64,000 nucleotides of DNA, taken from assembly GCA_019057815.1 (NCBI GenBank), contig JAHLWR010000008.1:1-64000 (forward strand), written 5' to 3'. This DNA is from Candidatus Heimdallarchaeota archaeon. GTDB lineage: Archaea > Asgardarchaeota > Heimdallarchaeia > Heimdallarchaeales > Heimdallarchaeaceae. Position numbers and translations under genes: made by a program. This document shows positions 1 to 64,000 of this stretch, in pieces (positions within the stretch are counted from its first letter, which is position 1; each line of letters starts with the position of its first letter). The notes beneath the pieces were generated by a model that had not been told where the DNA came from, ran no database searches, and saw only the letters and a list, made by a program, of their open reading frames with translations.

Positions 1-70
1 AAAAGAAGAACCTAAAAAAGAAGAACCTAAAAAAGAAGAACCTAAAAAAGAAGAACCTAAAAAAGAAGAA
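1..70 (+). repeat. 15-bp coding tandem repeat (AAAAGAAGAACCTAA)x4+, encoding KEEPK repeats
   Basis: Four perfect 15-bp units plus a partial unit, in frame with the ORF at 77. Confidence 0.9.
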
Positions 71-454
71 GAACTAATGGAACAAAGTGAGAAAGAGGAA
101 ATTGAAAACCTAAAAGAGGAAGTAAAAGAGGAAGTTCTGGAGGAAATCAAAAAAGAAGTAATCAAAGAAGTAAAAGAAGAACCAAAGAAAGAATTGAAAA
201 AAGTAGTTGCGCAAGCTCTAAAAGATAGTGATAGTATCGCGAATTTGAAAGAATCAATAATCGAGGAAATTAAAGAAGAAATAATTGATGAAATTGTCTA
301 CGAATTAAGACATGAATTAAAGGAACCAAAGAAAGAGTTGAAACAAAAGGTTAAGGAAGAAATCAAGGAAGAAGCTGCTAAAGGACAACTAAAAGCAGAT
401 GAAGAAATAACAGAAGAAGATGAGGAATTGACGAAACATTCAGATTTCGAATAA
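2..454 (+). CDS. C-terminal part of a Lys/Glu-rich low-complexity protein (5' end outside the window)
   Basis: Frame is open from position 2 (KEEPK repeats) through the 77..454 ORF; highly charged helical sequence. Confidence 0.7.
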   Translation, partial: KEEPKKEEPKKEEPKKEEPKKEEELMEQSEKEEIENLKEEVKEEVLEEIKKEVIKEVKEEPKKELKKVVAQALKDSDSIANLKESIIEEIKEEIIDEIVYELRHELKEPKKELKQKVKEEIKEEAAKGQLKADEEITEEDEELTKHSDFE

Positions 455-594
455 AATCAATTAGAATAATTAAATATTAGAATTATCATGTCCCATAAAC
501 GGGAAATGTGTGCTTTAAGCACTGAAAAAAGCAGTGATCGTCATGATCACAAGAAACTATGCAATATTTACGTTCACAGAGGTTGTAAAATCAG

Positions 595-1977
595 ATGGTG
601 CTAAATGTATGGATTCCACGTATTATAATCATTATAATCGTACTAGTAACCATCCTATTACTAATTAAGGAGGGAATTGATTCTACAAAAATTACTGTTA
701 CAGGTGCAATAGTAGTTACTTTAGTCTACCTAATATTTATGGATTGGGAGAAGGGTTTTACCGATAATTTAGCTTATGAAGAAGTACCTCACAATTTTCT
801 GGAAGCCTTAGCAAAAACAGTTAATGTTGAAGCGATAATAATAATATTTTCTATAGGTATAATAGTAGCTATAACTAAAGGGGCAGGCTTTTTTGATTTT
901 GTATCACTATATATTGTTAAACTAACTAAAGGTAATCCTAAAAAATTATTATTAGCAATTGGTGGACTAACATTCTTTGTTAGCATGTTCTTTGATAATT
1001 TAAGTGCAATTATTTTATTAGGATCTTTAACAGTCGTCATTTGTAAGCAGTTGGAACTTAATCCTGAACCATATGTGATGTTTGTCGGTATAAATACAAT
1101 TATTGGTGGATTGCCTACTCCTGTCTCTTCAATACCAAATATTATCTTCTTTAACTTATATCCGGAGGAAGGAATGAACTTCATCAAATTTACATTATAT
1201 ATGTTCCCAATTGCAATTCTTTTCTTTGTTATTGCTTCAGCATTTTTCTTCCTTGTTTATAAGAAGCAAATAATGACCAAAGTTCCAGATGAGAAAAAAG
1301 AACAACTAGGAAGAATAAATCCTTGGTCTGGGATAGAAGATAGAAAAAACATCTGGAAATCAATAATTCTATTAGGATTTCTATTTGTTGGATTTATTCT
1401 TACAAGTATCCCTGGTAATCCTATAGATGTGGCCTTAATGGCCCTAATATCAGCAATTTTTGGTCTTTTTCTGTTCAAAACAGAGTTAAGACGTTATTTG
1501 GAGGACGGGGTAGAGTGGGAGATGATTATTTTCGCGATAGCTCTTTTCGTCTTAATGGGAGTTCTAACAGCTGCAGGAGCCTTAATACCATTAACTAATA
1601 TGCTTGTTAACATAATAGGTACGGATGTAACACTGAGTGGATATATACTAGTTGCAATAATAATCGGTGTTGTTGGAATACCTATAGCTGGACTTTTGAA
1701 TAGTTTTTCAGCTGCTCTCATTTTCTCCTATATCTTTAAGGCATTACCTGCAGGATTATTGTCAGGTTTATGGTTCGGCTTTGTGCTTTCTGGCAACGTT
1801 GGGGGAGCACTAACACCTCTTGGATCAATAACTATTCTAATGTCACTAGAGATTTTAAATAGGGAAGGATATCCTATGTCTTTTCTCAAATATGTAAAAA
1901 AGATGCTCCCTTTAACATTAACTCTTGGAGCATTAAGTATAACCTATTCAATCATTCTAATTGCTTTAGGTTTGTAG
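595..1977 (+). CDS. ArsB/NhaD (SLC13/P-protein-like) ion transporter
   Basis: About 12 TM segments; SMFFDN, GGLPTPVSSIPN and GNVGGALTPLGS motifs typical of the IT superfamily. Confidence 0.85.
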   Translation: MVLNVWIPRIIIIIIVLVTILLLIKEGIDSTKITVTGAIVVTLVYLIFMDWEKGFTDNLAYEEVPHNFLEALAKTVNVEAIIIIFSIGIIVAITKGAGFFDFVSLYIVKLTKGNPKKLLLAIGGLTFFVSMFFDNLSAIILLGSLTVVICKQLELNPEPYVMFVGINTIIGGLPTPVSSIPNIIFFNLYPEEGMNFIKFTLYMFPIAILFFVIASAFFFLVYKKQIMTKVPDEKKEQLGRINPWSGIEDRKNIWKSIILLGFLFVGFILTSIPGNPIDVALMALISAIFGLFLFKTELRRYLEDGVEWEMIIFAIALFVLMGVLTAAGALIPLTNMLVNIIGTDVTLSGYILVAIIIGVVGIPIAGLLNSFSAALIFSYIFKALPAGLLSGLWFGFVLSGNVGGALTPLGSITILMSLEILNREGYPMSFLKYVKKMLPLTLTLGALSITYSIILIALGL

Positions 1978-2233
1978 GAGATTAACATTTCTCTGTCAAG
2001 AATTGATATAACAGCTGTAACAAATGCTGCAGAAAATAAAAGGTTCTAGATATTCTATTTTCATTGCTGTCTGAAAAAATTAAAGGCTAATGCAACATAC
2101 CTTTTTCTTGCATTTTTCTAGCTTGATTGTAAGTCTTTTCTTTGTCCTCATCAAGGTCAACAGATGGCTTTATAAGGAAATCTTTTTTGTTCAGTAGAGA
2201 AAACCTTTTGTTTGTTTTTGAAACGATTTTTCT

Positions 2234-3064
2234 ATGCATTGGGAAAAAGAACGAGATATCGTACAGAGAACAGATATTCCAATCACTCAAAAAAGTTTAT
2301 CCAAGGATTTACGAGAAACTGGACTAGGTATAGGAGATACTGTCCTAGTACATAGTTCTATGAGTAAGATTGGATGGGTAGTTGGAGGTCCTATATCTGT
2401 TATCAATGCTCTAATGGATGTTCTTACAACTAAAGGAACCTTAGTTATGCCTACTTTTTCTACAGATAATACTGACCCAAAAAATTGGGAGTCTCCACCT
2501 GTTCCTGAAAGCTGGTGGTCCACAATAAGAGAGAATATGCCAGCTTATCATTCAGAAATTAGTCCAACTCGAGGAATGGGTAGAGTTCCTGAAACATTTC
2601 GAAACTATCCTATTGTTAGACGATCACCTCATCCTCAGTGTTCTTTTACAGCTTGGGGGAAAAACAAAGAACTTATATCTACTTCTCATCCATTATTTCC
2701 AGTATTTGGGGCGAATTCTCCTTTAGAACGATTATATCATCTAAAAGCTAAAATTTTACTTCTAGGAGTAGATAATGTTAATAACACTTCACTTCATTAT
2801 GCTGAATGGAAAGCAAAACTACCCAACCACCCTTATGAAGATCAAGGAGCTTCAATAATGAAGAATGGAAAACAGACTTGGGAAGCATGGAAAGATATTA
2901 AATATTCTGATGAAGATTTTAATGAAGTAGGAAAAGAGTTTGAAGAAACTTACGATATACCAACTTTCTTCATAGGTCAAGCAAAAACTAAATTGCTTCC
3001 TATGCAAGAATTAGTCGATTTTACAATCCCTTGGTTTCAGAAAAATCGTAAATATCTAGATTAG
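2234..3064 (+). CDS. AAC(3)-family aminoglycoside N3-acetyltransferase-like protein (YokD-like)
   Basis: VLVHSSMS, GTLVMPTF, RSPHP, LLLGV..NTSLHYAE motifs. Confidence 0.9.
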   Translation: MHWEKERDIVQRTDIPITQKSLSKDLRETGLGIGDTVLVHSSMSKIGWVVGGPISVINALMDVLTTKGTLVMPTFSTDNTDPKNWESPPVPESWWSTIRENMPAYHSEISPTRGMGRVPETFRNYPIVRRSPHPQCSFTAWGKNKELISTSHPLFPVFGANSPLERLYHLKAKILLLGVDNVNNTSLHYAEWKAKLPNHPYEDQGASIMKNGKQTWEAWKDIKYSDEDFNEVGKEFEETYDIPTFFIGQAKTKLLPMQELVDFTIPWFQKNRKYLD

Positions 3065-3224
3065 AAGTGAGTAATATTTATTGATTCAGATTATTTTTAT
3101 CCTCTGGGGGTTAACCTTTAGGTGTTTTTCCGCCTTTATTAAATCTTAAATCGTATTCTATGCAATATTACAAGATAATTAATCTAAAAAATAGCTTGTC
3201 ATATAGATATTAAGCTGAAGAAAG

Positions 3225-4280
3225 CTAGTTTTTCTCTTGCCACTTCCTTGCATCACCATGATCCATTTCCCTGTCTTCAGCAATTTTTGGATATTTCCCT
3301 TGGAGTACTTCATCTTTTGAAAGCCAATACATTGATTTATGCTCTTTGTTATACAAGATATTGATCGCATGTGGAACTATTTTTGTGGTTAAGGTTTTCC
3401 CAATTGAGTCAGGAATATAGACTTCACCATCAAATTGAAAGGGAATTGGTTCTTCTACTTCTAGTTTAACTTTTTTTGCTCTTGTAAATATTGTCCCCTT
3501 CATTGTTTTATGTTTACCATGTGTAATTCTTTTGATTGCAATTAGTGTTTGCAATTTAGTTACTTTTTGTGTAATAAAAACATTGAAATCATCAGCTTGG
3601 GGATGCGCATCAACACAACAAAGCATTCCTCCCCCATTAGCTTTTCCTGTTCCAATTGTTACCATCATCAGTTTAATATCAATTGGTTTGTTATCATCAA
3701 GAGTAATTTTAGCTTTTTTCTGTTTTACTGTAAAGAGTTTCTTTACGGCTAAATAAGTGTATTTTCTTGGTCCTTTAATAAATGACCCTTCACCTAGGTT
3801 TGCAGCATGACCAACAAGCGAAGAAATTCCTGTGTCTAGAACATTATTAAAATACTTACTAAAACCTGTATCTTCGACAGTGAATTTTCCCACAGATGCT
3901 GGAGAGACCTCAGTTGTCTCAAACAACGTTTTTACAGCATTTTTCGGATTCCAAGGGAGTCCTAATACAGTGTTATAATCGTTTCCTGTTCCAAAAGGTA
4001 AAACTCCAAAAGCTACTTTTTTACGTTTTTCCTCTGATACACTCATTAATCCGTTTATAACCTCGTTAACAACACCATCACCGCTAACCACAATTATTCT
4101 GTCAAATCCTTCATTAATAGCTTCTTTTGCGAAATTTTCTCCTTGAAACGGTTCAGTTGTATATTCTACACTATAATCAGTAATATATTCCTTAATCACA
4201 GATTCAGCTACTTGCCAACGTTTAATGCATTCACCTAAACCGCTCTTGGGATTAACAATGAATTTCCACTTCAATGACAT
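3225..4280 (-). CDS. Diacylglycerol/lipid kinase family protein (YegS/DAGK-like)
   Basis: IVNPKSG, SGDGVVNEVING, LPFGTGND, FQFDGE motifs. Confidence 0.9.
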   Translation of the reverse strand: MSLKWKFIVNPKSGLGECIKRWQVAESVIKEYITDYSVEYTTEPFQGENFAKEAINEGFDRIIVVSGDGVVNEVINGLMSVSEEKRKKVAFGVLPFGTGNDYNTVLGLPWNPKNAVKTLFETTEVSPASVGKFTVEDTGFSKYFNNVLDTGISSLVGHAANLGEGSFIKGPRKYTYLAVKKLFTVKQKKAKITLDDNKPIDIKLMMVTIGTGKANGGGMLCCVDAHPQADDFNVFITQKVTKLQTLIAIKRITHGKHKTMKGTIFTRAKKVKLEVEEPIPFQFDGEVYIPDSIGKTLTTKIVPHAINILYNKEHKSMYWLSKDEVLQGKYPKIAEDREMDHGDARKWQEKN

Positions 4281-4408
4281 GTTAATCGAATCATTTTACC
4301 TTTTAATAAAACTTATCCCTTTTAATGTGAAATTATGGAATAAGAAAAAAATATGTAGTACAAGAATATCTAATTAGTTTTCAAAATATTTTTATCATGT
4401 TGACATAA

Positions 4409-5680
4409 TTGATAAACGTGGTCATCACTAGCGAAGAAGAATTTCAGATTTTTATAGAGGACTTCTCTTACTCTAATTATTACAATTTGAAAAAAGACAA
4501 GAATGTTATTAAAACCTCGCTAGTTCCCTTTATAATTTCCAATTCCGAGTTCTTCAAATATGTTAACGAATATTGGACTTCTAAGCAGAGACAATCCTCT
4601 TCAATCCATGAAATTTCATATCGAGCTTGTTTTAAAGCTAATTTACCTCGTTTTTTTATTGAGCTTCTAACAAGACCAAAGGATACAGTCTATGATCCTT
4701 TCTCAGGAAGGGGAACTACGGGTCTAGAAGCTGGTCTTCTAGGTAGAAGAGTAATTCTTAATGATGTTAACCCTCTGAGTATGGTATTATATTACCCAAG
4801 ATTTTTCATTCTAGAAGTCGAGGAAATAATGAACAGGTTAGATTTACTTACTTATGATTACATCTTAACAGCTGATATTGACTTGTCCATGTTTTTCCAC
4901 AAACGAACAGAGAGTGAAATTGTTGCGCTCAAACACTTTTTGAATAAAAGACAATCTAATAATGAGGAAGATATTATTGATAAATGGATACGAATGGTGG
5001 CTACAAACCGTTTAACGGGGCATTCTAAAGGTTTTTTCTCTGTTTATACTCTCCCACCCAATCAAGCTGTAACACCCAATCGTCAAAAGGAAATCAATAG
5101 AAAACGTAGACAACATCCAGATTATAGAGACATTAAATCTAGAATAATTAAAAAAGCAAAAAGTTTGACTCGAAACGTAACTGAAGAAGAATCAACAAAT
5201 CTTCTTAAAGCAGGAAAAACAGGTTTGTTTCTTACTGAAAAGGCTCAAAATACTACAGAAATCAAGAATGAATCAGTACAATTGACAGTTACATCACCTC
5301 CATTTCTAGATGTTGTTCAATATTCAACTGATAATTGGTTACGTTGTTGGTTTAATGACATCGATGATAATGAAGTTTCAAAAAATATAACTGTTACCAA
5401 AAGTCTAGATGAATGGAAAATTGTTATGAAAGGGGTTTTTAAAGAACTTTACAGAATAACAAAACATGGAGGATGGGTGGCTTTCGAAGTAGGAGAAGTA
5501 AAAAAAGGTACACTAAAACTAGAAGAATATGTTGTACCTTTGGGTTTAGAAGCAGGATTTAATTGTGTGGGGATTCTCATCAACATGCAAAAATTCACTA
5601 AGACAGCCAATATTTGGGGGATAAAAAGCAATATCAAAGGGACTAATACAAATAGAGTTGTTATCTTTAGAAAGAAATAA
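4409..5680 (+). CDS. Orphan site-specific amino-DNA methyltransferase (N4-mC/N6-mA type)
   Basis: Motif I DPFSGRGTT and motif IV TSPPF; no adjacent restriction endonuclease. Confidence 0.85.
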   Translation: MINVVITSEEEFQIFIEDFSYSNYYNLKKDKNVIKTSLVPFIISNSEFFKYVNEYWTSKQRQSSSIHEISYRACFKANLPRFFIELLTRPKDTVYDPFSGRGTTGLEAGLLGRRVILNDVNPLSMVLYYPRFFILEVEEIMNRLDLLTYDYILTADIDLSMFFHKRTESEIVALKHFLNKRQSNNEEDIIDKWIRMVATNRLTGHSKGFFSVYTLPPNQAVTPNRQKEINRKRRQHPDYRDIKSRIIKKAKSLTRNVTEEESTNLLKAGKTGLFLTEKAQNTTEIKNESVQLTVTSPPFLDVVQYSTDNWLRCWFNDIDDNEVSKNITVTKSLDEWKIVMKGVFKELYRITKHGGWVAFEVGEVKKGTLKLEEYVVPLGLEAGFNCVGILINMQKFTKTANIWGIKSNIKGTNTNRVVIFRKK

Positions 5681-5716
5681 AGAAAACATTATATAATAAA
5701 TTATCAATTCTGATGT

Positions 5717-6184
5717 ATGGGAAAAAAGTTAACAACATTCCTAATAATATTCTTCCTTCTCCTAGCTGTTGCAGGCGTTATTGGAATAGATGTCTATTTA
5801 AGCTATAAGACAATCAATGAAAACGCAGATCAATTCACAGTATCCGCACCTCTTTTTGCTATTGGAGCTGATAATAAAACGATAGATGTTACAGCAGAAA
5901 TTACTACACCTAAGCTAGGTTTTCTACCAAAGTCTGTGAAACTCAATATTACCATTTTAAATGGCACAGAGATTTTAAATGTATTTGAGAAAGAGATCAA
6001 ATTTGGTGTAACCTCAGAGCTTAATTTCACTTTGATTTTCGATGACCAAGTAGCGGAAAAGATAGCATTAGGCCAGACTATTACTTTGACTGTAAAGATC
6101 GTTGCTACTCCAGTTTTTCTGGGTATAGCACTGAATTTCATTGCTTTAGATCTAGATGATCAAGTTATTAACATTCATCTATAA
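5717..6184 (+). CDS. Membrane-anchored hypothetical protein (beta-rich, LEA_2-like)
   Basis: N-terminal TM helix followed by a beta-strand-rich domain. Confidence 0.6.
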   Translation: MGKKLTTFLIIFFLLLAVAGVIGIDVYLSYKTINENADQFTVSAPLFAIGADNKTIDVTAEITTPKLGFLPKSVKLNITILNGTEILNVFEKEIKFGVTSELNFTLIFDDQVAEKIALGQTITLTVKIVATPVFLGIALNFIALDLDDQVINIHL

Positions 6185-6189
6185 TATGA

Positions 6190-6319
6190 TTCTGTCTCCT
6201 TATCACCTAACAGAATCTTTTGTAGATGGTCTCGCTAGATAGCTCACTCGAAGAGGGTACATCACATATCCTCCTACTATATTAAGCGGTATGAGCAGGA
6301 AGGAGATTAGGAGATAGAA
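6190..6319. repeat. Inverted-repeat-bounded structured element (MITE-like)
   Basis: 6190-6208 vs 6301-6319 inverted repeat 16/19; internal 23-mer 6255-6277 (minus) is 20/23 identical to 13470-13492. Confidence 0.55.
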
Positions 6320-6395
6320 GTAGATCTAATTGAAATAAAATATACCTGTAATGCTTGTGTTTTAAGTTTTTATACAACTAATTTTAATAATATTT

Positions 6396-7289
6396 GTGTG
6401 TCCAGACTTTGGTATTGTAGTAGATTCAACCTCAGATTTTCCTCAGAAATTATTGAATAAACTAGACATTAAAATGGTCAATGCCTTCATAATAATAGAA
6501 GACACGGAATATGAGGATAGGGTAAATATAACCCGTATCCAACTACTAAAAGCATTAAATAATCCAAAATTAAGGATAACAACATCACAACCTTCACCTA
6601 GACAGTTTCTTCAAGTTTTTCAGGAATTATTGACTAGATATAAAAAAGTTCTATATATTGGACTTAGTAGTAAACTATCAGGAACATTTCAAAACGCTAC
6701 TATTGCAGCTAAAAAACTAAGTGAGGAAAAAGTTTACTGTTATGACACTTTGAGCTTGTCTTATGGAAATACTGTATATGCTTATCATGCTGCTATTAGG
6801 CGAAAAGATGGTGTTTCTTTAGAAACAGTTCTCAAAGAGTTAGATCAAATTCAAAAGAATATCAGTATATATATCACCGTCGGAGATTTAGAATATATGC
6901 GAAGGGGGGGTAGGATAGGTAGAGCTAGAAGTATTATTGGAAAATTATTTCATATAAAACCTGTTCTAACAATAAAAGAAGGAGAACTAGAGGTTTTCAA
7001 AACTTCTCGAGGAATAGAATCAGCTCGTCAAATTATTTATAAGAATGTTATCAAAGATGCTAGAAAGTTCAAGAATTACATTTTTTTGTCAACTTGTGGA
7101 ATTGATGATGATAATTTCAATTCCTTTGTTGAAAAAATTACAAAAAACACAAAACCACTTAAAAGAATTTCAGGACCATTAGGACCAATTGTTTTATGTC
7201 ATGTTGGTCCTCTAGCAGATGCTGTAGTTCTCGCAAAAATCCCGAAAAAATCCGTGAAATCATATTTACAAGAAAAGAAACTGCTTTGA
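6396..7289 (+). CDS. DegV family fatty-acid-binding protein
   Basis: IVVDSTSD, TTSQPSP, LSSKLSGT, RRGGRI, IKPVL, HVGP motifs. Confidence 0.92.
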   Translation: MCPDFGIVVDSTSDFPQKLLNKLDIKMVNAFIIIEDTEYEDRVNITRIQLLKALNNPKLRITTSQPSPRQFLQVFQELLTRYKKVLYIGLSSKLSGTFQNATIAAKKLSEEKVYCYDTLSLSYGNTVYAYHAAIRRKDGVSLETVLKELDQIQKNISIYITVGDLEYMRRGGRIGRARSIIGKLFHIKPVLTIKEGELEVFKTSRGIESARQIIYKNVIKDARKFKNYIFLSTCGIDDDNFNSFVEKITKNTKPLKRISGPLGPIVLCHVGPLADAVVLAKIPKKSVKSYLQEKKLL

Positions 7290-7397
7290 TTTGCCATGTA
7301 GGTCGCTATTTACAAGGTTTTGATATTGTTAAGATTCTTGAAGAAACACTGGAAAGTTACAAATAAGGAAAACTAGCGGAAAGAATGAAGAAAGGTT

Positions 7398-8486
7398 TTA
7401 AGTTTTATAAAATCTAGGATCTACTTTTTCTCTTTTTTCTACGTCTTCAAGATTTTTCATTGCTTGTTTTTTTACTTGCTCTAAAGATTTATTTGAATGA
7501 TTTTTCCATCTTAAATGCGTTTTTGCGCTCTCTCCGCAATAAGGACAGAACAAATTATCCAGCATCTTTAATAATTGATTATGAGCTAGAAGGTTTCTTT
7601 TATGACGACTTCTTTCTTGATTTATGGGTTTAGCCAAAACAGCTGCTTTTTCTTTCTTTTCTACCTTAATTACCTTTTTTAAGGTATCCATTTCATTCTT
7701 TGGAACACCTATACTATATCCTAACTCTTTATCACCAACAATTTCAACAGGAACCCCTTTAGTTAGTAAAGCTTCTCGTTCTGCCTTTGGAACTTTTTTA
7801 ATCTGTGAAACAAATTTACTTGCTGTATCTTTACTCATATCTGCATCTACGATTTTAGAATAAGCTTGTATCTGTAAATCAATATCACTTATTGTTGAAA
7901 GTCTAGATAAGATTCTCTCAGGAATTCTGTTTTCATCAGGTTTACTTAACTCTTCATTAATGATTTCAGGGCTAACGGAAATGGATTCAAGCCAAAGTCT
8001 TATTGTATTAGATTTAACATGAATTTTAGCACATATTTCATCTATTTTTTCTTCTGTTGGAACAAGAGATAAATCCTTTGATTTCTTCCTTTCAATGCTG
8101 TTAATAATATTAGCTAAACTTTTAGGGGCTAAAACTATCCCAGAACTTCTAAATATTTCTAGAACACCTCTTCCCTTTTCAATCATAAAGAGATCTTTTC
8201 GATGAATATTTTCAATTAATGATTCAATTCGCTGTCTGTTATCATCAACATCCTTTACTATTGCATAGATGTTTTTTAATCCTGCAAATTGTGCAGCTCT
8301 CCATCTTCTTTCTCCTGCAATAATTTGATAAGAATCATCACCAGTAATTCTAATTAGAATTGGATTGAGTAAATCGAACTCTTTTATTGAATCTGCTAAC
8401 TCTTCTAAAGCATCTTTATCGAACCTTTCACGTGGTTGAAAAGGACTTGGCGATATTTTTTTAATAGGTATTACTTCTATTTCCAC
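7398..8486 (-). CDS. ParB/Srx N-terminal domain protein with C-terminal CPYC motif
   Basis: PSPFQPR, LADSIKE..LLNPI, YQIIAGERRWRAA (ParB box II), ENIHRKDL; GGAGG SD before the GTG start. Confidence 0.9.
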   Translation of the reverse strand: MEIEVIPIKKISPSPFQPRERFDKDALEELADSIKEFDLLNPILIRITGDDSYQIIAGERRWRAAQFAGLKNIYAIVKDVDDNRQRIESLIENIHRKDLFMIEKGRGVLEIFRSSGIVLAPKSLANIINSIERKKSKDLSLVPTEEKIDEICAKIHVKSNTIRLWLESISVSPEIINEELSKPDENRIPERILSRLSTISDIDLQIQAYSKIVDADMSKDTASKFVSQIKKVPKAEREALLTKGVPVEIVGDKELGYSIGVPKNEMDTLKKVIKVEKKEKAAVLAKPINQERSRHKRNLLAHNQLLKMLDNLFCPYCGESAKTHLRWKNHSNKSLEQVKKQAMKNLEDVEKREKVDPRFYKT

Positions 8487-8489
8487 TTT

Positions 8490-8711
8490 TTAACCTCCTT
8501 CCTTAATTAATTCCAAAGCAATAAGTTTCCAAGGAACTTGAGTTATTTCCCAGTTATCTTCTGAAGTGTTAATGGATAATAGCTTTGTACTCTCCCCATC
8601 ACCATTCTTAACGACAACTTTCATTTGATCTATTGCTTCATCTTTACTTGTAAATATCCATTTATCCTTCCCTGCATCTAAAACGTAAAAACTATCAGTA
8701 TCCATCTTCAT
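8490..8711 (-). CDS. Small hypothetical protein co-transcribed with the ParB-like gene
   Basis: 73 aa, AGGTG SD, ends 3 nt before the ParB start. Confidence 0.65.
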   Translation of the reverse strand: MKMDTDSFYVLDAGKDKWIFTSKDEAIDQMKVVVKNGDGESTKLLSINTSEDNWEITQVPWKLIALELIKEGG

Positions 8712-9295
8712 TCTTTCACCTTTACCGTCATTTTCCGGAGTTTTGTGGTCTTTCTCTAGTTATTGTTGGTTTTGTATTTAAAAAGTAATTGTATTACTCT
8801 TATTGATTCGCTAACCTCCTATTTATTGTCGGAATATAATCTTTTTGTTATAATAGAAGTTCTACAAGCGAAAAAGCAGAAAAAAAGCAGAAAAAAAGAT
8901 GATTTTTCAATGTTGAAGCATACATTTATCGGTTTTTCTTTCTCCACGAAACTATAGCAATAGCTGAAATCAGGAGTATAGAAATTGATAAAGAGGATAT
9001 ATTTTCAGATACTGTTTGTCCCCATCCAGATAGTGTTACCCATAACCACCAGATAGCATAAGCTTTCAAATTACCATTCAAAGCTTGAGAATGTGCAGGA
9101 GAGCACATATACCAATCAATATCTTGAGTGTGGTTAGCTTGCCAATCAAGAGCCCAGTTACCAGAATTAACGCCATCATTACAATCCCATTATCATCAAG
9201 GAATGTACTATTATAGTCATAGAGATTGGCAGTCCCTCCGTTTCCTTCCTTAAGTGCAGGAAGACTATTCATTCCTGTTGTTATTCGTGAACCAT

Positions 9296-9632
9296 AGTCT
9301 TGATTTTTGTACATTTTATTATACATCAATCTTGCGCTTCAAGAACCCCTACGAGGGGGAAGCAATCATCGCGCCGTTGAAGATGGACTATAACACCTTA
9401 GCCACGGACACTGGAGAAGACAAGCTTTTCCGCTCACGTGGAACGTGTGACCTTATTAAGGTCATCTAATCTTCCTTCTAGGGAGACGAACCCAGGGGGA
9501 AGGACCCTATCATACGTCTTGTTCTTTAGAGATTATCCTGACACGCTGTGCCAGTAATGATGTTTCCACATCACTATACTATTATTCATAAAATACTATT
9601 TAAAGCAAACAAAAAATGTACAAAAATTGCTC
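9296..9632 (-). mobile_element. Non-autonomous 337-bp insertion element carrying a promoter and structured RNA (E1)
   Basis: CCAT direct repeat at 9292-9295 and 9633-9636; perfect 15-bp subterminal inverted repeat ATTTTTGTACATTTT (9303-9317 / 9613-9627); removal restores the codons for SHGSR. Confidence 0.85.
9330..9574 (-). ncRNA. Putative structured ncRNA inside E1
   Basis: TTTAAATA box (9604-9597) then, 30 nt later, hairpins GTGATGT-GGAA-ACATCAT, TGGCAC-AGC-GTGTCA (G.U favours minus strand), TGACCTT-AAT-AAGGTCA, CCCCT-CGT-AGGGG; GC content well above flanks. Confidence 0.55.
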
Positions 9633-10171
9633 CCATGAGATGTATATTGGTACACTATTCGTAGAGTGTTCTTAGCATTAAGAATTGCAGAATCAGGTAT
9701 TTCATCTAGTCTAACAGAGTTACATATTGAATGGTCAGCTATTGTTGGTTCTAAAGCTGCTCTAACTGTTCCTCCAGAAAGCAAAATGATAGCTAACGGT
9801 ATAACTATTACAACTAAAACACTAAATTGTCTTTTCTTCAAGGTAATCACCAATAAAGAATAATTCATCCTTTAACATTAATAAATGATTTGGCATTTGA
9901 AATGAAAAAACAATCTTCTTCAATTTACTAAAGAATAAGCTTGGTATTAAGGTGTTTTTAACAAAGTCCAGGTATTTATTTAACTAATAAAGACTTTGCA
10001 AAAGTGTTCCTTGGATGGATAGTTGCAGGAAAATGCTTATTATACTCTTTAACTGAAACAATTAGAAAAGATTAGGAAAGCACTTAATGTTTTCCATCGA
10101 AGTTAATTATTCTTTGCTCTAATATGTGTGATTCATATTATCCATCTTGTCTTTGAGAACTGTATCATTAT

Positions 10172-11362
10172 CTATGTACCAAGCTTTTTCGAATGAAAGA
10201 GTATGTTCTGAACAACAGCTGCTCCTTCTCTTATTGCTGAGGTCGGATGATCTGTGCAACATGCCCGACAATCTCCAGCTGCAAACAACCCTTCGGTTTT
10301 AGTCATCATTTTGTCATTTGTTTTAATAAAACCATCATGCGTAAAATCTACCATATCGAGTACAGCATCTGCGTTAGGTTCCACTCCAATAAATACGAAA
10401 ACTCCGTCGGGATTTAGTGTTATTTTCTTTTTTGTAGTTGAATCAATAATTTTCAATCCAAATGGTTTTTCTTCATCCTTTATTATGAATTCTACGACCT
10501 CTTTATTCGCTACTAAATTGATCTTATCATTCCTTGAAACAGCAATTTGTTCTTCATGCGATGCTTTCCAATTCTCATGTCGACCTAGTATTGTTATTTT
10601 AGAAGCATATTTAGATAAAAATAAAGCTTCCTTGAACGCTTTATCTCCACTTCCAATTACAACTAATTCTTTATCTTTATAGAATGGACCATCACAAGCA
10701 GCACAGTAATGTACTTGGTGCCCTACTGTTTGTTCTTCTCCAGGGATATTTAGTCGTTGACTTCTTCTACCTGAAGCTACAACGATTATTTTCGCACCTA
10801 TTGTCCGACCGTAAGAGGTTCTAGCTCTAAAAGTGTCTCCTGATTTTTGTATTTGAACTATTTCTGAAGAGCCGATGAATTCAACACCAGCTGTGTTCCC
10901 CTGTATATTTAGTCTTTTTGCCAGATCATAACCGTCAATACCTTCAGGAAATCCAGGATAATTATCAACTTTTCTGAAAAAGCATAATTGTCCCCCAATT
11001 GCATCCTTTTCAACAATAGCTGTGTCAATGCCCGAATTTGCTAATAGAAGCGCACAATTCAATCCAGTTATACCGCTTCCAATTATAAGAATCTCGTGAA
11101 AATCCTTCCCATTAATAATATCTACTTCTAATTTTCTAGAAAGTTCTTCATTTGAAGGAACAGATAACACTGTACCATCTGTGAAAACAATAGTAGGGAC
11201 TCTTCGTTTTCCATCATTAAGTTTTCTAACAATTTCAGTTGCTTCTTCATCTTTATTTATATCAATAGTTTTGCAGACAATACCATTATCTTCTAAAAAT
11301 TTCTTTGTTCTTCTGCAATCTGAACACCAAGTAGTAGTATACACAACCTCTATTTCAGACAT
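10172..11362 (-). CDS. trxB: Glutaredoxin (NrdH/mycoredoxin-like)-thioredoxin reductase fusion
   Basis: N-terminal WCSDC and VPTI; then GSGITG, NYPGF, CAACDG, FAAGD motifs. Confidence 0.88.
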   Translation of the reverse strand: MSEIEVVYTTTWCSDCRRTKKFLEDNGIVCKTIDINKDEEATEIVRKLNDGKRRVPTIVFTDGTVLSVPSNEELSRKLEVDIINGKDFHEILIIGSGITGLNCALLLANSGIDTAIVEKDAIGGQLCFFRKVDNYPGFPEGIDGYDLAKRLNIQGNTAGVEFIGSSEIVQIQKSGDTFRARTSYGRTIGAKIIVVASGRRSQRLNIPGEEQTVGHQVHYCAACDGPFYKDKELVVIGSGDKAFKEALFLSKYASKITILGRHENWKASHEEQIAVSRNDKINLVANKEVVEFIIKDEEKPFGLKIIDSTTKKKITLNPDGVFVFIGVEPNADAVLDMVDFTHDGFIKTNDKMMTKTEGLFAAGDCRACCTDHPTSAIREGAAVVQNILFHSKKLGT

Positions 11363-11784
11363 GCTAGGGAGATATAATTGAGTGTTTTAAGCATTGTCCA
11401 ATGACACTATTAAGGGAAGGAGGACAATGGAATGATTTTTTTATACAATCAAGTTCATCTGTCGGTTTTTGAAAACGACAAAATAGATCTACTACAACCT
11501 CTCTTATCCCTCCTACACTCCATTTAGGGGTGTGCTTACGTATAGCTTATTGATGATGAAGACACGAAGATGTGACTACTTGTCTAAAATCCTTAAGTAC
11601 AATGGTGTGAAAAGGATACTTAAAATCCAACAAATGAGTGTGAAACAGTATTACCCGTAACATAACTTCTTTCTGTTTCTTTTTTTTGGGATTATCACTA
11701 AACATCTAAACACATATTCTATCATACACTCAGCTGAATAATCTATTCAACGCTTACATTTAAATATTAGAAAGTAAAGTTCTA

Positions 11785-12111
11785 ATGATGACTAAGGTTG
11801 CATACCATTTACTCTGCGATTGCAAGAAAGCTGTAAATGCTTATGCCTGTCCTGTATGTATTCTAGCGCCTACTGTCAAAAAAGAATATCATTATTATTC
11901 ATGTTCTCACTGTAAGATGGATTTTACATGTGATCATGCTTTAAAAATAAGTTTTGAGTTTGATGAAGGAGGTCTCCCTAGTCAAACTTCAATTGTCTGT
12001 GGAAGATGTGAAACTAAACTGGAAGAACATATCTGGCCTATAGAAGGTGAAGATCTTGAGAGAAATAATTATCCAAAAAAAAGTGTAAGCATTTATCACA
12101 GAAATTACTAA
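11785..12111 (+). CDS. Cys-rich putative multi-zinc-finger protein
   Basis: CDC, CPVC, CSHC, CDH, CGRC in 108 aa. Confidence 0.6.
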   Translation: MMTKVAYHLLCDCKKAVNAYACPVCILAPTVKKEYHYYSCSHCKMDFTCDHALKISFEFDEGGLPSQTSIVCGRCETKLEEHIWPIEGEDLERNNYPKKSVSIYHRNY

Positions 12112-12131
12112 AAAAAGAGAGAGTTTTAAAT

Positions 12132-13013
12132 TTAATTAAGAATTATTTTTCGTGATACTGGATCAAATTCTAGAACACTTATTTCGTGCATTGATATCAA
12201 AATAGTTTTGAGTATAACCGCTGATTTATCTAATCGCTCTGCAAGTTCATCTATTGTTAGAATTTTTGGAGCAGCCTTCTCTAACTCTAAGTATATACGA
12301 CCTTCATCACTGCTTTTCAGTATTTTGCGTATATTTTCATTTTGAGATAGACTTGGTCCAATTTTGGTTTTCATTTCTTCATATTTAGTTGTTAGAGCTT
12401 TGAATTTCTTCTTGAATTCATCTCTCTCGGATGCAATCTGTTGTAGATTACCCTCAATACTAGCTCTTTCAGTCTGTGTTTTACCTATTTTTTCAGCTAC
12501 ACCAGCTATTTCCTTATCAAGTTTGCTAATTCTTCCTGTTTTTTCTTTGAGTAAAATTTCTTGTTCCTTAATTTTATCTTCTAATTCTACAATTTCTTTA
12601 TCTCTTTCTTCTACAATCATCTTCTCTTGTTCTAATTCATTCTTAAAAGATTCAAAGAGGTTTTCAAAATCTGAAAATTGACTTTGTAATTTTTCAATAT
12701 CGCCCTTAAAAACTGTAGAAGAATCGTTTAACTGTTTTTTAATGTCTTTCTGAAAGTTAGTATAAGAAGAAGTTTTTTCTACAGTACTCTTAGCTTGTTT
12801 GGTTATTTCCTCAATTTTCTTATTAGCTCCTTCTAATTGAACTCTTGTACTTCCCAACTTATTATCCTGATCTTTACAAGTTTTTTCCAAATCTTGCAAT
12901 CTCTTCTCGTATACCTTTTTTTCTTTATTTAAATAACCTTCAAGGATATCTATCTTCTTTTCCAAATGTTTTATAACATTGTTAATATTGTCAAGATCTT
13001 TTCCTCTAAACAT
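12132..13013 (-). CDS. Long coiled-coil protein with probable C-terminal winged-helix domain
   Basis: About 220 aa heptad-rich region; C-terminal LTIDELAERLDKS...VLEFD wHTH-like pattern. Confidence 0.7.
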   Translation of the reverse strand: MFRGKDLDNINNVIKHLEKKIDILEGYLNKEKKVYEKRLQDLEKTCKDQDNKLGSTRVQLEGANKKIEEITKQAKSTVEKTSSYTNFQKDIKKQLNDSSTVFKGDIEKLQSQFSDFENLFESFKNELEQEKMIVEERDKEIVELEDKIKEQEILLKEKTGRISKLDKEIAGVAEKIGKTQTERASIEGNLQQIASERDEFKKKFKALTTKYEEMKTKIGPSLSQNENIRKILKSSDEGRIYLELEKAAPKILTIDELAERLDKSAVILKTILISMHEISVLEFDPVSRKIILN

Positions 13014-13120
13014 TTTATCACTTCAGAAGTACTTATTCTACAATCTTCGATTGATAAGTTTTAAACATTATTATAGTACTGTGTTAGAATAAAGGAAAAG
13101 CGATAGTAATACTATGAAGT

Positions 13121-13296
13121 GAAACTCTAATTCTGAAATGATTTCAAATCAGGGAACTAAATTTAATATTAAACTAAAATTTGTAAAACAGGTCCCAACT
13201 AACAATTAGCTAGTTTTGAGTTAAATAGCATGCAGCTAATGTTAGTTGAGTAATTCTAGATAATTGTTATTCAAATCATTTCTGATTTTTAGTTTC
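13121..13296. mobile_element. Possible MITE with 24-bp terminal inverted repeats
   Basis: 13121-13144 vs 13273-13296 inverted repeat 20/24; internal hairpin 13196-13211 / 13234-13248; no clear TSD. Confidence 0.5.
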
Positions 13297-13312
13297 TCGG
13301 TTTCTTTATAAG

Positions 13313-13539
13313 CAGTTTTTTGTACATTTTTAGTGTTTATATAGAATCGTATCGATTATCCCTTGAAGGATTGTAGATATGCACCAAATTCATGGTGATC
13401 CTCGGGTCTACATCCAACAAAAACTAAAAAGCGAAACCGTAAGCATTTTCATGAGAAGATGTGGGCGGTGTAGGAGGGTATGTGGCGTACCCATGATGTG
13501 CCCTAAGCACTTCTAAAGGATTTGTACAAAAATCATGTC
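13313..13539 (+). mobile_element. Non-autonomous 227-bp element related to E1, carrying a promoter and structured RNA (E2)
   Basis: ATAAG direct repeat 13308-13312 / 13540-13544; subterminal IR TTTTTGTACA 13317-13326 / 13523-13532, same as E1; TTTATATA box at 13336; stems TGTAGAT/GTCTACA, CATTTTC/GAAGATG, GGGTATG/CGTACCC with G.U pairs favouring the + strand. Confidence 0.75.
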
Positions 13540-13578
13540 ATAAGGTTGAGTCTTGAAATTCAGATTATTACCACCAAT

Positions 13579-13695
13579 TTATGCACCAATTAATTGAAAT
13601 CTAACTACTTGGGTTAATTGATCTAACTTGTTCAATTCTCGACTATATCCTTTTGCTACGCTTTTTTCAAATCGTTGAGTTATTTTTTTAATCAT
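13579..13695 (-). CDS. Small peptide P2 (38 aa) MIKKITQRFEKSVAKGYSRELNKLDQLTQVVRFQLIGA
   Basis: Read manually; AGGTGA SD; gap-free paralogue of adjacent P1. Confidence 0.7.
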   Translation of the reverse strand: MIKKITQRFEKSVAKGYSRELNKLDQLTQVVRFQLIGA

Positions 13696-13704
13696 TCTTA
13701 TCAC

Positions 13705-13827
13705 CTATTTTATTGCACCTACTAATCGTAGTCTGACTTCTTGAGTCAATCTTTCAATACTGTTGTATTGTTTTCCATATTCTTGTTCATGTCCGTTTTC
13801 CAGTTTTTGAGATGTTCTTTTAACCAT
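13705..13827 (-). CDS. Small peptide P1 (40 aa) MVKRTSQKLENGHEQEYGKQYNSIERLTQEVRLRLVGAIK
   Basis: Read manually; AGGTG SD; aligns ungapped with P2. Confidence 0.7.
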   Translation of the reverse strand: MVKRTSQKLENGHEQEYGKQYNSIERLTQEVRLRLVGAIK

Positions 13828-14367
13828 TTTTTTGCACCTATACTTACTATAGAGTCCCATTTATTAAGCAATTTTAAAATTCACTTGTTTTACGACCTAA
13901 CTCTAGAGTTTTAAAGAAGTTATTATTGATAGAAACATATAACCAAAGCTATAATGCTATAAACTAAAAGGTTAAAGTACCAATGACGAAACTCTAGCGC
14001 GTTTTAATCAGTGTTTCAAGAGTGATAGTTTCCTTCGAGATGAAGATTCTTTGAGCTTATTTTTTCAATATTCCCTACAGTAAAACTCCGCTCAACAGAA
14101 GATTTTCGTTGATTTGATTTTAAAAAATAATAATTAGAATAGAGAAATTAAATGTGGTACAATTAGATTTAGTATCTAATTTATCTTAACAGGTCATGAT
14201 CCACCAGAGTAGAAATTCTATGATCTTGCTTGAGAGTTAAAAGAAAAAATGTGATTCATAAAGAAGAATTCTTTCTTTTTTTCTTAATTTGCTTTAGATA
14301 GGTTTATTATAAATGGTGTTAAGTTTTATATAGAAATTTAAAAGCAAATTTGTATTAATATATCTTT

Positions 14368-17103
14368 GTGGGATTCAGAATGTTTAAGAGGAATACAATT
14401 AAAAACAGAATGTCATTCTTCATTTATTCCTCGATATTAACAATTACAATTCTATTTCTATTACTAGCTGGAGGGATTTTTGCTTCTGTTCAGACGGAAA
14501 AAAGTAAAGTAGAATCTTTGAAATATTCTGATATTGGATTGAACAACAACGAAGCTCCCAACCTGGCAGATTTCTCGTTTCTTGTTCTTTATGAAAGTCT
14601 TACAACAGAGGATAGCATCTTTCTTTCACAATTTATAGAAAATTTGACTTCACTTGGTAGTATGAATAATTTTGTACCACATGTAATTTTAAAAAAAATG
14701 AACATAGGTGTCCCAATTACTATTTCTACATCGACAACAAATATTTCTTATAACATTATAGGTGTTTCTCAATCTACTCTTAATTGGATGTTCCCCAACA
14801 CAACATTTTCGACAGATACAATTCACTTACCTAACAGTTTTAATCTATCAGAACACGTAGAAACAGGAAAAAATGTTACAATTAAATCATATAATAATAG
14901 TAAAGAGGTAACAATAGGACACTTTTACGATGAACCATACTTCATTTTCGATAATAAAATCACGGATGTCGGACTTGTTCCCTTGTCTTTGTTTTTTAAT
15001 TTGACAGAAAATCTCAACATACGATCCTTATATGTTTTTGGGCTTATTGACTGCGAATCAGACTATTTATGTAAGCTTTCACTTCAAAAAATTGATGATT
15101 ATTTTAACGAAGTTAAGGAAGATATAGATGTTCTAGCAGAAAAGAATAATGTTCTTATAAATTATTGGTTCTACTGGAGAGATAACTTTGCGGGAAGTAT
15201 AAGGGAAAATTTACTAACCCAATTTGGTCAACTTCAAGTTGTATTAGCTCCAACGTATTTGTTACTTCTGCTAATATTTTGGTTTACAATGACTGAAAGT
15301 TTTATTCCACTAAAAAAAGAATATCGTCTTTTTCTCACACGGGGAGCCAAACCCCGTAAATTTATACAACATTATTTAGTGATATTTATTCTTTTTGATT
15401 TCAGTTTTCTACTGTTATTTGGAATAATCGGAGAAATAATTTCGCAATTATCATGGCAAACTTCTTCTATAGGATTTTCGTTAATTTCTGGTATTTTAAC
15501 TCTTGTTTTACTTGAACTGATTAAAATAATAGCTTTAATACTCTTTACTAAACATGAACAATTATTCTTCAAAACTCAAACTGAAAAACCAAAATCATAT
15601 ATCAGCAAGAAAGGTTTGCCAGGAAAATATATTATTATTCTATTGGCATTTGGGGGAATTGTGCTCGGTTATTCTTATCTTATACCTTTATTCCTACCTT
15701 TTGAATCTCTTACTCCCGTGGTCCAGATAACAAGAATAGTTTCAGGTGTTATACTATTACTGACTATTGCCTTATTTTCTTCTAAACTCAGCTTAAATAC
15801 GCTTTTTCGCTTTATTCAACATTCCTCCTCAGTTTCTTTTTTGGCAGTATCTAAGCTTCTACACAGTTTGTTCCTTTCTAAAAGACGTCGTTTTCAATTT
15901 TTTAGTATAATCGTATTTTGGGTGATCTTACTTTCAACGTACGTTATTAATAGCTATGGCATGGATGTTCAGATAAAAAATCGCTATTGGGAGACTTATA
16001 ATCTTGATATAGGTTTGTATTTAGGGCGTTCGAAACCCGTAATGAATCGTGCTTATTACTTATTACTTGACGATGTTTCAAATATTCTTTCAGATAACGA
16101 TATTAAGAATTATATTCAGGTAGCGAGATTAAGAGTTGTAGAGGAAATTGGAGGAAATGAAGTGAACAGAGGAACCATTGTCTTCCTACCTTTTGCTAAT
16201 GTTACAGCTGCTTGCCCTTCATTTCTTTCTTTTGAAAATTCAAAGGGTGAAAGTGTGAATGCTTCTGCTTTTAGTGAAAATGAAAATCGTGTTCTTTTAT
16301 CTCATAAAGCAATTAGGAAAGAAAAATACATTGTGGGAGACAACTTGACTCTAAATATGCGGTTTCTTGGTCCTGTATTAAACTCTTCTTTAACAGAAAA
16401 ACAAAGTGTTAATATAACGATATATGATGATTTTACTTATGTTCCGTTTTTTAACAATGAACCTTTTTATGAATTTGGTGATTATGGAGATTATGTTTAC
16501 TTAGCGGATTTTTCTTTGATGGAGAAAATCTTTGGGGAATCGTTTTTTTCATACATTTTATTTGAACTAAAGGAAGATGTTGACCCACATCAGTGGTATG
16601 ATAAGATCCGAAATAAACTGAGTAATGTTGAGGATCAATTCATGATTATCTTTACAAAAGATAAGATAAAAGAATACTTAGATATATATGTACTTCTTCC
16701 AATAGAAGGATTCCTACTCTCTCTTATAGCTATATTCTTTACTTTTTTCTACTTTCAAGTAATTTTTAGAGAAAATGAAAAACAATTATTAACTTCTATT
16801 TCAAGAGGGATGAATCCCAAATTGCTACAGCGCACTATTTTCAAATGTTCTGTATTATTAGTAATGATAAACATACTATTGAGTTTTATAATGGGTGTAA
16901 TAATTTCCGTTGTAATTCCTTTTGGTCCTAGTTTTGAGGAAATCAAAATGTTTCAAATAAGTTTCCTTTCCTTTTTTGTTTTACTAGAATTTGGGGGGAT
17001 AATATTAGGGAGTCTAATCATGTTAATTATCAATCATATAACGCTTATGAAAAGGATTAATACATCCAATTTAACAACTTTAAGAGAAACAATATTAGGG
17101 TGA
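14368..17103 (+). CDS. FtsX/MacB-like ABC transporter permease (duplicated architecture)
   Basis: Two large extracytoplasmic domains each followed by TM bundles with LTRGA / ISRGM motifs; overlaps the ATPase gene. Confidence 0.75.
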   Translation: MGFRMFKRNTIKNRMSFFIYSSILTITILFLLLAGGIFASVQTEKSKVESLKYSDIGLNNNEAPNLADFSFLVLYESLTTEDSIFLSQFIENLTSLGSMNNFVPHVILKKMNIGVPITISTSTTNISYNIIGVSQSTLNWMFPNTTFSTDTIHLPNSFNLSEHVETGKNVTIKSYNNSKEVTIGHFYDEPYFIFDNKITDVGLVPLSLFFNLTENLNIRSLYVFGLIDCESDYLCKLSLQKIDDYFNEVKEDIDVLAEKNNVLINYWFYWRDNFAGSIRENLLTQFGQLQVVLAPTYLLLLLIFWFTMTESFIPLKKEYRLFLTRGAKPRKFIQHYLVIFILFDFSFLLLFGIIGEIISQLSWQTSSIGFSLISGILTLVLLELIKIIALILFTKHEQLFFKTQTEKPKSYISKKGLPGKYIIILLAFGGIVLGYSYLIPLFLPFESLTPVVQITRIVSGVILLLTIALFSSKLSLNTLFRFIQHSSSVSFLAVSKLLHSLFLSKRRRFQFFSIIVFWVILLSTYVINSYGMDVQIKNRYWETYNLDIGLYLGRSKPVMNRAYYLLLDDVSNILSDNDIKNYIQVARLRVVEEIGGNEVNRGTIVFLPFANVTAACPSFLSFENSKGESVNASAFSENENRVLLSHKAIRKEKYIVGDNLTLNMRFLGPVLNSSLTEKQSVNITIYDDFTYVPFFNNEPFYEFGDYGDYVYLADFSLMEKIFGESFFSYILFELKEDVDPHQWYDKIRNKLSNVEDQFMIIFTKDKIKEYLDIYVLLPIEGFLLSLIAIFFTFFYFQVIFRENEKQLLTSISRGMNPKLLQRTIFKCSVLLVMINILLSFIMGVIISVVIPFGPSFEEIKMFQISFLSFFVLLEFGGIILGSLIMLIINHITLMKRINTSNLTTLRETILG

Positions 17104-17771
17104 AGAAAGTGAATAATAAACTTATTGTGGAGAATTTAGAAAAGGTGTATAAAACTGAAGTGGAGACTATAGCTGTAAGAGACTTCAATTTAAAAATGAA
17201 CGCTGGTGAGATCGTTACACTAGCTGGTCCAAGTGGATCAGGAAAAACAACTATCTTATTCTGTATAGCTAGTCTTTTAGAACCTACTTTTGGTAAAATT
17301 ATTGTTAATAATAAAGTCATTAATACATTTCTTGCTGAAGAATTAATTGCTTACAGACGAAATATCGTTGGTATAATTTTCCAAAATTACAATCTTATAG
17401 AATATTTGACAGTTTTTGAGAATGTAGCTTTCCCTCTCTGGTTAGCCGAAAAGAAAAAGAAAGATGTAAAGGAAAGAGTCAATGATTTATTAGAAAAACT
17501 AGATATTGCTCGATATGCTCAAACTTTTCCTTGTTTCTTAAGTATGGGTGAACAACAAAGAGTAGCTATTGGAGTGGCACTAGCTAATGATCCAGAGATA
17601 ATTTTAGCTGATGAACCTACAGGTAATTTAGACCGTAAAACTGCTGATATTGTTGTTAATCTTTTAATTAACGAAGTAGAAGAGTCAGGAAAAATACTAG
17701 TTCTTGCTACTCATGATGAGAAAATTATTCATGATTCCGCAAGAGTAATTTCCCTTGAAAAGAGGACATAG
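17100..17771 (+). CDS. ABC transporter ATP-binding protein (LolD/MacB-type)
   Basis: GPSGSGKT, LSMGEQQRV, ILADEPTGNLD, ATHD. Confidence 0.95.
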   Translation: MKKVNNKLIVENLEKVYKTEVETIAVRDFNLKMNAGEIVTLAGPSGSGKTTILFCIASLLEPTFGKIIVNNKVINTFLAEELIAYRRNIVGIIFQNYNLIEYLTVFENVAFPLWLAEKKKKDVKERVNDLLEKLDIARYAQTFPCFLSMGEQQRVAIGVALANDPEIILADEPTGNLDRKTADIVVNLLINEVEESGKILVLATHDEKIIHDSARVISLEKRT

Positions 17772-18146
17772 ATCCACCAACTACTTTTGTGTTGTTAAAT
17801 CTTTATACAATGTTAATACTACTATACTCTCATTTTCTTTTAATACTTCTTCCCATATTTACATCTTTGAGATATTCTTTTACATCTATCAACTTTACAG
17901 AAAAAACATTCTTTAGTCATATATTATCTTTATTTCAGTGAAACAAATTTGCTTTACAGATATTTTTCTAATATTATTCAGAATAGAGCAAAGATAGGTA
18001 AAAGAATAGCATTTTAAACTGAACTACTAGTAACTCTTCTCTGAAAACAGCTAGAAAAATACTTTCAATTAACCCTCCATCGTCATCTTTGTAATTTTAA
18101 AATTATTTATTCTCACCTTGTTTAAACAGTTTATATATCAAAATCT

Positions 18147-19373
18147 TTGAATCAGAACACTATTAAAAGGTGGAAAAATATGAGTGCAATTTCTATTACA
18201 AAAAAAGAGGTAGATACCAAAAATAAAACAAAAAGTACTAAAAAACAAAATAGTACGAAGAAGGAGTCAGAGGTGATTTTACGTTTACCTGCTGAACAAA
18301 GATACAAAGAAGAATTAGAGTTTCTCCACACCAAAGATAATTATCCTAAACCAAAAAACTGGTTCTTATCTCCCCATATGTTAAAAATTTTCATTGTAGG
18401 CTCAAATAAGGAGGATAAACTAGGAAGAAATATTGAAAAGAAATTTTTTGGAAACACAAATCTAGTTGAGAGAGCTATTGTAACTTTATCAAGTGATAGA
18501 GGGCTTCTGCTAATCGGGGATCCTGGAACAGGTAAATCATGGTTAGCTGAGTTACTCGCTGCTGGTATAAGTCGCAATTCTACTTTAGTTGTACAAGGAA
18601 CAGCTGCTACAACAGAAGATCAAATCAAATATTCTTGGAATATTGCATCAGTAATCGCTAGAGGTCAATCTAGAGAGACACTGATTCCTTCCCCTATCAT
18701 GCAATCTATGGAATTTGGAAAGTTGGGAAGATTCGAGGAATTAACTAGGTGTACATCTGATGTTCAAGATTCATTAATTTCTATTTTATCAGAAAAATAC
18801 ATTTCTATTCCTGAATTGGATGATGATAATATTGTTTATGCAAAAGAAGGATTTAATGTTGTAGCAACAGCTAATAGTCGAGATAAAGGAGTCAATGAGC
18901 TTTCTTCTGCTCTTAAAAGGCGCTTTAACTTTGTTACTATTCCCATAGTTAAAGATTCAGAAACAGAGAAGAAAATTATCACATTCAGAATTCAAGATTT
19001 GATGAAAAAGAAGGGACTTACTTCAAAAATACCAACATCGTTACTGGATATTTTACTTGAAACATTTAGCGAACTTAGGATTGCTAATTCAGCAACGCGA
19101 AGTGATAGTGTAAAACTGGAATCAGCTCTTTCAACAGCTGAACAAATAAGTATTCTTGAAGATGCTATACTACAGACAATTTTTTTCAAAGGAAAAGGAT
19201 CTGAAGAAGCTTTAGCTCAATCACTCATTGGAGGATTAACTCGACGACTACCTGAAGATCTTGCGATGATAAACAAGTTCTGGCATTCAGTTATTCAAAA
19301 TAATAGTAAGAAATCCCCAAAATGGAATAGTTTCTACAGCGAAGGTCAAAAGACTATGAAATCATTCCAATAG
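18147..19373 (+). CDS. MoxR-family AAA+ ATPase (YehL-like)
   Basis: GDPGTGKS, RFEELTR, ATANSRDKGVNELSSALKRRF. Confidence 0.9.
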   Translation: MNQNTIKRWKNMSAISITKKEVDTKNKTKSTKKQNSTKKESEVILRLPAEQRYKEELEFLHTKDNYPKPKNWFLSPHMLKIFIVGSNKEDKLGRNIEKKFFGNTNLVERAIVTLSSDRGLLLIGDPGTGKSWLAELLAAGISRNSTLVVQGTAATTEDQIKYSWNIASVIARGQSRETLIPSPIMQSMEFGKLGRFEELTRCTSDVQDSLISILSEKYISIPELDDDNIVYAKEGFNVVATANSRDKGVNELSSALKRRFNFVTIPIVKDSETEKKIITFRIQDLMKKKGLTSKIPTSLLDILLETFSELRIANSATRSDSVKLESALSTAEQISILEDAILQTIFFKGKGSEEALAQSLIGGLTRRLPEDLAMINKFWHSVIQNNSKKSPKWNSFYSEGQKTMKSFQ

Positions 19374-19382
19374 TGTGATAAA

Positions 19383-22286
19383 ATGACAGCTATAGAATCT
19401 TCTTGTGATAATCTTACTGAAAGATTAGTTTCATTATCTCTTTCCGACCTTTTAGCAGAAATTATCGGGGAGCAGAATAGTGATCAAAATAAAATTCTTG
19501 CAACTGTAATTGATGATATTGACGAAGTAAAAAAAGAGATAATTGAAATTATACCAGTTGCACATCATTCTCTCGCTTCAGCTATTCACACTCGAAAAAG
19601 ATTATTGGAGAATAAACCAAAGATAATTTTTCTTGAAGCTCCAGAAGATTACGAACATCTAATCCCAAATCTGAAACATTGTATATTACCTGTAGCATTT
19701 CAAGGTATTTTGACAGAATCGAAAAATATAGACATAAAATTTCTCCCCATTATTTCCACTTCAGTGCTATCTGAAGCTTCTGCTGAGTTTCAGGCAATAA
19801 AATATGCATCTGAACACAAAGATACAGAAATTGTTTTTGTTGATGCAACATGCAATCATAGAACAAAATGGTATAGTGAATTGATACCAAAAGAACAAGA
19901 TCTTCTAAGAATCAAAGAAATTAGTTCTCATACAGTTGACTTGAAGATAGGGGAACTCTACCCTTCAAGCGAAGAATTTCTAAATTCCTTACTAGAGAAA
20001 TCAGGCATGAATCACTTCTCAGAATGGTGGCTTGAGATAGTAGAAAACACATTATTAGATTTATCTTTTGAGAATTATCAACAGATTATGATCTTAATTG
20101 GAAGTGTATTTCGAAGACTTGGAAACAGGCAAGAAGTCGAAATATTGACAGCTAAACGAGACGAATACATGTGGAATAAGATTCGAGAAACACTATTAAG
20201 AACAAAAATTAACCCTTCGGAAGCAGTATTTATTTGCGGGGCTTCACATGCAATAAAAATAATCGATGGATGGGGAACTAAAGGTAAAAAGAGTAAAAAT
20301 AAGTCTTTTGCTAATTCTAAATGGAAATACGGTATAAATCAATCTGATTTTTTGTCAATTGATAAACAATTCAATCATCTTCCTGGTATTACTGGTGAAG
20401 TAGACGCTCGCTGGGAAGCAATAAAGAAAGAGATGTACAAGGAAAAACCTGGTGATTACAACCAGCTATTACGAAAGTATGACATTGTTCAACATAACCA
20501 ACTAATCAGATGGGCGATGAACATAGTAAAAAAAGCGAGGAGCAAGGGATACTTAACTAGTCCGGCAGATAGCATTGCGATTGTTAAAATAACATATCTT
20601 TTGAAAGAAATTCGAGGAAGAGCTAATATCTCTAAATATGATCTTATTGAAGCAGCAGTTACATGTCTAGAAAAAGATGATCCACATTTACCAAAGATAG
20701 AAGATTTAGTTGAAAATATAATTATTCTAAATAAACAAGGACGAGTAGGTTATCACGCTCTTCCCCCTTTAGCACAAGATGTTTTGAATCGTTTGTCAGG
20801 TCTAAAAGTTCCTAGAGATTATAAGAGAGTAAAAAGAGTCTTATTCAACCTCGCTCAACAACCAGAATATAGAGAAATATCCAATCTTTTGTGGTTATTA
20901 AAAGCTCTAAATGTAAGAGTTGTATCTATTGTAGGTCAGAAAAAGTTGGGTTATCACGAAAACCAAGAGTCGTGGGATATTTACATTTACAAAGAGCAAA
21001 ATACCTTGCTTTCTTTAGCTCACGAAGGAATTACTGTTGAGGAAGTATTCAGAAAAAGAGTTCTCAAAAAGGTAGACGAAAAAAGTACAATAATTGATAT
21101 TTTAACATGCATTAGAGATGTTCTAACATATCTTCCTAGTGATGATATTAGCCTAATGTATCTTTCCGAATCACTTATTGGTCGCACTCGTGATTTACGT
21201 TTTGAAAATCCTTTAGACGTATACAATCTAACTTCAGAATTACTAAACTACTTTAGAACGCTAAAAACAGGAATTCCTCATTGGTTTAAAGAATTCATTG
21301 TTTCTGCTTACCGTTCTTACTGTCAAGAACTAACTTCTGCTATAGATGACAATTCCTTTTCAACAGAAAATATTGCCACAATGTTTAGTTTTATTTTCAA
21401 GGTAGAATCTGTGGCTCTATCACAAGGAGCAACAAGAGAAGAACTTGAAATATCATTTAAAATGATAAATAATCTGGATTTACCGATTGGGAAGAAAGCA
21501 GTAGTTTTAGCAGCTGAATCCTTACTTAATTCGGAAAAGGAGTTTGAACTCAAAAAAGTTGTCGCAACAACTTTCTGGAACCCTTACATGATTCAATCGT
21601 TGTCAGATCTTCTAACAGGATTAATCTTTTCCACAAATTTCGCTCCTAACATTCTTTCTATAATTATCGAGTTGCTAGACCAATGTTTTAGACTTCTTAA
21701 AGAGGATTTATTGCATCAATGGATGCCCCAATTAATCAATACTTTTTCTGAGTTAAAAACCGAATATATTGCAAAAATAGCTAATGATTTGAAACGATAT
21801 TACAAAGGATTTGCAAATGAGATTTCAAAGATGAGTCTATGGTATGATGACGATTACTATACTCAGATGATTCAAACACGTGGTCAAACAGCCATTCAGA
21901 AAGTAGATGAAATAATAGCTGAAAAATTGGAAGAAGAAATTTCAACAAATTATATCTCCAAATTTATAACTAAATACAATCAAACCCTTCAACAATTTTC
22001 GAAATTTCTAGATTTACCAATTGATGTACCATCTGTCTCTTCAGCTGAGTACTCGAATTCTATTGATACCCTATTACGAAATCACCCTAAAGTGATAGAA
22101 CAAATAAAAGAAATGATGAATATTGACACTAGTTTCGTAGAAAGAAGTGAAGCTAAAACTATCAATAAGCAAACTAAATCTAATAGTTGTCCCACAACTG
22201 ACGAAGGAAAGGAAAATCCAATCATTTCGATTATTAAAAAATATGATGAAACGCAAAAAGAAGTAATAAAATTAGGAGGATTGTAA
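19383..22286 (+). CDS. DUF5682/YehM-like protein
   Basis: PVAHHS, FLEAPED, SAEFQA, RDEYM, ICGASH motifs; position in a MoxR-VWA operon. Confidence 0.75.
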   Translation: MTAIESSCDNLTERLVSLSLSDLLAEIIGEQNSDQNKILATVIDDIDEVKKEIIEIIPVAHHSLASAIHTRKRLLENKPKIIFLEAPEDYEHLIPNLKHCILPVAFQGILTESKNIDIKFLPIISTSVLSEASAEFQAIKYASEHKDTEIVFVDATCNHRTKWYSELIPKEQDLLRIKEISSHTVDLKIGELYPSSEEFLNSLLEKSGMNHFSEWWLEIVENTLLDLSFENYQQIMILIGSVFRRLGNRQEVEILTAKRDEYMWNKIRETLLRTKINPSEAVFICGASHAIKIIDGWGTKGKKSKNKSFANSKWKYGINQSDFLSIDKQFNHLPGITGEVDARWEAIKKEMYKEKPGDYNQLLRKYDIVQHNQLIRWAMNIVKKARSKGYLTSPADSIAIVKITYLLKEIRGRANISKYDLIEAAVTCLEKDDPHLPKIEDLVENIIILNKQGRVGYHALPPLAQDVLNRLSGLKVPRDYKRVKRVLFNLAQQPEYREISNLLWLLKALNVRVVSIVGQKKLGYHENQESWDIYIYKEQNTLLSLAHEGITVEEVFRKRVLKKVDEKSTIIDILTCIRDVLTYLPSDDISLMYLSESLIGRTRDLRFENPLDVYNLTSELLNYFRTLKTGIPHWFKEFIVSAYRSYCQELTSAIDDNSFSTENIATMFSFIFKVESVALSQGATREELEISFKMINNLDLPIGKKAVVLAAESLLNSEKEFELKKVVATTFWNPYMIQSLSDLLTGLIFSTNFAPNILSIIIELLDQCFRLLKEDLLHQWMPQLINTFSELKTEYIAKIANDLKRYYKGFANEISKMSLWYDDDYYTQMIQTRGQTAIQKVDEIIAEKLEEEISTNYISKFITKYNQTLQQFSKFLDLPIDVPSVSSAEYSNSIDTLLRNHPKVIEQIKEMMNIDTSFVERSEAKTINKQTKSNSCPTTDEGKENPIISIIKKYDETQKEVIKLGGL

Positions 22287-22287
22287 A

Positions 22288-22734
22288 ATGATAAATATTA
22301 ATAAAAATGAGAGTTTAGGTATTAAAAATCAACCTTTTGTAAGAAAAAGGAACATAAAAAAGATCCCTTTTATTGAATTTCACAAAAATAAACTTCAAGG
22401 AGTCGTATCCAGTGGAAGTAGCATAGAAAGAGTCTATGTCTGTGTCATTAATTTTGAAGACAAAACTTACACATGTCACACAAATAACAATCGTCCATGT
22501 GGAGGATTAAGAGGAAAAATGTGTAGCCATCTATCAAAACTATTAATGACTGCTAGAAGTGAAGAAAAACTATCAAAAAAAGTGGACATCAGTTCAACTT
22601 ATTCTTTTGTCCCCAATGGCAGTGCAAGATATTCTGAAGTTTTTTCCAGATTTCAAACGAAATTAAAATTTCTAGAAATTCCTGATCCTAAGGATATTCA
22701 TATCCCTGAAATAAGATGGTTTTTATCGAAGTAG
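22288..22734 (+). CDS. SWIM-like zinc finger protein
   Basis: QGVVSSGS...YVC...CHTNNNRPCGGLRGKMCSHL. Confidence 0.75.
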   Translation: MININKNESLGIKNQPFVRKRNIKKIPFIEFHKNKLQGVVSSGSSIERVYVCVINFEDKTYTCHTNNNRPCGGLRGKMCSHLSKLLMTARSEEKLSKKVDISSTYSFVPNGSARYSEVFSRFQTKLKFLEIPDPKDIHIPEIRWFLSK

Positions 22735-22745
22735 GAGGTTATAGT

Positions 22746-24089
22746 ATGGAAAACAAAGAAATGAACTATTATAAATTATCAGAAGAGTTAGATGAAATTT
22801 CAAAAATTATCAATAATATGAGTGATCTCTTTTTCTCTGGATTTAGTAAACTAATTAATAAAGACAAAGAGATTTTAGACAAAGTAATTGAAGGATTTAG
22901 CCAGAGTCCGATTAGAGAAGTTGTACAAAAAGGTTTACAAAACTTGAAGAAATCTGTTTTTAATGAAGACGATTTTACAGCTTTAACTATTGCAGTACTT
23001 ACACTTCAAGGTTCATTCCATGATGCTCTGTATGATAATGTAGAAAATCTGATTGGAATAAAAGTAAATGAATTAATCGATTCTGAAAATAAAATTGATT
23101 TCAATGATTATGAAAAAGATACTGTTGTTATACTATCAAATATCAGAAATTGGTTGATTAGCATCGCTATTGGAGGATTTAACGATTTAACATCTGATTC
23201 CTTAGAATCATTTGAACAAGTGCTCGATACTATAGAAACCATCCCTGACTTGAACAGATTAAGTGTTTTACTTAGAGGAATGACAAGCGAATTTCTAGAT
23301 GTTCTATCAACAGATGTAGATGATAAGTCTAAACTACAACTTCGATGGATGGATTTGTGGGTAAGAGCTTATGTTTTGACTTTAAAGAAAAGGGTATCAA
23401 TAAATTCTAGACCTATTTCTGGGAAATTAAAACTTATATCGATACAGAATCACATCCATAGACATTTTATGACTATTATTTTCAACGGTATTCTCGAAAA
23501 CAAAAAGGAAAAAATCTATGTTGAGGTAGAACTATCCAAATATCTAGCAGACTTAGTTCCAATCCAAGAATTCTGGACATTGTTTAACCAAGATTACCAA
23601 GATTTCTTTGATGCTCTAAATAAATCAATAGTTATTGATATAATAAAAGGGGAGCTAAGAGATAACAGTATATTAAATATCGAAGAGTATAAACTTTCAG
23701 GGGACACCTTTAATCTGCTAGAATACTTGAAATCAGCTTTTAAGAATAATTCACTAAAAAGCATGAAAATTCAACCCATAGATCGACATACAGTACACTT
23801 CAAAATTCCTATTCTAGTAGATAGGAAAAATGTTAAGGAAAAGATTCTGGAAATTGGTGAACACAAAATACCTCTGAAATATTACAATCAACTTAGCATT
23901 AAGAAACAACAAATACAATTAGAAGATAAAATATTTGGTGAAATTCGCTTTGATAATGGATGGTATTGTAAACCTTTAACAGTTTTAGGACCTCAAGTTG
24001 TATATTGTTCAAGCATTAAAAGTGATGGAAAAGAATCGTTAGTCTACCCAGTTTTAAAAGAAAGGAGTAGCAAAATTCTGAGAAGATAA
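22746..24089 (+). CDS. Hypothetical protein of the MoxR-VWA operon
   Basis: GGAGG SD before ATG 22746; tightly coupled between the SWIM and VWA genes; RWMDLW motif. Confidence 0.7.
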   Translation: MENKEMNYYKLSEELDEISKIINNMSDLFFSGFSKLINKDKEILDKVIEGFSQSPIREVVQKGLQNLKKSVFNEDDFTALTIAVLTLQGSFHDALYDNVENLIGIKVNELIDSENKIDFNDYEKDTVVILSNIRNWLISIAIGGFNDLTSDSLESFEQVLDTIETIPDLNRLSVLLRGMTSEFLDVLSTDVDDKSKLQLRWMDLWVRAYVLTLKKRVSINSRPISGKLKLISIQNHIHRHFMTIIFNGILENKKEKIYVEVELSKYLADLVPIQEFWTLFNQDYQDFFDALNKSIVIDIIKGELRDNSILNIEEYKLSGDTFNLLEYLKSAFKNNSLKSMKIQPIDRHTVHFKIPILVDRKNVKEKILEIGEHKIPLKYYNQLSIKKQQIQLEDKIFGEIRFDNGWYCKPLTVLGPQVVYCSSIKSDGKESLVYPVLKERSSKILRR

Positions 24090-24091
24090 AA

Positions 24092-25570
24092 ATGGCACAA
24101 GAGATAATTAATCCCAATTTGAAAGCCTTAAGCTATTGGCACCTATTGTTAAGTTCATCGCAGAATAATTCCCCTCTTAATAATGCGATGAAAGACCTCA
24201 CCTCTGCAAATGGTTTACCTGAGGGATTAATGGATTCAAGACAGACTCTAAATAACTTGAAGAAGAAATTCCAAGATAAATTCCAAAAACCAGAGCTGGA
24301 TAAAGACAAAACCTCGAAAGATAAAGCAACAGAACCAGATGTTGGACGAATCTCTTCTATAATGATGAGAAGAATGCTATTACGGTTAAAACTTATACAG
24401 GATTTATTTTCACCTAATCTTAAAAATGATATCAAAGCAATAGAATTCAATGAATGGAAAAAGACAGTGAAAAATTGGGAGAATGAGATGGAACAGTTTA
24501 CAGATCCTCTCATAGACATACCTTGGGATTCATCTGAAGAATTACCTGATGTAAAAGAACAGGAAATAGATGATGATGAAACAATACAAAAAGAAGAAGA
24601 AGTTTTAGATGCTGAAACACCTGAAAAGTATGGTAAGCAACGAGGTAAACTTCCGGGGCAAGGATTTCGAATTGATAAGGAAGAGATGGAAAATGTCTTT
24701 CAATCGCTTGAAACTAAAATCATTAAAAAAATGAATATCAGAGAATTGCTCAAAGATGAAGAATTATATCAAAAGATTCAACCATCGATGAGCATAGTAG
24801 AAGAACTTCTATTCCAAAAAGACCGCTTAAGTGGAATTGAACTAAAAAACGCTAAATCTCTAATAAGAAGATATGTGAACAAATTAGCTGAAACACTTCT
24901 TAGTCGAGTAAACAAATCAATAAGGAAAATCCCTAACCCTGATATCGTACCTAAGAAAGTTTTCCGAAATCTAGATGTTAAAAGAACAATTTGGAAAAAT
25001 CTGCCCAATTGGAATGGTGATGATAAGAAACTATATGTTGACCAGGTTTTCTTCCATAGAGCTGGAAAAAAGACTCTACCTTCAAAAATTATTGTGGTTG
25101 TAGATCAAAGTGGCTCTATGGTCGAAGCAATGGTACAAACGACGATTTTAGCTTCCATTTTTGCGGGATTGCCAAATGTTGATGTAGAATTATTTGCTTT
25201 TGATACTAGAGTGATAAACCTAACAAGATATGTAAGAGACCCTCTTGAAGTCCTAATGAACACCAAATTAGGAGGAGGAACATATATTAATCAAGCTGTA
25301 GAGAAAGCAAAACAAAGCATCACAGACCCTAAGAATACTGCAATGGTTTTGATAACAGATTATTATGAAGGAGGAAGTGATCAAGTTTTATTCGAAAATA
25401 TCATTTCAATCAAAGAAGATGGAGTAACATTTATTTCAGTAGCTTCAATGAATAAAAGGGGTCATGTCTATGTTAACAACAGCTTTGTTAGTAGGCTGAA
25501 AAAGGAAGGTATACCAACAATTATGGGAAATTTAGATGATTTAATCAGTCACCTAAGAAAATTTCTCTAG
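24092..25570 (+). CDS. VWA domain protein (YehP/CoxE-like)
   Basis: MIDAS motif VVVDQSGSM, GGGT, ITDYYEGG. Confidence 0.9.
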   Translation: MAQEIINPNLKALSYWHLLLSSSQNNSPLNNAMKDLTSANGLPEGLMDSRQTLNNLKKKFQDKFQKPELDKDKTSKDKATEPDVGRISSIMMRRMLLRLKLIQDLFSPNLKNDIKAIEFNEWKKTVKNWENEMEQFTDPLIDIPWDSSEELPDVKEQEIDDDETIQKEEEVLDAETPEKYGKQRGKLPGQGFRIDKEEMENVFQSLETKIIKKMNIRELLKDEELYQKIQPSMSIVEELLFQKDRLSGIELKNAKSLIRRYVNKLAETLLSRVNKSIRKIPNPDIVPKKVFRNLDVKRTIWKNLPNWNGDDKKLYVDQVFFHRAGKKTLPSKIIVVVDQSGSMVEAMVQTTILASIFAGLPNVDVELFAFDTRVINLTRYVRDPLEVLMNTKLGGGTYINQAVEKAKQSITDPKNTAMVLITDYYEGGSDQVLFENIISIKEDGVTFISVASMNKRGHVYVNNSFVSRLKKEGIPTIMGNLDDLISHLRKFL

Positions 25571-25813
25571 CTCTTATTAATGTTATACAACAATTAAATA
25601 ATTTATGAATTCTTTCTGTCACCCTGCTGCCTTAAGGAGAAAAAACAGTCAGATAAGGAGATTGCAGCGATTAGAAGAAGGAAGATGGGGGTTTTATATA
25701 TTCAACTCTCCCTTGTCTTATGAGACTAGGGAAAGAAACTCATCAGTTATCTCAATCATAATTCATTTCTATTTAGCTTGATTTAAATATTATAAACGTA
25801 CATTTTATTAGAT

Positions 25814-26995
25814 ATGTCTTCTCACATAGATGAATCTATTCCTGCTGAAAAATTGCTAGAAATGGAGAATAATAAAGTAGTATATGAAAAGACTAGAAAG
25901 ACACCTATTAAGGATAAAGGGATAAGTATACACAAACCTAAATATCCAACTTATTTTTACATAGAGTCCTCAGGTATTCTATGGTTAGCATACTTATTTA
26001 TCCCTATGTTTGTTCCTAGTTCCAGTTTCTATGAGTTCTATTACTTCCTATTTATTGTATACATACCCTTCCCCCTTATTACTACATTTCTTTACTTGTT
26101 TGTGCTTCCAATTGAAGATAGACCATTGGCATTGATTTATAGATTTGTCATATTCTCAATTTCCTTTACTTTGTGCCTTTTAGGTGGAACTAGAACACTT
26201 CCTCCAAACGAATTTGTTGATGATATGTACCAAATAAATTTCTTGATTACTCTTTCAATTCTGGGAAATTTTATGATTCTTAAAACATATTTAATGATTA
26301 CAAAAATAGATTTCAAGAAGGAAATATTGAAAGAAAGAATAACTGGATCTTATTCAGAGCACCAATGGAGAAAATATGATAAAAAATCGTATATCATTGC
26401 ATTGATAGCAGGATTTTTTGTTATGCAATTTTTCTGGCTTTTATATCATTTTCTAGTTAGAAATAAACAGATTGATAGATCTAAAAAGCGTTATATTTTA
26501 GAAAAATTAGAATTTGATAAGGAAATCAACATTACAACAATATCACTAGAACTAGGTATCTCTTTAGAAGAATTAACATTCATTCTTAAACAACTTAGAT
26601 CAAAAAGAGAGATACAAGTAGATTTCACTCGATATGGTGTAATTCTAAAAGAAATCACCTCATCTAAATGGTTAACACCAATAATTCGAGAAAAATTCGC
26701 TACTCATCTGAAAGTAATTAGACTCTCAGATATTGAACTTAAAGCTAAGCAATTCATTGAATTGACAGAGAGAAGAAAAATATCTGAAAAGGATTTTAGA
26801 AAGATAATGGGAATAAGGAAAGAATGTCAGATTAATGATTTGGTGATAATGTTGCCTTTTAAAGTTATGAAATTCAAGAAGCCATTATTCTCAAAAACAG
26901 AAAGGATTTTCTTGAATCAAAATCAAGCACTACTAAAAAATGATAGAATAATTAAAGCTTTTAAAGAGTACAGTACTGAAATCTTTGATATCTAA
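25814..26995 (+). CDS. Membrane protein with C-terminal soluble (wHTH-like) domain
   Basis: About 5 TM helices then a Lys-rich domain with ITTISLELGISLEEL. Confidence 0.65.
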   Translation: MSSHIDESIPAEKLLEMENNKVVYEKTRKTPIKDKGISIHKPKYPTYFYIESSGILWLAYLFIPMFVPSSSFYEFYYFLFIVYIPFPLITTFLYLFVLPIEDRPLALIYRFVIFSISFTLCLLGGTRTLPPNEFVDDMYQINFLITLSILGNFMILKTYLMITKIDFKKEILKERITGSYSEHQWRKYDKKSYIIALIAGFFVMQFFWLLYHFLVRNKQIDRSKKRYILEKLEFDKEINITTISLELGISLEELTFILKQLRSKREIQVDFTRYGVILKEITSSKWLTPIIREKFATHLKVIRLSDIELKAKQFIELTERRKISEKDFRKIMGIRKECQINDLVIMLPFKVMKFKKPLFSKTERIFLNQNQALLKNDRIIKAFKEYSTEIFDI

Positions 26996-27260
26996 CATCT
27001 TTTTAAAGATCAAATAATAATCTTTCTGAAAATCATTGCTTTGTTTTATCATATTAGAATCCAAAGAAGGAAAATGAGAAACCAAGCCTCTAGGCTTTAT
27101 TTTTTCCAACTTTATTATATAGTTTTCATCTTATCTTCTCTCAAATATTCATATAAAATACTTAAATGCTACTTAACGTAAGTTCGAGAAAAATCGAGGT
27201 TATAAAAATAACTTTTTTCGAAAATAATCCTTATTATAATCGATTTTAGATGTTTTAACT

Positions 27261-29378
27261 ATGTTGCGTATGAATAAAAATTATATAATAGGCTTAATTG
27301 TTTTTATGATGATAGCTACATCTGCAATACCAATGAATGCTATAGCTGATATGTCGAGTACAGAATCTATTTCTGATCTTAATTATACTCATGGCATTAC
27401 TACATATAATAACGAAGGTATTGTTGATTACTCTAAAATCATAGATATTGATGAAGAATATAAGAAGACTGTCATGTTCACAGGTGAATTTCCATTAATC
27501 ACTGACTACAACCATATTGATACACTTTTTCAAGTAATTAGCTACAAATACTTCCCATATAGTAACGGTACAGAAATAGTAAGAAAATTCCTTTTTAGAA
27601 ATGATACAGTGTACAACTATCTGGAAAATGAACTATGGCCATACATTCAATCGCTTCCTGATCCTAAAGTAAACATAACGACAGATGAAGTCCATAAAGT
27701 ATATCTTTTGTCTACTGCTAGAAAGTATTTGGGTTCGACTCATCTCAATTCAACAACTATTGAATTTATGGACAAATGGTTAATATTACCCTACTATCAT
27801 GCAATCTCAATTATTCCTTTAGCACTACTTATCGACATTCAAACGACTGATTATGAGGTTACAATTAATCAGACGTTTTACTCTAGACAGATTTTAAAGG
27901 GAGCATTGTCGTATTATCTGGATTATAGCGCTTCCATGACAGGTTATCATGTCAAGATAACTGATGGTAAGAATATCGGTGTTAACTATTATGGTTGTAT
28001 AAGTTCAACTATGAGTTATACTGAGAATTACTGGACAAATTTGGCTTTCTACAGACTCTTTGTGCATAATGTTACTATTACAAGTACTGATACATCTATT
28101 ACTGATGATTATGGTAATGTCTTGTATAAACACTTCCCGAGGTTTCTGTTACCTTCATATTACGAGGATTCAGGACTACAAGTTGTTAGTTGGAATACTA
28201 CAGGGACATATAATGGTAGGTCTACAACGCAAGCTGCTGTTCAAGCATTTGTTAGTCGCTCAATAAATGATACTGTAGACAATTTTGCTGTTTGGGGTGC
28301 GATTAATCCTTCAAGAATGATTGCGTACTATGATGGAAACGATAACTCACAACTCGATGTTATCTTCAATGAAAACGGAAAAATCCGACATGATCCTGAA
28401 TTAGACTGGGTGAAATATGTTGGTTTCCCACAAGCCTTTGAACACACGAAGGATATAGATTATGCTGTTTATCAAAACTATACTAGACATGTTTTTGCAC
28501 CTGCAGCAGGAATAGATAATGAATGGAACCTTGAAGGCTTTATTGCAGGAGAGAAATCTGTTGTAAGGTCTGTTGGAGATATTTCTGCTGATATTGACGT
28601 AGAAACAAGATGGGATGAACCCGTAGAGAATGATGATGGTTCAATAACGTTCTCTTGGGGAATGGACTACAATGAATATCCTGTAATATGGTATAATACA
28701 ACAGATAGCAAAACGCTAGAAGAGAAGATGGATCTAAGCTATGATTATGTCTACACAGTTAACTTAGAACAAGGAGAAGCAAGACTATCAACTACAAGCA
28801 CTTTTGGAGATGTCACTGGTACAGCGTTAGCAAATGATGTTGAAGATTTATCACTGGCTTCATATCAAATCTCTGAGCTATTTACAGTAGAAAAAATAGT
28901 AGGAAAAACACCAAATGGTACGATCAGCTCTTCAGTACTTGATGGAACAGCAACGATAGAGATAGCTTACTCTGATGACATTAAACTAGTAGAGATAGGT
29001 CTTGGAGCAAACAAAAAGACTTACCAACTTGGTGGAAATACTTATGATACAACAACTTCAGTAATCAACTTGTTTGAAATTATTGGACAAGCTACAATTG
29101 CTGGAACAGACGAAGTAGATGAATTTAGCTCAGAAGACGATAATCTTATGACAGCATTAGTCAGCGGACAAGAACAAACTACCACATACAATTGGCTTCA
29201 TAGAAGAGATGTCATAATAATTGACTACCCAGTTTGGGGTGGAGAAGAAATCGTCCATGATCCTGATTTTATAACATATTTCGAAGGTTATGAACCCTCT
29301 GGAGCCCCCTGGTCTCTATTTGTAGTGCTAATAGCTCCAATAGCTATAGTTCTTGCAAGACGAAAGTTGAAACAATAA
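27261..29378 (+). CDS. Secreted cell-surface protein with C-terminal TM anchor
   Basis: Signal peptide, many N-x-S/T sequons, IVHDP motif, terminal TM helix + RRKLK. Confidence 0.8.
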   Translation: MLRMNKNYIIGLIVFMMIATSAIPMNAIADMSSTESISDLNYTHGITTYNNEGIVDYSKIIDIDEEYKKTVMFTGEFPLITDYNHIDTLFQVISYKYFPYSNGTEIVRKFLFRNDTVYNYLENELWPYIQSLPDPKVNITTDEVHKVYLLSTARKYLGSTHLNSTTIEFMDKWLILPYYHAISIIPLALLIDIQTTDYEVTINQTFYSRQILKGALSYYLDYSASMTGYHVKITDGKNIGVNYYGCISSTMSYTENYWTNLAFYRLFVHNVTITSTDTSITDDYGNVLYKHFPRFLLPSYYEDSGLQVVSWNTTGTYNGRSTTQAAVQAFVSRSINDTVDNFAVWGAINPSRMIAYYDGNDNSQLDVIFNENGKIRHDPELDWVKYVGFPQAFEHTKDIDYAVYQNYTRHVFAPAAGIDNEWNLEGFIAGEKSVVRSVGDISADIDVETRWDEPVENDDGSITFSWGMDYNEYPVIWYNTTDSKTLEEKMDLSYDYVYTVNLEQGEARLSTTSTFGDVTGTALANDVEDLSLASYQISELFTVEKIVGKTPNGTISSSVLDGTATIEIAYSDDIKLVEIGLGANKKTYQLGGNTYDTTTSVINLFEIIGQATIAGTDEVDEFSSEDDNLMTALVSGQEQTTTYNWLHRRDVIIIDYPVWGGEEIVHDPDFITYFEGYEPSGAPWSLFVVLIAPIAIVLARRKLKQ

Positions 29379-29511
29379 TCTTTTCATTTCTTTTTCATTT
29401 TTTTTTGGAATTAATTTCAATTCAAGAGTGCAGGATTTTTATACTACTCTTTTTTAATTAAATTTCATTTGTTTTGCTTTGAGTAATGTCAAAAATCTAC
29501 CCTTTTTGTTT

Positions 29512-29549
29512 AATCTTACCACACGAATATTATTTTATGTGGTAAGATT
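29512..29549. terminator. Perfect 12-bp stem hairpin between convergent genes
   Basis: AATCTTACCACA / TGTGGTAAGATT followed by a T run. Confidence 0.5.
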
Positions 29550-29663
29550 TTTTTGGTTAAACTCGCGCCTTAACTGCACAAAAAACGGTATTAGAACATC
29601 CACAAATCTCATTTGAACAATAGTAATAAATGAAGGAAAATAGAGTTAAAAAAAGGTTCTCTA

Positions 29664-30779
29664 TTATTTTTCTATTTTTGAAAGGTATTCTCCTAGTTTC
29701 TCACGTGACATTTGTGCTGATATTCCTTCTTTATGTACTTCAAAACCTAGACGATCGTTAATCGAAAGCATCGGTGCATTTGTTGTCGCATTTCCTGTTG
29801 TTACAACTTTCACTTGTGGGAATTCTTCTCTCATTTTTAACAACATTGCTGCTTTGAGCCATTTTCCTAATCCTCGTCCCCTGTACTCTTCTTTAACTCC
29901 TGTAAGCAACTGCACTATCATTGTTTCTTTTTCAGGACTATAAACCATCTCTGTAAAACCTGATATATCACCATTTGATTCTATTGTCAAATATGTTAGG
30001 TGTTTCCTTCCTAGTTCAGCAATATTTTTTTCATTATACCGAATCATTTCTGGTGTGTAAACGATTTTTCCAACATCAAGTTCTCCCAAAGGTTGCTGAT
30101 TTAACGTTTCAGTATAAGTTTTGCAGTATTCCTCAATAATTTCTTGAGAAATAGTATAATATATTTCTATTTTTGTTTCTGGAGAACGTTCATATCCTTC
30201 CTTATGCCATTGTTCAGCCATATTCCAATCAATTTTTTCAACTTTTAGACGGTTTTCTAAACCAGACAAAGCTGTTTGAGCTCCAAGAGATTTAAGAAAA
30301 GCCTTTCCATCATCCTCATCTGTTGAAGATATAAGGACAGATTTATCTTGTTTTAGAGCATAATCATAGATTTTTTTCATGACCATTTTACCAATACCTT
30401 TACGACGATAATTAGCAAGAAGAGATAAATCAAATTGCATAAGGTGTTTATTTTCATTGTAGGAAGCTGAAGTATCGCGAAAGATAAGATGCATCATTCT
30501 TCCAATGATATTATTGTTTTTATTATCAACAATTACGAACAGGTTTACATTTGCTTCAGGATGTTTACTGAGCATATGTAAACTCTTCTCTACACTTTCA
30601 TCATCGGCTATAGGATCATCTGGATCAGTTTCTTTATGCTTAATTTTCCTGAAAACGTGAAATAATTGCCATTCATCCCTTGAGAATTTTTGAGGATCAA
30701 ATTCCTTTATACTTATATTATCCAAATCAATTTTTTCTGACACATACTTAACCTCAATATTAATAGCTTTTTTGCTCAT
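29664..30779 (-). CDS. Tandem GNAT acetyltransferase
   Basis: Two acetyl-CoA motifs, YRRKGIG and YRGRGLG; NAPMLSINDRLGF. Confidence 0.9.
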   Translation of the reverse strand: MSKKAINIEVKYVSEKIDLDNISIKEFDPQKFSRDEWQLFHVFRKIKHKETDPDDPIADDESVEKSLHMLSKHPEANVNLFVIVDNKNNNIIGRMMHLIFRDTSASYNENKHLMQFDLSLLANYRRKGIGKMVMKKIYDYALKQDKSVLISSTDEDDGKAFLKSLGAQTALSGLENRLKVEKIDWNMAEQWHKEGYERSPETKIEIYYTISQEIIEEYCKTYTETLNQQPLGELDVGKIVYTPEMIRYNEKNIAELGRKHLTYLTIESNGDISGFTEMVYSPEKETMIVQLLTGVKEEYRGRGLGKWLKAAMLLKMREEFPQVKVVTTGNATTNAPMLSINDRLGFEVHKEGISAQMSREKLGEYLSKIEK

Positions 30780-30960
30780 AGATAGTATTTCGAGTTTTGT
30801 AAAATGTTATTACTCAACCAGTATTTTAAATGTTGACAAACACTTACATTAATGTACTTTTTAGCTTGATTAACATTCATACGTGCTAAAGGACATTTTT
30901 CGTATATTATAGTGTTAAAAAAGGAGGAGAATCTATTTCTTCTCCTTCTATTCTGAAGAA

Positions 30961-32706
30961 TTATTCTTTGATTCTTTTTGCTGAAATCACAGTACCAAGT
31001 TGTACAAAGAGAAATTCATCAATATCCCCCGTTTCAGTTTCCTTGAAAGTTAGTGCAGTAGCTTCTGAGCCTTTTATTTTGAATCTCATTCCTTTAACTG
31101 GAACAAGTTCTGCAACTGGTTGATTGGGAAATGCAATTGTAAGTTTATCGTCTTTTTTGAAAGCTATTACTGTTTCAATGCTTGCTAAATTGTATTTCCC
31201 TACAAGTTTATTTAAGAATTCTTTATCTTTAAAGTGTTCATCTGGTAATCGTGTAAATTTAACAGGAGGAACCAAAGACTCAAGTTTAATTGTGAAACAG
31301 TCTACTTCTCCATTTGAATCGAGTTGAAATGTCAAGAGATCTTTTAGATCGAATCTTTTGTAATCAAACTGAAAAGTATCATAATGGTAGTGAGTTAATG
31401 GATAGGTTGCTTCTCCAAAGCTTATAACTAGTTCCTCGCCTTCTAAATCAATTTTTAATATGCCATAACCTAGATGATGATACTTTCCAGTATACTCTTG
31501 AAATTCAAAAGTTGGTTTAGTATTCAGAACTCTTAGCTCTTGTGACTTACTTCCCGTTTCTCTATCAATTTTCTTTACTTGTTCTTCTATAGGTTTCAGT
31601 AAACCATTCCAATCAACAGTTTCTAATTCAAGAAGTCTATCTAGAATATGATATGTAACCATCGTTGGTACCATACTTCCTGTTTTATTGACAATTACCC
31701 CTACACCTATACCTTCGTCAGGTATAAAAGTCATTAATGATGAGGAGCCATCGATTCCACCACCATGATGAACAGTCCTATATCCCCTATAAATCTCACC
31801 TGCCCAACCTAAAGCGTATGTTTGAAGTTTAATCCATTTTTGATCAGGTATCCACATATCTAAACCCGATCCTATGGATGTTATCATCAGAGGTTTATGT
31901 GTTCTTTTGATGTTGTCTGGGGATATGAGCTGTTTTTCACCCGTTTTTCCTGTATCTAAATGAAATTGCAACCACTTACCCATATCTTCAATGCTTGAAT
32001 TTATACATCCTGCTCCTGAAGCAACATCATTATCCACGAAATCGCACAGTAGAGTCTCACCATCTTTCTCTTTGTATGGATATGCAAAATCAGCTGTTTT
32101 CTGCATATCTGTGATCGAAAAATTGGAGTTTTCCATACCCAATGGCTTGAAAATACGATCCTCTATAAATTCGTTATAACTCACACCTGAAATCTCTTCA
32201 ATTACCACAGAAGCTGTCATGAACATAAGATTGTTGTACTGGAAGGTCGTTCTAAGGTCTTTACTTGGTTCTAGGAAAGGTAAACGTTCTAGTACTTGAT
32301 TATAAGTGAAATTAGTGTTCATCCAAACAAAATCATGCCTTGGTAAACCTGTCCTATGAGAAAGCATATCTTCCAGTGTTATTCTGTTTGAAACAACAGA
32401 ATCGTTCAATTCAAACTCAGGAACATATTTCCTAATAGGTTTATCCCACTCAAGTTTTCCTTCTTCTACAAGCATCGCAATAGCAGCAGTAGTAAAAGAT
32501 TTAGTGCAGGAAGCAATGGGTTGGATAGTTTTGGTAGTCATTTCAAGCTTGTTAGCTACATCACGATATCCAAATGCTTTAGAATAAATGACCTTCTTAT
32601 CTTTTAAAACGACAACTGCTACTCCTGGAATCCCCCAAGTATCAGGTAGATCATGTAGAAAATCATCTAATTCTTTAAATTCTTCAATACTCGACATAAG
32701 CAACAA
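30961..32706 (-). CDS. Serine hydrolase (beta-lactamase class C-like) with C-terminal DUF3471-like domains
   Basis: ASCTKS (SxxK), LSHRTGL, YNN, HGGG motifs. Confidence 0.9.
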   Translation of the reverse strand: MLLMSSIEEFKELDDFLHDLPDTWGIPGVAVVVLKDKKVIYSKAFGYRDVANKLEMTTKTIQPIASCTKSFTTAAIAMLVEEGKLEWDKPIRKYVPEFELNDSVVSNRITLEDMLSHRTGLPRHDFVWMNTNFTYNQVLERLPFLEPSKDLRTTFQYNNLMFMTASVVIEEISGVSYNEFIEDRIFKPLGMENSNFSITDMQKTADFAYPYKEKDGETLLCDFVDNDVASGAGCINSSIEDMGKWLQFHLDTGKTGEKQLISPDNIKRTHKPLMITSIGSGLDMWIPDQKWIKLQTYALGWAGEIYRGYRTVHHGGGIDGSSSLMTFIPDEGIGVGVIVNKTGSMVPTMVTYHILDRLLELETVDWNGLLKPIEEQVKKIDRETGSKSQELRVLNTKPTFEFQEYTGKYHHLGYGILKIDLEGEELVISFGEATYPLTHYHYDTFQFDYKRFDLKDLLTFQLDSNGEVDCFTIKLESLVPPVKFTRLPDEHFKDKEFLNKLVGKYNLASIETVIAFKKDDKLTIAFPNQPVAELVPVKGMRFKIKGSEATALTFKETETGDIDEFLFVQLGTVISAKRIKE

Positions 32707-32917
32707 TAATAATAAGAATTATTAAAATTATTGCAAATTCTCTTTATTTTAGCATATAAATTTAGTTAGTGTGAGAAAAAAACTAGGTGAATATTAATAA
32801 GTGTTTGAAATCTATTATTTATGATAAAATACTTCTTGAGATGGATTTTATTTCAGAGAATGAGTAAATAAGAAATTGTAGAGTAAAATGCTTGTTAAAT
32901 AATAAGAGAGTGGAAAA

Positions 32918-34873
32918 ATGAAAAAAAGACTAGTAATTCCTTTACTTATTATTATGCTTTTATTTGGATCTATTATCAAAGCAAGTTCTGTCAAACTTAC
33001 CATTGAACCTATTGCAGAGTTAACTTTGTTGCAATGGGGAGCAGCAAGATCAGATTGTAGTTTGTACATTATAGAACAGTTAAGAGAAATAGGTATTGAG
33101 GTTGAAGTCAGGAAACCTTTATGGCAATGTGGAGATATTCCTGATTTGAATGAAATTGACATGCATCTTCTAGCGCTATCTGGTACAAGAGTAGATCCAG
33201 ATCTCAGTCATATTTATAGTGAAACTGGGTCATTAAACGTATTTCGTCTAAATACAAATATACCTTATGGACAAGAAAATGAAGATATGCTTGAAGAAGG
33301 AATCAGAATAACTAACATTACAGATCGACAACAACACTATTATGACTGGCAGCAGTTATTAATTGATAAAATAACTCCATTAAAACCCTTTTTCAGCCCT
33401 AGAAGTTATATTGCAATTTGGAGTACACTCACTGGATACGAGTACCAATGGAGCTTAACTGACAATTTACCTTATATGGAATTTACAAATTATCACGAAG
33501 GTCAATCTAATATAACAGAATTAATAATAGCAGACTCTAACTGGGTGGGGTTAAATCCCCTATTTTACGATGATTATGTAAATCAAGAAATAATATCTCT
33601 CATATCGGAACCTCTTTTGAAAATTGCACCTGATTCTGAATACCTAAAGACTGGTATAATTTATGATTGGGAACAAAGTGATTGGTCAAACAAATATGAG
33701 ACTCATTTTCAATTCTTTATGAGAGACAATATTTACTGGAATCCTTCATATAACGTAACTGGAAGAGATAACACAAGTCTTCCTCTAAATCTAACTCCTC
33801 TAATGCCAGGACTAAAGAGCGGTGAAACTAGCAATGGTACCAACAGGCAATTAACTGCTAAAGACGCTGTTTTCACCTTATTGACACACGCTAATCCTCT
33901 CACTAGCGAAAACGCTGACATTTTTGCATGGATTAATGATATCTGGATTGATTCTTCCAATCCTTTATCTTTTCATATTATTGTGGATGGAGATCCTTCA
34001 ACAGTGGAACTTGATCCATATGCTCCTTTCTTGTATGACTTGAATCTAGTTATTATACCTGAATTCTTTCTAAACAGCTCAATGACTAATTCTACTTATT
34101 CTTCTGGAGGAAAAGAGATGAAAGGCATTTACGAGGGGATTGAATCTACTTCGCAGTGGCAAACATATGCCATTTCAGCATTCTTTTCAGGGAAATACAT
34201 GTTAGATTATTCTGTCAAGAATTCAATAACAGTTCTTAGAGCTAGTCCCTATTGGTTTGGAATAGGAACAAAAGATGGGACACCACAAGATTTGGATTTA
34301 GAAACAATAAAAATTAGGATTATTCCAGATCTAACTTCAGCATTAGTTGAATTTAAGGAAGGGAATTTGGATTTAACTTGTTTAAGTACATTTCCAGAAA
34401 TGAGAAAAGAAATGCAAGATGATCCTCTTTTTACAGTACAAAACAAAATTGCAAATTATATGTCCTTTCTTGCTTTCAATTTACATCGTCCATTTGTAGG
34501 TGGGGATGATAACTATGTCTACCTTAATGAAACTGGTAAAGAAGGATATACCAAAGCATGTGCTGTTAGAAAAGCTATTTGTTATGCTATTAACCTAGAA
34601 GAAATGAACAATGATATATATAATGGTGAATACTTTACCAGTTTTAGCCCAATTCATCCCATACATTCTTTCTGGTATTACCAAGATATAATTAAATATA
34701 GACATAACTTAGAAATTGCGTGTGAATGGTTAGAAGCTGCAGGATATGAAACACCAGCAACTGAAACAAGCGACACTACAATAACTATTGTTTCTGTAGT
34801 TTTCTACGTGATTCCAATATCTTTGTTTTATCTCATTAAGATTCAGAGAAGAAAAAGAATAAGAAAAATCTAG
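32918..34873 (+). CDS. ABC-type peptide/nickel solute-binding protein (family 5), copy 1
   Basis: Signal peptide, AVRKAICYAIN, WLEAAGY, C-terminal TM anchor. Confidence 0.85.
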   Translation: MKKRLVIPLLIIMLLFGSIIKASSVKLTIEPIAELTLLQWGAARSDCSLYIIEQLREIGIEVEVRKPLWQCGDIPDLNEIDMHLLALSGTRVDPDLSHIYSETGSLNVFRLNTNIPYGQENEDMLEEGIRITNITDRQQHYYDWQQLLIDKITPLKPFFSPRSYIAIWSTLTGYEYQWSLTDNLPYMEFTNYHEGQSNITELIIADSNWVGLNPLFYDDYVNQEIISLISEPLLKIAPDSEYLKTGIIYDWEQSDWSNKYETHFQFFMRDNIYWNPSYNVTGRDNTSLPLNLTPLMPGLKSGETSNGTNRQLTAKDAVFTLLTHANPLTSENADIFAWINDIWIDSSNPLSFHIIVDGDPSTVELDPYAPFLYDLNLVIIPEFFLNSSMTNSTYSSGGKEMKGIYEGIESTSQWQTYAISAFFSGKYMLDYSVKNSITVLRASPYWFGIGTKDGTPQDLDLETIKIRIIPDLTSALVEFKEGNLDLTCLSTFPEMRKEMQDDPLFTVQNKIANYMSFLAFNLHRPFVGGDDNYVYLNETGKEGYTKACAVRKAICYAINLEEMNNDIYNGEYFTSFSPIHPIHSFWYYQDIIKYRHNLEIACEWLEAAGYETPATETSDTTITIVSVVFYVIPISLFYLIKIQRRKRIRKI

Positions 34874-35028
34874 TTGATGTGAGAAAAAAATCGTGTAAAT
34901 ATTAATAAGTGTTTGAAACCTATTATTTGTGAGTGAATACTTATTGAGGAAGGATTTTATTTCAGAAAATGTGTAAGTAAAAAATTTGAGAATAAATGTT
35001 TATTAAATAATAATAAGAGAGTGAAGAA

Positions 35029-36999
35029 ATGAAGATTAGAATAGTATTAGCTTTACTAACAATTCTGTTTTTCTTTGGAGGTGTCATTGATGTTATTTCT
35101 GCTGACCAAGTCTATGAGCCTATTGCAGAATTAACTTTAAAAGATCATGGAGGAGGAGTACGCCCAGCCTACGATGTGTTTATTGCTCAATATTTAGCTG
35201 AAATAGGTATCAAAGTAAACATTGTAATTGTAGAATGGATTATTTTTTGTGAAATAATTACTGAAACCTATGATTTTGATCTTACAATTGTTAGTTTAAC
35301 TAGTGTAACAAGAGATCCAGATCTTAGCTCTATTTACAGTGTAAACGATTCGCTGAATTTATTTGGTTTAAAAACAAGTATTCCTTATGTACAAGAAAGC
35401 GAAGATATGCTTAAAGAGGGTGTAGAAATAACCAATATTGCAGAACGTCAGAATCATTATTATAAGTGGCAGCAGTTAATGATGGATAAAATAATTCCAA
35501 TACTACCACTTTACAGTCCTAGACTCTATGTTGCTAGTTGGAGTACACTCACTGGTTATAATTGTCGCTGGAGTTTAACTGATAATTTGCCTTACATGGA
35601 ATTTACAGACTATCACGAAGGTCAATCTGATACAACTGAATTAGTAGTAGCTAACTCTAACTGGAAAGAGATGAATCCAATACTGTACGACGATTCAGCA
35701 AGTCAAGAAACAATATCATTGATATCAGAACCTCTTTTAGCAATATCTCCTGGTGGAGAACCTTTTAAGACTGGGATAATTTATGATTGGGAACAAATCA
35801 ATGAGAGTCATTATCAATTCTTTATGAGAGACAGTATTCACTGGAATCCCTCATATAACGTAACTGAAAGAGACAGTGAGAGTATTTCTCTTGACCAAGC
35901 TCCTCTCATGCAAGGTCTGAAAAATAATGATGTAAGTAATGGTACTAATCTTCAAGTCACTTCCAAAGATGCTGTTTTTACACTATTAGCTAATGCCAAC
36001 CCTCTCATTAATAAGAATGCAGATAATTTCGCATGGATAAATGACATATGGGTTGATTCTATTGATCCCTTATCATTTCATGTCATAATAGATGGGGATC
36101 CTTCAACAGCAGAGCTTGACCTTTACGCTCCCTTCTGGCACAATTTAGATTTAGCTCTTTTACCTGATTTCTTTCTAAACAGCTCAGATGCAACTATTAC
36201 ATATTCTTCTGGAGGAAAAGATATGAAAGGTATTTATGGTGGGATTAACTTAACAGCTCAGTGGCAGACATACAGTATTTCAGCATTTGGTTGCGGAAAA
36301 TACATGTTGGATTATTCGGTTAATGATTCAGTAACAGTTCTCCGAGCGAGCCCCTATTGGTTTGGAAAAGGAACAATGGATGGGACACCACAAGATTTGG
36401 ATATAGAAACTGTAAGAATTCGTGTTATACCTGACCTTCATCAAGCTCTTGAAGAATTTAAACTTGGAAAATTGGATATCTGTACTGTAACTGCATTTAT
36501 TTCAGAGAGAAAAGAAATGCAAAATGATCCTCTTTTCATTGTAAACACCAAACTTTCTAATAGCATGACTTTTATCGCTTTCAATTTACGTCGTCCATTT
36601 ATAGGTGGGGAGGACAATAATGTATTTCTTACAACGCTTAGTAAAACAGATTATACTAAAGCATGTGCTGTTAGAAAAGCTATTTGTTATGCTATTAATC
36701 GTGATGAAATGAATCTTGTTATTCATGATGGTGAATTTCTGACTGTGCATAGTCCAATCAATCCAATGCAGACTTTCTGGTACTATCATGACATAACTAA
36801 GCATAGATACCATATTAGTGACTCAAAGGAATGGTTAGAAGCCGCAGGATATACAATTCCAACAATCATTACTACTGAAACAACACCGGAAAAAACAGAA
36901 ACGACTAGTAGCACGATTAGTACTATTTCAGTGATTTTCTCCTTGGTACCACCAACTTTACTTTGTCTTGCCAAGATTCTAAGAAGAAGAAAAATCTAA
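35029..36999 (+). CDS. ABC-type peptide/nickel solute-binding protein (family 5), copy 2
   Basis: Close paralogue of 32918-34873 over its full length. Confidence 0.85.
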   Translation: MKIRIVLALLTILFFFGGVIDVISADQVYEPIAELTLKDHGGGVRPAYDVFIAQYLAEIGIKVNIVIVEWIIFCEIITETYDFDLTIVSLTSVTRDPDLSSIYSVNDSLNLFGLKTSIPYVQESEDMLKEGVEITNIAERQNHYYKWQQLMMDKIIPILPLYSPRLYVASWSTLTGYNCRWSLTDNLPYMEFTDYHEGQSDTTELVVANSNWKEMNPILYDDSASQETISLISEPLLAISPGGEPFKTGIIYDWEQINESHYQFFMRDSIHWNPSYNVTERDSESISLDQAPLMQGLKNNDVSNGTNLQVTSKDAVFTLLANANPLINKNADNFAWINDIWVDSIDPLSFHVIIDGDPSTAELDLYAPFWHNLDLALLPDFFLNSSDATITYSSGGKDMKGIYGGINLTAQWQTYSISAFGCGKYMLDYSVNDSVTVLRASPYWFGKGTMDGTPQDLDIETVRIRVIPDLHQALEEFKLGKLDICTVTAFISERKEMQNDPLFIVNTKLSNSMTFIAFNLRRPFIGGEDNNVFLTTLSKTDYTKACAVRKAICYAINRDEMNLVIHDGEFLTVHSPINPMQTFWYYHDITKHRYHISDSKEWLEAAGYTIPTIITTETTPEKTETTSSTISTISVIFSLVPPTLLCLAKILRRRKI

Positions 37000-37051
37000 A
37001 TTTATTCTATTTTTATGGATTATTTATTCTGATCTTTTTCTTTTTCTTTTT

Positions 37052-38299
37052 TCAAAGATAATCTATTGCTGGTAGTAATTCTCCTTTCATCACAGCTAGG
37101 CTAGCTCCACCGCCTGTAGATACAAATGATATGTCTTTTTCAAAATCAAATTTCTCGAAAGCAGCAGCTGAATCTCCCCCACCAACAAATGTAGTAACAT
37201 TTTGTTCTACAAGATATTGTGCTAGTTCCCTTGTCCCTTTCTCAAATTCTCTTATTTCGAATATTCCCATTGGTCCTGTCCATAGAACGCTATTTGATTT
37301 AGATAAAACTTTTTTATATTCTTCAATTGTAGCTGGTCCGATATCTGCTCCAACTTGATTTTTAAGAATGTTTTTTACTGAAACAACTTCAACTGGTACT
37401 ATTCTACGTAAATCTTCAGTCACAACAACATCATTAGGTATGTAAATCTTCGTCCCAACCTCATTAGCTATTTTGATAAATTCTTTAACTGTTTCAACTT
37501 TTTGAGTGTCTTTGACTGACATTCCTACATCATAACCTAAGGCTAACAATGCTGTAAAAGTTAACCCTCCTCCCAATAAAATGTTATCAGCTAAACCTAT
37601 CATATTTCTAATTGCAGGAAGTTTGTCTTCTAGTTTTACACCTCCGATAATTGCAGTTAAGGGTCTTTGAGGTTCAGCAATAGTACTAGCTAGGAATTTA
37701 AGTTCCTTAGCCATAAGAAATCCATAAGCTTTCTCATCAATATAGTTAGCTACACCACAAGTACTGGAATGCTCTCTGTGAGCCGTAGCAAACGCATCAT
37801 TGATAAAAACATCCGCATGCAAAGCTAGTTTTCGAGAAAACTCTTCATCATTTTTATTTTCTTCAGAGTGGAAACGAGTATTTTCTAGTAGCAAAATTTG
37901 TTGTTGATTGAGTTTATTAGATAATGCCTTTACGTTTTTACCAATGCAGTCATCGACTTTGTAAATTCTATAAAGTGGAAGTAGTTCACGTAATCTTTTG
38001 GCTACCTTGTCCATTTTCAGAGAAGGAACAACTTCACCTTTAGGTCGTCCCCAATGAGACATAAGGATAACTTTACAATTCTCATTCAGGAGATAATAAA
38101 TTGTAGGTAAAGTATATCTGATTCTCCGATCATCAGTGATATTTCCATTTTCGTCCATTGGAACATTAAAATCTACTCTGACTAGAACTCTCTTGTTTCT
38201 AACGTTGATGTCTGTAATCTCTTTTTTTTCTTTAAATTTCAGTATATTAGACATATCTCGTTGTTCTTCTTTCAAAGGATTATCTTCTGTAATTAGCAA
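37052..38299 (-). CDS. pgk: Phosphoglycerate kinase
   Basis: RVDFNVP, SHWGRP, LLENTRF, NDAFATAHR, GGGDS, STGGGASL. Confidence 0.97.
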   Translation of the reverse strand: MLITEDNPLKEEQRDMSNILKFKEKKEITDINVRNKRVLVRVDFNVPMDENGNITDDRRIRYTLPTIYYLLNENCKVILMSHWGRPKGEVVPSLKMDKVAKRLRELLPLYRIYKVDDCIGKNVKALSNKLNQQQILLLENTRFHSEENKNDEEFSRKLALHADVFINDAFATAHREHSSTCGVANYIDEKAYGFLMAKELKFLASTIAEPQRPLTAIIGGVKLEDKLPAIRNMIGLADNILLGGGLTFTALLALGYDVGMSVKDTQKVETVKEFIKIANEVGTKIYIPNDVVVTEDLRRIVPVEVVSVKNILKNQVGADIGPATIEEYKKVLSKSNSVLWTGPMGIFEIREFEKGTRELAQYLVEQNVTTFVGGGDSAAAFEKFDFEKDISFVSTGGGASLAVMKGELLPAIDYL

Positions 38300-38490
38300 A
38301 GTTTACACCTTAAGGATTAAACTGATAATCCTTCACTTTAAATTTTTATTGTTAATAAAGTTAAAATTTTGATGTAATCACTACAGTTAAGTGATAAGGA
38401 GAAGTATTGAATTCCTAGTTGAAATTCTAAAAAAAATACAAACGTGAAGAATACGAAAACAAGAATTCTATTAAAAGAGAAGCATAAACA

Positions 38491-39957
38491 TTATATACAA
38501 CGTTCAACCACGGATGAACCCTTTTCATTGTATTCTTCCTTAGTTATCCATAACTTTCGATCATAAAAGATATCGATAGATGCAATAATTGAACCTCCTA
38601 TCCACCCAGAACTAACACCATCAGTCGATAAACTGACATTAATCTCAATGTTCTGAGGAGCTACCATCCTTATTTCCCTAGTAAATCTCTCAAGAAAACC
38701 CTCATATTTTGAAGCTCCTCCTGTAAGAATGATGTTAGAATAAAGATCCTTTGCTAAATCTCTATCACACTTTTGAATACTTTCCACAACTGCTTCTGCA
38801 AGGTTTCCAGGTGTTTTTGTTACACTTAATGGTTCATTTTTAAATAGTACTTCAACCGCTTGATATCTAGTTTTTTCTAAAGAGATAAAATCATTATCAA
38901 TAAGCCTAAAGGATCGTGCAAGTTTATCCGAATTATGCCATTTTTTGTCCTCTCCATTAGGATCTATTGAAACATAGCATAGTTCTTCCGAAGCAATTCT
39001 AATGTTTTTCTGCATTATATCTTGCTCTTCGACTGATTTTCTCATTTGCATTCCTTGATTTATTACTTCTTTTTTTACTATGTTAACAACATCCTTTGCT
39101 CCCACAGAGCGAAAATTACTTGCATGAGAAATTACAAAACCTCCATAGATTGGAGTTATACGCGTGTTTTGATTACCTAAACCCACAATAACCCCTGTGA
39201 CTGATTCATTCGCATATATGGAGAGTATTTCTTCAAACGAGAAGTATAACTCAGAGATGTTTAATCTATCAAATAAAACTAAAGCTAGTTTTCTTCTAAA
39301 AGCATATAATCTTGGTGATCGATTAACATATTTTACGGGTTTTTCAGCTAATAACAATTCCTTTGCACTAGATGGCAATGAGCTATCATTTACAACTTCT
39401 GTATTACCTTTCAAATATTCAAGACTCACATCATCTAAGAGCTGATTCACAATCAAAACTGGTAAATCTTCAGGTTTAATTTTCAACTCATCAAAAATAT
39501 GTATAAAAAATAGTTCTAGAGTATCTAAATCTATTTCCTCTTCAATATTTTCTGTATCTTGAAAAATATTAACTGTTCGTACAGACTTCTTCTTTGGATC
39601 TTGATAATTAGCTTGTCGAATAAATGTTTTACCAGCTTCATTATAATAAATAGCTGTATCAAAAATGAATCTAGGTTTAGATTCACCAGCTACACCAACT
39701 TTCGTCATGCAGCTGCCAAGATCTATTACTACTGCTCTGGGATTTTTTTCAAATTCAACTAAATTATCAAAGCTTATTAAAACTTCATCTATTTCACGTT
39801 TTTTCATTAGATCCACTTTCCTAAACATTCCAGAACATATATCACAGAAATAACCAACAGGAATCCATTTGCGTTTCTCTGTTCCTTTTCGTATATACAT
39901 ACGATGCATTGATTTTCCACAATGTTTGGGCATTGTTTTTGAAGACATCTGATTCAT
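38491..39957 (-). CDS. Divergent actin-family protein (Asgard actin/ARP-like) with N-terminal Zn-ribbon-like extension
   Basis: VVIDLGSCMTKVGVAGESKPR, ITPIYGGF, SIQKCDRDLAKDLYSNIILTGG, WIGGSIIAS, WITKEEYNEKG..VVERC. Confidence 0.9.
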   Translation of the reverse strand: MNQMSSKTMPKHCGKSMHRMYIRKGTEKRKWIPVGYFCDICSGMFRKVDLMKKREIDEVLISFDNLVEFEKNPRAVVIDLGSCMTKVGVAGESKPRFIFDTAIYYNEAGKTFIRQANYQDPKKKSVRTVNIFQDTENIEEEIDLDTLELFFIHIFDELKIKPEDLPVLIVNQLLDDVSLEYLKGNTEVVNDSSLPSSAKELLLAEKPVKYVNRSPRLYAFRRKLALVLFDRLNISELYFSFEEILSIYANESVTGVIVGLGNQNTRITPIYGGFVISHASNFRSVGAKDVVNIVKKEVINQGMQMRKSVEEQDIMQKNIRIASEELCYVSIDPNGEDKKWHNSDKLARSFRLIDNDFISLEKTRYQAVEVLFKNEPLSVTKTPGNLAEAVVESIQKCDRDLAKDLYSNIILTGGASKYEGFLERFTREIRMVAPQNIEINVSLSTDGVSSGWIGGSIIASIDIFYDRKLWITKEEYNEKGSSVVERCI

Positions 39958-40085
39958 GGTATATCATTCGTAGATATATATTCTTTGATATGATATATCT
40001 GCTAAAAGAATTAAACTTAGTTATGGAAAAGCCTAGAATTTGGTATATCATTCGCAGATGGTATATCATTAACAGATGGTATCTC
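39957..40085. repeat. 18-bp direct repeats TGGTATATCATTNNNAGA in the actin / EEP-protein divergent promoter region
   Basis: Copies at 39957-39974, 40041-40058, 40059-40076, partial 40077-40085. Confidence 0.8.
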
Positions 40086-40177
40086 GAAAAAGCTCAGTCA
40101 TAGTTTAAAATTTCCAGCTTATTACACATCGATATAATACAATTAATTTTTAAACTAGTAACAAAATAAATTTTTTT

Positions 40178-42196
40178 ATGGCTAATTTTAAGAATATTAT
40201 AACGAAAAATTATTCAGAACTCACCCTTTTCAGCATCATTTTTCTGTTTTTTTTGCAAATGCTTTCTGATTTAGCAGAGAGGATTTACAATTTTGCTTTA
40301 CTAGGGTTGGAACCTACAATGCACATTCTCGCTTTGTTATTCTTCTTTTCTCCTCTAATTTTATTATTCTTCAGGCGAACGATATCAAATAAGACTTTAT
40401 TCATAATAGGAGAATTAGCAATTATAACTCGATTACTAGAACCACTTTTCCAAAAAGAGACGATGCTTATTCTATCAGGAGTTTCTGTCAGTTGTTTCCT
40501 AATCTTCTTCCCAGCGTTTTTCACAAGGAACAAGAATAAAGAACAACAAACAGGAATAACTCTTGGATTATCGTTAGCAATAGCAGTAGCATTATCCATT
40601 CTTTTCAGAACTGTGAACTCTACACTAGATATCTCAATGTATGGATGGTTTCAGATAATAGGTTGGGTGCTTGGAATTATTGCTTCAATAATGTTAGTTG
40701 GAATGTTATTGAGAAAAGAGGAACCCAAAGAGAAAAGTACTGATAATCAAGGACAACCAGCAAGTTTCGGTCGAATTCTCGGTTTAACTTTTGGTTTAGT
40801 AAGTGTCTTCATAATCATATGGTTTGCTTTTGTTAGCCCTACAGTAATTTCTAGGTGGACTGAAGGAAACTATATTGCCATAACAATTGGAGTACTAGGG
40901 ATGTTATCTTTATTTATCATAGGGATGACAATTAAACCTGATCTAATGAACCATATTAAATCTTGGATGCTTTGGGTGTGGAATGGTCTTTTCACACTTT
41001 CTCTTACTTTAACAATAATGGTACATCAAATTATTCCCGAATATGGAATAAGATTCCCTGATATTCCTGATGCATATCCTATTGTTGCATTTGCTACAAC
41101 TTGGACTCAACATATTCCTTTAGTCTTGATGATTCTTCTTTCACCGATAATTTACATTGACTTTGTTCTATTATCCCGAGAAATGCTCAAAATAAAACCA
41201 AAGCCATCAAAAATAGGAGGAAGTTTTGCTTTAGGAGCAGGATTGTATATTGTTATAATGATCTTTATGCAATTATTACCTACAGTTTGGGGTTACTTTT
41301 ATGCAATTGGCTATGCTTTCAGAGATTTATACTGGTTAGCCTTTCTAGTCCCTGGAGTATTATTGACCTTACCTATTTTTCTAATCAAAAAGAAGACAAT
41401 CAATTTTGATAAAACCACTCAAAAAATGAAATCGAAATCGATTATTTTTGCAATATTAGGACTCATATTTGTTGGGACAGTTGCTGGAGCGATCATTACA
41501 ACGCCATATCCAACCACACCCTCTGAAGCGAAAACATCCCTGATAATAATGACCTTCAATATTCGTCAAGGTGTCAACGATTCTGGTGATAAAAACTATG
41601 ATGGACAGCTGGAACTAATAAGAAGTGTTAATCCTGATATTCTTGCTCTGCAAGAATGCGATCCGACTAGAATATCAGGTGGAAATTCCGATGTTGTCAG
41701 ATATTTTGCAGATAAACTGAATATGTACTCTTACCGTGGACCAAAATCAGTTGTAAACACTTATGGCACGGCAATTTTATCTAAATATCCCTTGTCGAAT
41801 GTTGCTGCTTTCTTCATGTATAGTGGACACCAACAGATAGGTGCAACACAAGTTCAAATAGAAATTAACTCAACGCTAACATACAATGTCTTCTCGCACC
41901 ACCCAGCTGCACATACTGATGATATACGAACATATCAGATTCAAGAAATGCTGAGCCGAGTAAATGGTCTAGATAATGTAATATTCATGGGAGACTTCAA
42001 TTTTAGACCTTACACAGCACAATATAATTTAACTGTTAATGTTTTAGAGGATTCTTGGGCACAACGATGGGATACAGCTGCAGATGACAGGATAGATCAC
42101 ATATTCCTAAGTTTTGGAATGACAGTTCTTAACGCACAATACATAGAAAGAGGACAGTCTGATCATCCAGCATATTGGATAGAAATTCAAATATAG
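40178..42196 (+). CDS. Polytopic membrane protein with C-terminal endonuclease/exonuclease/phosphatase domain (CWH43/PGAP2IP-like architecture)
   Basis: About 13 TM helices, then MTFNI, ILALQE, MGDFN, RIDHIF, SDHPA. Confidence 0.85.
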   Translation: MANFKNIITKNYSELTLFSIIFLFFLQMLSDLAERIYNFALLGLEPTMHILALLFFFSPLILLFFRRTISNKTLFIIGELAIITRLLEPLFQKETMLILSGVSVSCFLIFFPAFFTRNKNKEQQTGITLGLSLAIAVALSILFRTVNSTLDISMYGWFQIIGWVLGIIASIMLVGMLLRKEEPKEKSTDNQGQPASFGRILGLTFGLVSVFIIIWFAFVSPTVISRWTEGNYIAITIGVLGMLSLFIIGMTIKPDLMNHIKSWMLWVWNGLFTLSLTLTIMVHQIIPEYGIRFPDIPDAYPIVAFATTWTQHIPLVLMILLSPIIYIDFVLLSREMLKIKPKPSKIGGSFALGAGLYIVIMIFMQLLPTVWGYFYAIGYAFRDLYWLAFLVPGVLLTLPIFLIKKKTINFDKTTQKMKSKSIIFAILGLIFVGTVAGAIITTPYPTTPSEAKTSLIIMTFNIRQGVNDSGDKNYDGQLELIRSVNPDILALQECDPTRISGGNSDVVRYFADKLNMYSYRGPKSVVNTYGTAILSKYPLSNVAAFFMYSGHQQIGATQVQIEINSTLTYNVFSHHPAAHTDDIRTYQIQEMLSRVNGLDNVIFMGDFNFRPYTAQYNLTVNVLEDSWAQRWDTAADDRIDHIFLSFGMTVLNAQYIERGQSDHPAYWIEIQI

Positions 42197-42286
42197 AATT
42201 TTCTTTTCTTTTCTTTTCTTTTCTTTTTAATCACAATTTGTGCACTAAATATATAAATTCCCTTTGTTTTATCTGCTTGCCTAGAT

Positions 42287-43714
42287 GTGTTACTTATGGA
42301 AAATGAATATATTTACGACCTTCTACACAATGCTGTAAAAGAAGGGGAAAATAAAGGTGCAGATTTTATTGAAGCAAGATTTGATGATTTACAATTAACA
42401 ACTATTGACATGACGAATGATATTCTCAAAAGGTCTTCTTCAATACACAGAAAGGGTATCGGTGTGATGGCTTACTATCAAGGAACTCCTGGATACTCCT
42501 TTACTCCTGAATTGAATACTGAAGCAGTGAAAGAAGCTACTTTTAATGCTGTAGGATTAGCAAAATCTACGGATTCAAGAAATAAAATGAAACTAGGTTT
42601 TGAGAGAACTAAAGGAATTAAAGATAAAGTCAAACCTTTGATTAAAAAACATCCTAAAGATTTTGAATTTAATGATAAATTAGAATTGATAAAAAGAGGA
42701 ATTGCAGCAATAAAGGAAAATGCTGATATATCTAGTACTACAGGTTTATATGGTGAATTATACGGAGAAAAGTTCTTTGTTAACTCTGATGACTCAGAAA
42801 TTTATTGGGTTACAGTAATGGTTGATATGAGAATGATTGCTGTAATTATGAGGGAAGGACAACAAGCCACGTCCGTAGAGGGATTTGGTGCATCGAAAGG
42901 TTTAGAATTCTTCGAAGAGAAAGAAACAACTCCTGAAAAAGTTGGTAGTAACTCAGGAAAGTACTGTAAAGAACAACTAGACGCAGTAGCATCTCCGACA
43001 GGAAAAACCAAAACACTAGTATCTCCACAAATGGGCGGTGTTGTTGTTCATGAATCATTTGGTCACTTAAGTGAAGCAGACTTTGTGATAACAGGACAAT
43101 CACCCATAGCTGATAGATTAGGAGGGGAATTAGGAAGCGAACATGTAACAATAATAGATGAGGGAATCTCCCCTTATGGAGGGTTATATCTCCCATATGA
43201 TGATCAAGGAGTGAAAACTGGAAGAACTGTTCTAGTGGAAAAGGGTATATTGAGAGGATATCTTCATGATAGAGGAACTGCTCAAAAAATGAATGCCGAA
43301 ACAACAGGTAATGCAAGAGCAATTAACTACATGTTTAACCCTATTTGCAGAATGAAGAATACCTACTTTGAGAAAGGAGATTTAACTCATGAAGAGGCTG
43401 TTGAACAGGTAAAGAATGGAGTTTATGCTGTAGATATGTCAGGAGGACAAGTAGAATTAGATGGTAATTTCATGTTTAACTGTAGCAGAGGATATCTCAT
43501 AGAAAATGGAGAAATAACAAAACCAATTAAAAATACTGCACTTTCAGGAAATATTCTAGATTTGCTGAAACATATCCAAGGAGCAACAAAAGAAATTACA
43601 CTGAAAACAGGTTATTTCGGTGGTTGTGGCAAGGGAAGCCAACATCCCTTACCTGTTGGATTTGGTGGTCCGGAAGTTATAATGGATCAAGTTTTAATTG
43701 GAGGTGCCAAATAA
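42287..43714 (+). CDS. tldD: TldD-family metalloprotease
   Basis: HESFGHLSEAD (HExxxH), PYDDQG, TGNARA, RMKNTY, GCGK. Confidence 0.92.
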   Translation: MLLMENEYIYDLLHNAVKEGENKGADFIEARFDDLQLTTIDMTNDILKRSSSIHRKGIGVMAYYQGTPGYSFTPELNTEAVKEATFNAVGLAKSTDSRNKMKLGFERTKGIKDKVKPLIKKHPKDFEFNDKLELIKRGIAAIKENADISSTTGLYGELYGEKFFVNSDDSEIYWVTVMVDMRMIAVIMREGQQATSVEGFGASKGLEFFEEKETTPEKVGSNSGKYCKEQLDAVASPTGKTKTLVSPQMGGVVVHESFGHLSEADFVITGQSPIADRLGGELGSEHVTIIDEGISPYGGLYLPYDDQGVKTGRTVLVEKGILRGYLHDRGTAQKMNAETTGNARAINYMFNPICRMKNTYFEKGDLTHEEAVEQVKNGVYAVDMSGGQVELDGNFMFNCSRGYLIENGEITKPIKNTALSGNILDLLKHIQGATKEITLKTGYFGGCGKGSQHPLPVGFGGPEVIMDQVLIGGAK

Positions 43715-45084
43715 TGGAATTTGAAGATTTAAAGGCTAAAGTGCTTGAAGTAGCTGATTCAGCCATTAAATATGCAAAAGACTCAGGTGTTCCAAGTGCT
43801 GAAGCGTTCGTTTTTAATCAAAAAATCAATAATGTTTCAGACAATAATGGTAAAATTGATAGCAGACTTGGCATGGTTCAAGGCTTAGGTATTCGTGTTG
43901 CAGTTGGTAAACAAGTAGGTTTTGCAAGTTGTACGGGTTTTGAATTGAAGTCAATTAAACAAGTAATCAATCAAGCTCATAGAGTTGCAAAAGTAAGTCC
44001 TGCAAATCCCATGTTTAATGGTTTTGTTGCAGATACAAAAACTGCTAAAGAAGGCCTTTTAGATCCTGAAATATTGAATCTTAATCCTGAAGAGCTAACA
44101 AACTACCTAGATACGATTAATCAAGAAATCAATAGAGATGATCAAAGAATCATTTCAACTTCCATAGGTGTAAGAATCAGTTGGGGAGGTTACGCAGTTG
44201 GAACAACAGAAGGATGTTTATCATCTTCGCTTACGACAGCGTTCGTTGCTTTCTGCAGTAGTGTAGTTGCTGAAGCAGGAGATCGAAAAACAGGTGATGA
44301 TTTTGTCTTTGGAAGAAAAATTAAAGATTTGGATGGAATTGGTGCAAATGCTGTTAAAAAAGCAATAGACGGATTAGGAGCAAAGAAATTTGAAGGATCT
44401 GAAATTCTTCCTTCTATCTGGGAAACTCGTCCTGTATCAAGTTTCCTAGATGTAGCTTTAGGTTTTCTGTTTTCCGGTTCAAGTTATGTAGAGAAAAGCA
44501 ATCCTTGGGGAGAAAAATTAAACCAACAAGTAGCTATTGAGGATTTTAATGCTATTGATGATGGTCAGAATCCAGAATATGTTCGAACTGCATCAATCGA
44601 TGCAGAAGGAACTCCTAAAGGAAAAACTGTCACAATTAAGAAAGGTATTCTAAAATCATTTCTATTCGACAGAATGTATGGTAATGCTGCAGATAAAGCT
44701 ACTACAGGAAATGCTAACAGAGGATTAGGTGGACCAGCTTTTGAGAGTGTCCCAGTTATTGTACCCAATTCTATTATTATCAAGAATATTGGTAAAAACG
44801 TAGATGAGCAAATAGCTGAAATAGATAAAGGGATTTTAATAAGAAGTGAACCTATAGGTCTATTTACAGCAAATCTAGCAACAGGTGATTTTAGCGTGAC
44901 TTGTAACCATGGTTTTCTAATTGAAAGAGGTGAAATAGTCTATCCCTTGAAATCATTTGGTTTAGCAGGAAACTATTTCAAAACATTCAATGACATTCAA
45001 CAGATAGGTTCTGACAGAGAAATGACAGGTGGTACATTTCAATCACCATCTATGACTTTTAAGAATCATACAATTTCAGGATGA
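43714..45084 (+). CDS. pmbA: PmbA/TldE-family protein
   Basis: TAATG stop/start overlap with tldD; DAEG, TTGNA, TGDFS motifs; no HExxxH. Confidence 0.85.
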   Translation: MEFEDLKAKVLEVADSAIKYAKDSGVPSAEAFVFNQKINNVSDNNGKIDSRLGMVQGLGIRVAVGKQVGFASCTGFELKSIKQVINQAHRVAKVSPANPMFNGFVADTKTAKEGLLDPEILNLNPEELTNYLDTINQEINRDDQRIISTSIGVRISWGGYAVGTTEGCLSSSLTTAFVAFCSSVVAEAGDRKTGDDFVFGRKIKDLDGIGANAVKKAIDGLGAKKFEGSEILPSIWETRPVSSFLDVALGFLFSGSSYVEKSNPWGEKLNQQVAIEDFNAIDDGQNPEYVRTASIDAEGTPKGKTVTIKKGILKSFLFDRMYGNAADKATTGNANRGLGGPAFESVPVIVPNSIIIKNIGKNVDEQIAEIDKGILIRSEPIGLFTANLATGDFSVTCNHGFLIERGEIVYPLKSFGLAGNYFKTFNDIQQIGSDREMTGGTFQSPSMTFKNHTISG

Positions 45085-45369
45085 AACTCTTTTCTTCCTT
45101 TTTTTATTCTCCTCTTTAATTAACGCCATTTTAGAGAGATCATAGGTATGAATAATCATCCAAATCCATAATCGAATACTTATTGTTATTAGTCATTGTA
45201 TATTCTTATCTGTTTCTACTTATTTTTATTTATGAATAATTCTACTTATAGATTTCTCTAGCTAATTTCACCCCAAGAATTATATGTGATGAAATTTTAA
45301 ATCGTGAATAACTATTCATTGAGCGTAAATGGTTATTAGTGAAAAATTCAGATTCAGATTGTGCTATAA

Positions 45370-45801
45370 ATGATTACAAAGAAAAAAGTAATGAGAATTT
45401 TTGTCAAATCTGTTTGGGTTTTTAATTGGTTTAACTCATGTGGATTTACTGAGCTTGTTCCAGTTGTAGGTTCTAGATGGGATATGGAGCGTTTTGGAAT
45501 GATTGCAGTTAATTCACCAAGAAAAGCTGATGCCTTATTCATAGCAGGATATCAAACACCTAAATCAATTAAACGAGCACAACAGATACATGAACAAATG
45601 TCTAGTCCTAAATTTGTTTTTGCTTTAGGATCGTGTACTATGACAGGAGGAATGTATTGGGATTCTTACAATACCATCAAACGTTTGGAAGATTATCTCC
45701 CTGTATTTATGTACATTCCTGGTTGCCCCCCAAGACCTGAGGCTATTTATGATGCGGTCCTTAAAGTATTTGAACATGTAGAGGAACTCCCGGATAAGTG
45801 A
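45370..45801 (+). CDS. NuoB/MbxJ-like Fe-S subunit
   Basis: RWDMERFG, SPRKAD, GSCTMTGG, YIPGCPPRPEA. Confidence 0.9.
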   Translation: MITKKKVMRIFVKSVWVFNWFNSCGFTELVPVVGSRWDMERFGMIAVNSPRKADALFIAGYQTPKSIKRAQQIHEQMSSPKFVFALGSCTMTGGMYWDSYNTIKRLEDYLPVFMYIPGCPPRPEAIYDAVLKVFEHVEELPDK

Positions 45802-46346
45802 TAGAAATGAGTACAACAGAACAAAAAAACAAGAAAACCTCCAATGAAGAAAGATTAATAGAAAAATTAAGTTCAAAATTAAATATTCCTGTTAATCTTC
45901 AAAAGGAACGAAGATTTTGGGCTATTATTGATCATTCTAAAATTGTTGAAACTTGTTTAACAGCTTACGAGATGGGTTTTGAGCATTTATCAACCATTTC
46001 TGTAACTGATTGGTTAGAAGAAGGTAAATTTGAGCTAGCTTATCATTTGTGGTCATATGAACACAAAGTTTTACTTACATTAAAAACAAAAATAGATAGA
46101 AAAAAACCTAAAGTTTCGTCGATTAACTCTATCTGGGGAACAAATGCTGAAACATGTGAACGTGAGTGCCATGAGATGTTTGGTGTGATTTTTGATGGTA
46201 ATCCAAATCTTACTCCTCTATTTTTAGAGGATTGGCAAGGTCCACCACCCTTTTTGAAAGATTTCAATTGGAGAGAATATGTTAGAAAAGAAACTTATGA
46301 CCAAAAGAATCCTCGAGAAGAGACTTATTTTGAGGTGAAAAAATGA
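45798..46346 (+). CDS. NuoC/MbxK-like subunit
   Basis: ERECHEMFGVIFDGNP motif. Confidence 0.9.
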   Translation: MIEMSTTEQKNKKTSNEERLIEKLSSKLNIPVNLQKERRFWAIIDHSKIVETCLTAYEMGFEHLSTISVTDWLEEGKFELAYHLWSYEHKVLLTLKTKIDRKKPKVSSINSIWGTNAETCERECHEMFGVIFDGNPNLTPLFLEDWQGPPPFLKDFNWREYVRKETYDQKNPREETYFEVKK

Positions 46347-47461
46347 CAAGTACACAAAAAAAGGATGAAATTGGTGATTTTTCCATGAATTTTGGTCCTG
46401 CACATCCAGGATCAGGTAATTTTGGAGTAAAAGTTCAAATGCAAGGAGAACGAGTACTTAAAGCTACTGCGGATCCAGGATATTTACATCGAGGTTTCGA
46501 AAAACTGATGGAATATCGAGAACCTATGCAAAATGCTGTACTATCCGATAGGGTTTGTGTATTGGAACCTCTACAATGGAACCTAGTACATGCAGAAGCT
46601 GTTGACTATTTAATGAATTATGATGTTCCGGAAAGAGCAAAATACATTAGAGTTATTTTAGCTGAATTATCAAGAATACAATCTCATTTCATTTGGTATG
46701 CTGTCATGTCTTTAGGAACAGGATTTATGACAGGATTTAATGTTTCTATGGGGTATCGAGATTATATATTAGATGTCTTTAATCTCATTACAGGTGGAAG
46801 AGTGTATCCTGCGGGTTATATCTGCCCAGGAGGAGTTCGAAAAGATTTACCTGAAAAAGCTGAAAATAAAATACTAAAACTACTCCCAAAAATCGATTAT
46901 ATGCGTAAATTTATCTTAAAAGAGAATCCGGCTTGGTTAGCACGATTTAAAGATGTTGGTGTCTTATCAAAAGAAGAAGCTATCAAATTCGGAGCTACTG
47001 GTCCAGTTCTACGAGGAAGTGGAGTAGGTGCAGATGTTAGACGTGATGACCCATATGAAGTTTATGATGAACTAGAGTTTGATATTCCAGTACGTGATGA
47101 AGGAGATGGATATGCCCGATACTGTGTTGGGATACAAGAAATAGAAGAAAGCATGAAAATCATAACTCAAGCAATAGATCGATTACCAAAAGGTGAAGTT
47201 AGAACACCCAACCTTAAACCTATTGTACAATTCCGCAAAGCTAAAGGTGAAATATATATACGAAATGAACTCTCTCGGGGAGAAGGTGCTTTTTATATGG
47301 TTGCAAATGGGGAAAAGACTCCTTATAGAGTAAAAATACGTGGTCCATCTTTCAGTCATATGATTCCAATTTTGGAATATTTGCTTACTGGTGTGGATTA
47401 CGCTGATGTTCCTGCAATTTATTGGAGCTTATACCAGTGCCCTGCAGATGTTGATAGGTGA
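46343..47461 (+). CDS. NuoD/MbxL-like catalytic subunit lacking full [NiFe] ligands
   Basis: FGPAHP, GYLHRGFEK, DRVCVLE, GPVLRGSG, C-terminal CPADVDR. Confidence 0.9.
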   Translation: MTSTQKKDEIGDFSMNFGPAHPGSGNFGVKVQMQGERVLKATADPGYLHRGFEKLMEYREPMQNAVLSDRVCVLEPLQWNLVHAEAVDYLMNYDVPERAKYIRVILAELSRIQSHFIWYAVMSLGTGFMTGFNVSMGYRDYILDVFNLITGGRVYPAGYICPGGVRKDLPEKAENKILKLLPKIDYMRKFILKENPAWLARFKDVGVLSKEEAIKFGATGPVLRGSGVGADVRRDDPYEVYDELEFDIPVRDEGDGYARYCVGIQEIEESMKIITQAIDRLPKGEVRTPNLKPIVQFRKAKGEIYIRNELSRGEGAFYMVANGEKTPYRVKIRGPSFSHMIPILEYLLTGVDYADVPAIYWSLYQCPADVDR

Positions 47462-47462
47462 G

Positions 47463-47852
47463 ATGATGAAAATGAAATTAGGTATAATATCAGAAGTGTT
47501 CAAAAATCTCTTTAAAAGACCGATGACAGTACTCTTTCCAGAAGAAAGAATTGAGATTCCAGAAAGGAATAGAGGAGAGCATAAGTTTGATATAGACACT
47601 TGTATATCCTGTGGATCCTGTGCTAAAATCTGTCCAAACAAAGCAATAAAAATGGTTGAAGCTCCCCCAGAATTTAAGGAGAAATATCCCAAAACCTATC
47701 CACAAGTGGATCTCGGAAAATGTTGCTTTTGTGCATTGTGTGAAGATATTTGTCCAAAAGGTTCTCTAACATTAACAACATACGTTTTCCTAGCAACTTT
47801 TGATAAAGATACTACAATGAGAAACCCAATTAACGTTGAACAAATAGACTAA
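47463..47852 (+). CDS. NuoI/MbxN-like 2x[4Fe-4S] ferredoxin subunit
   Basis: CISCGSCAKICP and CCFCALCEDICP. Confidence 0.9.
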   Translation: MMKMKLGIISEVFKNLFKRPMTVLFPEERIEIPERNRGEHKFDIDTCISCGSCAKICPNKAIKMVEAPPEFKEKYPKTYPQVDLGKCCFCALCEDICPKGSLTLTTYVFLATFDKDTTMRNPINVEQID

Positions 47853-47979
47853 CCTTTATTTTTTTTTGCATGAAAACTTACCACCGAAAGTAAATGGATA
47901 GATGATAGAAATATTAGAAAAATTAAATTGGAGTGAAATTAAGAGAAATCAAGACTTAAGATAATACAACATAAAATTT

Positions 47980-49512
47980 ATGAGTTATTTAACATTGAAT
48001 TATCCTATGCGAAAGAAATATGAAGAATTGCTCCAATTATTTAAAGAATCTCTTATTGTTGAAGAAATTGCTATGTTATTATACTGGGATAAAGATGTTA
48101 CAATGCCCTCTGGTGGACTTAAACAGAGAGCAGAACAAATGGCTTTTATCGCAGAATTAGAACACATTAAAAAGATTAATCCTAGAAAAGGAGAGCTTCT
48201 TCAACAAATACTTGAACATCCTGATTACGAGAATCTTTCAGATTTAGAGAAACGTAATGTGTATCTCATTCAAAGAGAATATAACAAACTTGTTAAAGTA
48301 CCTTCTGATTTCGTTGGAGAATTCCAGAGACATTGTGTCTTAGCTACTGAAGCATGGGAGAAAGCTAAGGAAAAAGCTGATTTTACTATTTTTCTTCCCA
48401 AGCTTGAAAAGATGATTGAATATAACAAGAAATATGCTCAATTCCTTAATCCCGATGGTGACCCTTATGAAGTTCTCCTTGATTACTGCGAACCAGGAAT
48501 GACAATAGAAAAATGTGATCAGATATTTAATCCATTAAAGAAAGCATCAATTCCTTTAATCGAAAAATGTATATCTTCTACAACGAAACCTGATATGAGC
48601 ATTCTAAATCGTTCATGTCCTATAGATATTCAAAAGAAAGTTAACTATGATGTCTTAGAATTAATAGAATTTGATCTAGAAAGAGGGAGATTAGATGAAT
48701 ATGTTCATCCTTTTACAACTGGTACTTATGATGATGTTAGGTTAACAACTCTATATTCAGAAAAAGATATTCTTAGTGCGATTTTAAGTACAATACATGA
48801 AGGGGGACATGGGAGTTATGAGCAAAATGTGGGGAAAAACAGTCATTATCAACCCGTTGGAATGTATTGTAGTGAGGGGATGCATGAAGGAATTGCACGA
48901 TTCTATGAGAATTTTATTGGAAGAAGTCCTGAATTTTGGAAATCATATCTTAAGAGATTCAAGGAATTAACAGAAGATATATTTGCAGATGTTTCTTTAG
49001 ATGATCTTATTCTAGCAGTTAATAATGTTGAACGTTCAGCTGTAAGAACTGAAGCAGATGAACTAACTTATAACTTGCATATAATTCTGCGTTATGAACT
49101 AGAAAGAGACCTGTTAAATGGAAAAATTGAAGCAAAGGATTTACCTCAAATATGGAATAGGAAAATGAAAGAACTAATCGGTTATGATGTTAAAAACGAT
49201 GTTGAAGGAGTACTTCAAGATATCCATTGGTCAGGAGAGTTAATGGGATATTTCCCAAATTACACACTTGGAAACATCTTTGGAGCACAATTATACGCTA
49301 AATTTAAGAAAGATACACCAAACTGGCAAGAGGAATTAGAAAGAGGAAACCTGAAAATAATAATTGATTGGCTTAAAGAAAATGTGCTAGAAAAAGGGAA
49401 TCTATACGATCCTTTTGAATTGATTAAGGAAGTTACAGGAGAGGAGGTTTCTTCAGAGTATTTAATTGAGTATTATAAAGAGAAGTTCTCGAAAATCTAC
49501 AATCTGAATTAA
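47980..49512 (+). CDS. M32 carboxypeptidase (Taq/Pfu type)
   Basis: HPF, HEGGH, RTEADE, QDIHW, YFPNYTLGN. Confidence 0.93.
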   Translation: MSYLTLNYPMRKKYEELLQLFKESLIVEEIAMLLYWDKDVTMPSGGLKQRAEQMAFIAELEHIKKINPRKGELLQQILEHPDYENLSDLEKRNVYLIQREYNKLVKVPSDFVGEFQRHCVLATEAWEKAKEKADFTIFLPKLEKMIEYNKKYAQFLNPDGDPYEVLLDYCEPGMTIEKCDQIFNPLKKASIPLIEKCISSTTKPDMSILNRSCPIDIQKKVNYDVLELIEFDLERGRLDEYVHPFTTGTYDDVRLTTLYSEKDILSAILSTIHEGGHGSYEQNVGKNSHYQPVGMYCSEGMHEGIARFYENFIGRSPEFWKSYLKRFKELTEDIFADVSLDDLILAVNNVERSAVRTEADELTYNLHIILRYELERDLLNGKIEAKDLPQIWNRKMKELIGYDVKNDVEGVLQDIHWSGELMGYFPNYTLGNIFGAQLYAKFKKDTPNWQEELERGNLKIIIDWLKENVLEKGNLYDPFELIKEVTGEEVSSEYLIEYYKEKFSKIYNLN

Positions 49513-49594
49513 ATTAAACTATGACGATGTCTGTTTGAAAGATGCATCAGATTCTCATTCAACTTCTCCAACTTAACTATTTGAGACAAAAAAA

Positions 49595-50821
49595 TTGTTC
49601 TTAAGAACAAGTTATATACCCATATTCCTTCAAATATACATGATAAAACGAAGAATAATTGATAAAGTATACTGGTTAGGTGGAATTGATTGGGATAGGC
49701 GATTATTTGATTCTCTTATACCTCTTCCTGATGGAACTAGTTATAATTCATATCTGATTCAAGGTAGTGAAAAAACTGTTTTGATTGACACTGTAGATCC
49801 TAGCATGGTAGATACTCTCTTCTTTCAATTGAAAGGTGTTGAAAAAATAGATTATATTGTATCTCACCATACAGAACAAGATCATTCAGGGTCAATTCCA
49901 GCTGTTCTTAAGAAATATCCATCAGCTATAGTTCTCGCATCTAAAAAAGGAAAAGAAATGTTGATAGATCATTTATTAATTCCCCCTGAACAAATACAGA
50001 TTGTAGAAGACGGGGAGGAAATTTCTTTAGGTGATAAGACATTAAAATTCATCTATACTCCTTGGGTTCATTGGCCAGAAACAATGGTTTCCTACCTTGT
50101 AGAAGATAAAATTCTTTTTTCATGTGACTTTTTTGGGTCACACATTGCAACAACTGACCTCTACGTTAGAGATGAAGGATTGGTTTATGAAGCCGCTAAA
50201 AGATATTTTGCTGAAATTATGATGCCATTTAGCAATATTATCCGAAAAAACATTGAGAAAGTAAAAAAAGTGGACATTCAATTGATAGCTCCTAGTCATG
50301 GTCCCATGTATGATAAACCCTCATTTATTATAGATGCTTATGAAGATTGGATTTCAGATACTCCAAAAAATGTTGTCGTGATTCCTTATGTATCTATGCA
50401 CGGAAGCACAAGGGCTATGGTAGAATACTTAGTTGGCGCTCTAGCAAAAAAAGGTGTGACGGTCTATCAATTTGATTTAGCTGTTGTTGATATTGGTAAA
50501 CTTGCTATAACTCTAGTAGATGCGGCTACAGTGATTCTTGGCACTCCAACAGTTCACTCAGGTCCCCATCCCTTAGCAGTATATGCAACCTATCTACTAA
50601 ATGCTTTGAAACCAAAAATAAAACTTATTTCAGTTATTGGATCTTATGGATGGTTTACAAAGACTATTGATCAAGTTGTCAGCATGGTACCTAGATTAAA
50701 GGAAGTCGAGATTTTAGAACCTGTTTATGCCAAAGGTCATCCAAAAGAAGAAATATTCAAAGCATTAGACACAATGGCAGAAAAAATAGCAGAAAAGCAT
50801 AAAGAGTTAAATCTTCTTTAA
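49595..50821 (+). CDS. fprA: Flavodiiron protein (FprA family)
   Basis: GTSYNSY, HTEQDHSG, HWPE, SCDFFG, PSHG, flavodoxin SMHGST. Confidence 0.92.
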   Translation: MFLRTSYIPIFLQIYMIKRRIIDKVYWLGGIDWDRRLFDSLIPLPDGTSYNSYLIQGSEKTVLIDTVDPSMVDTLFFQLKGVEKIDYIVSHHTEQDHSGSIPAVLKKYPSAIVLASKKGKEMLIDHLLIPPEQIQIVEDGEEISLGDKTLKFIYTPWVHWPETMVSYLVEDKILFSCDFFGSHIATTDLYVRDEGLVYEAAKRYFAEIMMPFSNIIRKNIEKVKKVDIQLIAPSHGPMYDKPSFIIDAYEDWISDTPKNVVVIPYVSMHGSTRAMVEYLVGALAKKGVTVYQFDLAVVDIGKLAITLVDAATVILGTPTVHSGPHPLAVYATYLLNALKPKIKLISVIGSYGWFTKTIDQVVSMVPRLKEVEILEPVYAKGHPKEEIFKALDTMAEKIAEKHKELNLL

Positions 50822-50930
50822 TAACTCTTTTCATTTTTCTTTTTTAAAGTTAGGAAAAAATTACTTCTACTTTTGATTAAACTTTTTAAAGAAGAACAAG
50901 AATTTAATTTTGATTAAAGAAGGTTAAGTT

Positions 50931-52226
50931 ATGGGTGAAGCTCGAGCACATTGGGATATGTTAAACTTAATTCGCCGAGAGAAATTTGACATTATTCTAC
51001 CAAAAGCTATGAAGGAAAATGGAATCGACATGTGGATTCATGTGATGAGAGAAGGAAATCCTGACCCTCTAGCTATTGATTTGGGGGGACATCTTGGTTA
51101 TTTTATTTTTACTGACCGTGGAGATAACAGAATTGAAAGAGCAGTATTAGGTGGTGATGAGCATACACTCAAGAAGAATGGAGCTTATGATATTTTTGGT
51201 TTAGAAGAAGAGCTAAAACAGTTTGTCTCTGAACGTGACCCCAAGCATATTGCTATCAATATATCAGAATGGATTGCTGTTGCTGATGGTCTTTCGCATA
51301 CAGGATACTTAAAATTGGTCAAGGTTCTTGGTGACAAGTATGCAGAAAGGTTAGTTTCAGCTGAACAACTAATAACTGATTTCCGTACGAGAAGAGTAAC
51401 AAGTGAGATTGTAGTTTATGGAAAACTGTGCGAAACAGCAAGACAGCTTCTTGAAAAAGCTTTATCCAATGCAGTTATCACACCTGGAATAACCTCGTTA
51501 GAGGATATAGCTTGGTGGATGGAAGATCAGCTTCTAGTTAGAGGGATGAGCTCTACATTCGAGCTTTGTACGCCAAATATCATCCATTCAGCTAAATCCA
51601 AAGAGTCAGAATATAGGTCTGACCAATACATAATTCAACGAGGTGATTTGTTGCAGTATGACTATGGTATCAGCTTCATGAACCTAGGTACAGATTTTAA
51701 ACGCGTAGCGTATGTTTTACTAGAAGGAGAAATAGCTGTTCCCTCAAGTTTTCAATATGGTTGGGATCAAGCACTGAAAGCTCGTAAAGTTATCCGCAAA
51801 AACATCAAAATAGGTAAAACCGCGGGAGAAACGCTTAAAATCCTAGGTAAAGCTCTGCAAGAGGAGGATTTTGTATATATTCACCTTACAAAGGATCCTA
51901 TGCATGACGGAGGTCCTAGCTTAGAACCGGATGAACATTATAAATATCCAGGAAAAACAGGTATTTCAATAGATTGCCATTGTGTAGGAAATACTGGTAA
52001 TAGCGAAGTTGCATCTGGTCCCTCGATTGCGGGTTTTCGTCCAGATCGGGCTCATGTTGTAATTAAACCAAATAACCTTTTTGCATTTGAATTCGTCGCT
52101 TATACGCCTGTACCAGAATGGGGAGGAAGGAAAATTCGTTTTAATATCGAAGATGATGCAATTGTCACAGAAAATGGCGTTGAGTGGCTCTATCCTCCAA
52201 ACGAAAAGATTCTATTAATTCATTGA
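50931..52226 (+). CDS. M24-family (Xaa-Pro) peptidase-like protein
   Basis: IQRGDLLQYDYG, TDFKR, HCVG, FAFE, IEDD motifs. Confidence 0.85.
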   Translation: MGEARAHWDMLNLIRREKFDIILPKAMKENGIDMWIHVMREGNPDPLAIDLGGHLGYFIFTDRGDNRIERAVLGGDEHTLKKNGAYDIFGLEEELKQFVSERDPKHIAINISEWIAVADGLSHTGYLKLVKVLGDKYAERLVSAEQLITDFRTRRVTSEIVVYGKLCETARQLLEKALSNAVITPGITSLEDIAWWMEDQLLVRGMSSTFELCTPNIIHSAKSKESEYRSDQYIIQRGDLLQYDYGISFMNLGTDFKRVAYVLLEGEIAVPSSFQYGWDQALKARKVIRKNIKIGKTAGETLKILGKALQEEDFVYIHLTKDPMHDGGPSLEPDEHYKYPGKTGISIDCHCVGNTGNSEVASGPSIAGFRPDRAHVVIKPNNLFAFEFVAYTPVPEWGGRKIRFNIEDDAIVTENGVEWLYPPNEKILLIH

Positions 52227-52335
52227 ACTCTGTGAAACTGATTCTCGTGGTTTGGATGATCTATCCATGTGATAATTATGTTAAAAATGGTTTTGGGTTT
52301 GAGGTTACGTTTTTAAACTAACTCGAGATTTTCAG

Positions 52336-53838
52336 ATGAGAGATATTATGGAATTAAATGAAATTCTAGAGAAAATCAAAGCTGATTTCCAAGATATTCA
52401 TCTTAAAGAAATTCAAAGATTCATAAGACAACCTTCAGTTTCTGCTGATGGCAATGGAATTATTGAAACAGCTGAAATGTTAGTTAAGAAAATAGAAAAA
52501 CTTGGAGGAAAAGATGTTCATTTAGCTGATCTATCTGGTGATGATTTTGGTCATCCTTTTGTTTATGGAGAAATCCTTTCTAATGTTTCTAAACCTACTC
52601 TTCTCTTTTACAGTATGTACGATGTTCAACCTGTATTTCCTGAAAATTGGGTCTATGATGATAGGAAAATAGATCCGTTCGGAGCTGAAATTATTGATTT
52701 CGAATGGATACCTGGTTATACAGGAAAATGCCTTATGGGACGCGGAGTCTGTAACCAGAAAGGACCAACAATTGCTTTCTTCAATGTTCTTGATATTTAT
52801 AAGGAACTCTATGGTGAACTTCCTTTCAACATTATCTTTGCTCTCGAAGGTGAAGAAGAATTAGGTTCCACTCATATAGGACCATTCATTGATGAATATA
52901 AAGAAAAACTCAAACGTGCAGAAGTACTACTCTTCCCAGCATTTTGGGAAAATGAAATTGGACGTATAAATATGCCTTTAGGTGTTCGAGGTGTTGTTTC
53001 TTTAAAGCTTAAATGTAAGGGTGGAGAATGGGGAGGACCAACAATTCGAAACCAACACTCTGCAGTGTCAGGAATAATTCAGAGTCCAGTTTTCAAATTG
53101 ATTGAATGTTTAAATGCTTTGAAAAAAGATGAATCTAATGAAATTTTGGTTCCGGGGATAATGGATGATCCTGACATAATAGGTCCTGATGAGGAGGATG
53201 AAGAAGTTATTCAGAACTTCCTAAAAAATCATTCTTTTGAAGAAGAGATGAAAAGAGATGGAAACATCAAAATTTTTCGTATAGATGAAAATGGTCAAGA
53301 GTTGTCAGATAAGGACGCTATCATCGAGATGTTGTTTAAACCAGGAATTTCTATTAATGGAATAGAAGGAGGTTACTACGGAAAGGGGAGTATGACTATA
53401 ATTCCTAAAGAAATTAAAGCTAACCTAGATATACGTTTACCTCCTTTCCAATCAAGAAGTTATGTTATTGAAAAATATAGTAACTTTTTGGACAAGAATT
53501 TTCCGATGGTAGAATATGAATTCGAAAAAGGTGGTTATGAAGCTGGTAAGATTCCCTTTTCCCATCCATTAGCTCAAACAGCTTACAGTATCTATAAAGA
53601 ATTTAATAAAGAAGTGTTAGTTCTTCCTTTACTTGCAGGTTCTGCTCCTTTTGCTCTTTTTCAAAAAAAGTTAGATATTCCCTTTCTTGTCATTGGAATA
53701 GGGCATAGCGGAAGAGCACATTCTCCGTTAGAGTATGCTGTTATTGAATCAAAACAACCTGAAGTCGGAGGTATTATTGATTTTGAGTTGTATTCAGCAA
53801 TGCTGCTAAATAAGCTTAGTAGAGATTTGAAAACCTGA
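52336..53838 (+). CDS. M20-family peptidase/deacylase
   Basis: YDVQP, GRGV..QKG, EGEEELGS, AHSPLE. Confidence 0.88.
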   Translation: MRDIMELNEILEKIKADFQDIHLKEIQRFIRQPSVSADGNGIIETAEMLVKKIEKLGGKDVHLADLSGDDFGHPFVYGEILSNVSKPTLLFYSMYDVQPVFPENWVYDDRKIDPFGAEIIDFEWIPGYTGKCLMGRGVCNQKGPTIAFFNVLDIYKELYGELPFNIIFALEGEEELGSTHIGPFIDEYKEKLKRAEVLLFPAFWENEIGRINMPLGVRGVVSLKLKCKGGEWGGPTIRNQHSAVSGIIQSPVFKLIECLNALKKDESNEILVPGIMDDPDIIGPDEEDEEVIQNFLKNHSFEEEMKRDGNIKIFRIDENGQELSDKDAIIEMLFKPGISINGIEGGYYGKGSMTIIPKEIKANLDIRLPPFQSRSYVIEKYSNFLDKNFPMVEYEFEKGGYEAGKIPFSHPLAQTAYSIYKEFNKEVLVLPLLAGSAPFALFQKKLDIPFLVIGIGHSGRAHSPLEYAVIESKQPEVGGIIDFELYSAMLLNKLSRDLKT

Positions 53839-54327
53839 TATTCATAGCTCAAATCTTTTCACTTTTTCGACAATAAATATAAACTTACATCATATCTTAT
53901 TTAGATGACTTACATGATGAGTAAATGAGGAGAAATCTGTCGGTCGGTTTCTTAATAGCATTACTCGTTTTGAGTTTGCAAAGGAAGTTAACTAATTAAT
54001 TCTTCGATTATAGATTTTTTTCCTTTTTTACTATTGTATAACAAAAAATACCTTGATTGGAGAATAATTATCTTTAGCTTTTATGTCATTAAAATAAGTT
54101 GAAATTATTTATTTTCTTTTAATCACAAATTATTCCTTTTAACTCGAAAGCAAGAATAAAATGAAGAATTACAGTTGTTATAAGAATTTTGAAGGCTTTT
54201 TAGCAGATAAAATACAAAAAGAAATAGAATCTGAAGGAATTGCAAAGGAAAAAGTTAAACGATACTTTTTACATGTTTTTGGTGGAAGCTTAAAATGATA
54301 ATGAGTAAAACGATGCAAACTAAATTT

Positions 54328-55722
54328 TCATAGAGAATTAACTTTAATTAGAAGACCAGGGTCATCTAGTACAAAAATCGTAGCTTCAGAGTTATTTTCC
54401 AATACTCGTTTTACTTCCCTTCTAAGGGCTTTGATCGGACTCTCAGAAGCTTCTTTTATTGGTACAATTCGATTGATAATCAGTTTTTGGCTGTCCATAT
54501 CTGAGATCATCATTATATTGCCATCTCCAATCTTCTTTAAAACTCGCAAAATCTCGACTGGGTTTTGATTACCTATATCAAACGTTTTTTCACTGCAGTA
54601 ATTATCTAAGACGTAATCCAAAGCTTTTTGCGTCGACATGTCTTTACATTCATCCATGATCTTTTCATAATTCTTATTTCCTATCTGTTCTGGACATGGA
54701 GATAAAACGATTATTTGTCCCTCTCCATCTTCTTTGACACCATATGATGCTGCACAAATTCCCTTACCAGTTTGATATAAGTTAATACCCCAGTTTTTCA
54801 ATCCAGTGATGATTAAATCTGCAGGTCTGGGTACTTTTACCGTTCTCATATTTATTATCTGTTCTACTGCTTCTTCATGTAGTTTTACAATATCTCCTGC
54901 ATTTAGGTAAACTATCTCTCCATCTGTTACAATGGCATCAATACCAAAAATATGAACTTGCTCTTTTACAATCTCTACAATGTTCTTTATATCTTGAATA
55001 ACAGGATTGTTTTCAACATTTCCTAGCTTGCATTCAGGAACAAATCCAAACTCTCTATGAAACATTTGCGTGTGATTGATTTTAACAGTTTTTCTACTTG
55101 CTAATCCTGGGCAAATATGTTTGATTGTACCAGCCATTCCAGCAAAATAGTGTAACTCACTATCTGTAAGTGGAATCAGCATAGAGCAACTTTGTACCCA
55201 CTTGTTCAAAAGTATAGGAGTTCCTACTGTACTTTTTCCATATTCAATCATCTCTGAATTATCACAATCATGAGAAACAATGTTATCTTTGAGCAGATCA
55301 GCCATTTTTTCTCCAATAATATTCGAATATTCCTCCTTTCTTGAAATTCTGTGAGTACCTGTTGCAATAAGAATTTTGATATCTTCCTTTCTTAAACCCA
55401 GAGAGAGTAATTTCTTGACTAGAATTGGAATTATCCTTTTAGTGTGAATGTTTGGTCTTGTACTGTCATCCACAGTTATAACAATAGGTTTTCCTCTTTG
55501 AAAAACATCTCTAACTATTGAATCGAAGGATTGATTGTAACCTAGAGGATTTTGAAATGCTTTTTCTAAAGCTTCTTCTGTTGTTCCCTCGTATTGTTTT
55601 TTTTTGGAAAAAACAGGCGATTTGATGACGGTTACTTGCTTTTCTACATATTTAGGAATGAAATTGTCGATTGTTTCTGTTCCCCAACTAATTGGAGTAG
55701 ACAAGTAATCAGAATTCATCAA
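54328..55722 (-). CDS. Lactate racemase LarA-superfamily (nickel-pincer) enzyme
   Basis: DDSTRP, IATGTHR, HDCD, HYFAG..G..K..CPG, NLYQTGK. Confidence 0.85.
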   Translation of the reverse strand: MMNSDYLSTPISWGTETIDNFIPKYVEKQVTVIKSPVFSKKKQYEGTTEEALEKAFQNPLGYNQSFDSIVRDVFQRGKPIVITVDDSTRPNIHTKRIIPILVKKLLSLGLRKEDIKILIATGTHRISRKEEYSNIIGEKMADLLKDNIVSHDCDNSEMIEYGKSTVGTPILLNKWVQSCSMLIPLTDSELHYFAGMAGTIKHICPGLASRKTVKINHTQMFHREFGFVPECKLGNVENNPVIQDIKNIVEIVKEQVHIFGIDAIVTDGEIVYLNAGDIVKLHEEAVEQIINMRTVKVPRPADLIITGLKNWGINLYQTGKGICAASYGVKEDGEGQIIVLSPCPEQIGNKNYEKIMDECKDMSTQKALDYVLDNYCSEKTFDIGNQNPVEILRVLKKIGDGNIMMISDMDSQKLIINRIVPIKEASESPIKALRREVKRVLENNSEATIFVLDDPGLLIKVNSL

Positions 55723-55908
55723 GTAGATTTATTGACTCTATTAATTAAATATTGCTCTGAATTGAATGATTTTTTCTAAATAATGTACAGCAATTTCCTT
55801 AGCTTCTATAGAGACAAATAGTAGTAAAGGTATTTTTGATTCTGATTATCAAGAAAATTTAACATATCTGGTAGAAAATCTTTAAATTAGAATAATGCAA
55901 GTGTTTCT

Positions 55909-56325
55909 GTGAAACAGTTTTCTGAAAAACAATACAATATTTTACTTATTATAATAGCTGCAATAATTGTCGTAGTAGGAAATGTTGTAACCTTTTGGAT
56001 ATTTATCTCAATAGGAACATCAGATTATGTTGTATATTTGGGATGCTTTTTATCAGCGTTTGTTGCAGGTATAGTAGTATCACTTCTATATAAAGGCAAG
56101 TTATTCACTAAATGGATTATTCTAAGTACGATTCTTATTTTAGTTGTTCTATTCCTTATTATGATAATATTTGCGTTTTCCGTAGATGACCAACCCATAT
56201 ATTTCTTAAAAGATTCAATCGATATTTTCGGGTTTATTTTTGCAATTGATGCCTTGATTTATAGTTCAACATTTTTCGCAACATACTATTTAAAGCATAT
56301 AATCATCAAAAAACTAAATGAGTAA
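55909..56325 (+). CDS. Small 4-TM membrane protein
   Basis: Four hydrophobic segments. Confidence 0.65.
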   Translation: MKQFSEKQYNILLIIIAAIIVVVGNVVTFWIFISIGTSDYVVYLGCFLSAFVAGIVVSLLYKGKLFTKWIILSTILILVVLFLIMIIFAFSVDDQPIYFLKDSIDIFGFIFAIDALIYSSTFFATYYLKHIIIKKLNE

Positions 56326-56374
56326 TGTATATTATTTTCATGGACAAATTTAGATTAAATCAACAAAAAGGAAA

Positions 56375-57040
56375 CTATTTTTTACCTTTCCTATAACCTC
56401 TAACTAAAAATATGCAAAATAATGAAAATATTGCCAAGGGATAATTGAAGGGTAGAGAACTTTTACTAGTGTAGATAGTCACAGTGTTAAAAGAGATATC
56501 CATATTTGGAAAACCTATATAAGTAATTTTAATCTCATTTTCAGTTATTTCTATGAGTGATTTACTATGTTCTATACCTGCTACATTACCATAAACCCAA
56601 ATCTTGTACCTCCCTTCTGGAAGCTTGGTCAGATTCTGTTGATTAATTCCAAGCAGGAAATTAGTCGTTCCATTTGTTATTCCAGATTCTATGGTGACAT
56701 CTCTCTCCGCAGGTAACTCATAATACGATAATGGTACTATTTGCAATGATGAATTGTCAAAATCTGCAGACATATTTCCCAAGAAGTGACGAAGCCAACA
56801 ATGGAATGTAATGACAATATCACTTGAGTTAGGATTTAATTTTTTAAAACCAATATCAAACCAAAAATACGAGTAACTAGAATTTGAATCAACATAATAA
56901 TAAGGACACCAAGAGACATCGGTAACTTTTGTGTAAACAAGACTATTATTTTCAAAGTTAGCTGGAACTTCTAGACTTAAGGATACTAAAAGACTTAAAA
57001 TAATAACACAAACAAATGTTTTCTTGAAATAGAAATCCAT
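56375..57040 (-). CDS. Secreted protein with C-terminal TM anchor
   Basis: Signal peptide; terminal hydrophobic helix followed by basic residues. Confidence 0.7.
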   Translation of the reverse strand: MDFYFKKTFVCVIILSLLVSLSLEVPANFENNSLVYTKVTDVSWCPYYYVDSNSSYSYFWFDIGFKKLNPNSSDIVITFHCWLRHFLGNMSADFDNSSLQIVPLSYYELPAERDVTIESGITNGTTNFLLGINQQNLTKLPEGRYKIWVYGNVAGIEHSKSLIEITENEIKITYIGFPNMDISFNTVTIYTSKSSLPFNYPLAIFSLFCIFLVRGYRKGKK

Positions 57041-57188
57041 TTGACTTAGAATAATTTAAACATTAATAAAATTTACTTCAAAAGATATAGTCGTTATGTA
57101 CAAATCATTTACATACACATCAATGTAATCTAAGTTAGATACATCTTTTGCATAGATTTATTAACGTTCGAGAATCCTAATTTGACAT

Positions 57189-59548
57189 ATGTGGGACAGA
57201 TTCAGTAAACCAAGATTTACCAAACATGCAATCATCATATTTCTTGTGATATTTTTTACTCCTTCTCTTATAATCCCCACCAATGTAGTCACTAATAATC
57301 CTTCGACAAATGAAATAATATTAAATCTAACTAAAACAATCAATCTAGAATTATCTACACCTACGGAACTAGAAAGTTTCTTAGATTCTATAATCCCCGA
57401 ACAGCTGACAAACTATTCCATAGCTGGTGCTACTTTTTCTATGGTTAAAGATGGTTCCATATTTTTTGAGAAAGGATATGGTTATGCTAATTCTGTATAT
57501 AAGTCTCCAGTTGTAGCAAATGAGACTCTTTTCAGGATTGGCTCAATTTCGAAGACATTTACTTCGATTGCAGTTTTACAATTAGTAGAAAAGGGATTAC
57601 TAGATTTAGATACAGATATCAATAGCTATCTTTCTGCATTCAAAATACCGGAAACGTATGAAGAATCTATAACTCTTAGACATTTACTAACTCATACAGC
57701 TGGTTTTGAAAGAGCGGTTTTTACAGTAATTCATGCTTATGGTCATTTAATTGAACCTTTAGAAGATTTATTAGCAGAAGGCATGCCAGATAGAGTCTGA
57801 CTACCTGGTGTAATTTCATCATACTCCAACTACGCACGTTATGATACTTGGTTAAAATTGCCAGAGGCTTTCTAACCGTCGTTTGAAGGGGGTTTCACCC
57901 TTGACCCCTCACGTGCGTTGAGGGGTAGTCACGAAGACTTTTCCATTATAGTTAGTGTATCATCACCACGGAGCTAGCTAGGCTCCCTATTTCATAGATA
58001 GTTAACTGAGGGACAACCACTTGTGTAGTTGCGAAACAGAAAAGTGACGATGATCACACTCTCTCTATCTCTGTATTTTTAGATTCATATATAAACCCGT
58101 AGAAAAAAAAGATTTCATTTTTACTCTTCTTCTACATCGTCATTTATGTAGTTAGAACGCGATGGCAGATTTAGCCAACTTTTCTGCACTCAGTGGACGA
58201 CGGTTTCGCTTTAGCAGGTTATATCGTGCAAGAAGTTTCAGGGAAAGATTTTGAACAATACGTGAGTGATGAAATACTAGCTCCTTTAGGAATGAATTCA
58301 AGCACTTTTTTACAACCTCTCCCAAGCAACCTCAATTCGCAAATGTCTTATGGTCATGATGAAAATAATGTTCCAGGTTTTTTTGAATATATCAGCATCC
58401 CCCCTGCTGGATCAGCTAGCTCTACAGCTTCAGATATGGCTAAATTTATGATTACATTATTAAACAATTGTAGTTATAATGGGAACAAAATCCTGGAGAA
58501 CACTTCAGTAGAAATGATGTTAAGTAACCAATTTCTAACTCATGAAAATCTTGCAGGGATTGGTTTAGGTGTTTATGAATTTGATGTGAGTAATCAACGA
58601 ATAATGGGACATGGTGGTGACACTCACTTCTTTCACAGTCGTATGATGCTGTTTCCTGAACTTAACATAGGTATTTTTGCTTCTTACAATAGTGTAGGTG
58701 GATCTATAGCTAGAACTGAACTTTTTAATGAATTTATAGAAGAATATTATCCTTTTTCCAAAGTGGACATAGAACCACTACAAGGATACAAAGGAAGATC
58801 TCGTAGGTTCACTGGGTTTTATGTCTCATCTAGAAGAATCTATTCCGATAAACCCACAGTTGCTGAAAGAGATTATATTGATGAGAGTTTTACTATAACC
58901 ACAAAAAATGGACATCTAATCTATAATGGCTTTCCTGATTTAGAATTTGTAGAAATTGAGCCAAATTACTTTGTGGAATCTACAGGTGAGTATTATCTTG
59001 AAATTGCTTTTATACAAGATAATAAAGGAAGAATAACCCATTTCTACACTAATTTCATAGGATCTCATTATGCTTTTGAAAAAGCTCATTCGCTCTATTT
59101 CGGATCTGAACTTCAATCAGGATTCATAGCTTCAGTTTTAGCATTAACTTTTATTTCATTAGCCTATTGGGGAATTAAAGGTTTAATTGGAGTTTTCAAG
59201 AAGAAAGAGAAAAATCCAAAAATCCAGAAGATAGCGAGATGGAGTTTTCTAGTTAATTTCATTCTTGCTGCAGTAATAGCTATAATGACTACTTTAAAAA
59301 TAAATAAAGATATTCTGCTTGAAATTGATACTGTCGAAGTTTTCAATGGACTACTTGTTTTTCCATTTTTGTATCTTTTAACTGTAATGGTTCTAATAGT
59401 TTTTACATGGTTTGCATGGACTGGAGTGAAAAACATAGAAGAAAAACCTTACTGGAAATTATCTGGGAGAATACACTACTCAATTCTTGTTCTACTCTCC
59501 ATTATTATGATTGGCATATTTGCATCGTGGCATTTCTATTTATTTTAA
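57189..59548 (+). pseudogene. Membrane-anchored serine hydrolase (beta-lactamase-like) disrupted by an in-frame TGA and a 365-bp insert
   Basis: GSISKT (SxxK) and LLTHTAG upstream; DRV*LPGVISSYSNY continues past TGA 57798-57800; after the insert GFALAGYIVQEVSG...GHGGD resumes. Confidence 0.88.
57835..58199 (-). mobile_element. Non-autonomous 365-bp insertion carrying a promoter and structured RNA (E3)
   Basis: ACG duplicated at 57832-57834 / 58200-58202; removal restores TAC GGT (SNY-GFAL); subterminal IR 57848-57863 / 58163-58178 (13/16); minus-strand TTTATATA 58095-58088 with hairpins starting about 58066. Confidence 0.85.
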
Positions 59549-59720
59549 GGAGAAAGATTATAGAAGCAATGAATGATCAACATTTTTCTGCAAGAGAGAA
59601 AGCAGCTAAAGGGTTAGGGAAGATAGGAGATAAACGAGTATTGAACCATTAATAAAGGAATTACTAGGTGAACAACGTACTGATAATAATATGAAGAAAA
59701 CAGTTGCTAGTTCTTGAACA
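59549..59720 (+). pseudogene. HEAT/PBS-lyase repeat fragment
   Basis: IIEAMNDQHFSAREKAAKGLGKIGDKRV then a frameshift to EPLIKELLGE; no proper start. Confidence 0.55.
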
Positions 59721-60033
59721 TCTAATTGTTCATCCAATATTTGAGTTTGAATTTGTATTTTATCCATATGTTTAATTCTATTTTCTGAATATTCAATTAT
59801 TTTGATGAAATTAGCATAAATTAATGAATTCATGGTTATCTTAGAAATCGTCTAGAAGAAGTTATTAGTACTCAGATTAGAACCAATATTGCTCATTTTC
59901 TATAGGTGTTAGTTTGCTTCATTCTTTCAAAAACATAGTCACAGTCACATTCCATTTAATCATAGCTAACTAACACCTCTTAATTCGAAGATTGAATTAA
60001 TGCTTCTGAGATCCTTTTCCTATGTACATTTAT

Positions 60034-60921
60034 TTAGTTTGACAAGATTCTATAATTTCCACTATTTGACTCCCATGTTTTAATGGAATTGTACAAATTA
60101 GTTTGTTTAAAATATTGGATCTCATATGCTAGTCTTAAATATGCAATTAAATCATCATTTTCTAACTTCGTATAGTGAACATTTCTTTTTACTCTAAATA
60201 TGTGTTTACCGAAAATTTCATGATAGCCTATAAGAAGTATTTCAATTAAATCATGTCCATTACAGACATCCCAGGGATCAGATATTTGTTTCTCAGATTT
60301 CTGAATTTCCGAACAGATTTGTGAGTAAGATACTTGAATATTAGTAGAATTTGAAATCACAGAGCTTACCAAATCTTGAATTTTGATTTCAAGCGTTTTT
60401 TTGCTGATAAACTTGCGGAATTTCAATCCTTGAATCTTTAAGAACCAAGCTTTTTTTATTGATAAATATCGAATGTATCCAACGTATCTCGCTGAATTAG
60501 TTATAATTTCTCTAATATTTCTTGTCCCCAAAAATTTTTGAAGTTTAGTTCTATCAGTTTTTTCTGTTAATAATTTTTCAAGAGCGGGTGATTTTAACAT
60601 AAGGGATTCAAAGTCGCAAGTATCTGTTCTTAGAAGATTAGCGCTATTAAATGTAAAACCTAGTAAATAATCTAAATCAGCATCAACTATTGCTAAAGTA
60701 CCTTTAAAATCCCTTTTTCCGAGAATTCTGGTTGTTTTTATTACATTATCTTTACCCCTAATAGATTCAACGTTACATAATGTTGAATCTATGAATTTTT
60801 CAAAAAACCGATAGTCTGTATCACCTTCAACTATTAAGAAACTTCCTTTGAAAGAAGATCTTAACATCATGATTTTATTAGCTAGGATGCTTGGAGAGCT
60901 ATTCATTGCAGGATGTGTCAT
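60034..60921 (-). CDS. DUF4435/TOPRIM-like nuclease (PARIS AriB-like)
   Basis: LIVEGDTD, IVDAD (DxD), DFES, NGHD; overlaps the ATPase stop by 23 bp. Confidence 0.8.
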   Translation of the reverse strand: MTHPAMNSSPSILANKIMMLRSSFKGSFLIVEGDTDYRFFEKFIDSTLCNVESIRGKDNVIKTTRILGKRDFKGTLAIVDADLDYLLGFTFNSANLLRTDTCDFESLMLKSPALEKLLTEKTDRTKLQKFLGTRNIREIITNSARYVGYIRYLSIKKAWFLKIQGLKFRKFISKKTLEIKIQDLVSSVISNSTNIQVSYSQICSEIQKSEKQISDPWDVCNGHDLIEILLIGYHEIFGKHIFRVKRNVHYTKLENDDLIAYLRLAYEIQYFKQTNLYNSIKTWESNSGNYRILSN

Positions 60922-62299
60922 CAGGACCCTCCAAACACACAGTTAAATCCCATTTATCATTGATAATCTGAGGGGAATGAGTAGCTATAAGAAATTCCAT
61001 GTTATTAACTTCAGATATTTTAAAAAGATTATCTAGAAAATCTTGTTGCCAAGCAACATGAAGAGATAATTCTGGTTCATCAATAAGAATTAAAGAATCA
61101 GGTTTTGTCTCAAATAGAAGTTCATAGAAAACAACAAGCATATGTTTTTCACCTGAGGAGATATCTGATACATCAAGTTTCATATCTTCGTTTGTTGTAA
61201 GAATAAAACCTTCATTCTTATCAATTTTCAGTTTTTTGTATTTAAATCGCTTATTTATTATTTCAGTAAGCAATCCTATTCGGTTATATAATTCATCAAA
61301 GATTCCTAATTTCCGTTCTGTATCTTCTATATGCAATAAAAGTACATATTTTATTCGGTCATCGGTTGAGATTTCTCCTGATTTAATAGGTACAAGTTGA
61401 TGTTCTTGCTCTGCATCTAATATCCCCACATTTATTAGATTCAATCTCTGTTTTTCAAGTGCAGACATCTTGCTTACTAAACTTTCAATATCAATCTCAT
61501 TTCTTTCTCCCTTTTCCAAATAATCTATGAGTCTTCTAGGATATGTTCTGTCTAATGATTCAAATATCGTTGTGGATTCACTTCTCAAGTTTTTAATTTT
61601 TTGTGCAACTTCATTTGAATAATTCACCACTGCTTCTGATATCTTTTCTTCCGAATCTTCATCATCAAGTGTAAAAGATATTAATCTTTGTGTTTGAATA
61701 AATCTAACAGATATCTCTGATGTTAGCTCATGAAACCATTTAATCTCATCAGGTTTTGTTCTATCAAAAAAGAAATCTCTATCAGGTTGAATGCGACCGT
61801 AGCGACCATAATGTCTTTTACTTGATAAATCCCGTCTTCTTCTTATATAATCTCGTCTTCTACTGTATTCTATATGTTTAAAAGTTTCATATGTTAGAAA
61901 TTTTCCATAAAGATCTAGTAGTCTATCTTGTGCGTCTAATCTCTCAATTTTTCCATCAACACAGTAGTATGAACCCAAAACTCCTTTCGCAGAATTAGTA
62001 CCAGTTAATTCTATTTCAATAGCATCTAAATTTTTCTTTTTTTTAATTGTTTTTTTTGTAAAAATTAATTTGTTATCCTCAGAAAATTCAAGTGTTATCG
62101 TTTTAAAAGGGATGAAAACAAGTTCTTCATAGTTCTTATTAAAAATACTATCTAAAATTTTTAGAATTGTTGTTTTTCCATATCCATTTAATCCGTGAAT
62201 AATAGTAATTTTATCTTTCATTTCAATTTTATGATTGAAATAACCAAACAAACTATCAATATGAATACTTTTAATTCGCATCATTAATAGTAAACTCAA
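60899..62299 (-). CDS. ABC-type (AAA_15/AAA_21) ATPase (PARIS AriA-like)
   Basis: GLNGYGKT, ISSGE, ILIDEPELSLH, IATHSP; no membrane partner. Confidence 0.85.
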   Translation of the reverse strand: MSLLLMMRIKSIHIDSLFGYFNHKIEMKDKITIIHGLNGYGKTTILKILDSIFNKNYEELVFIPFKTITLEFSEDNKLIFTKKTIKKKKNLDAIEIELTGTNSAKGVLGSYYCVDGKIERLDAQDRLLDLYGKFLTYETFKHIEYSRRRDYIRRRRDLSSKRHYGRYGRIQPDRDFFFDRTKPDEIKWFHELTSEISVRFIQTQRLISFTLDDEDSEEKISEAVVNYSNEVAQKIKNLRSESTTIFESLDRTYPRRLIDYLEKGERNEIDIESLVSKMSALEKQRLNLINVGILDAEQEHQLVPIKSGEISTDDRIKYVLLLHIEDTERKLGIFDELYNRIGLLTEIINKRFKYKKLKIDKNEGFILTTNEDMKLDVSDISSGEKHMLVVFYELLFETKPDSLILIDEPELSLHVAWQQDFLDNLFKISEVNNMEFLIATHSPQIINDKWDLTVCLEGPDDTSCNE

Positions 62300-62370
62300 A
62301 ATTAGCCTTGATAAACTTTATTACATTAATTGAACTAATCCACATTATTTTCAGTTTGATGTATTTTAAG

Positions 62371-63858
62371 TTACATATAAAATCTATAATGAGGATCAAT
62401 TTCTATTTCTTTGCTTCTAGCTTCTGACATGATTTTTCCAACTCGTCTAGACAATAGTAAAGTAACTGGCATATAGGAATTGAATTTTATATTGTTCCAA
62501 TCTAAACGTGATAAAGAGATAATTTCTTCTGCTATTTTATTAAGAGGTGTATCAAAAGAATATCTAGTAATTTCTACAGGAACAGGGATTCTAGGACCCG
62601 GGTATGTTCCCAAAGCAGGGATAAAACCAGTTAAATATAGAAAACTCTTATCTTCTTTTGAATCAGGTTCTATATGGGTACCCCTAAGAACAGGATATAA
62701 ACCATTTCTACAGAAACGTATGGTGGAATAATTATTTAACGTAATCATATCTACAATTTTGACATTTGCTTTATTTGAATAAAAACCCTCAATCTCTTCA
62801 CTATTGAAGTGTGAACTTTTGTGAATAACAATTCTCAGAGGATAAGTTTTCTTTAAACTACAATAGAAATCTAAAACATAATTCATTAAATTTAAGGCGT
62901 ATTCTTTTGATAACCTTGGATTTCTATCTTTTTTTGATGATTTCCATTCGAAAGGCTCTCCCCTTAGAATGAAACTTTCGCCTGTACTTAAGAAAACCTG
63001 TGCAATACTTGCTTGAAGAGATTGTTTTTCTTCACTAAAATCTCTAAAGAAACTAATCCCAATGTAGCATACATTGTCATCCAACTTAGTAAGTTTCCAT
63101 GGTGTTCCAAATGCTTTATAATAAACAGCAACAGCGACATTCCAAGCAAATGTGGCTGGATCTTCAGTAGGATATTCTGTTCTTTCCTTATCTGAAATTA
63201 TTTTATCCAATATAGATTCTATGGTATGAATCAAAAATAATTGTGTAGGAATTTTATATTTCATTCCTATTACCTTAATAATATTGTGAAAGTCAATATC
63301 TCCTTCAGCTTTGGATATACTTACGCTATCTGTTTTGTCAGCAAATTTAATTTTAATATCTTTAATATACTTGCGAGAGTACATATCAGTTATTTCTCTT
63401 GGAATTGAAATAAATATTATATCTGGGCGTGATTCTGCCTCCAAAATCAGTTTTATTTTATTCTCAAATAAATTAATTAAGGATACTCGTTGATCTTCTT
63501 TTCTGCTTATTTTTGTTAATGTTGTAATTTCCTCTGTAAAAATAAGTTGTTCCCAACTAACATCCGTTATTAATGAGAATAGTAGAGGTGATTTTTTACC
63601 CAAACCTGGAAAACCTAAGTTCCCATATGTTGATTTGTCAACTGGTTCAAGGGGATTAGACAATTCTCTTACAAGAGTTTTACATTTTTCTAAAGACTCT
63701 GCTGTTCCAACCACACCATAATTAATTTGTCTGTGATCGACATCTGCATTTAAGTAAGGTCCAACTGGTCCTCCTTTAAGAAGACCTATTCTTGGGTCTA
63801 ATGCAACAATGTTGTTCCCAAAATAAAGTTTAGATTCTTCTATTAAACTGGTTTTCAT
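62371..63858 (-). CDS. Short prokaryotic Argonaute (MID-PIWI), catalytically inactive
   Basis: DFHNIIK..PTQ and YYKA MID motifs; CYIGISF (no catalytic Asp), RIVIHK, YPVLRGT, TYPGPRIP, LSRLDWN, C-terminal YRFYM; GGAGG SD before ATG 63858. Confidence 0.9.
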   Translation of the reverse strand: MKTSLIEESKLYFGNNIVALDPRIGLLKGGPVGPYLNADVDHRQINYGVVGTAESLEKCKTLVRELSNPLEPVDKSTYGNLGFPGLGKKSPLLFSLITDVSWEQLIFTEEITTLTKISRKEDQRVSLINLFENKIKLILEAESRPDIIFISIPREITDMYSRKYIKDIKIKFADKTDSVSISKAEGDIDFHNIIKVIGMKYKIPTQLFLIHTIESILDKIISDKERTEYPTEDPATFAWNVAVAVYYKAFGTPWKLTKLDDNVCYIGISFFRDFSEEKQSLQASIAQVFLSTGESFILRGEPFEWKSSKKDRNPRLSKEYALNLMNYVLDFYCSLKKTYPLRIVIHKSSHFNSEEIEGFYSNKANVKIVDMITLNNYSTIRFCRNGLYPVLRGTHIEPDSKEDKSFLYLTGFIPALGTYPGPRIPVPVEITRYSFDTPLNKIAEEIISLSRLDWNNIKFNSYMPVTLLLSRRVGKIMSEARSKEIEIDPHYRFYM

Positions 63859-64000
63859 TTTGTTCCTCCGGGAAATCAAGTAGTTCATTATCCACAATCT
63901 TTTCGAATTTCTTTAAGAGAAATGAATTTTCTATAGGGCTTCTATTGATTTTGATTTCTTTCAGTTTTTGTGGATCAATTGTTCTTAGAATTCTTCTTGT
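63830..64000 (-). CDS. C-terminus of an upstream ORF overlapping the pAgo start (candidate APAZ-effector partner)
   Basis: Frame open from the window edge (TRRILRTIDP...QFNRRI*), stop at 63830-63832 inside the pAgo 5' end. Confidence 0.6.
   Translation of the reverse strand, partial: TRRILRTIDPQKLKEIKINRSPIENSFLLKKFEKIVDNELLDFPEEQNENQFNRRI

Follow-up and report, generated by a model that had tools for sequence, protein, structure and literature searches.

Three families of short, protein-free mobile elements carrying omegaRNA-like scaffolds in a Heimdallarchaeota genome

The inserts E1, E2 and E3 in a stretch of 64,000 nucleotides from a Candidatus Heimdallarchaeota archaeon (the window, contig JAHLWR010000008.1) probably represent three short non-autonomous families that come from, or were assembled out of parts of, TnpB elements of the IS200/IS605-IS607 kind; we put the probability of this reading at about 80%. 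They are a clear new example of the known mobile standalone omegaRNAs, not a new system or class. Most likely the mini-elements are mobilised by a TnpA in trans and their RNA is used by a TnpB in trans. As guide-RNA-only elements they offer a clean natural example: a single archaeal genome has three families related to three TnpB lineages. Every family is documented by a dated insertion, for which a close relative shows the empty site, and by covariation support for its RNA.

Inserts, copies and empty sites

The initial annotation of the window, made from the sequence alone, had described three inserts of one layout. All three are genuine insertions at the coordinates given in Table 1, and each is multicopy: besides fragments, the genome contains three full copies of E1, ten of E2 and five of E3. 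The E1 copies at C7:9674 and C43:256993 are 90% identical to the insert, and five relatives hold 27 full copies of E2. Exact empty sites, which the initial annotation had proposed to look for together with further copies, were found for every insert. For E1 and E2 they lie in a congener (G001:C10), where they read GAACCAT/GAGATG and CTGTAAG/GTTGAG, respectively, across the junction; for E3 they occur in four genomes of a sister genus (G003:C58, G006:C65, G012:C6, G018:C60). In two other metagenome runs (X3 and X4), contigs likewise join across E1, skipping 9292-9632, and across E2, skipping 13309-13540.

E1 and E3 do split genes, as had been annotated. E1 interrupts a gene whose counterpart in the congener G001 is an intact ORF of 322 aa, and E3, which is oriented antisense to its host gene, separates two halves covering positions 1-107 and 148-313 of the PF00144 profile, the orthologues being uninterrupted. 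E1-E3 are mobile, and the insertions are recent, polymorphic between close relatives and located at unrelated sites that have no common neighbour. A 187-bp strain difference at 9939-10125 was considered as a further element and rejected, as it is single-copy. Inside E1, E2 and E3 there is no credible ORF, in line with the first reading, and no effector or transposase gene.

Table 1. Coordinates of E1-E3 and their features in the window
Feature	Position	Strand	Remarks
E1 mini-element	9296..9636	RNA strand -	341 bp including one CCAT overlap copy
E1 left end (RNA orientation)	9617..9636	-	AT core 9635-9636, 8-nt spacer, inverted repeat TTTTTGTACA
E1 TATA box	9597..9604	-	TTTAAATA on the minus strand; conserved in 3 full copies
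E1 predicted omegaRNA-like scaffold	9296..9574	-	tnpB 3'-end homology, shared structure, fold z -2.29
E1 right end	9294..9313	-	inverted repeat TGTACAAAAA (RNA strand), 8-nt spacer, AT core 9294-9295
E2 mini-element	13313..13544	RNA strand +	232 bp including one ATAAG overlap copy
E2 left inverted repeat	13317-13326	+	9 nt before the TATA box
E2 TATA box	13336..13343	+	TTTATATA, 9 nt past the left inverted repeat
E2 omegaRNA-like scaffold	13352..13542	+	alignment A1, model R1
Beta-lactamase-family gene split by E3	57189..59548	+	Pfam PF00144
E3 mini-element	57835..58202	RNA strand -	368 bp including one ACG overlap copy
E3 left end	58163..58202	-	subterminal repeat partner of 57850-57863
E3 promoter	58088..58099	-	CGGG, then TTTATATA, on the minus strand; T8 tract before
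E3 omegaRNA-like scaffold	57832..58069	-	tnpB 3'-end identity, alignment A2, fold z -3.35

Ends and promoters

The duplicated cores that had been read at the junctions are present: CCAT for E1 (9292-9295 and 9633-9636), ATAAG for E2 (13308-13312 and 13540-13544) and ACG for E3 (57832-57834 and 58200-58202). The longer matches are, however, partly due to chance, since only AT (E1, E2) and CGT (E3, RNA strand) recur across copies; the junction overlap among copies varies from 2 to 5 nt. The subterminal inverted repeats are likewise real, but their unequal spacing, annotated for all three inserts, holds only for E3 (23 versus 15 nt), whereas in E1 and E2 they stand symmetrically at 8/8 and 7/7 nt from the AT core. 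The flank ACCGT of E3 is kept in nine of eleven aligned copies. E1 and E2 are without the GC-rich end hairpins of the genome's Y1-type cluster-0/3 elements.

The internal TATA boxes noted at first are conserved in the aligned copies. For E2, the box reads TTTATATA or TTTAAATA in 29 aligned copies, with single-base variants in a few of them. Nine of eleven copies keep that of E3, L047 and L049 each carrying a single substitution in it, and the same fraction retains the CGGG, with one-base variation in L047 and L052. The boxes resemble a motif that most tnpB genes of the genome have 25-35 nt ahead of the start codon. Tracts of T5-T8 lie just upstream of the promoters, and between promoter and right end there are no runs of five or more T.

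RNA scaffolds

A hairpin-rich RNA on the TATA strand was part of the initial description, and this is where the structured RNA lies: fold z is lower on that strand for E1 (-2.29 versus -1.56) and for E3 (-3.35 versus -1.22), and the E2 RNA has conserved G.U pairs and compensatory changes.

The 3' half of the E1 RNA is 72% identical over 156 nt (E 8e-15) to a tnpB 3' end together with the right end at C1:40770. The TnpB of this parent type has 430 aa, and the element (C1:40731-42133) has the same end layout as E1. The structure shared by E1 and its parents comprises 42 pairs, of which 7 are compensatory; one covarying helix in it ties the last bases of the right end to a segment about 90 nt upstream. 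Transcription of E1 should run leftwards past 9296, and approximately 9276-9295 would be the guide.

For E2, alignment A1 of 21 copies supports 49 pairs, with 97.2% of cells paired compared to 34-50% when slid. Eight pairs show compensatory change, and none of 500 shuffles reached the covariation score. Copies from two genera preserve the helices by compensatory changes, and conservation is stronger in the scaffold than in the outermost bases of the left end. The covariance model R1, built from E2, matches the 3' end of all eleven cluster-5 (419-aa group) tnpB genes on the tnpB strand, with E-values of 2e-10 to 5e-5. Identity between the E2 scaffold and the cluster-5 omegaRNAs is about 77% over 70 nt. 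The E2 guide presumably starts near 13543.

Over its last 91-95 nt, E3 shares 82-85% identity with the 652-aa tnpB genes at their 3' end and right end, and a hairpin at 57906-57926 has a loop complementary to the 3'-terminal bases 57832-57839. The preservation of base pairs through compensatory changes indicates that the RNA is under selection. The initial annotation had explained the variable interiors of the inserts as reprogrammed guides; instead, they are scaffolds from different TnpB lineages, and the guide would lie outside the element, in the DNA next to the right end.

A search of the whole window against Rfam at gathering thresholds returned no match to any family, and a tRNA scan of the window found none. 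Among public sequencing runs, no RNA run that contains this genome was listed. A group I intron or IStron was rejected as an explanation on account of the missing Rfam match and of the antisense orientation of E3 to its host gene.

Parent elements and transposases

The genome contains 39 matches to the TnpB zinc-ribbon (TNB) domain, two Y1 TnpA and, in addition, IS607-type TnpA genes. Searches for the IS110 DEDD domain (PF01548, DEDD_Tnp_IS110) gave no match in this 95%-complete genome and did give matches in control genomes. An IS630-type DDE gene was not found in the genome, and none of its three Cas1 loci adjoins a tnpB.

A full-length parent with the same ends and a transposase, as sought by the initial annotation, was found for E3 but not for E1 or E2. 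It is an IS607-type element (C27:145860-148588) that encodes a TnpA with the Pfam domains MerR and Resolvase and a TnpB of 652 aa. Over 40 nt, the left ends of E3 and of this element (at C27:145860) are 85% identical; the middle 225 nt of E3, promoter included, have no detectable similarity to this parent and cannot be aligned to it. The sole tnpA within an E3-type parent of this genome has in-frame stops. Parents whose tnpA is intact and which have the E3-type left end as well as the ACCGT flank are located at G001:C184 and G012:C14, and a parent copy at G001:C137 has the same left end as E3 and a tnpA with one in-frame TAG. The 652-aa TnpB has an N-terminal extension of about 230 aa and a histidine at the position of the usual third RuvC aspartate, and may for the latter reason not cleave DNA; its gene still sits in a multicopy transposon with tnpA.

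For E1 and E2, a genome-wide search for a transposase between pairs of TTTTTGTACA and TGTACAAAAA yielded only the 430-aa TnpB element, mini-elements and chance pairs. One chance pair encloses an aminotransferase gene. In public genomes, the 430-aa TnpB as query matched three loci in a single Heimdallarchaeota MAG, a close relative; these copies encode TnpB only, and no recombinase adjoins them. The ends of the cluster-5 elements are related to, though not identical with, the E1-type ends that E2 carries. Because the scaffold identity is about 77% and six genomes contained no closer TnpB-linked parent of E2, its compatibility with a resident TnpB is only putative. Intermediate R1 matches in relatives (70-136 bits) had no upstream tnpB in the three cases checked. 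The symmetry of the E1/E2 site around AT would fit a serine recombinase. The IS607-type TnpA of C9/C18 is not an obvious partner, as its ends differ, and a resolvase at C1:82593, beside an E1-like end fragment, resembles ordinary small serine recombinases and is without the MerR HTH at the N-terminus.

Proposed mechanism and alternative explanations

According to the reading we prefer, each mini-element would have lost tnpB (and tnpA, if it was once there) and retained both ends, the left one with an archaeal TATA promoter and the right one encoding the omegaRNA scaffold. The transcript would begin about 25 nt past the TATA box and traverse the scaffold and the right end into the flank, each copy thereby taking its omegaRNA guide from its own flank. 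A transposase acting in trans, for E3 an IS607-type serine recombinase, would excise the element and insert it beside a short motif, TYAT for E1 and E2 and ACCGT for E3, which overlaps the recombination core. Loaded with this RNA, TnpB from full-length relatives would cut the empty site, consisting of motif and flank, and repair from the sister copy would restore the element, completing a form of homing.

E1 and E2 have in common the left end with the promoter and the right end TGTACAAAAATCA..AT. We tentatively consider that they might be a single protein-free chassis, loaded with omegaRNA scaffolds from two TnpB lineages and moved by a recombinase at an attP-like site symmetric around AT. If so, they would be RNA-only hyperparasites, able to switch which resident TnpB they exploit.

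The inserts could also be inert deletion remnants, MITE- or PATE-like debris moved by TnpA in trans, with an RNA that is useless to them and a promoter and hairpins left over from the tnpB promoter and omegaRNA of the parent. Core deletions of IS605-type elements into short PATEs are common in archaea (PMC3119063), and the 652-aa TnpB may be catalytically altered. Yet the same two modules, promoter and scaffold, were kept in three independent families, and many E2 copies persist without a close tnpB parent. The compensatory changes in the E2 helices across two genera, the conservation of the E2 scaffold above that of its outermost left-end bases and the covariation of the long-range helix between E1 and its parents also speak against inertness, and we regard it as unlikely. 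It is considerably less probable still that the copies have become immobile and that the host now uses their RNAs, either for regulation as sRNAs or to guide a TnpB repressor whose nuclease is dead. TnpB-derived RNA-guided repressors have been described (PMC10705468) and the 652-aa TnpB is without the canonical third RuvC aspartate, but its gene remains within a multicopy transposon with tnpA, and the recent polymorphic insertions disrupt genes at unrelated sites with no common neighbour.

In the initial annotation, the inserts were suspected to be non-autonomous elements reduced to a guide RNA and mobilised in trans. This general idea is supported, whereas its assignment to the IS110 family, with bridge or seek RNAs and mobilisation by a DEDD recombinase in trans, is wrong in all likelihood. 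Subterminal inverted repeats, a short core and the lack of a fixed TSD do resemble IS1111, but the genome is devoid of DEDD_Tnp_IS110 matches, no Rfam family was matched, and it is to tnpB 3' ends, not to the non-coding end of IS110, that the RNAs show homology. Moreover, the predicted RNA reads outward over one end in the fashion of omegaRNAs, and the E3 parent carries genes for a serine recombinase and a TnpB. DDE parents with fixed-length TSDs, or single-copy inserts without empty alleles, had been named as findings that would count against guide-RNA-only elements; neither was encountered.

Comparison with known systems

Among OMEGA systems, mobilised standalone omegaRNAs are known (Altae-Tran et al. 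2021, as summarised in PMC10691335). They work together with compatible effectors in trans, and what they do is called unknown in the same source (PMC10691335). PATEs, which are defined as having no inverted terminal repeats and near-terminal palindromic hairpins like the ends of IS200/IS605 (Dyall-Smith 2011, PMC3119063), often encode omegaRNAs (10.1101/2023.03.14.532601). Like these, E1-E3 are short, multicopy and protein-free, share their ends with TnpB/IscB elements of the same genome, have the scaffold at the right end, and would have the guide in the flank and need a transposase and an effector in trans. They differ in that each scaffold is immediately preceded by the element's own TATA promoter, that E3 comes from a serine-recombinase (IS607-type) element and that the host is a Heimdallarchaeota-related archaeon. 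E1 and E2 depart from PATEs in the strict sense, as they carry the inverted repeats TTTTTGTACA and TGTACAAAAA, symmetric around an AT core, in place of near-terminal palindromic hairpins. E2, which occurs in many copies across two genera, is conserved in structure and has no close tnpB parent among the genomes checked, could help to ask what purpose standalone omegaRNAs have, and the compact archaeal cassette of promoter and scaffold is directly testable with the resident TnpBs.

Classical DDE MITEs are likewise short, multicopy, non-autonomous and bounded by inverted repeats; in E1 and E2, however, the repeats begin 7-8 nt inside the ends, and the inserts have a junction overlap of 2-5 nt instead of a fixed TSD, no DDE parent and a conserved interior RNA structure. 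E1-E3 resemble IS110/IS1111 elements in that their inverted repeats are subterminal, their recombination core is short and their non-coding RNA is structured, but their specificity would sit in a flank-derived guide and not in internal loops.

The TnpB of IS607 elements aids transposon retention through cutting of the donor joint (10.1101/2023.11.20.567912). The E3 parent has the gene order of this group, including CboIStron (10.1101/2023.11.20.567912): a TnpA with MerR-HTH and resolvase, tnpB and a right-end omegaRNA. Also as in IS607, there is no TSD, a short core is common to both junctions and a flank motif overlaps the core. E3 itself differs in being without either gene and without a group I intron, its core lies within CGT and not GG, and the E3-type TnpB stands apart through its length of 652 aa, its N-terminal extension and the histidine in RuvC-III. 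TnpB elements of the IS607 type, with a serine recombinase, also yield guide-RNA-only mini-elements.

Copies and empty sites

All three inserts are multicopy in the host genome (3.7-Mb, 48 contigs), where the blastn search advised in the initial annotation found three full copies of E1, about nine of E2 and five of E3, with 83-94% identity, and partial matches besides. Aligning the copies together with their flanks gave sharp element boundaries, and the positions originally assigned to E1, E2 and E3 were borne out. No ORF of note was found inside them, and the window gave no match with Rfam or in a tRNA scan.

E1, E2 and E3 are insertions. Empty sites, which had been proposed as a check, were found for each. 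In a congener, G001, the regions around E1 and E2 lie on one contig at ~90% identity with both elements absent (GAACCAT/GAGATG for E1, CTGTAAG/GTTGAG for E2), and in two further metagenome runs, X3 and X4, contigs join across exactly the same intervals, skipping 9292-9632 and 13309-13540 with a 4-nt ambiguity each. The gene split by E3, whose halves match positions 1-107 and 148-313 of the Pfam Beta-lactamase profile, is uninterrupted in four sister-genus genomes, with the junction at an ACG overlap; the gene interrupted by E1 is intact in G001, as an ORF of 322 aa. Given these empty sites and uninterrupted genes, the exact restoration of the reading frame noted earlier for E1 and E3 is real, and it reflects scarless insertion, not splicing.

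Compared with its G001 orthologue, the E1 host gene is ~384 bp short; the missing part was either deleted once the gene had been broken or belongs to a variable repeat region. A 187-bp intergenic stretch was rejected as an element, being single-copy in the genome and not a repeat; in the related strains of X3 and X4, 22 other letters replace it. Just downstream of E2 lies a 230-bp segment with one other copy, 87% identical and ~2 kb from another E2 copy. On C1, a cluster-5 TnpB element stands between two oppositely oriented E2 copies, a possible composite or insertion hotspot.

Coordinates of the inserts and related features (window positions, or contigs of the host genome unless G001 is stated)
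Feature	Position	Strand
E1	9296..9636	-
E2	13313..13544	+
E3	57835..58202	-
E1 host gene, site of the gap	about 9180-9190
Corresponding G001 interval	G001:C10:9582-9966
Rejected 187-bp stretch	9939-10125
230-bp segment	13693-13921
Its other copy	C43:81529-81756
E2-TnpB-E2 arrangement	C1:105423-108558
Cluster-5 TnpB within it	C1:106567-107829
E3 parent element	C27:145860-148588
tnpA of E3 parent	C27:145955-146506 (locus L001)
652-aa TnpB-like gene	C27:146593-148551 (L001:894-2852)
652-aa TnpB-like gene	C12:124017-125975
652-aa TnpB-like gene	C21:21501-23459
641-aa relative	C22:28133-30058
E3 RNA-body fragment	C21:23674-23814
Intact IS607-type TnpA genes	C9:67948-68541; C18:42-656 (loci L060, L061)

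Relationship to TnpB

The initial annotation had read the inserts as possible guide-RNA-only, non-autonomous derivatives of IS110-family elements. The guide-RNA-only, non-autonomous part of this reading is supported in essence; the family is not, as no IS110-type DEDD transposase was found in the host genome and the partial blastn matches fall exactly on the 3' ends of three TnpB clusters, on the tnpB strand. This end of tnpB is established as the omegaRNA-encoding region (restated in 10.1101/2023.03.14.532601). The genome, archaeal with two TBP genes, has 39 matches to the TnpB zinc-ribbon (TNB) domain, 27 to OrfB_IS605, two Y1 TnpA genes and several resolvase-domain genes; its TnpB ORFs form nine clusters, and near-identical TnpB elements occur in a MAG titled Candidatus Heimdallarchaeota.

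For the 3' half of the E1 RNA strand, the match spans 156 nt at 72% identity and takes in the end of the 430-aa tnpB at C1:40770-42062 together with its right end. The E2 core matches the final 100 nt of the 419-aa cluster-5 genes at 77-88% identity, and the 652-aa cluster-7 genes end in a sequence that shares 82-85% identity with the final 91-95 nt of E3.

RNA structure

Covariance modelling, likewise suggested at the outset, was run for E2. RNAalifold on 21 copies from eight genomes (the host and seven relatives) of two genera gave 49 pairs, with 97.2% of cells paired compared to 34-50% with slid partners. Eight pairs changed on both sides, and the covariation score was reached by none of 500 shuffles, a figure that is not a probability because the copies are related. 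Several of the U.G pairs are invariant and, as they would read A.C on the opposite strand, fix the RNA strand; together with fold z-scores, they bear out the structural preference for the TATA strand that had been noticed from the sequence. The derived covariance model found 10 full E2 copies in the host genome and matched the 3' end of all 11 cluster-5 tnpB genes (31-51 bits). Its scores are bimodal in five relatives (160-226 bits for minis, 30-56 bits for tnpB-linked RNAs), and no tnpB was found upstream of three intermediate-scoring hits. All resident tnpB-linked RNAs are diverged from the E2 scaffold.

For E1, a structure of 42 pairs, seven of them compensatory, is common to three copies and three parent elements. 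In it, the last right-end bases pair with a segment ~90 nt upstream, as GACUA with UAGUC in E1 and as GUCGA with UCGAC in the parents. In E3, as in its 652-aa parents, a conserved hairpin loop is complementary to the eight 3'-terminal bases.

Promoter

In most tnpB genes of the host, a TTTWTATAG-like box, sometimes with ACGGG in front of it, precedes the start codon by 25-35 nt. The internal archaeal TATA box reported for E1, E2 and E3 is of the same type and conserved in position among aligned copies, though some of those of E2 and E3 differ by a single base. Such an 8-mer is expected by chance ~0.2 times per element (our estimate from 33% G+C, not tool output), and we therefore place weight on the positional conservation of the box, not on its presence.

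Ends and full-length parents

The full-length parent sought for these inserts was found for E3. Like E3, it starts with CGTCCACTGAG after ACCGT and finishes with CATAACGTGCGT; it encodes a MerR-HTH and resolvase-domain gene followed by a 652-aa TnpB-like gene, an order that is the IS607 layout. Its tnpA has in-frame TGA and TAA stops; intact orthologues occur in relatives (G001:C184, G012:C14 and others), the G001 and G012 copies having the same left end and ACCGT flank. E3 retains ~40 nt of the parental left end and ~110 nt of the right end, and its middle 225 nt, promoter included, are specific to its family.

The 652-aa protein has an N-terminal extension of roughly 230 aa and keeps the RuvC-I Asp and RuvC-II Glu; RuvC-III has NTH in place of NAD, which normally holds the third RuvC aspartate, and a 641-aa relative has DTH there. 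The 652-aa protein may be inactive or have a rearranged active site; the transposon that carries its gene is nonetheless multicopy and of the IS607 type. On C21, 143 bp of the E3 RNA body were found ~55 nt upstream of a 652-aa TnpB element with a truncated 5' end, which points to recombination of a mini with its parent. The genome also has two intact genes for IS607-type TnpA that are 90% identical to each other. Both are situated at the end of a contig; on the left the element begins with GGTGACCAACTATTCCC after GG, and the remainder of it is unassembled.

E1-type ends also flank the 430-aa TnpB element, which likewise splits a gene scarlessly. With AT taken as the shared core, the inverted repeat TTTTTGTACA begins at the same distance from it on both sides, 8 nt in E1 and 7 nt in E2. 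The site formed on excision would be symmetric about AT. As first noticed, E1 and E2 share an end and differ inside, their scaffolds coming from different TnpB clusters; common to both are the left end with promoter (TTTTTGTACATTTTT, 5-7 nt, TTTAWATAG) and the right end (TGTACAAAAATCA..AT). The ends of cluster-5 elements are related but not identical (TTTTTGTC...GACAAAAA, core within ATGA). No transposase for the TTTTTGTACA ends was found in the host genome or in three loci of one Heimdallarchaeota MAG. Within the E2 family, the 4-6 nt that separate the left inverted repeat from the conserved TTATA flank vary among copies, unlike the almost invariant right-end spacer TCATGTC. This contrast fits RNA constraint acting on the right end only.

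Known relatives and proposed mechanism

E1, E2 and E3 belong to a known kind, standalone omegaRNAs or omegaRNA-bearing PATEs. Standalone omegaRNAs, evidently mobilised and with neither effector nor transposase, occur in genomes with OMEGA loci and act in trans with compatible effectors, their biological role being stated as unknown (PMC10691335). Archaeal PATEs derive from IS605-type elements by core deletion (Dyall-Smith et al., PMC3119063) and often encode omegaRNAs, for which TnpB would have to act in trans (Meers et al., 10.1101/2023.03.14.532601). In contrast to the hairpin ends of PATEs, E1 and E2 have inverted-repeat ends with an AT core and E3 has IS607-type ends; all three differ from both groups in their dedicated promoter, and E1 and E2 also in their shared chassis.

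We propose that each insert consists of a promoter-bearing left end joined to an omegaRNA scaffold at the right end, and that the DNA beyond the right end, whatever flank is there, would serve as guide. TnpB supplied by full-length relatives would next cleave the emptied site and bring about re-copying of the mini, by analogy with the cut-and-re-copy role shown experimentally for IS605 and IS607 TnpB (10.1101/2023.03.14.532601; 10.1101/2023.11.20.567912). From sequence, we infer both the guide supply from the flank and the action of TnpB in trans on the minis. There is no run of five or more T from promoter to flank, whereas tracts of T5-T8 occur immediately upstream of the promoters. Copies agree in their left flank, which is TTAT in 22 of 29 E2 copies, ACCGT in 9 of 11 E3 copies, and TCAT or TTAT in E1 and its parents. 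This fits a transposon-adjacent motif overlapping the recombination core, as in an IS607 element whose motif TGGG overlaps the core GG (10.1101/2023.11.20.567912).
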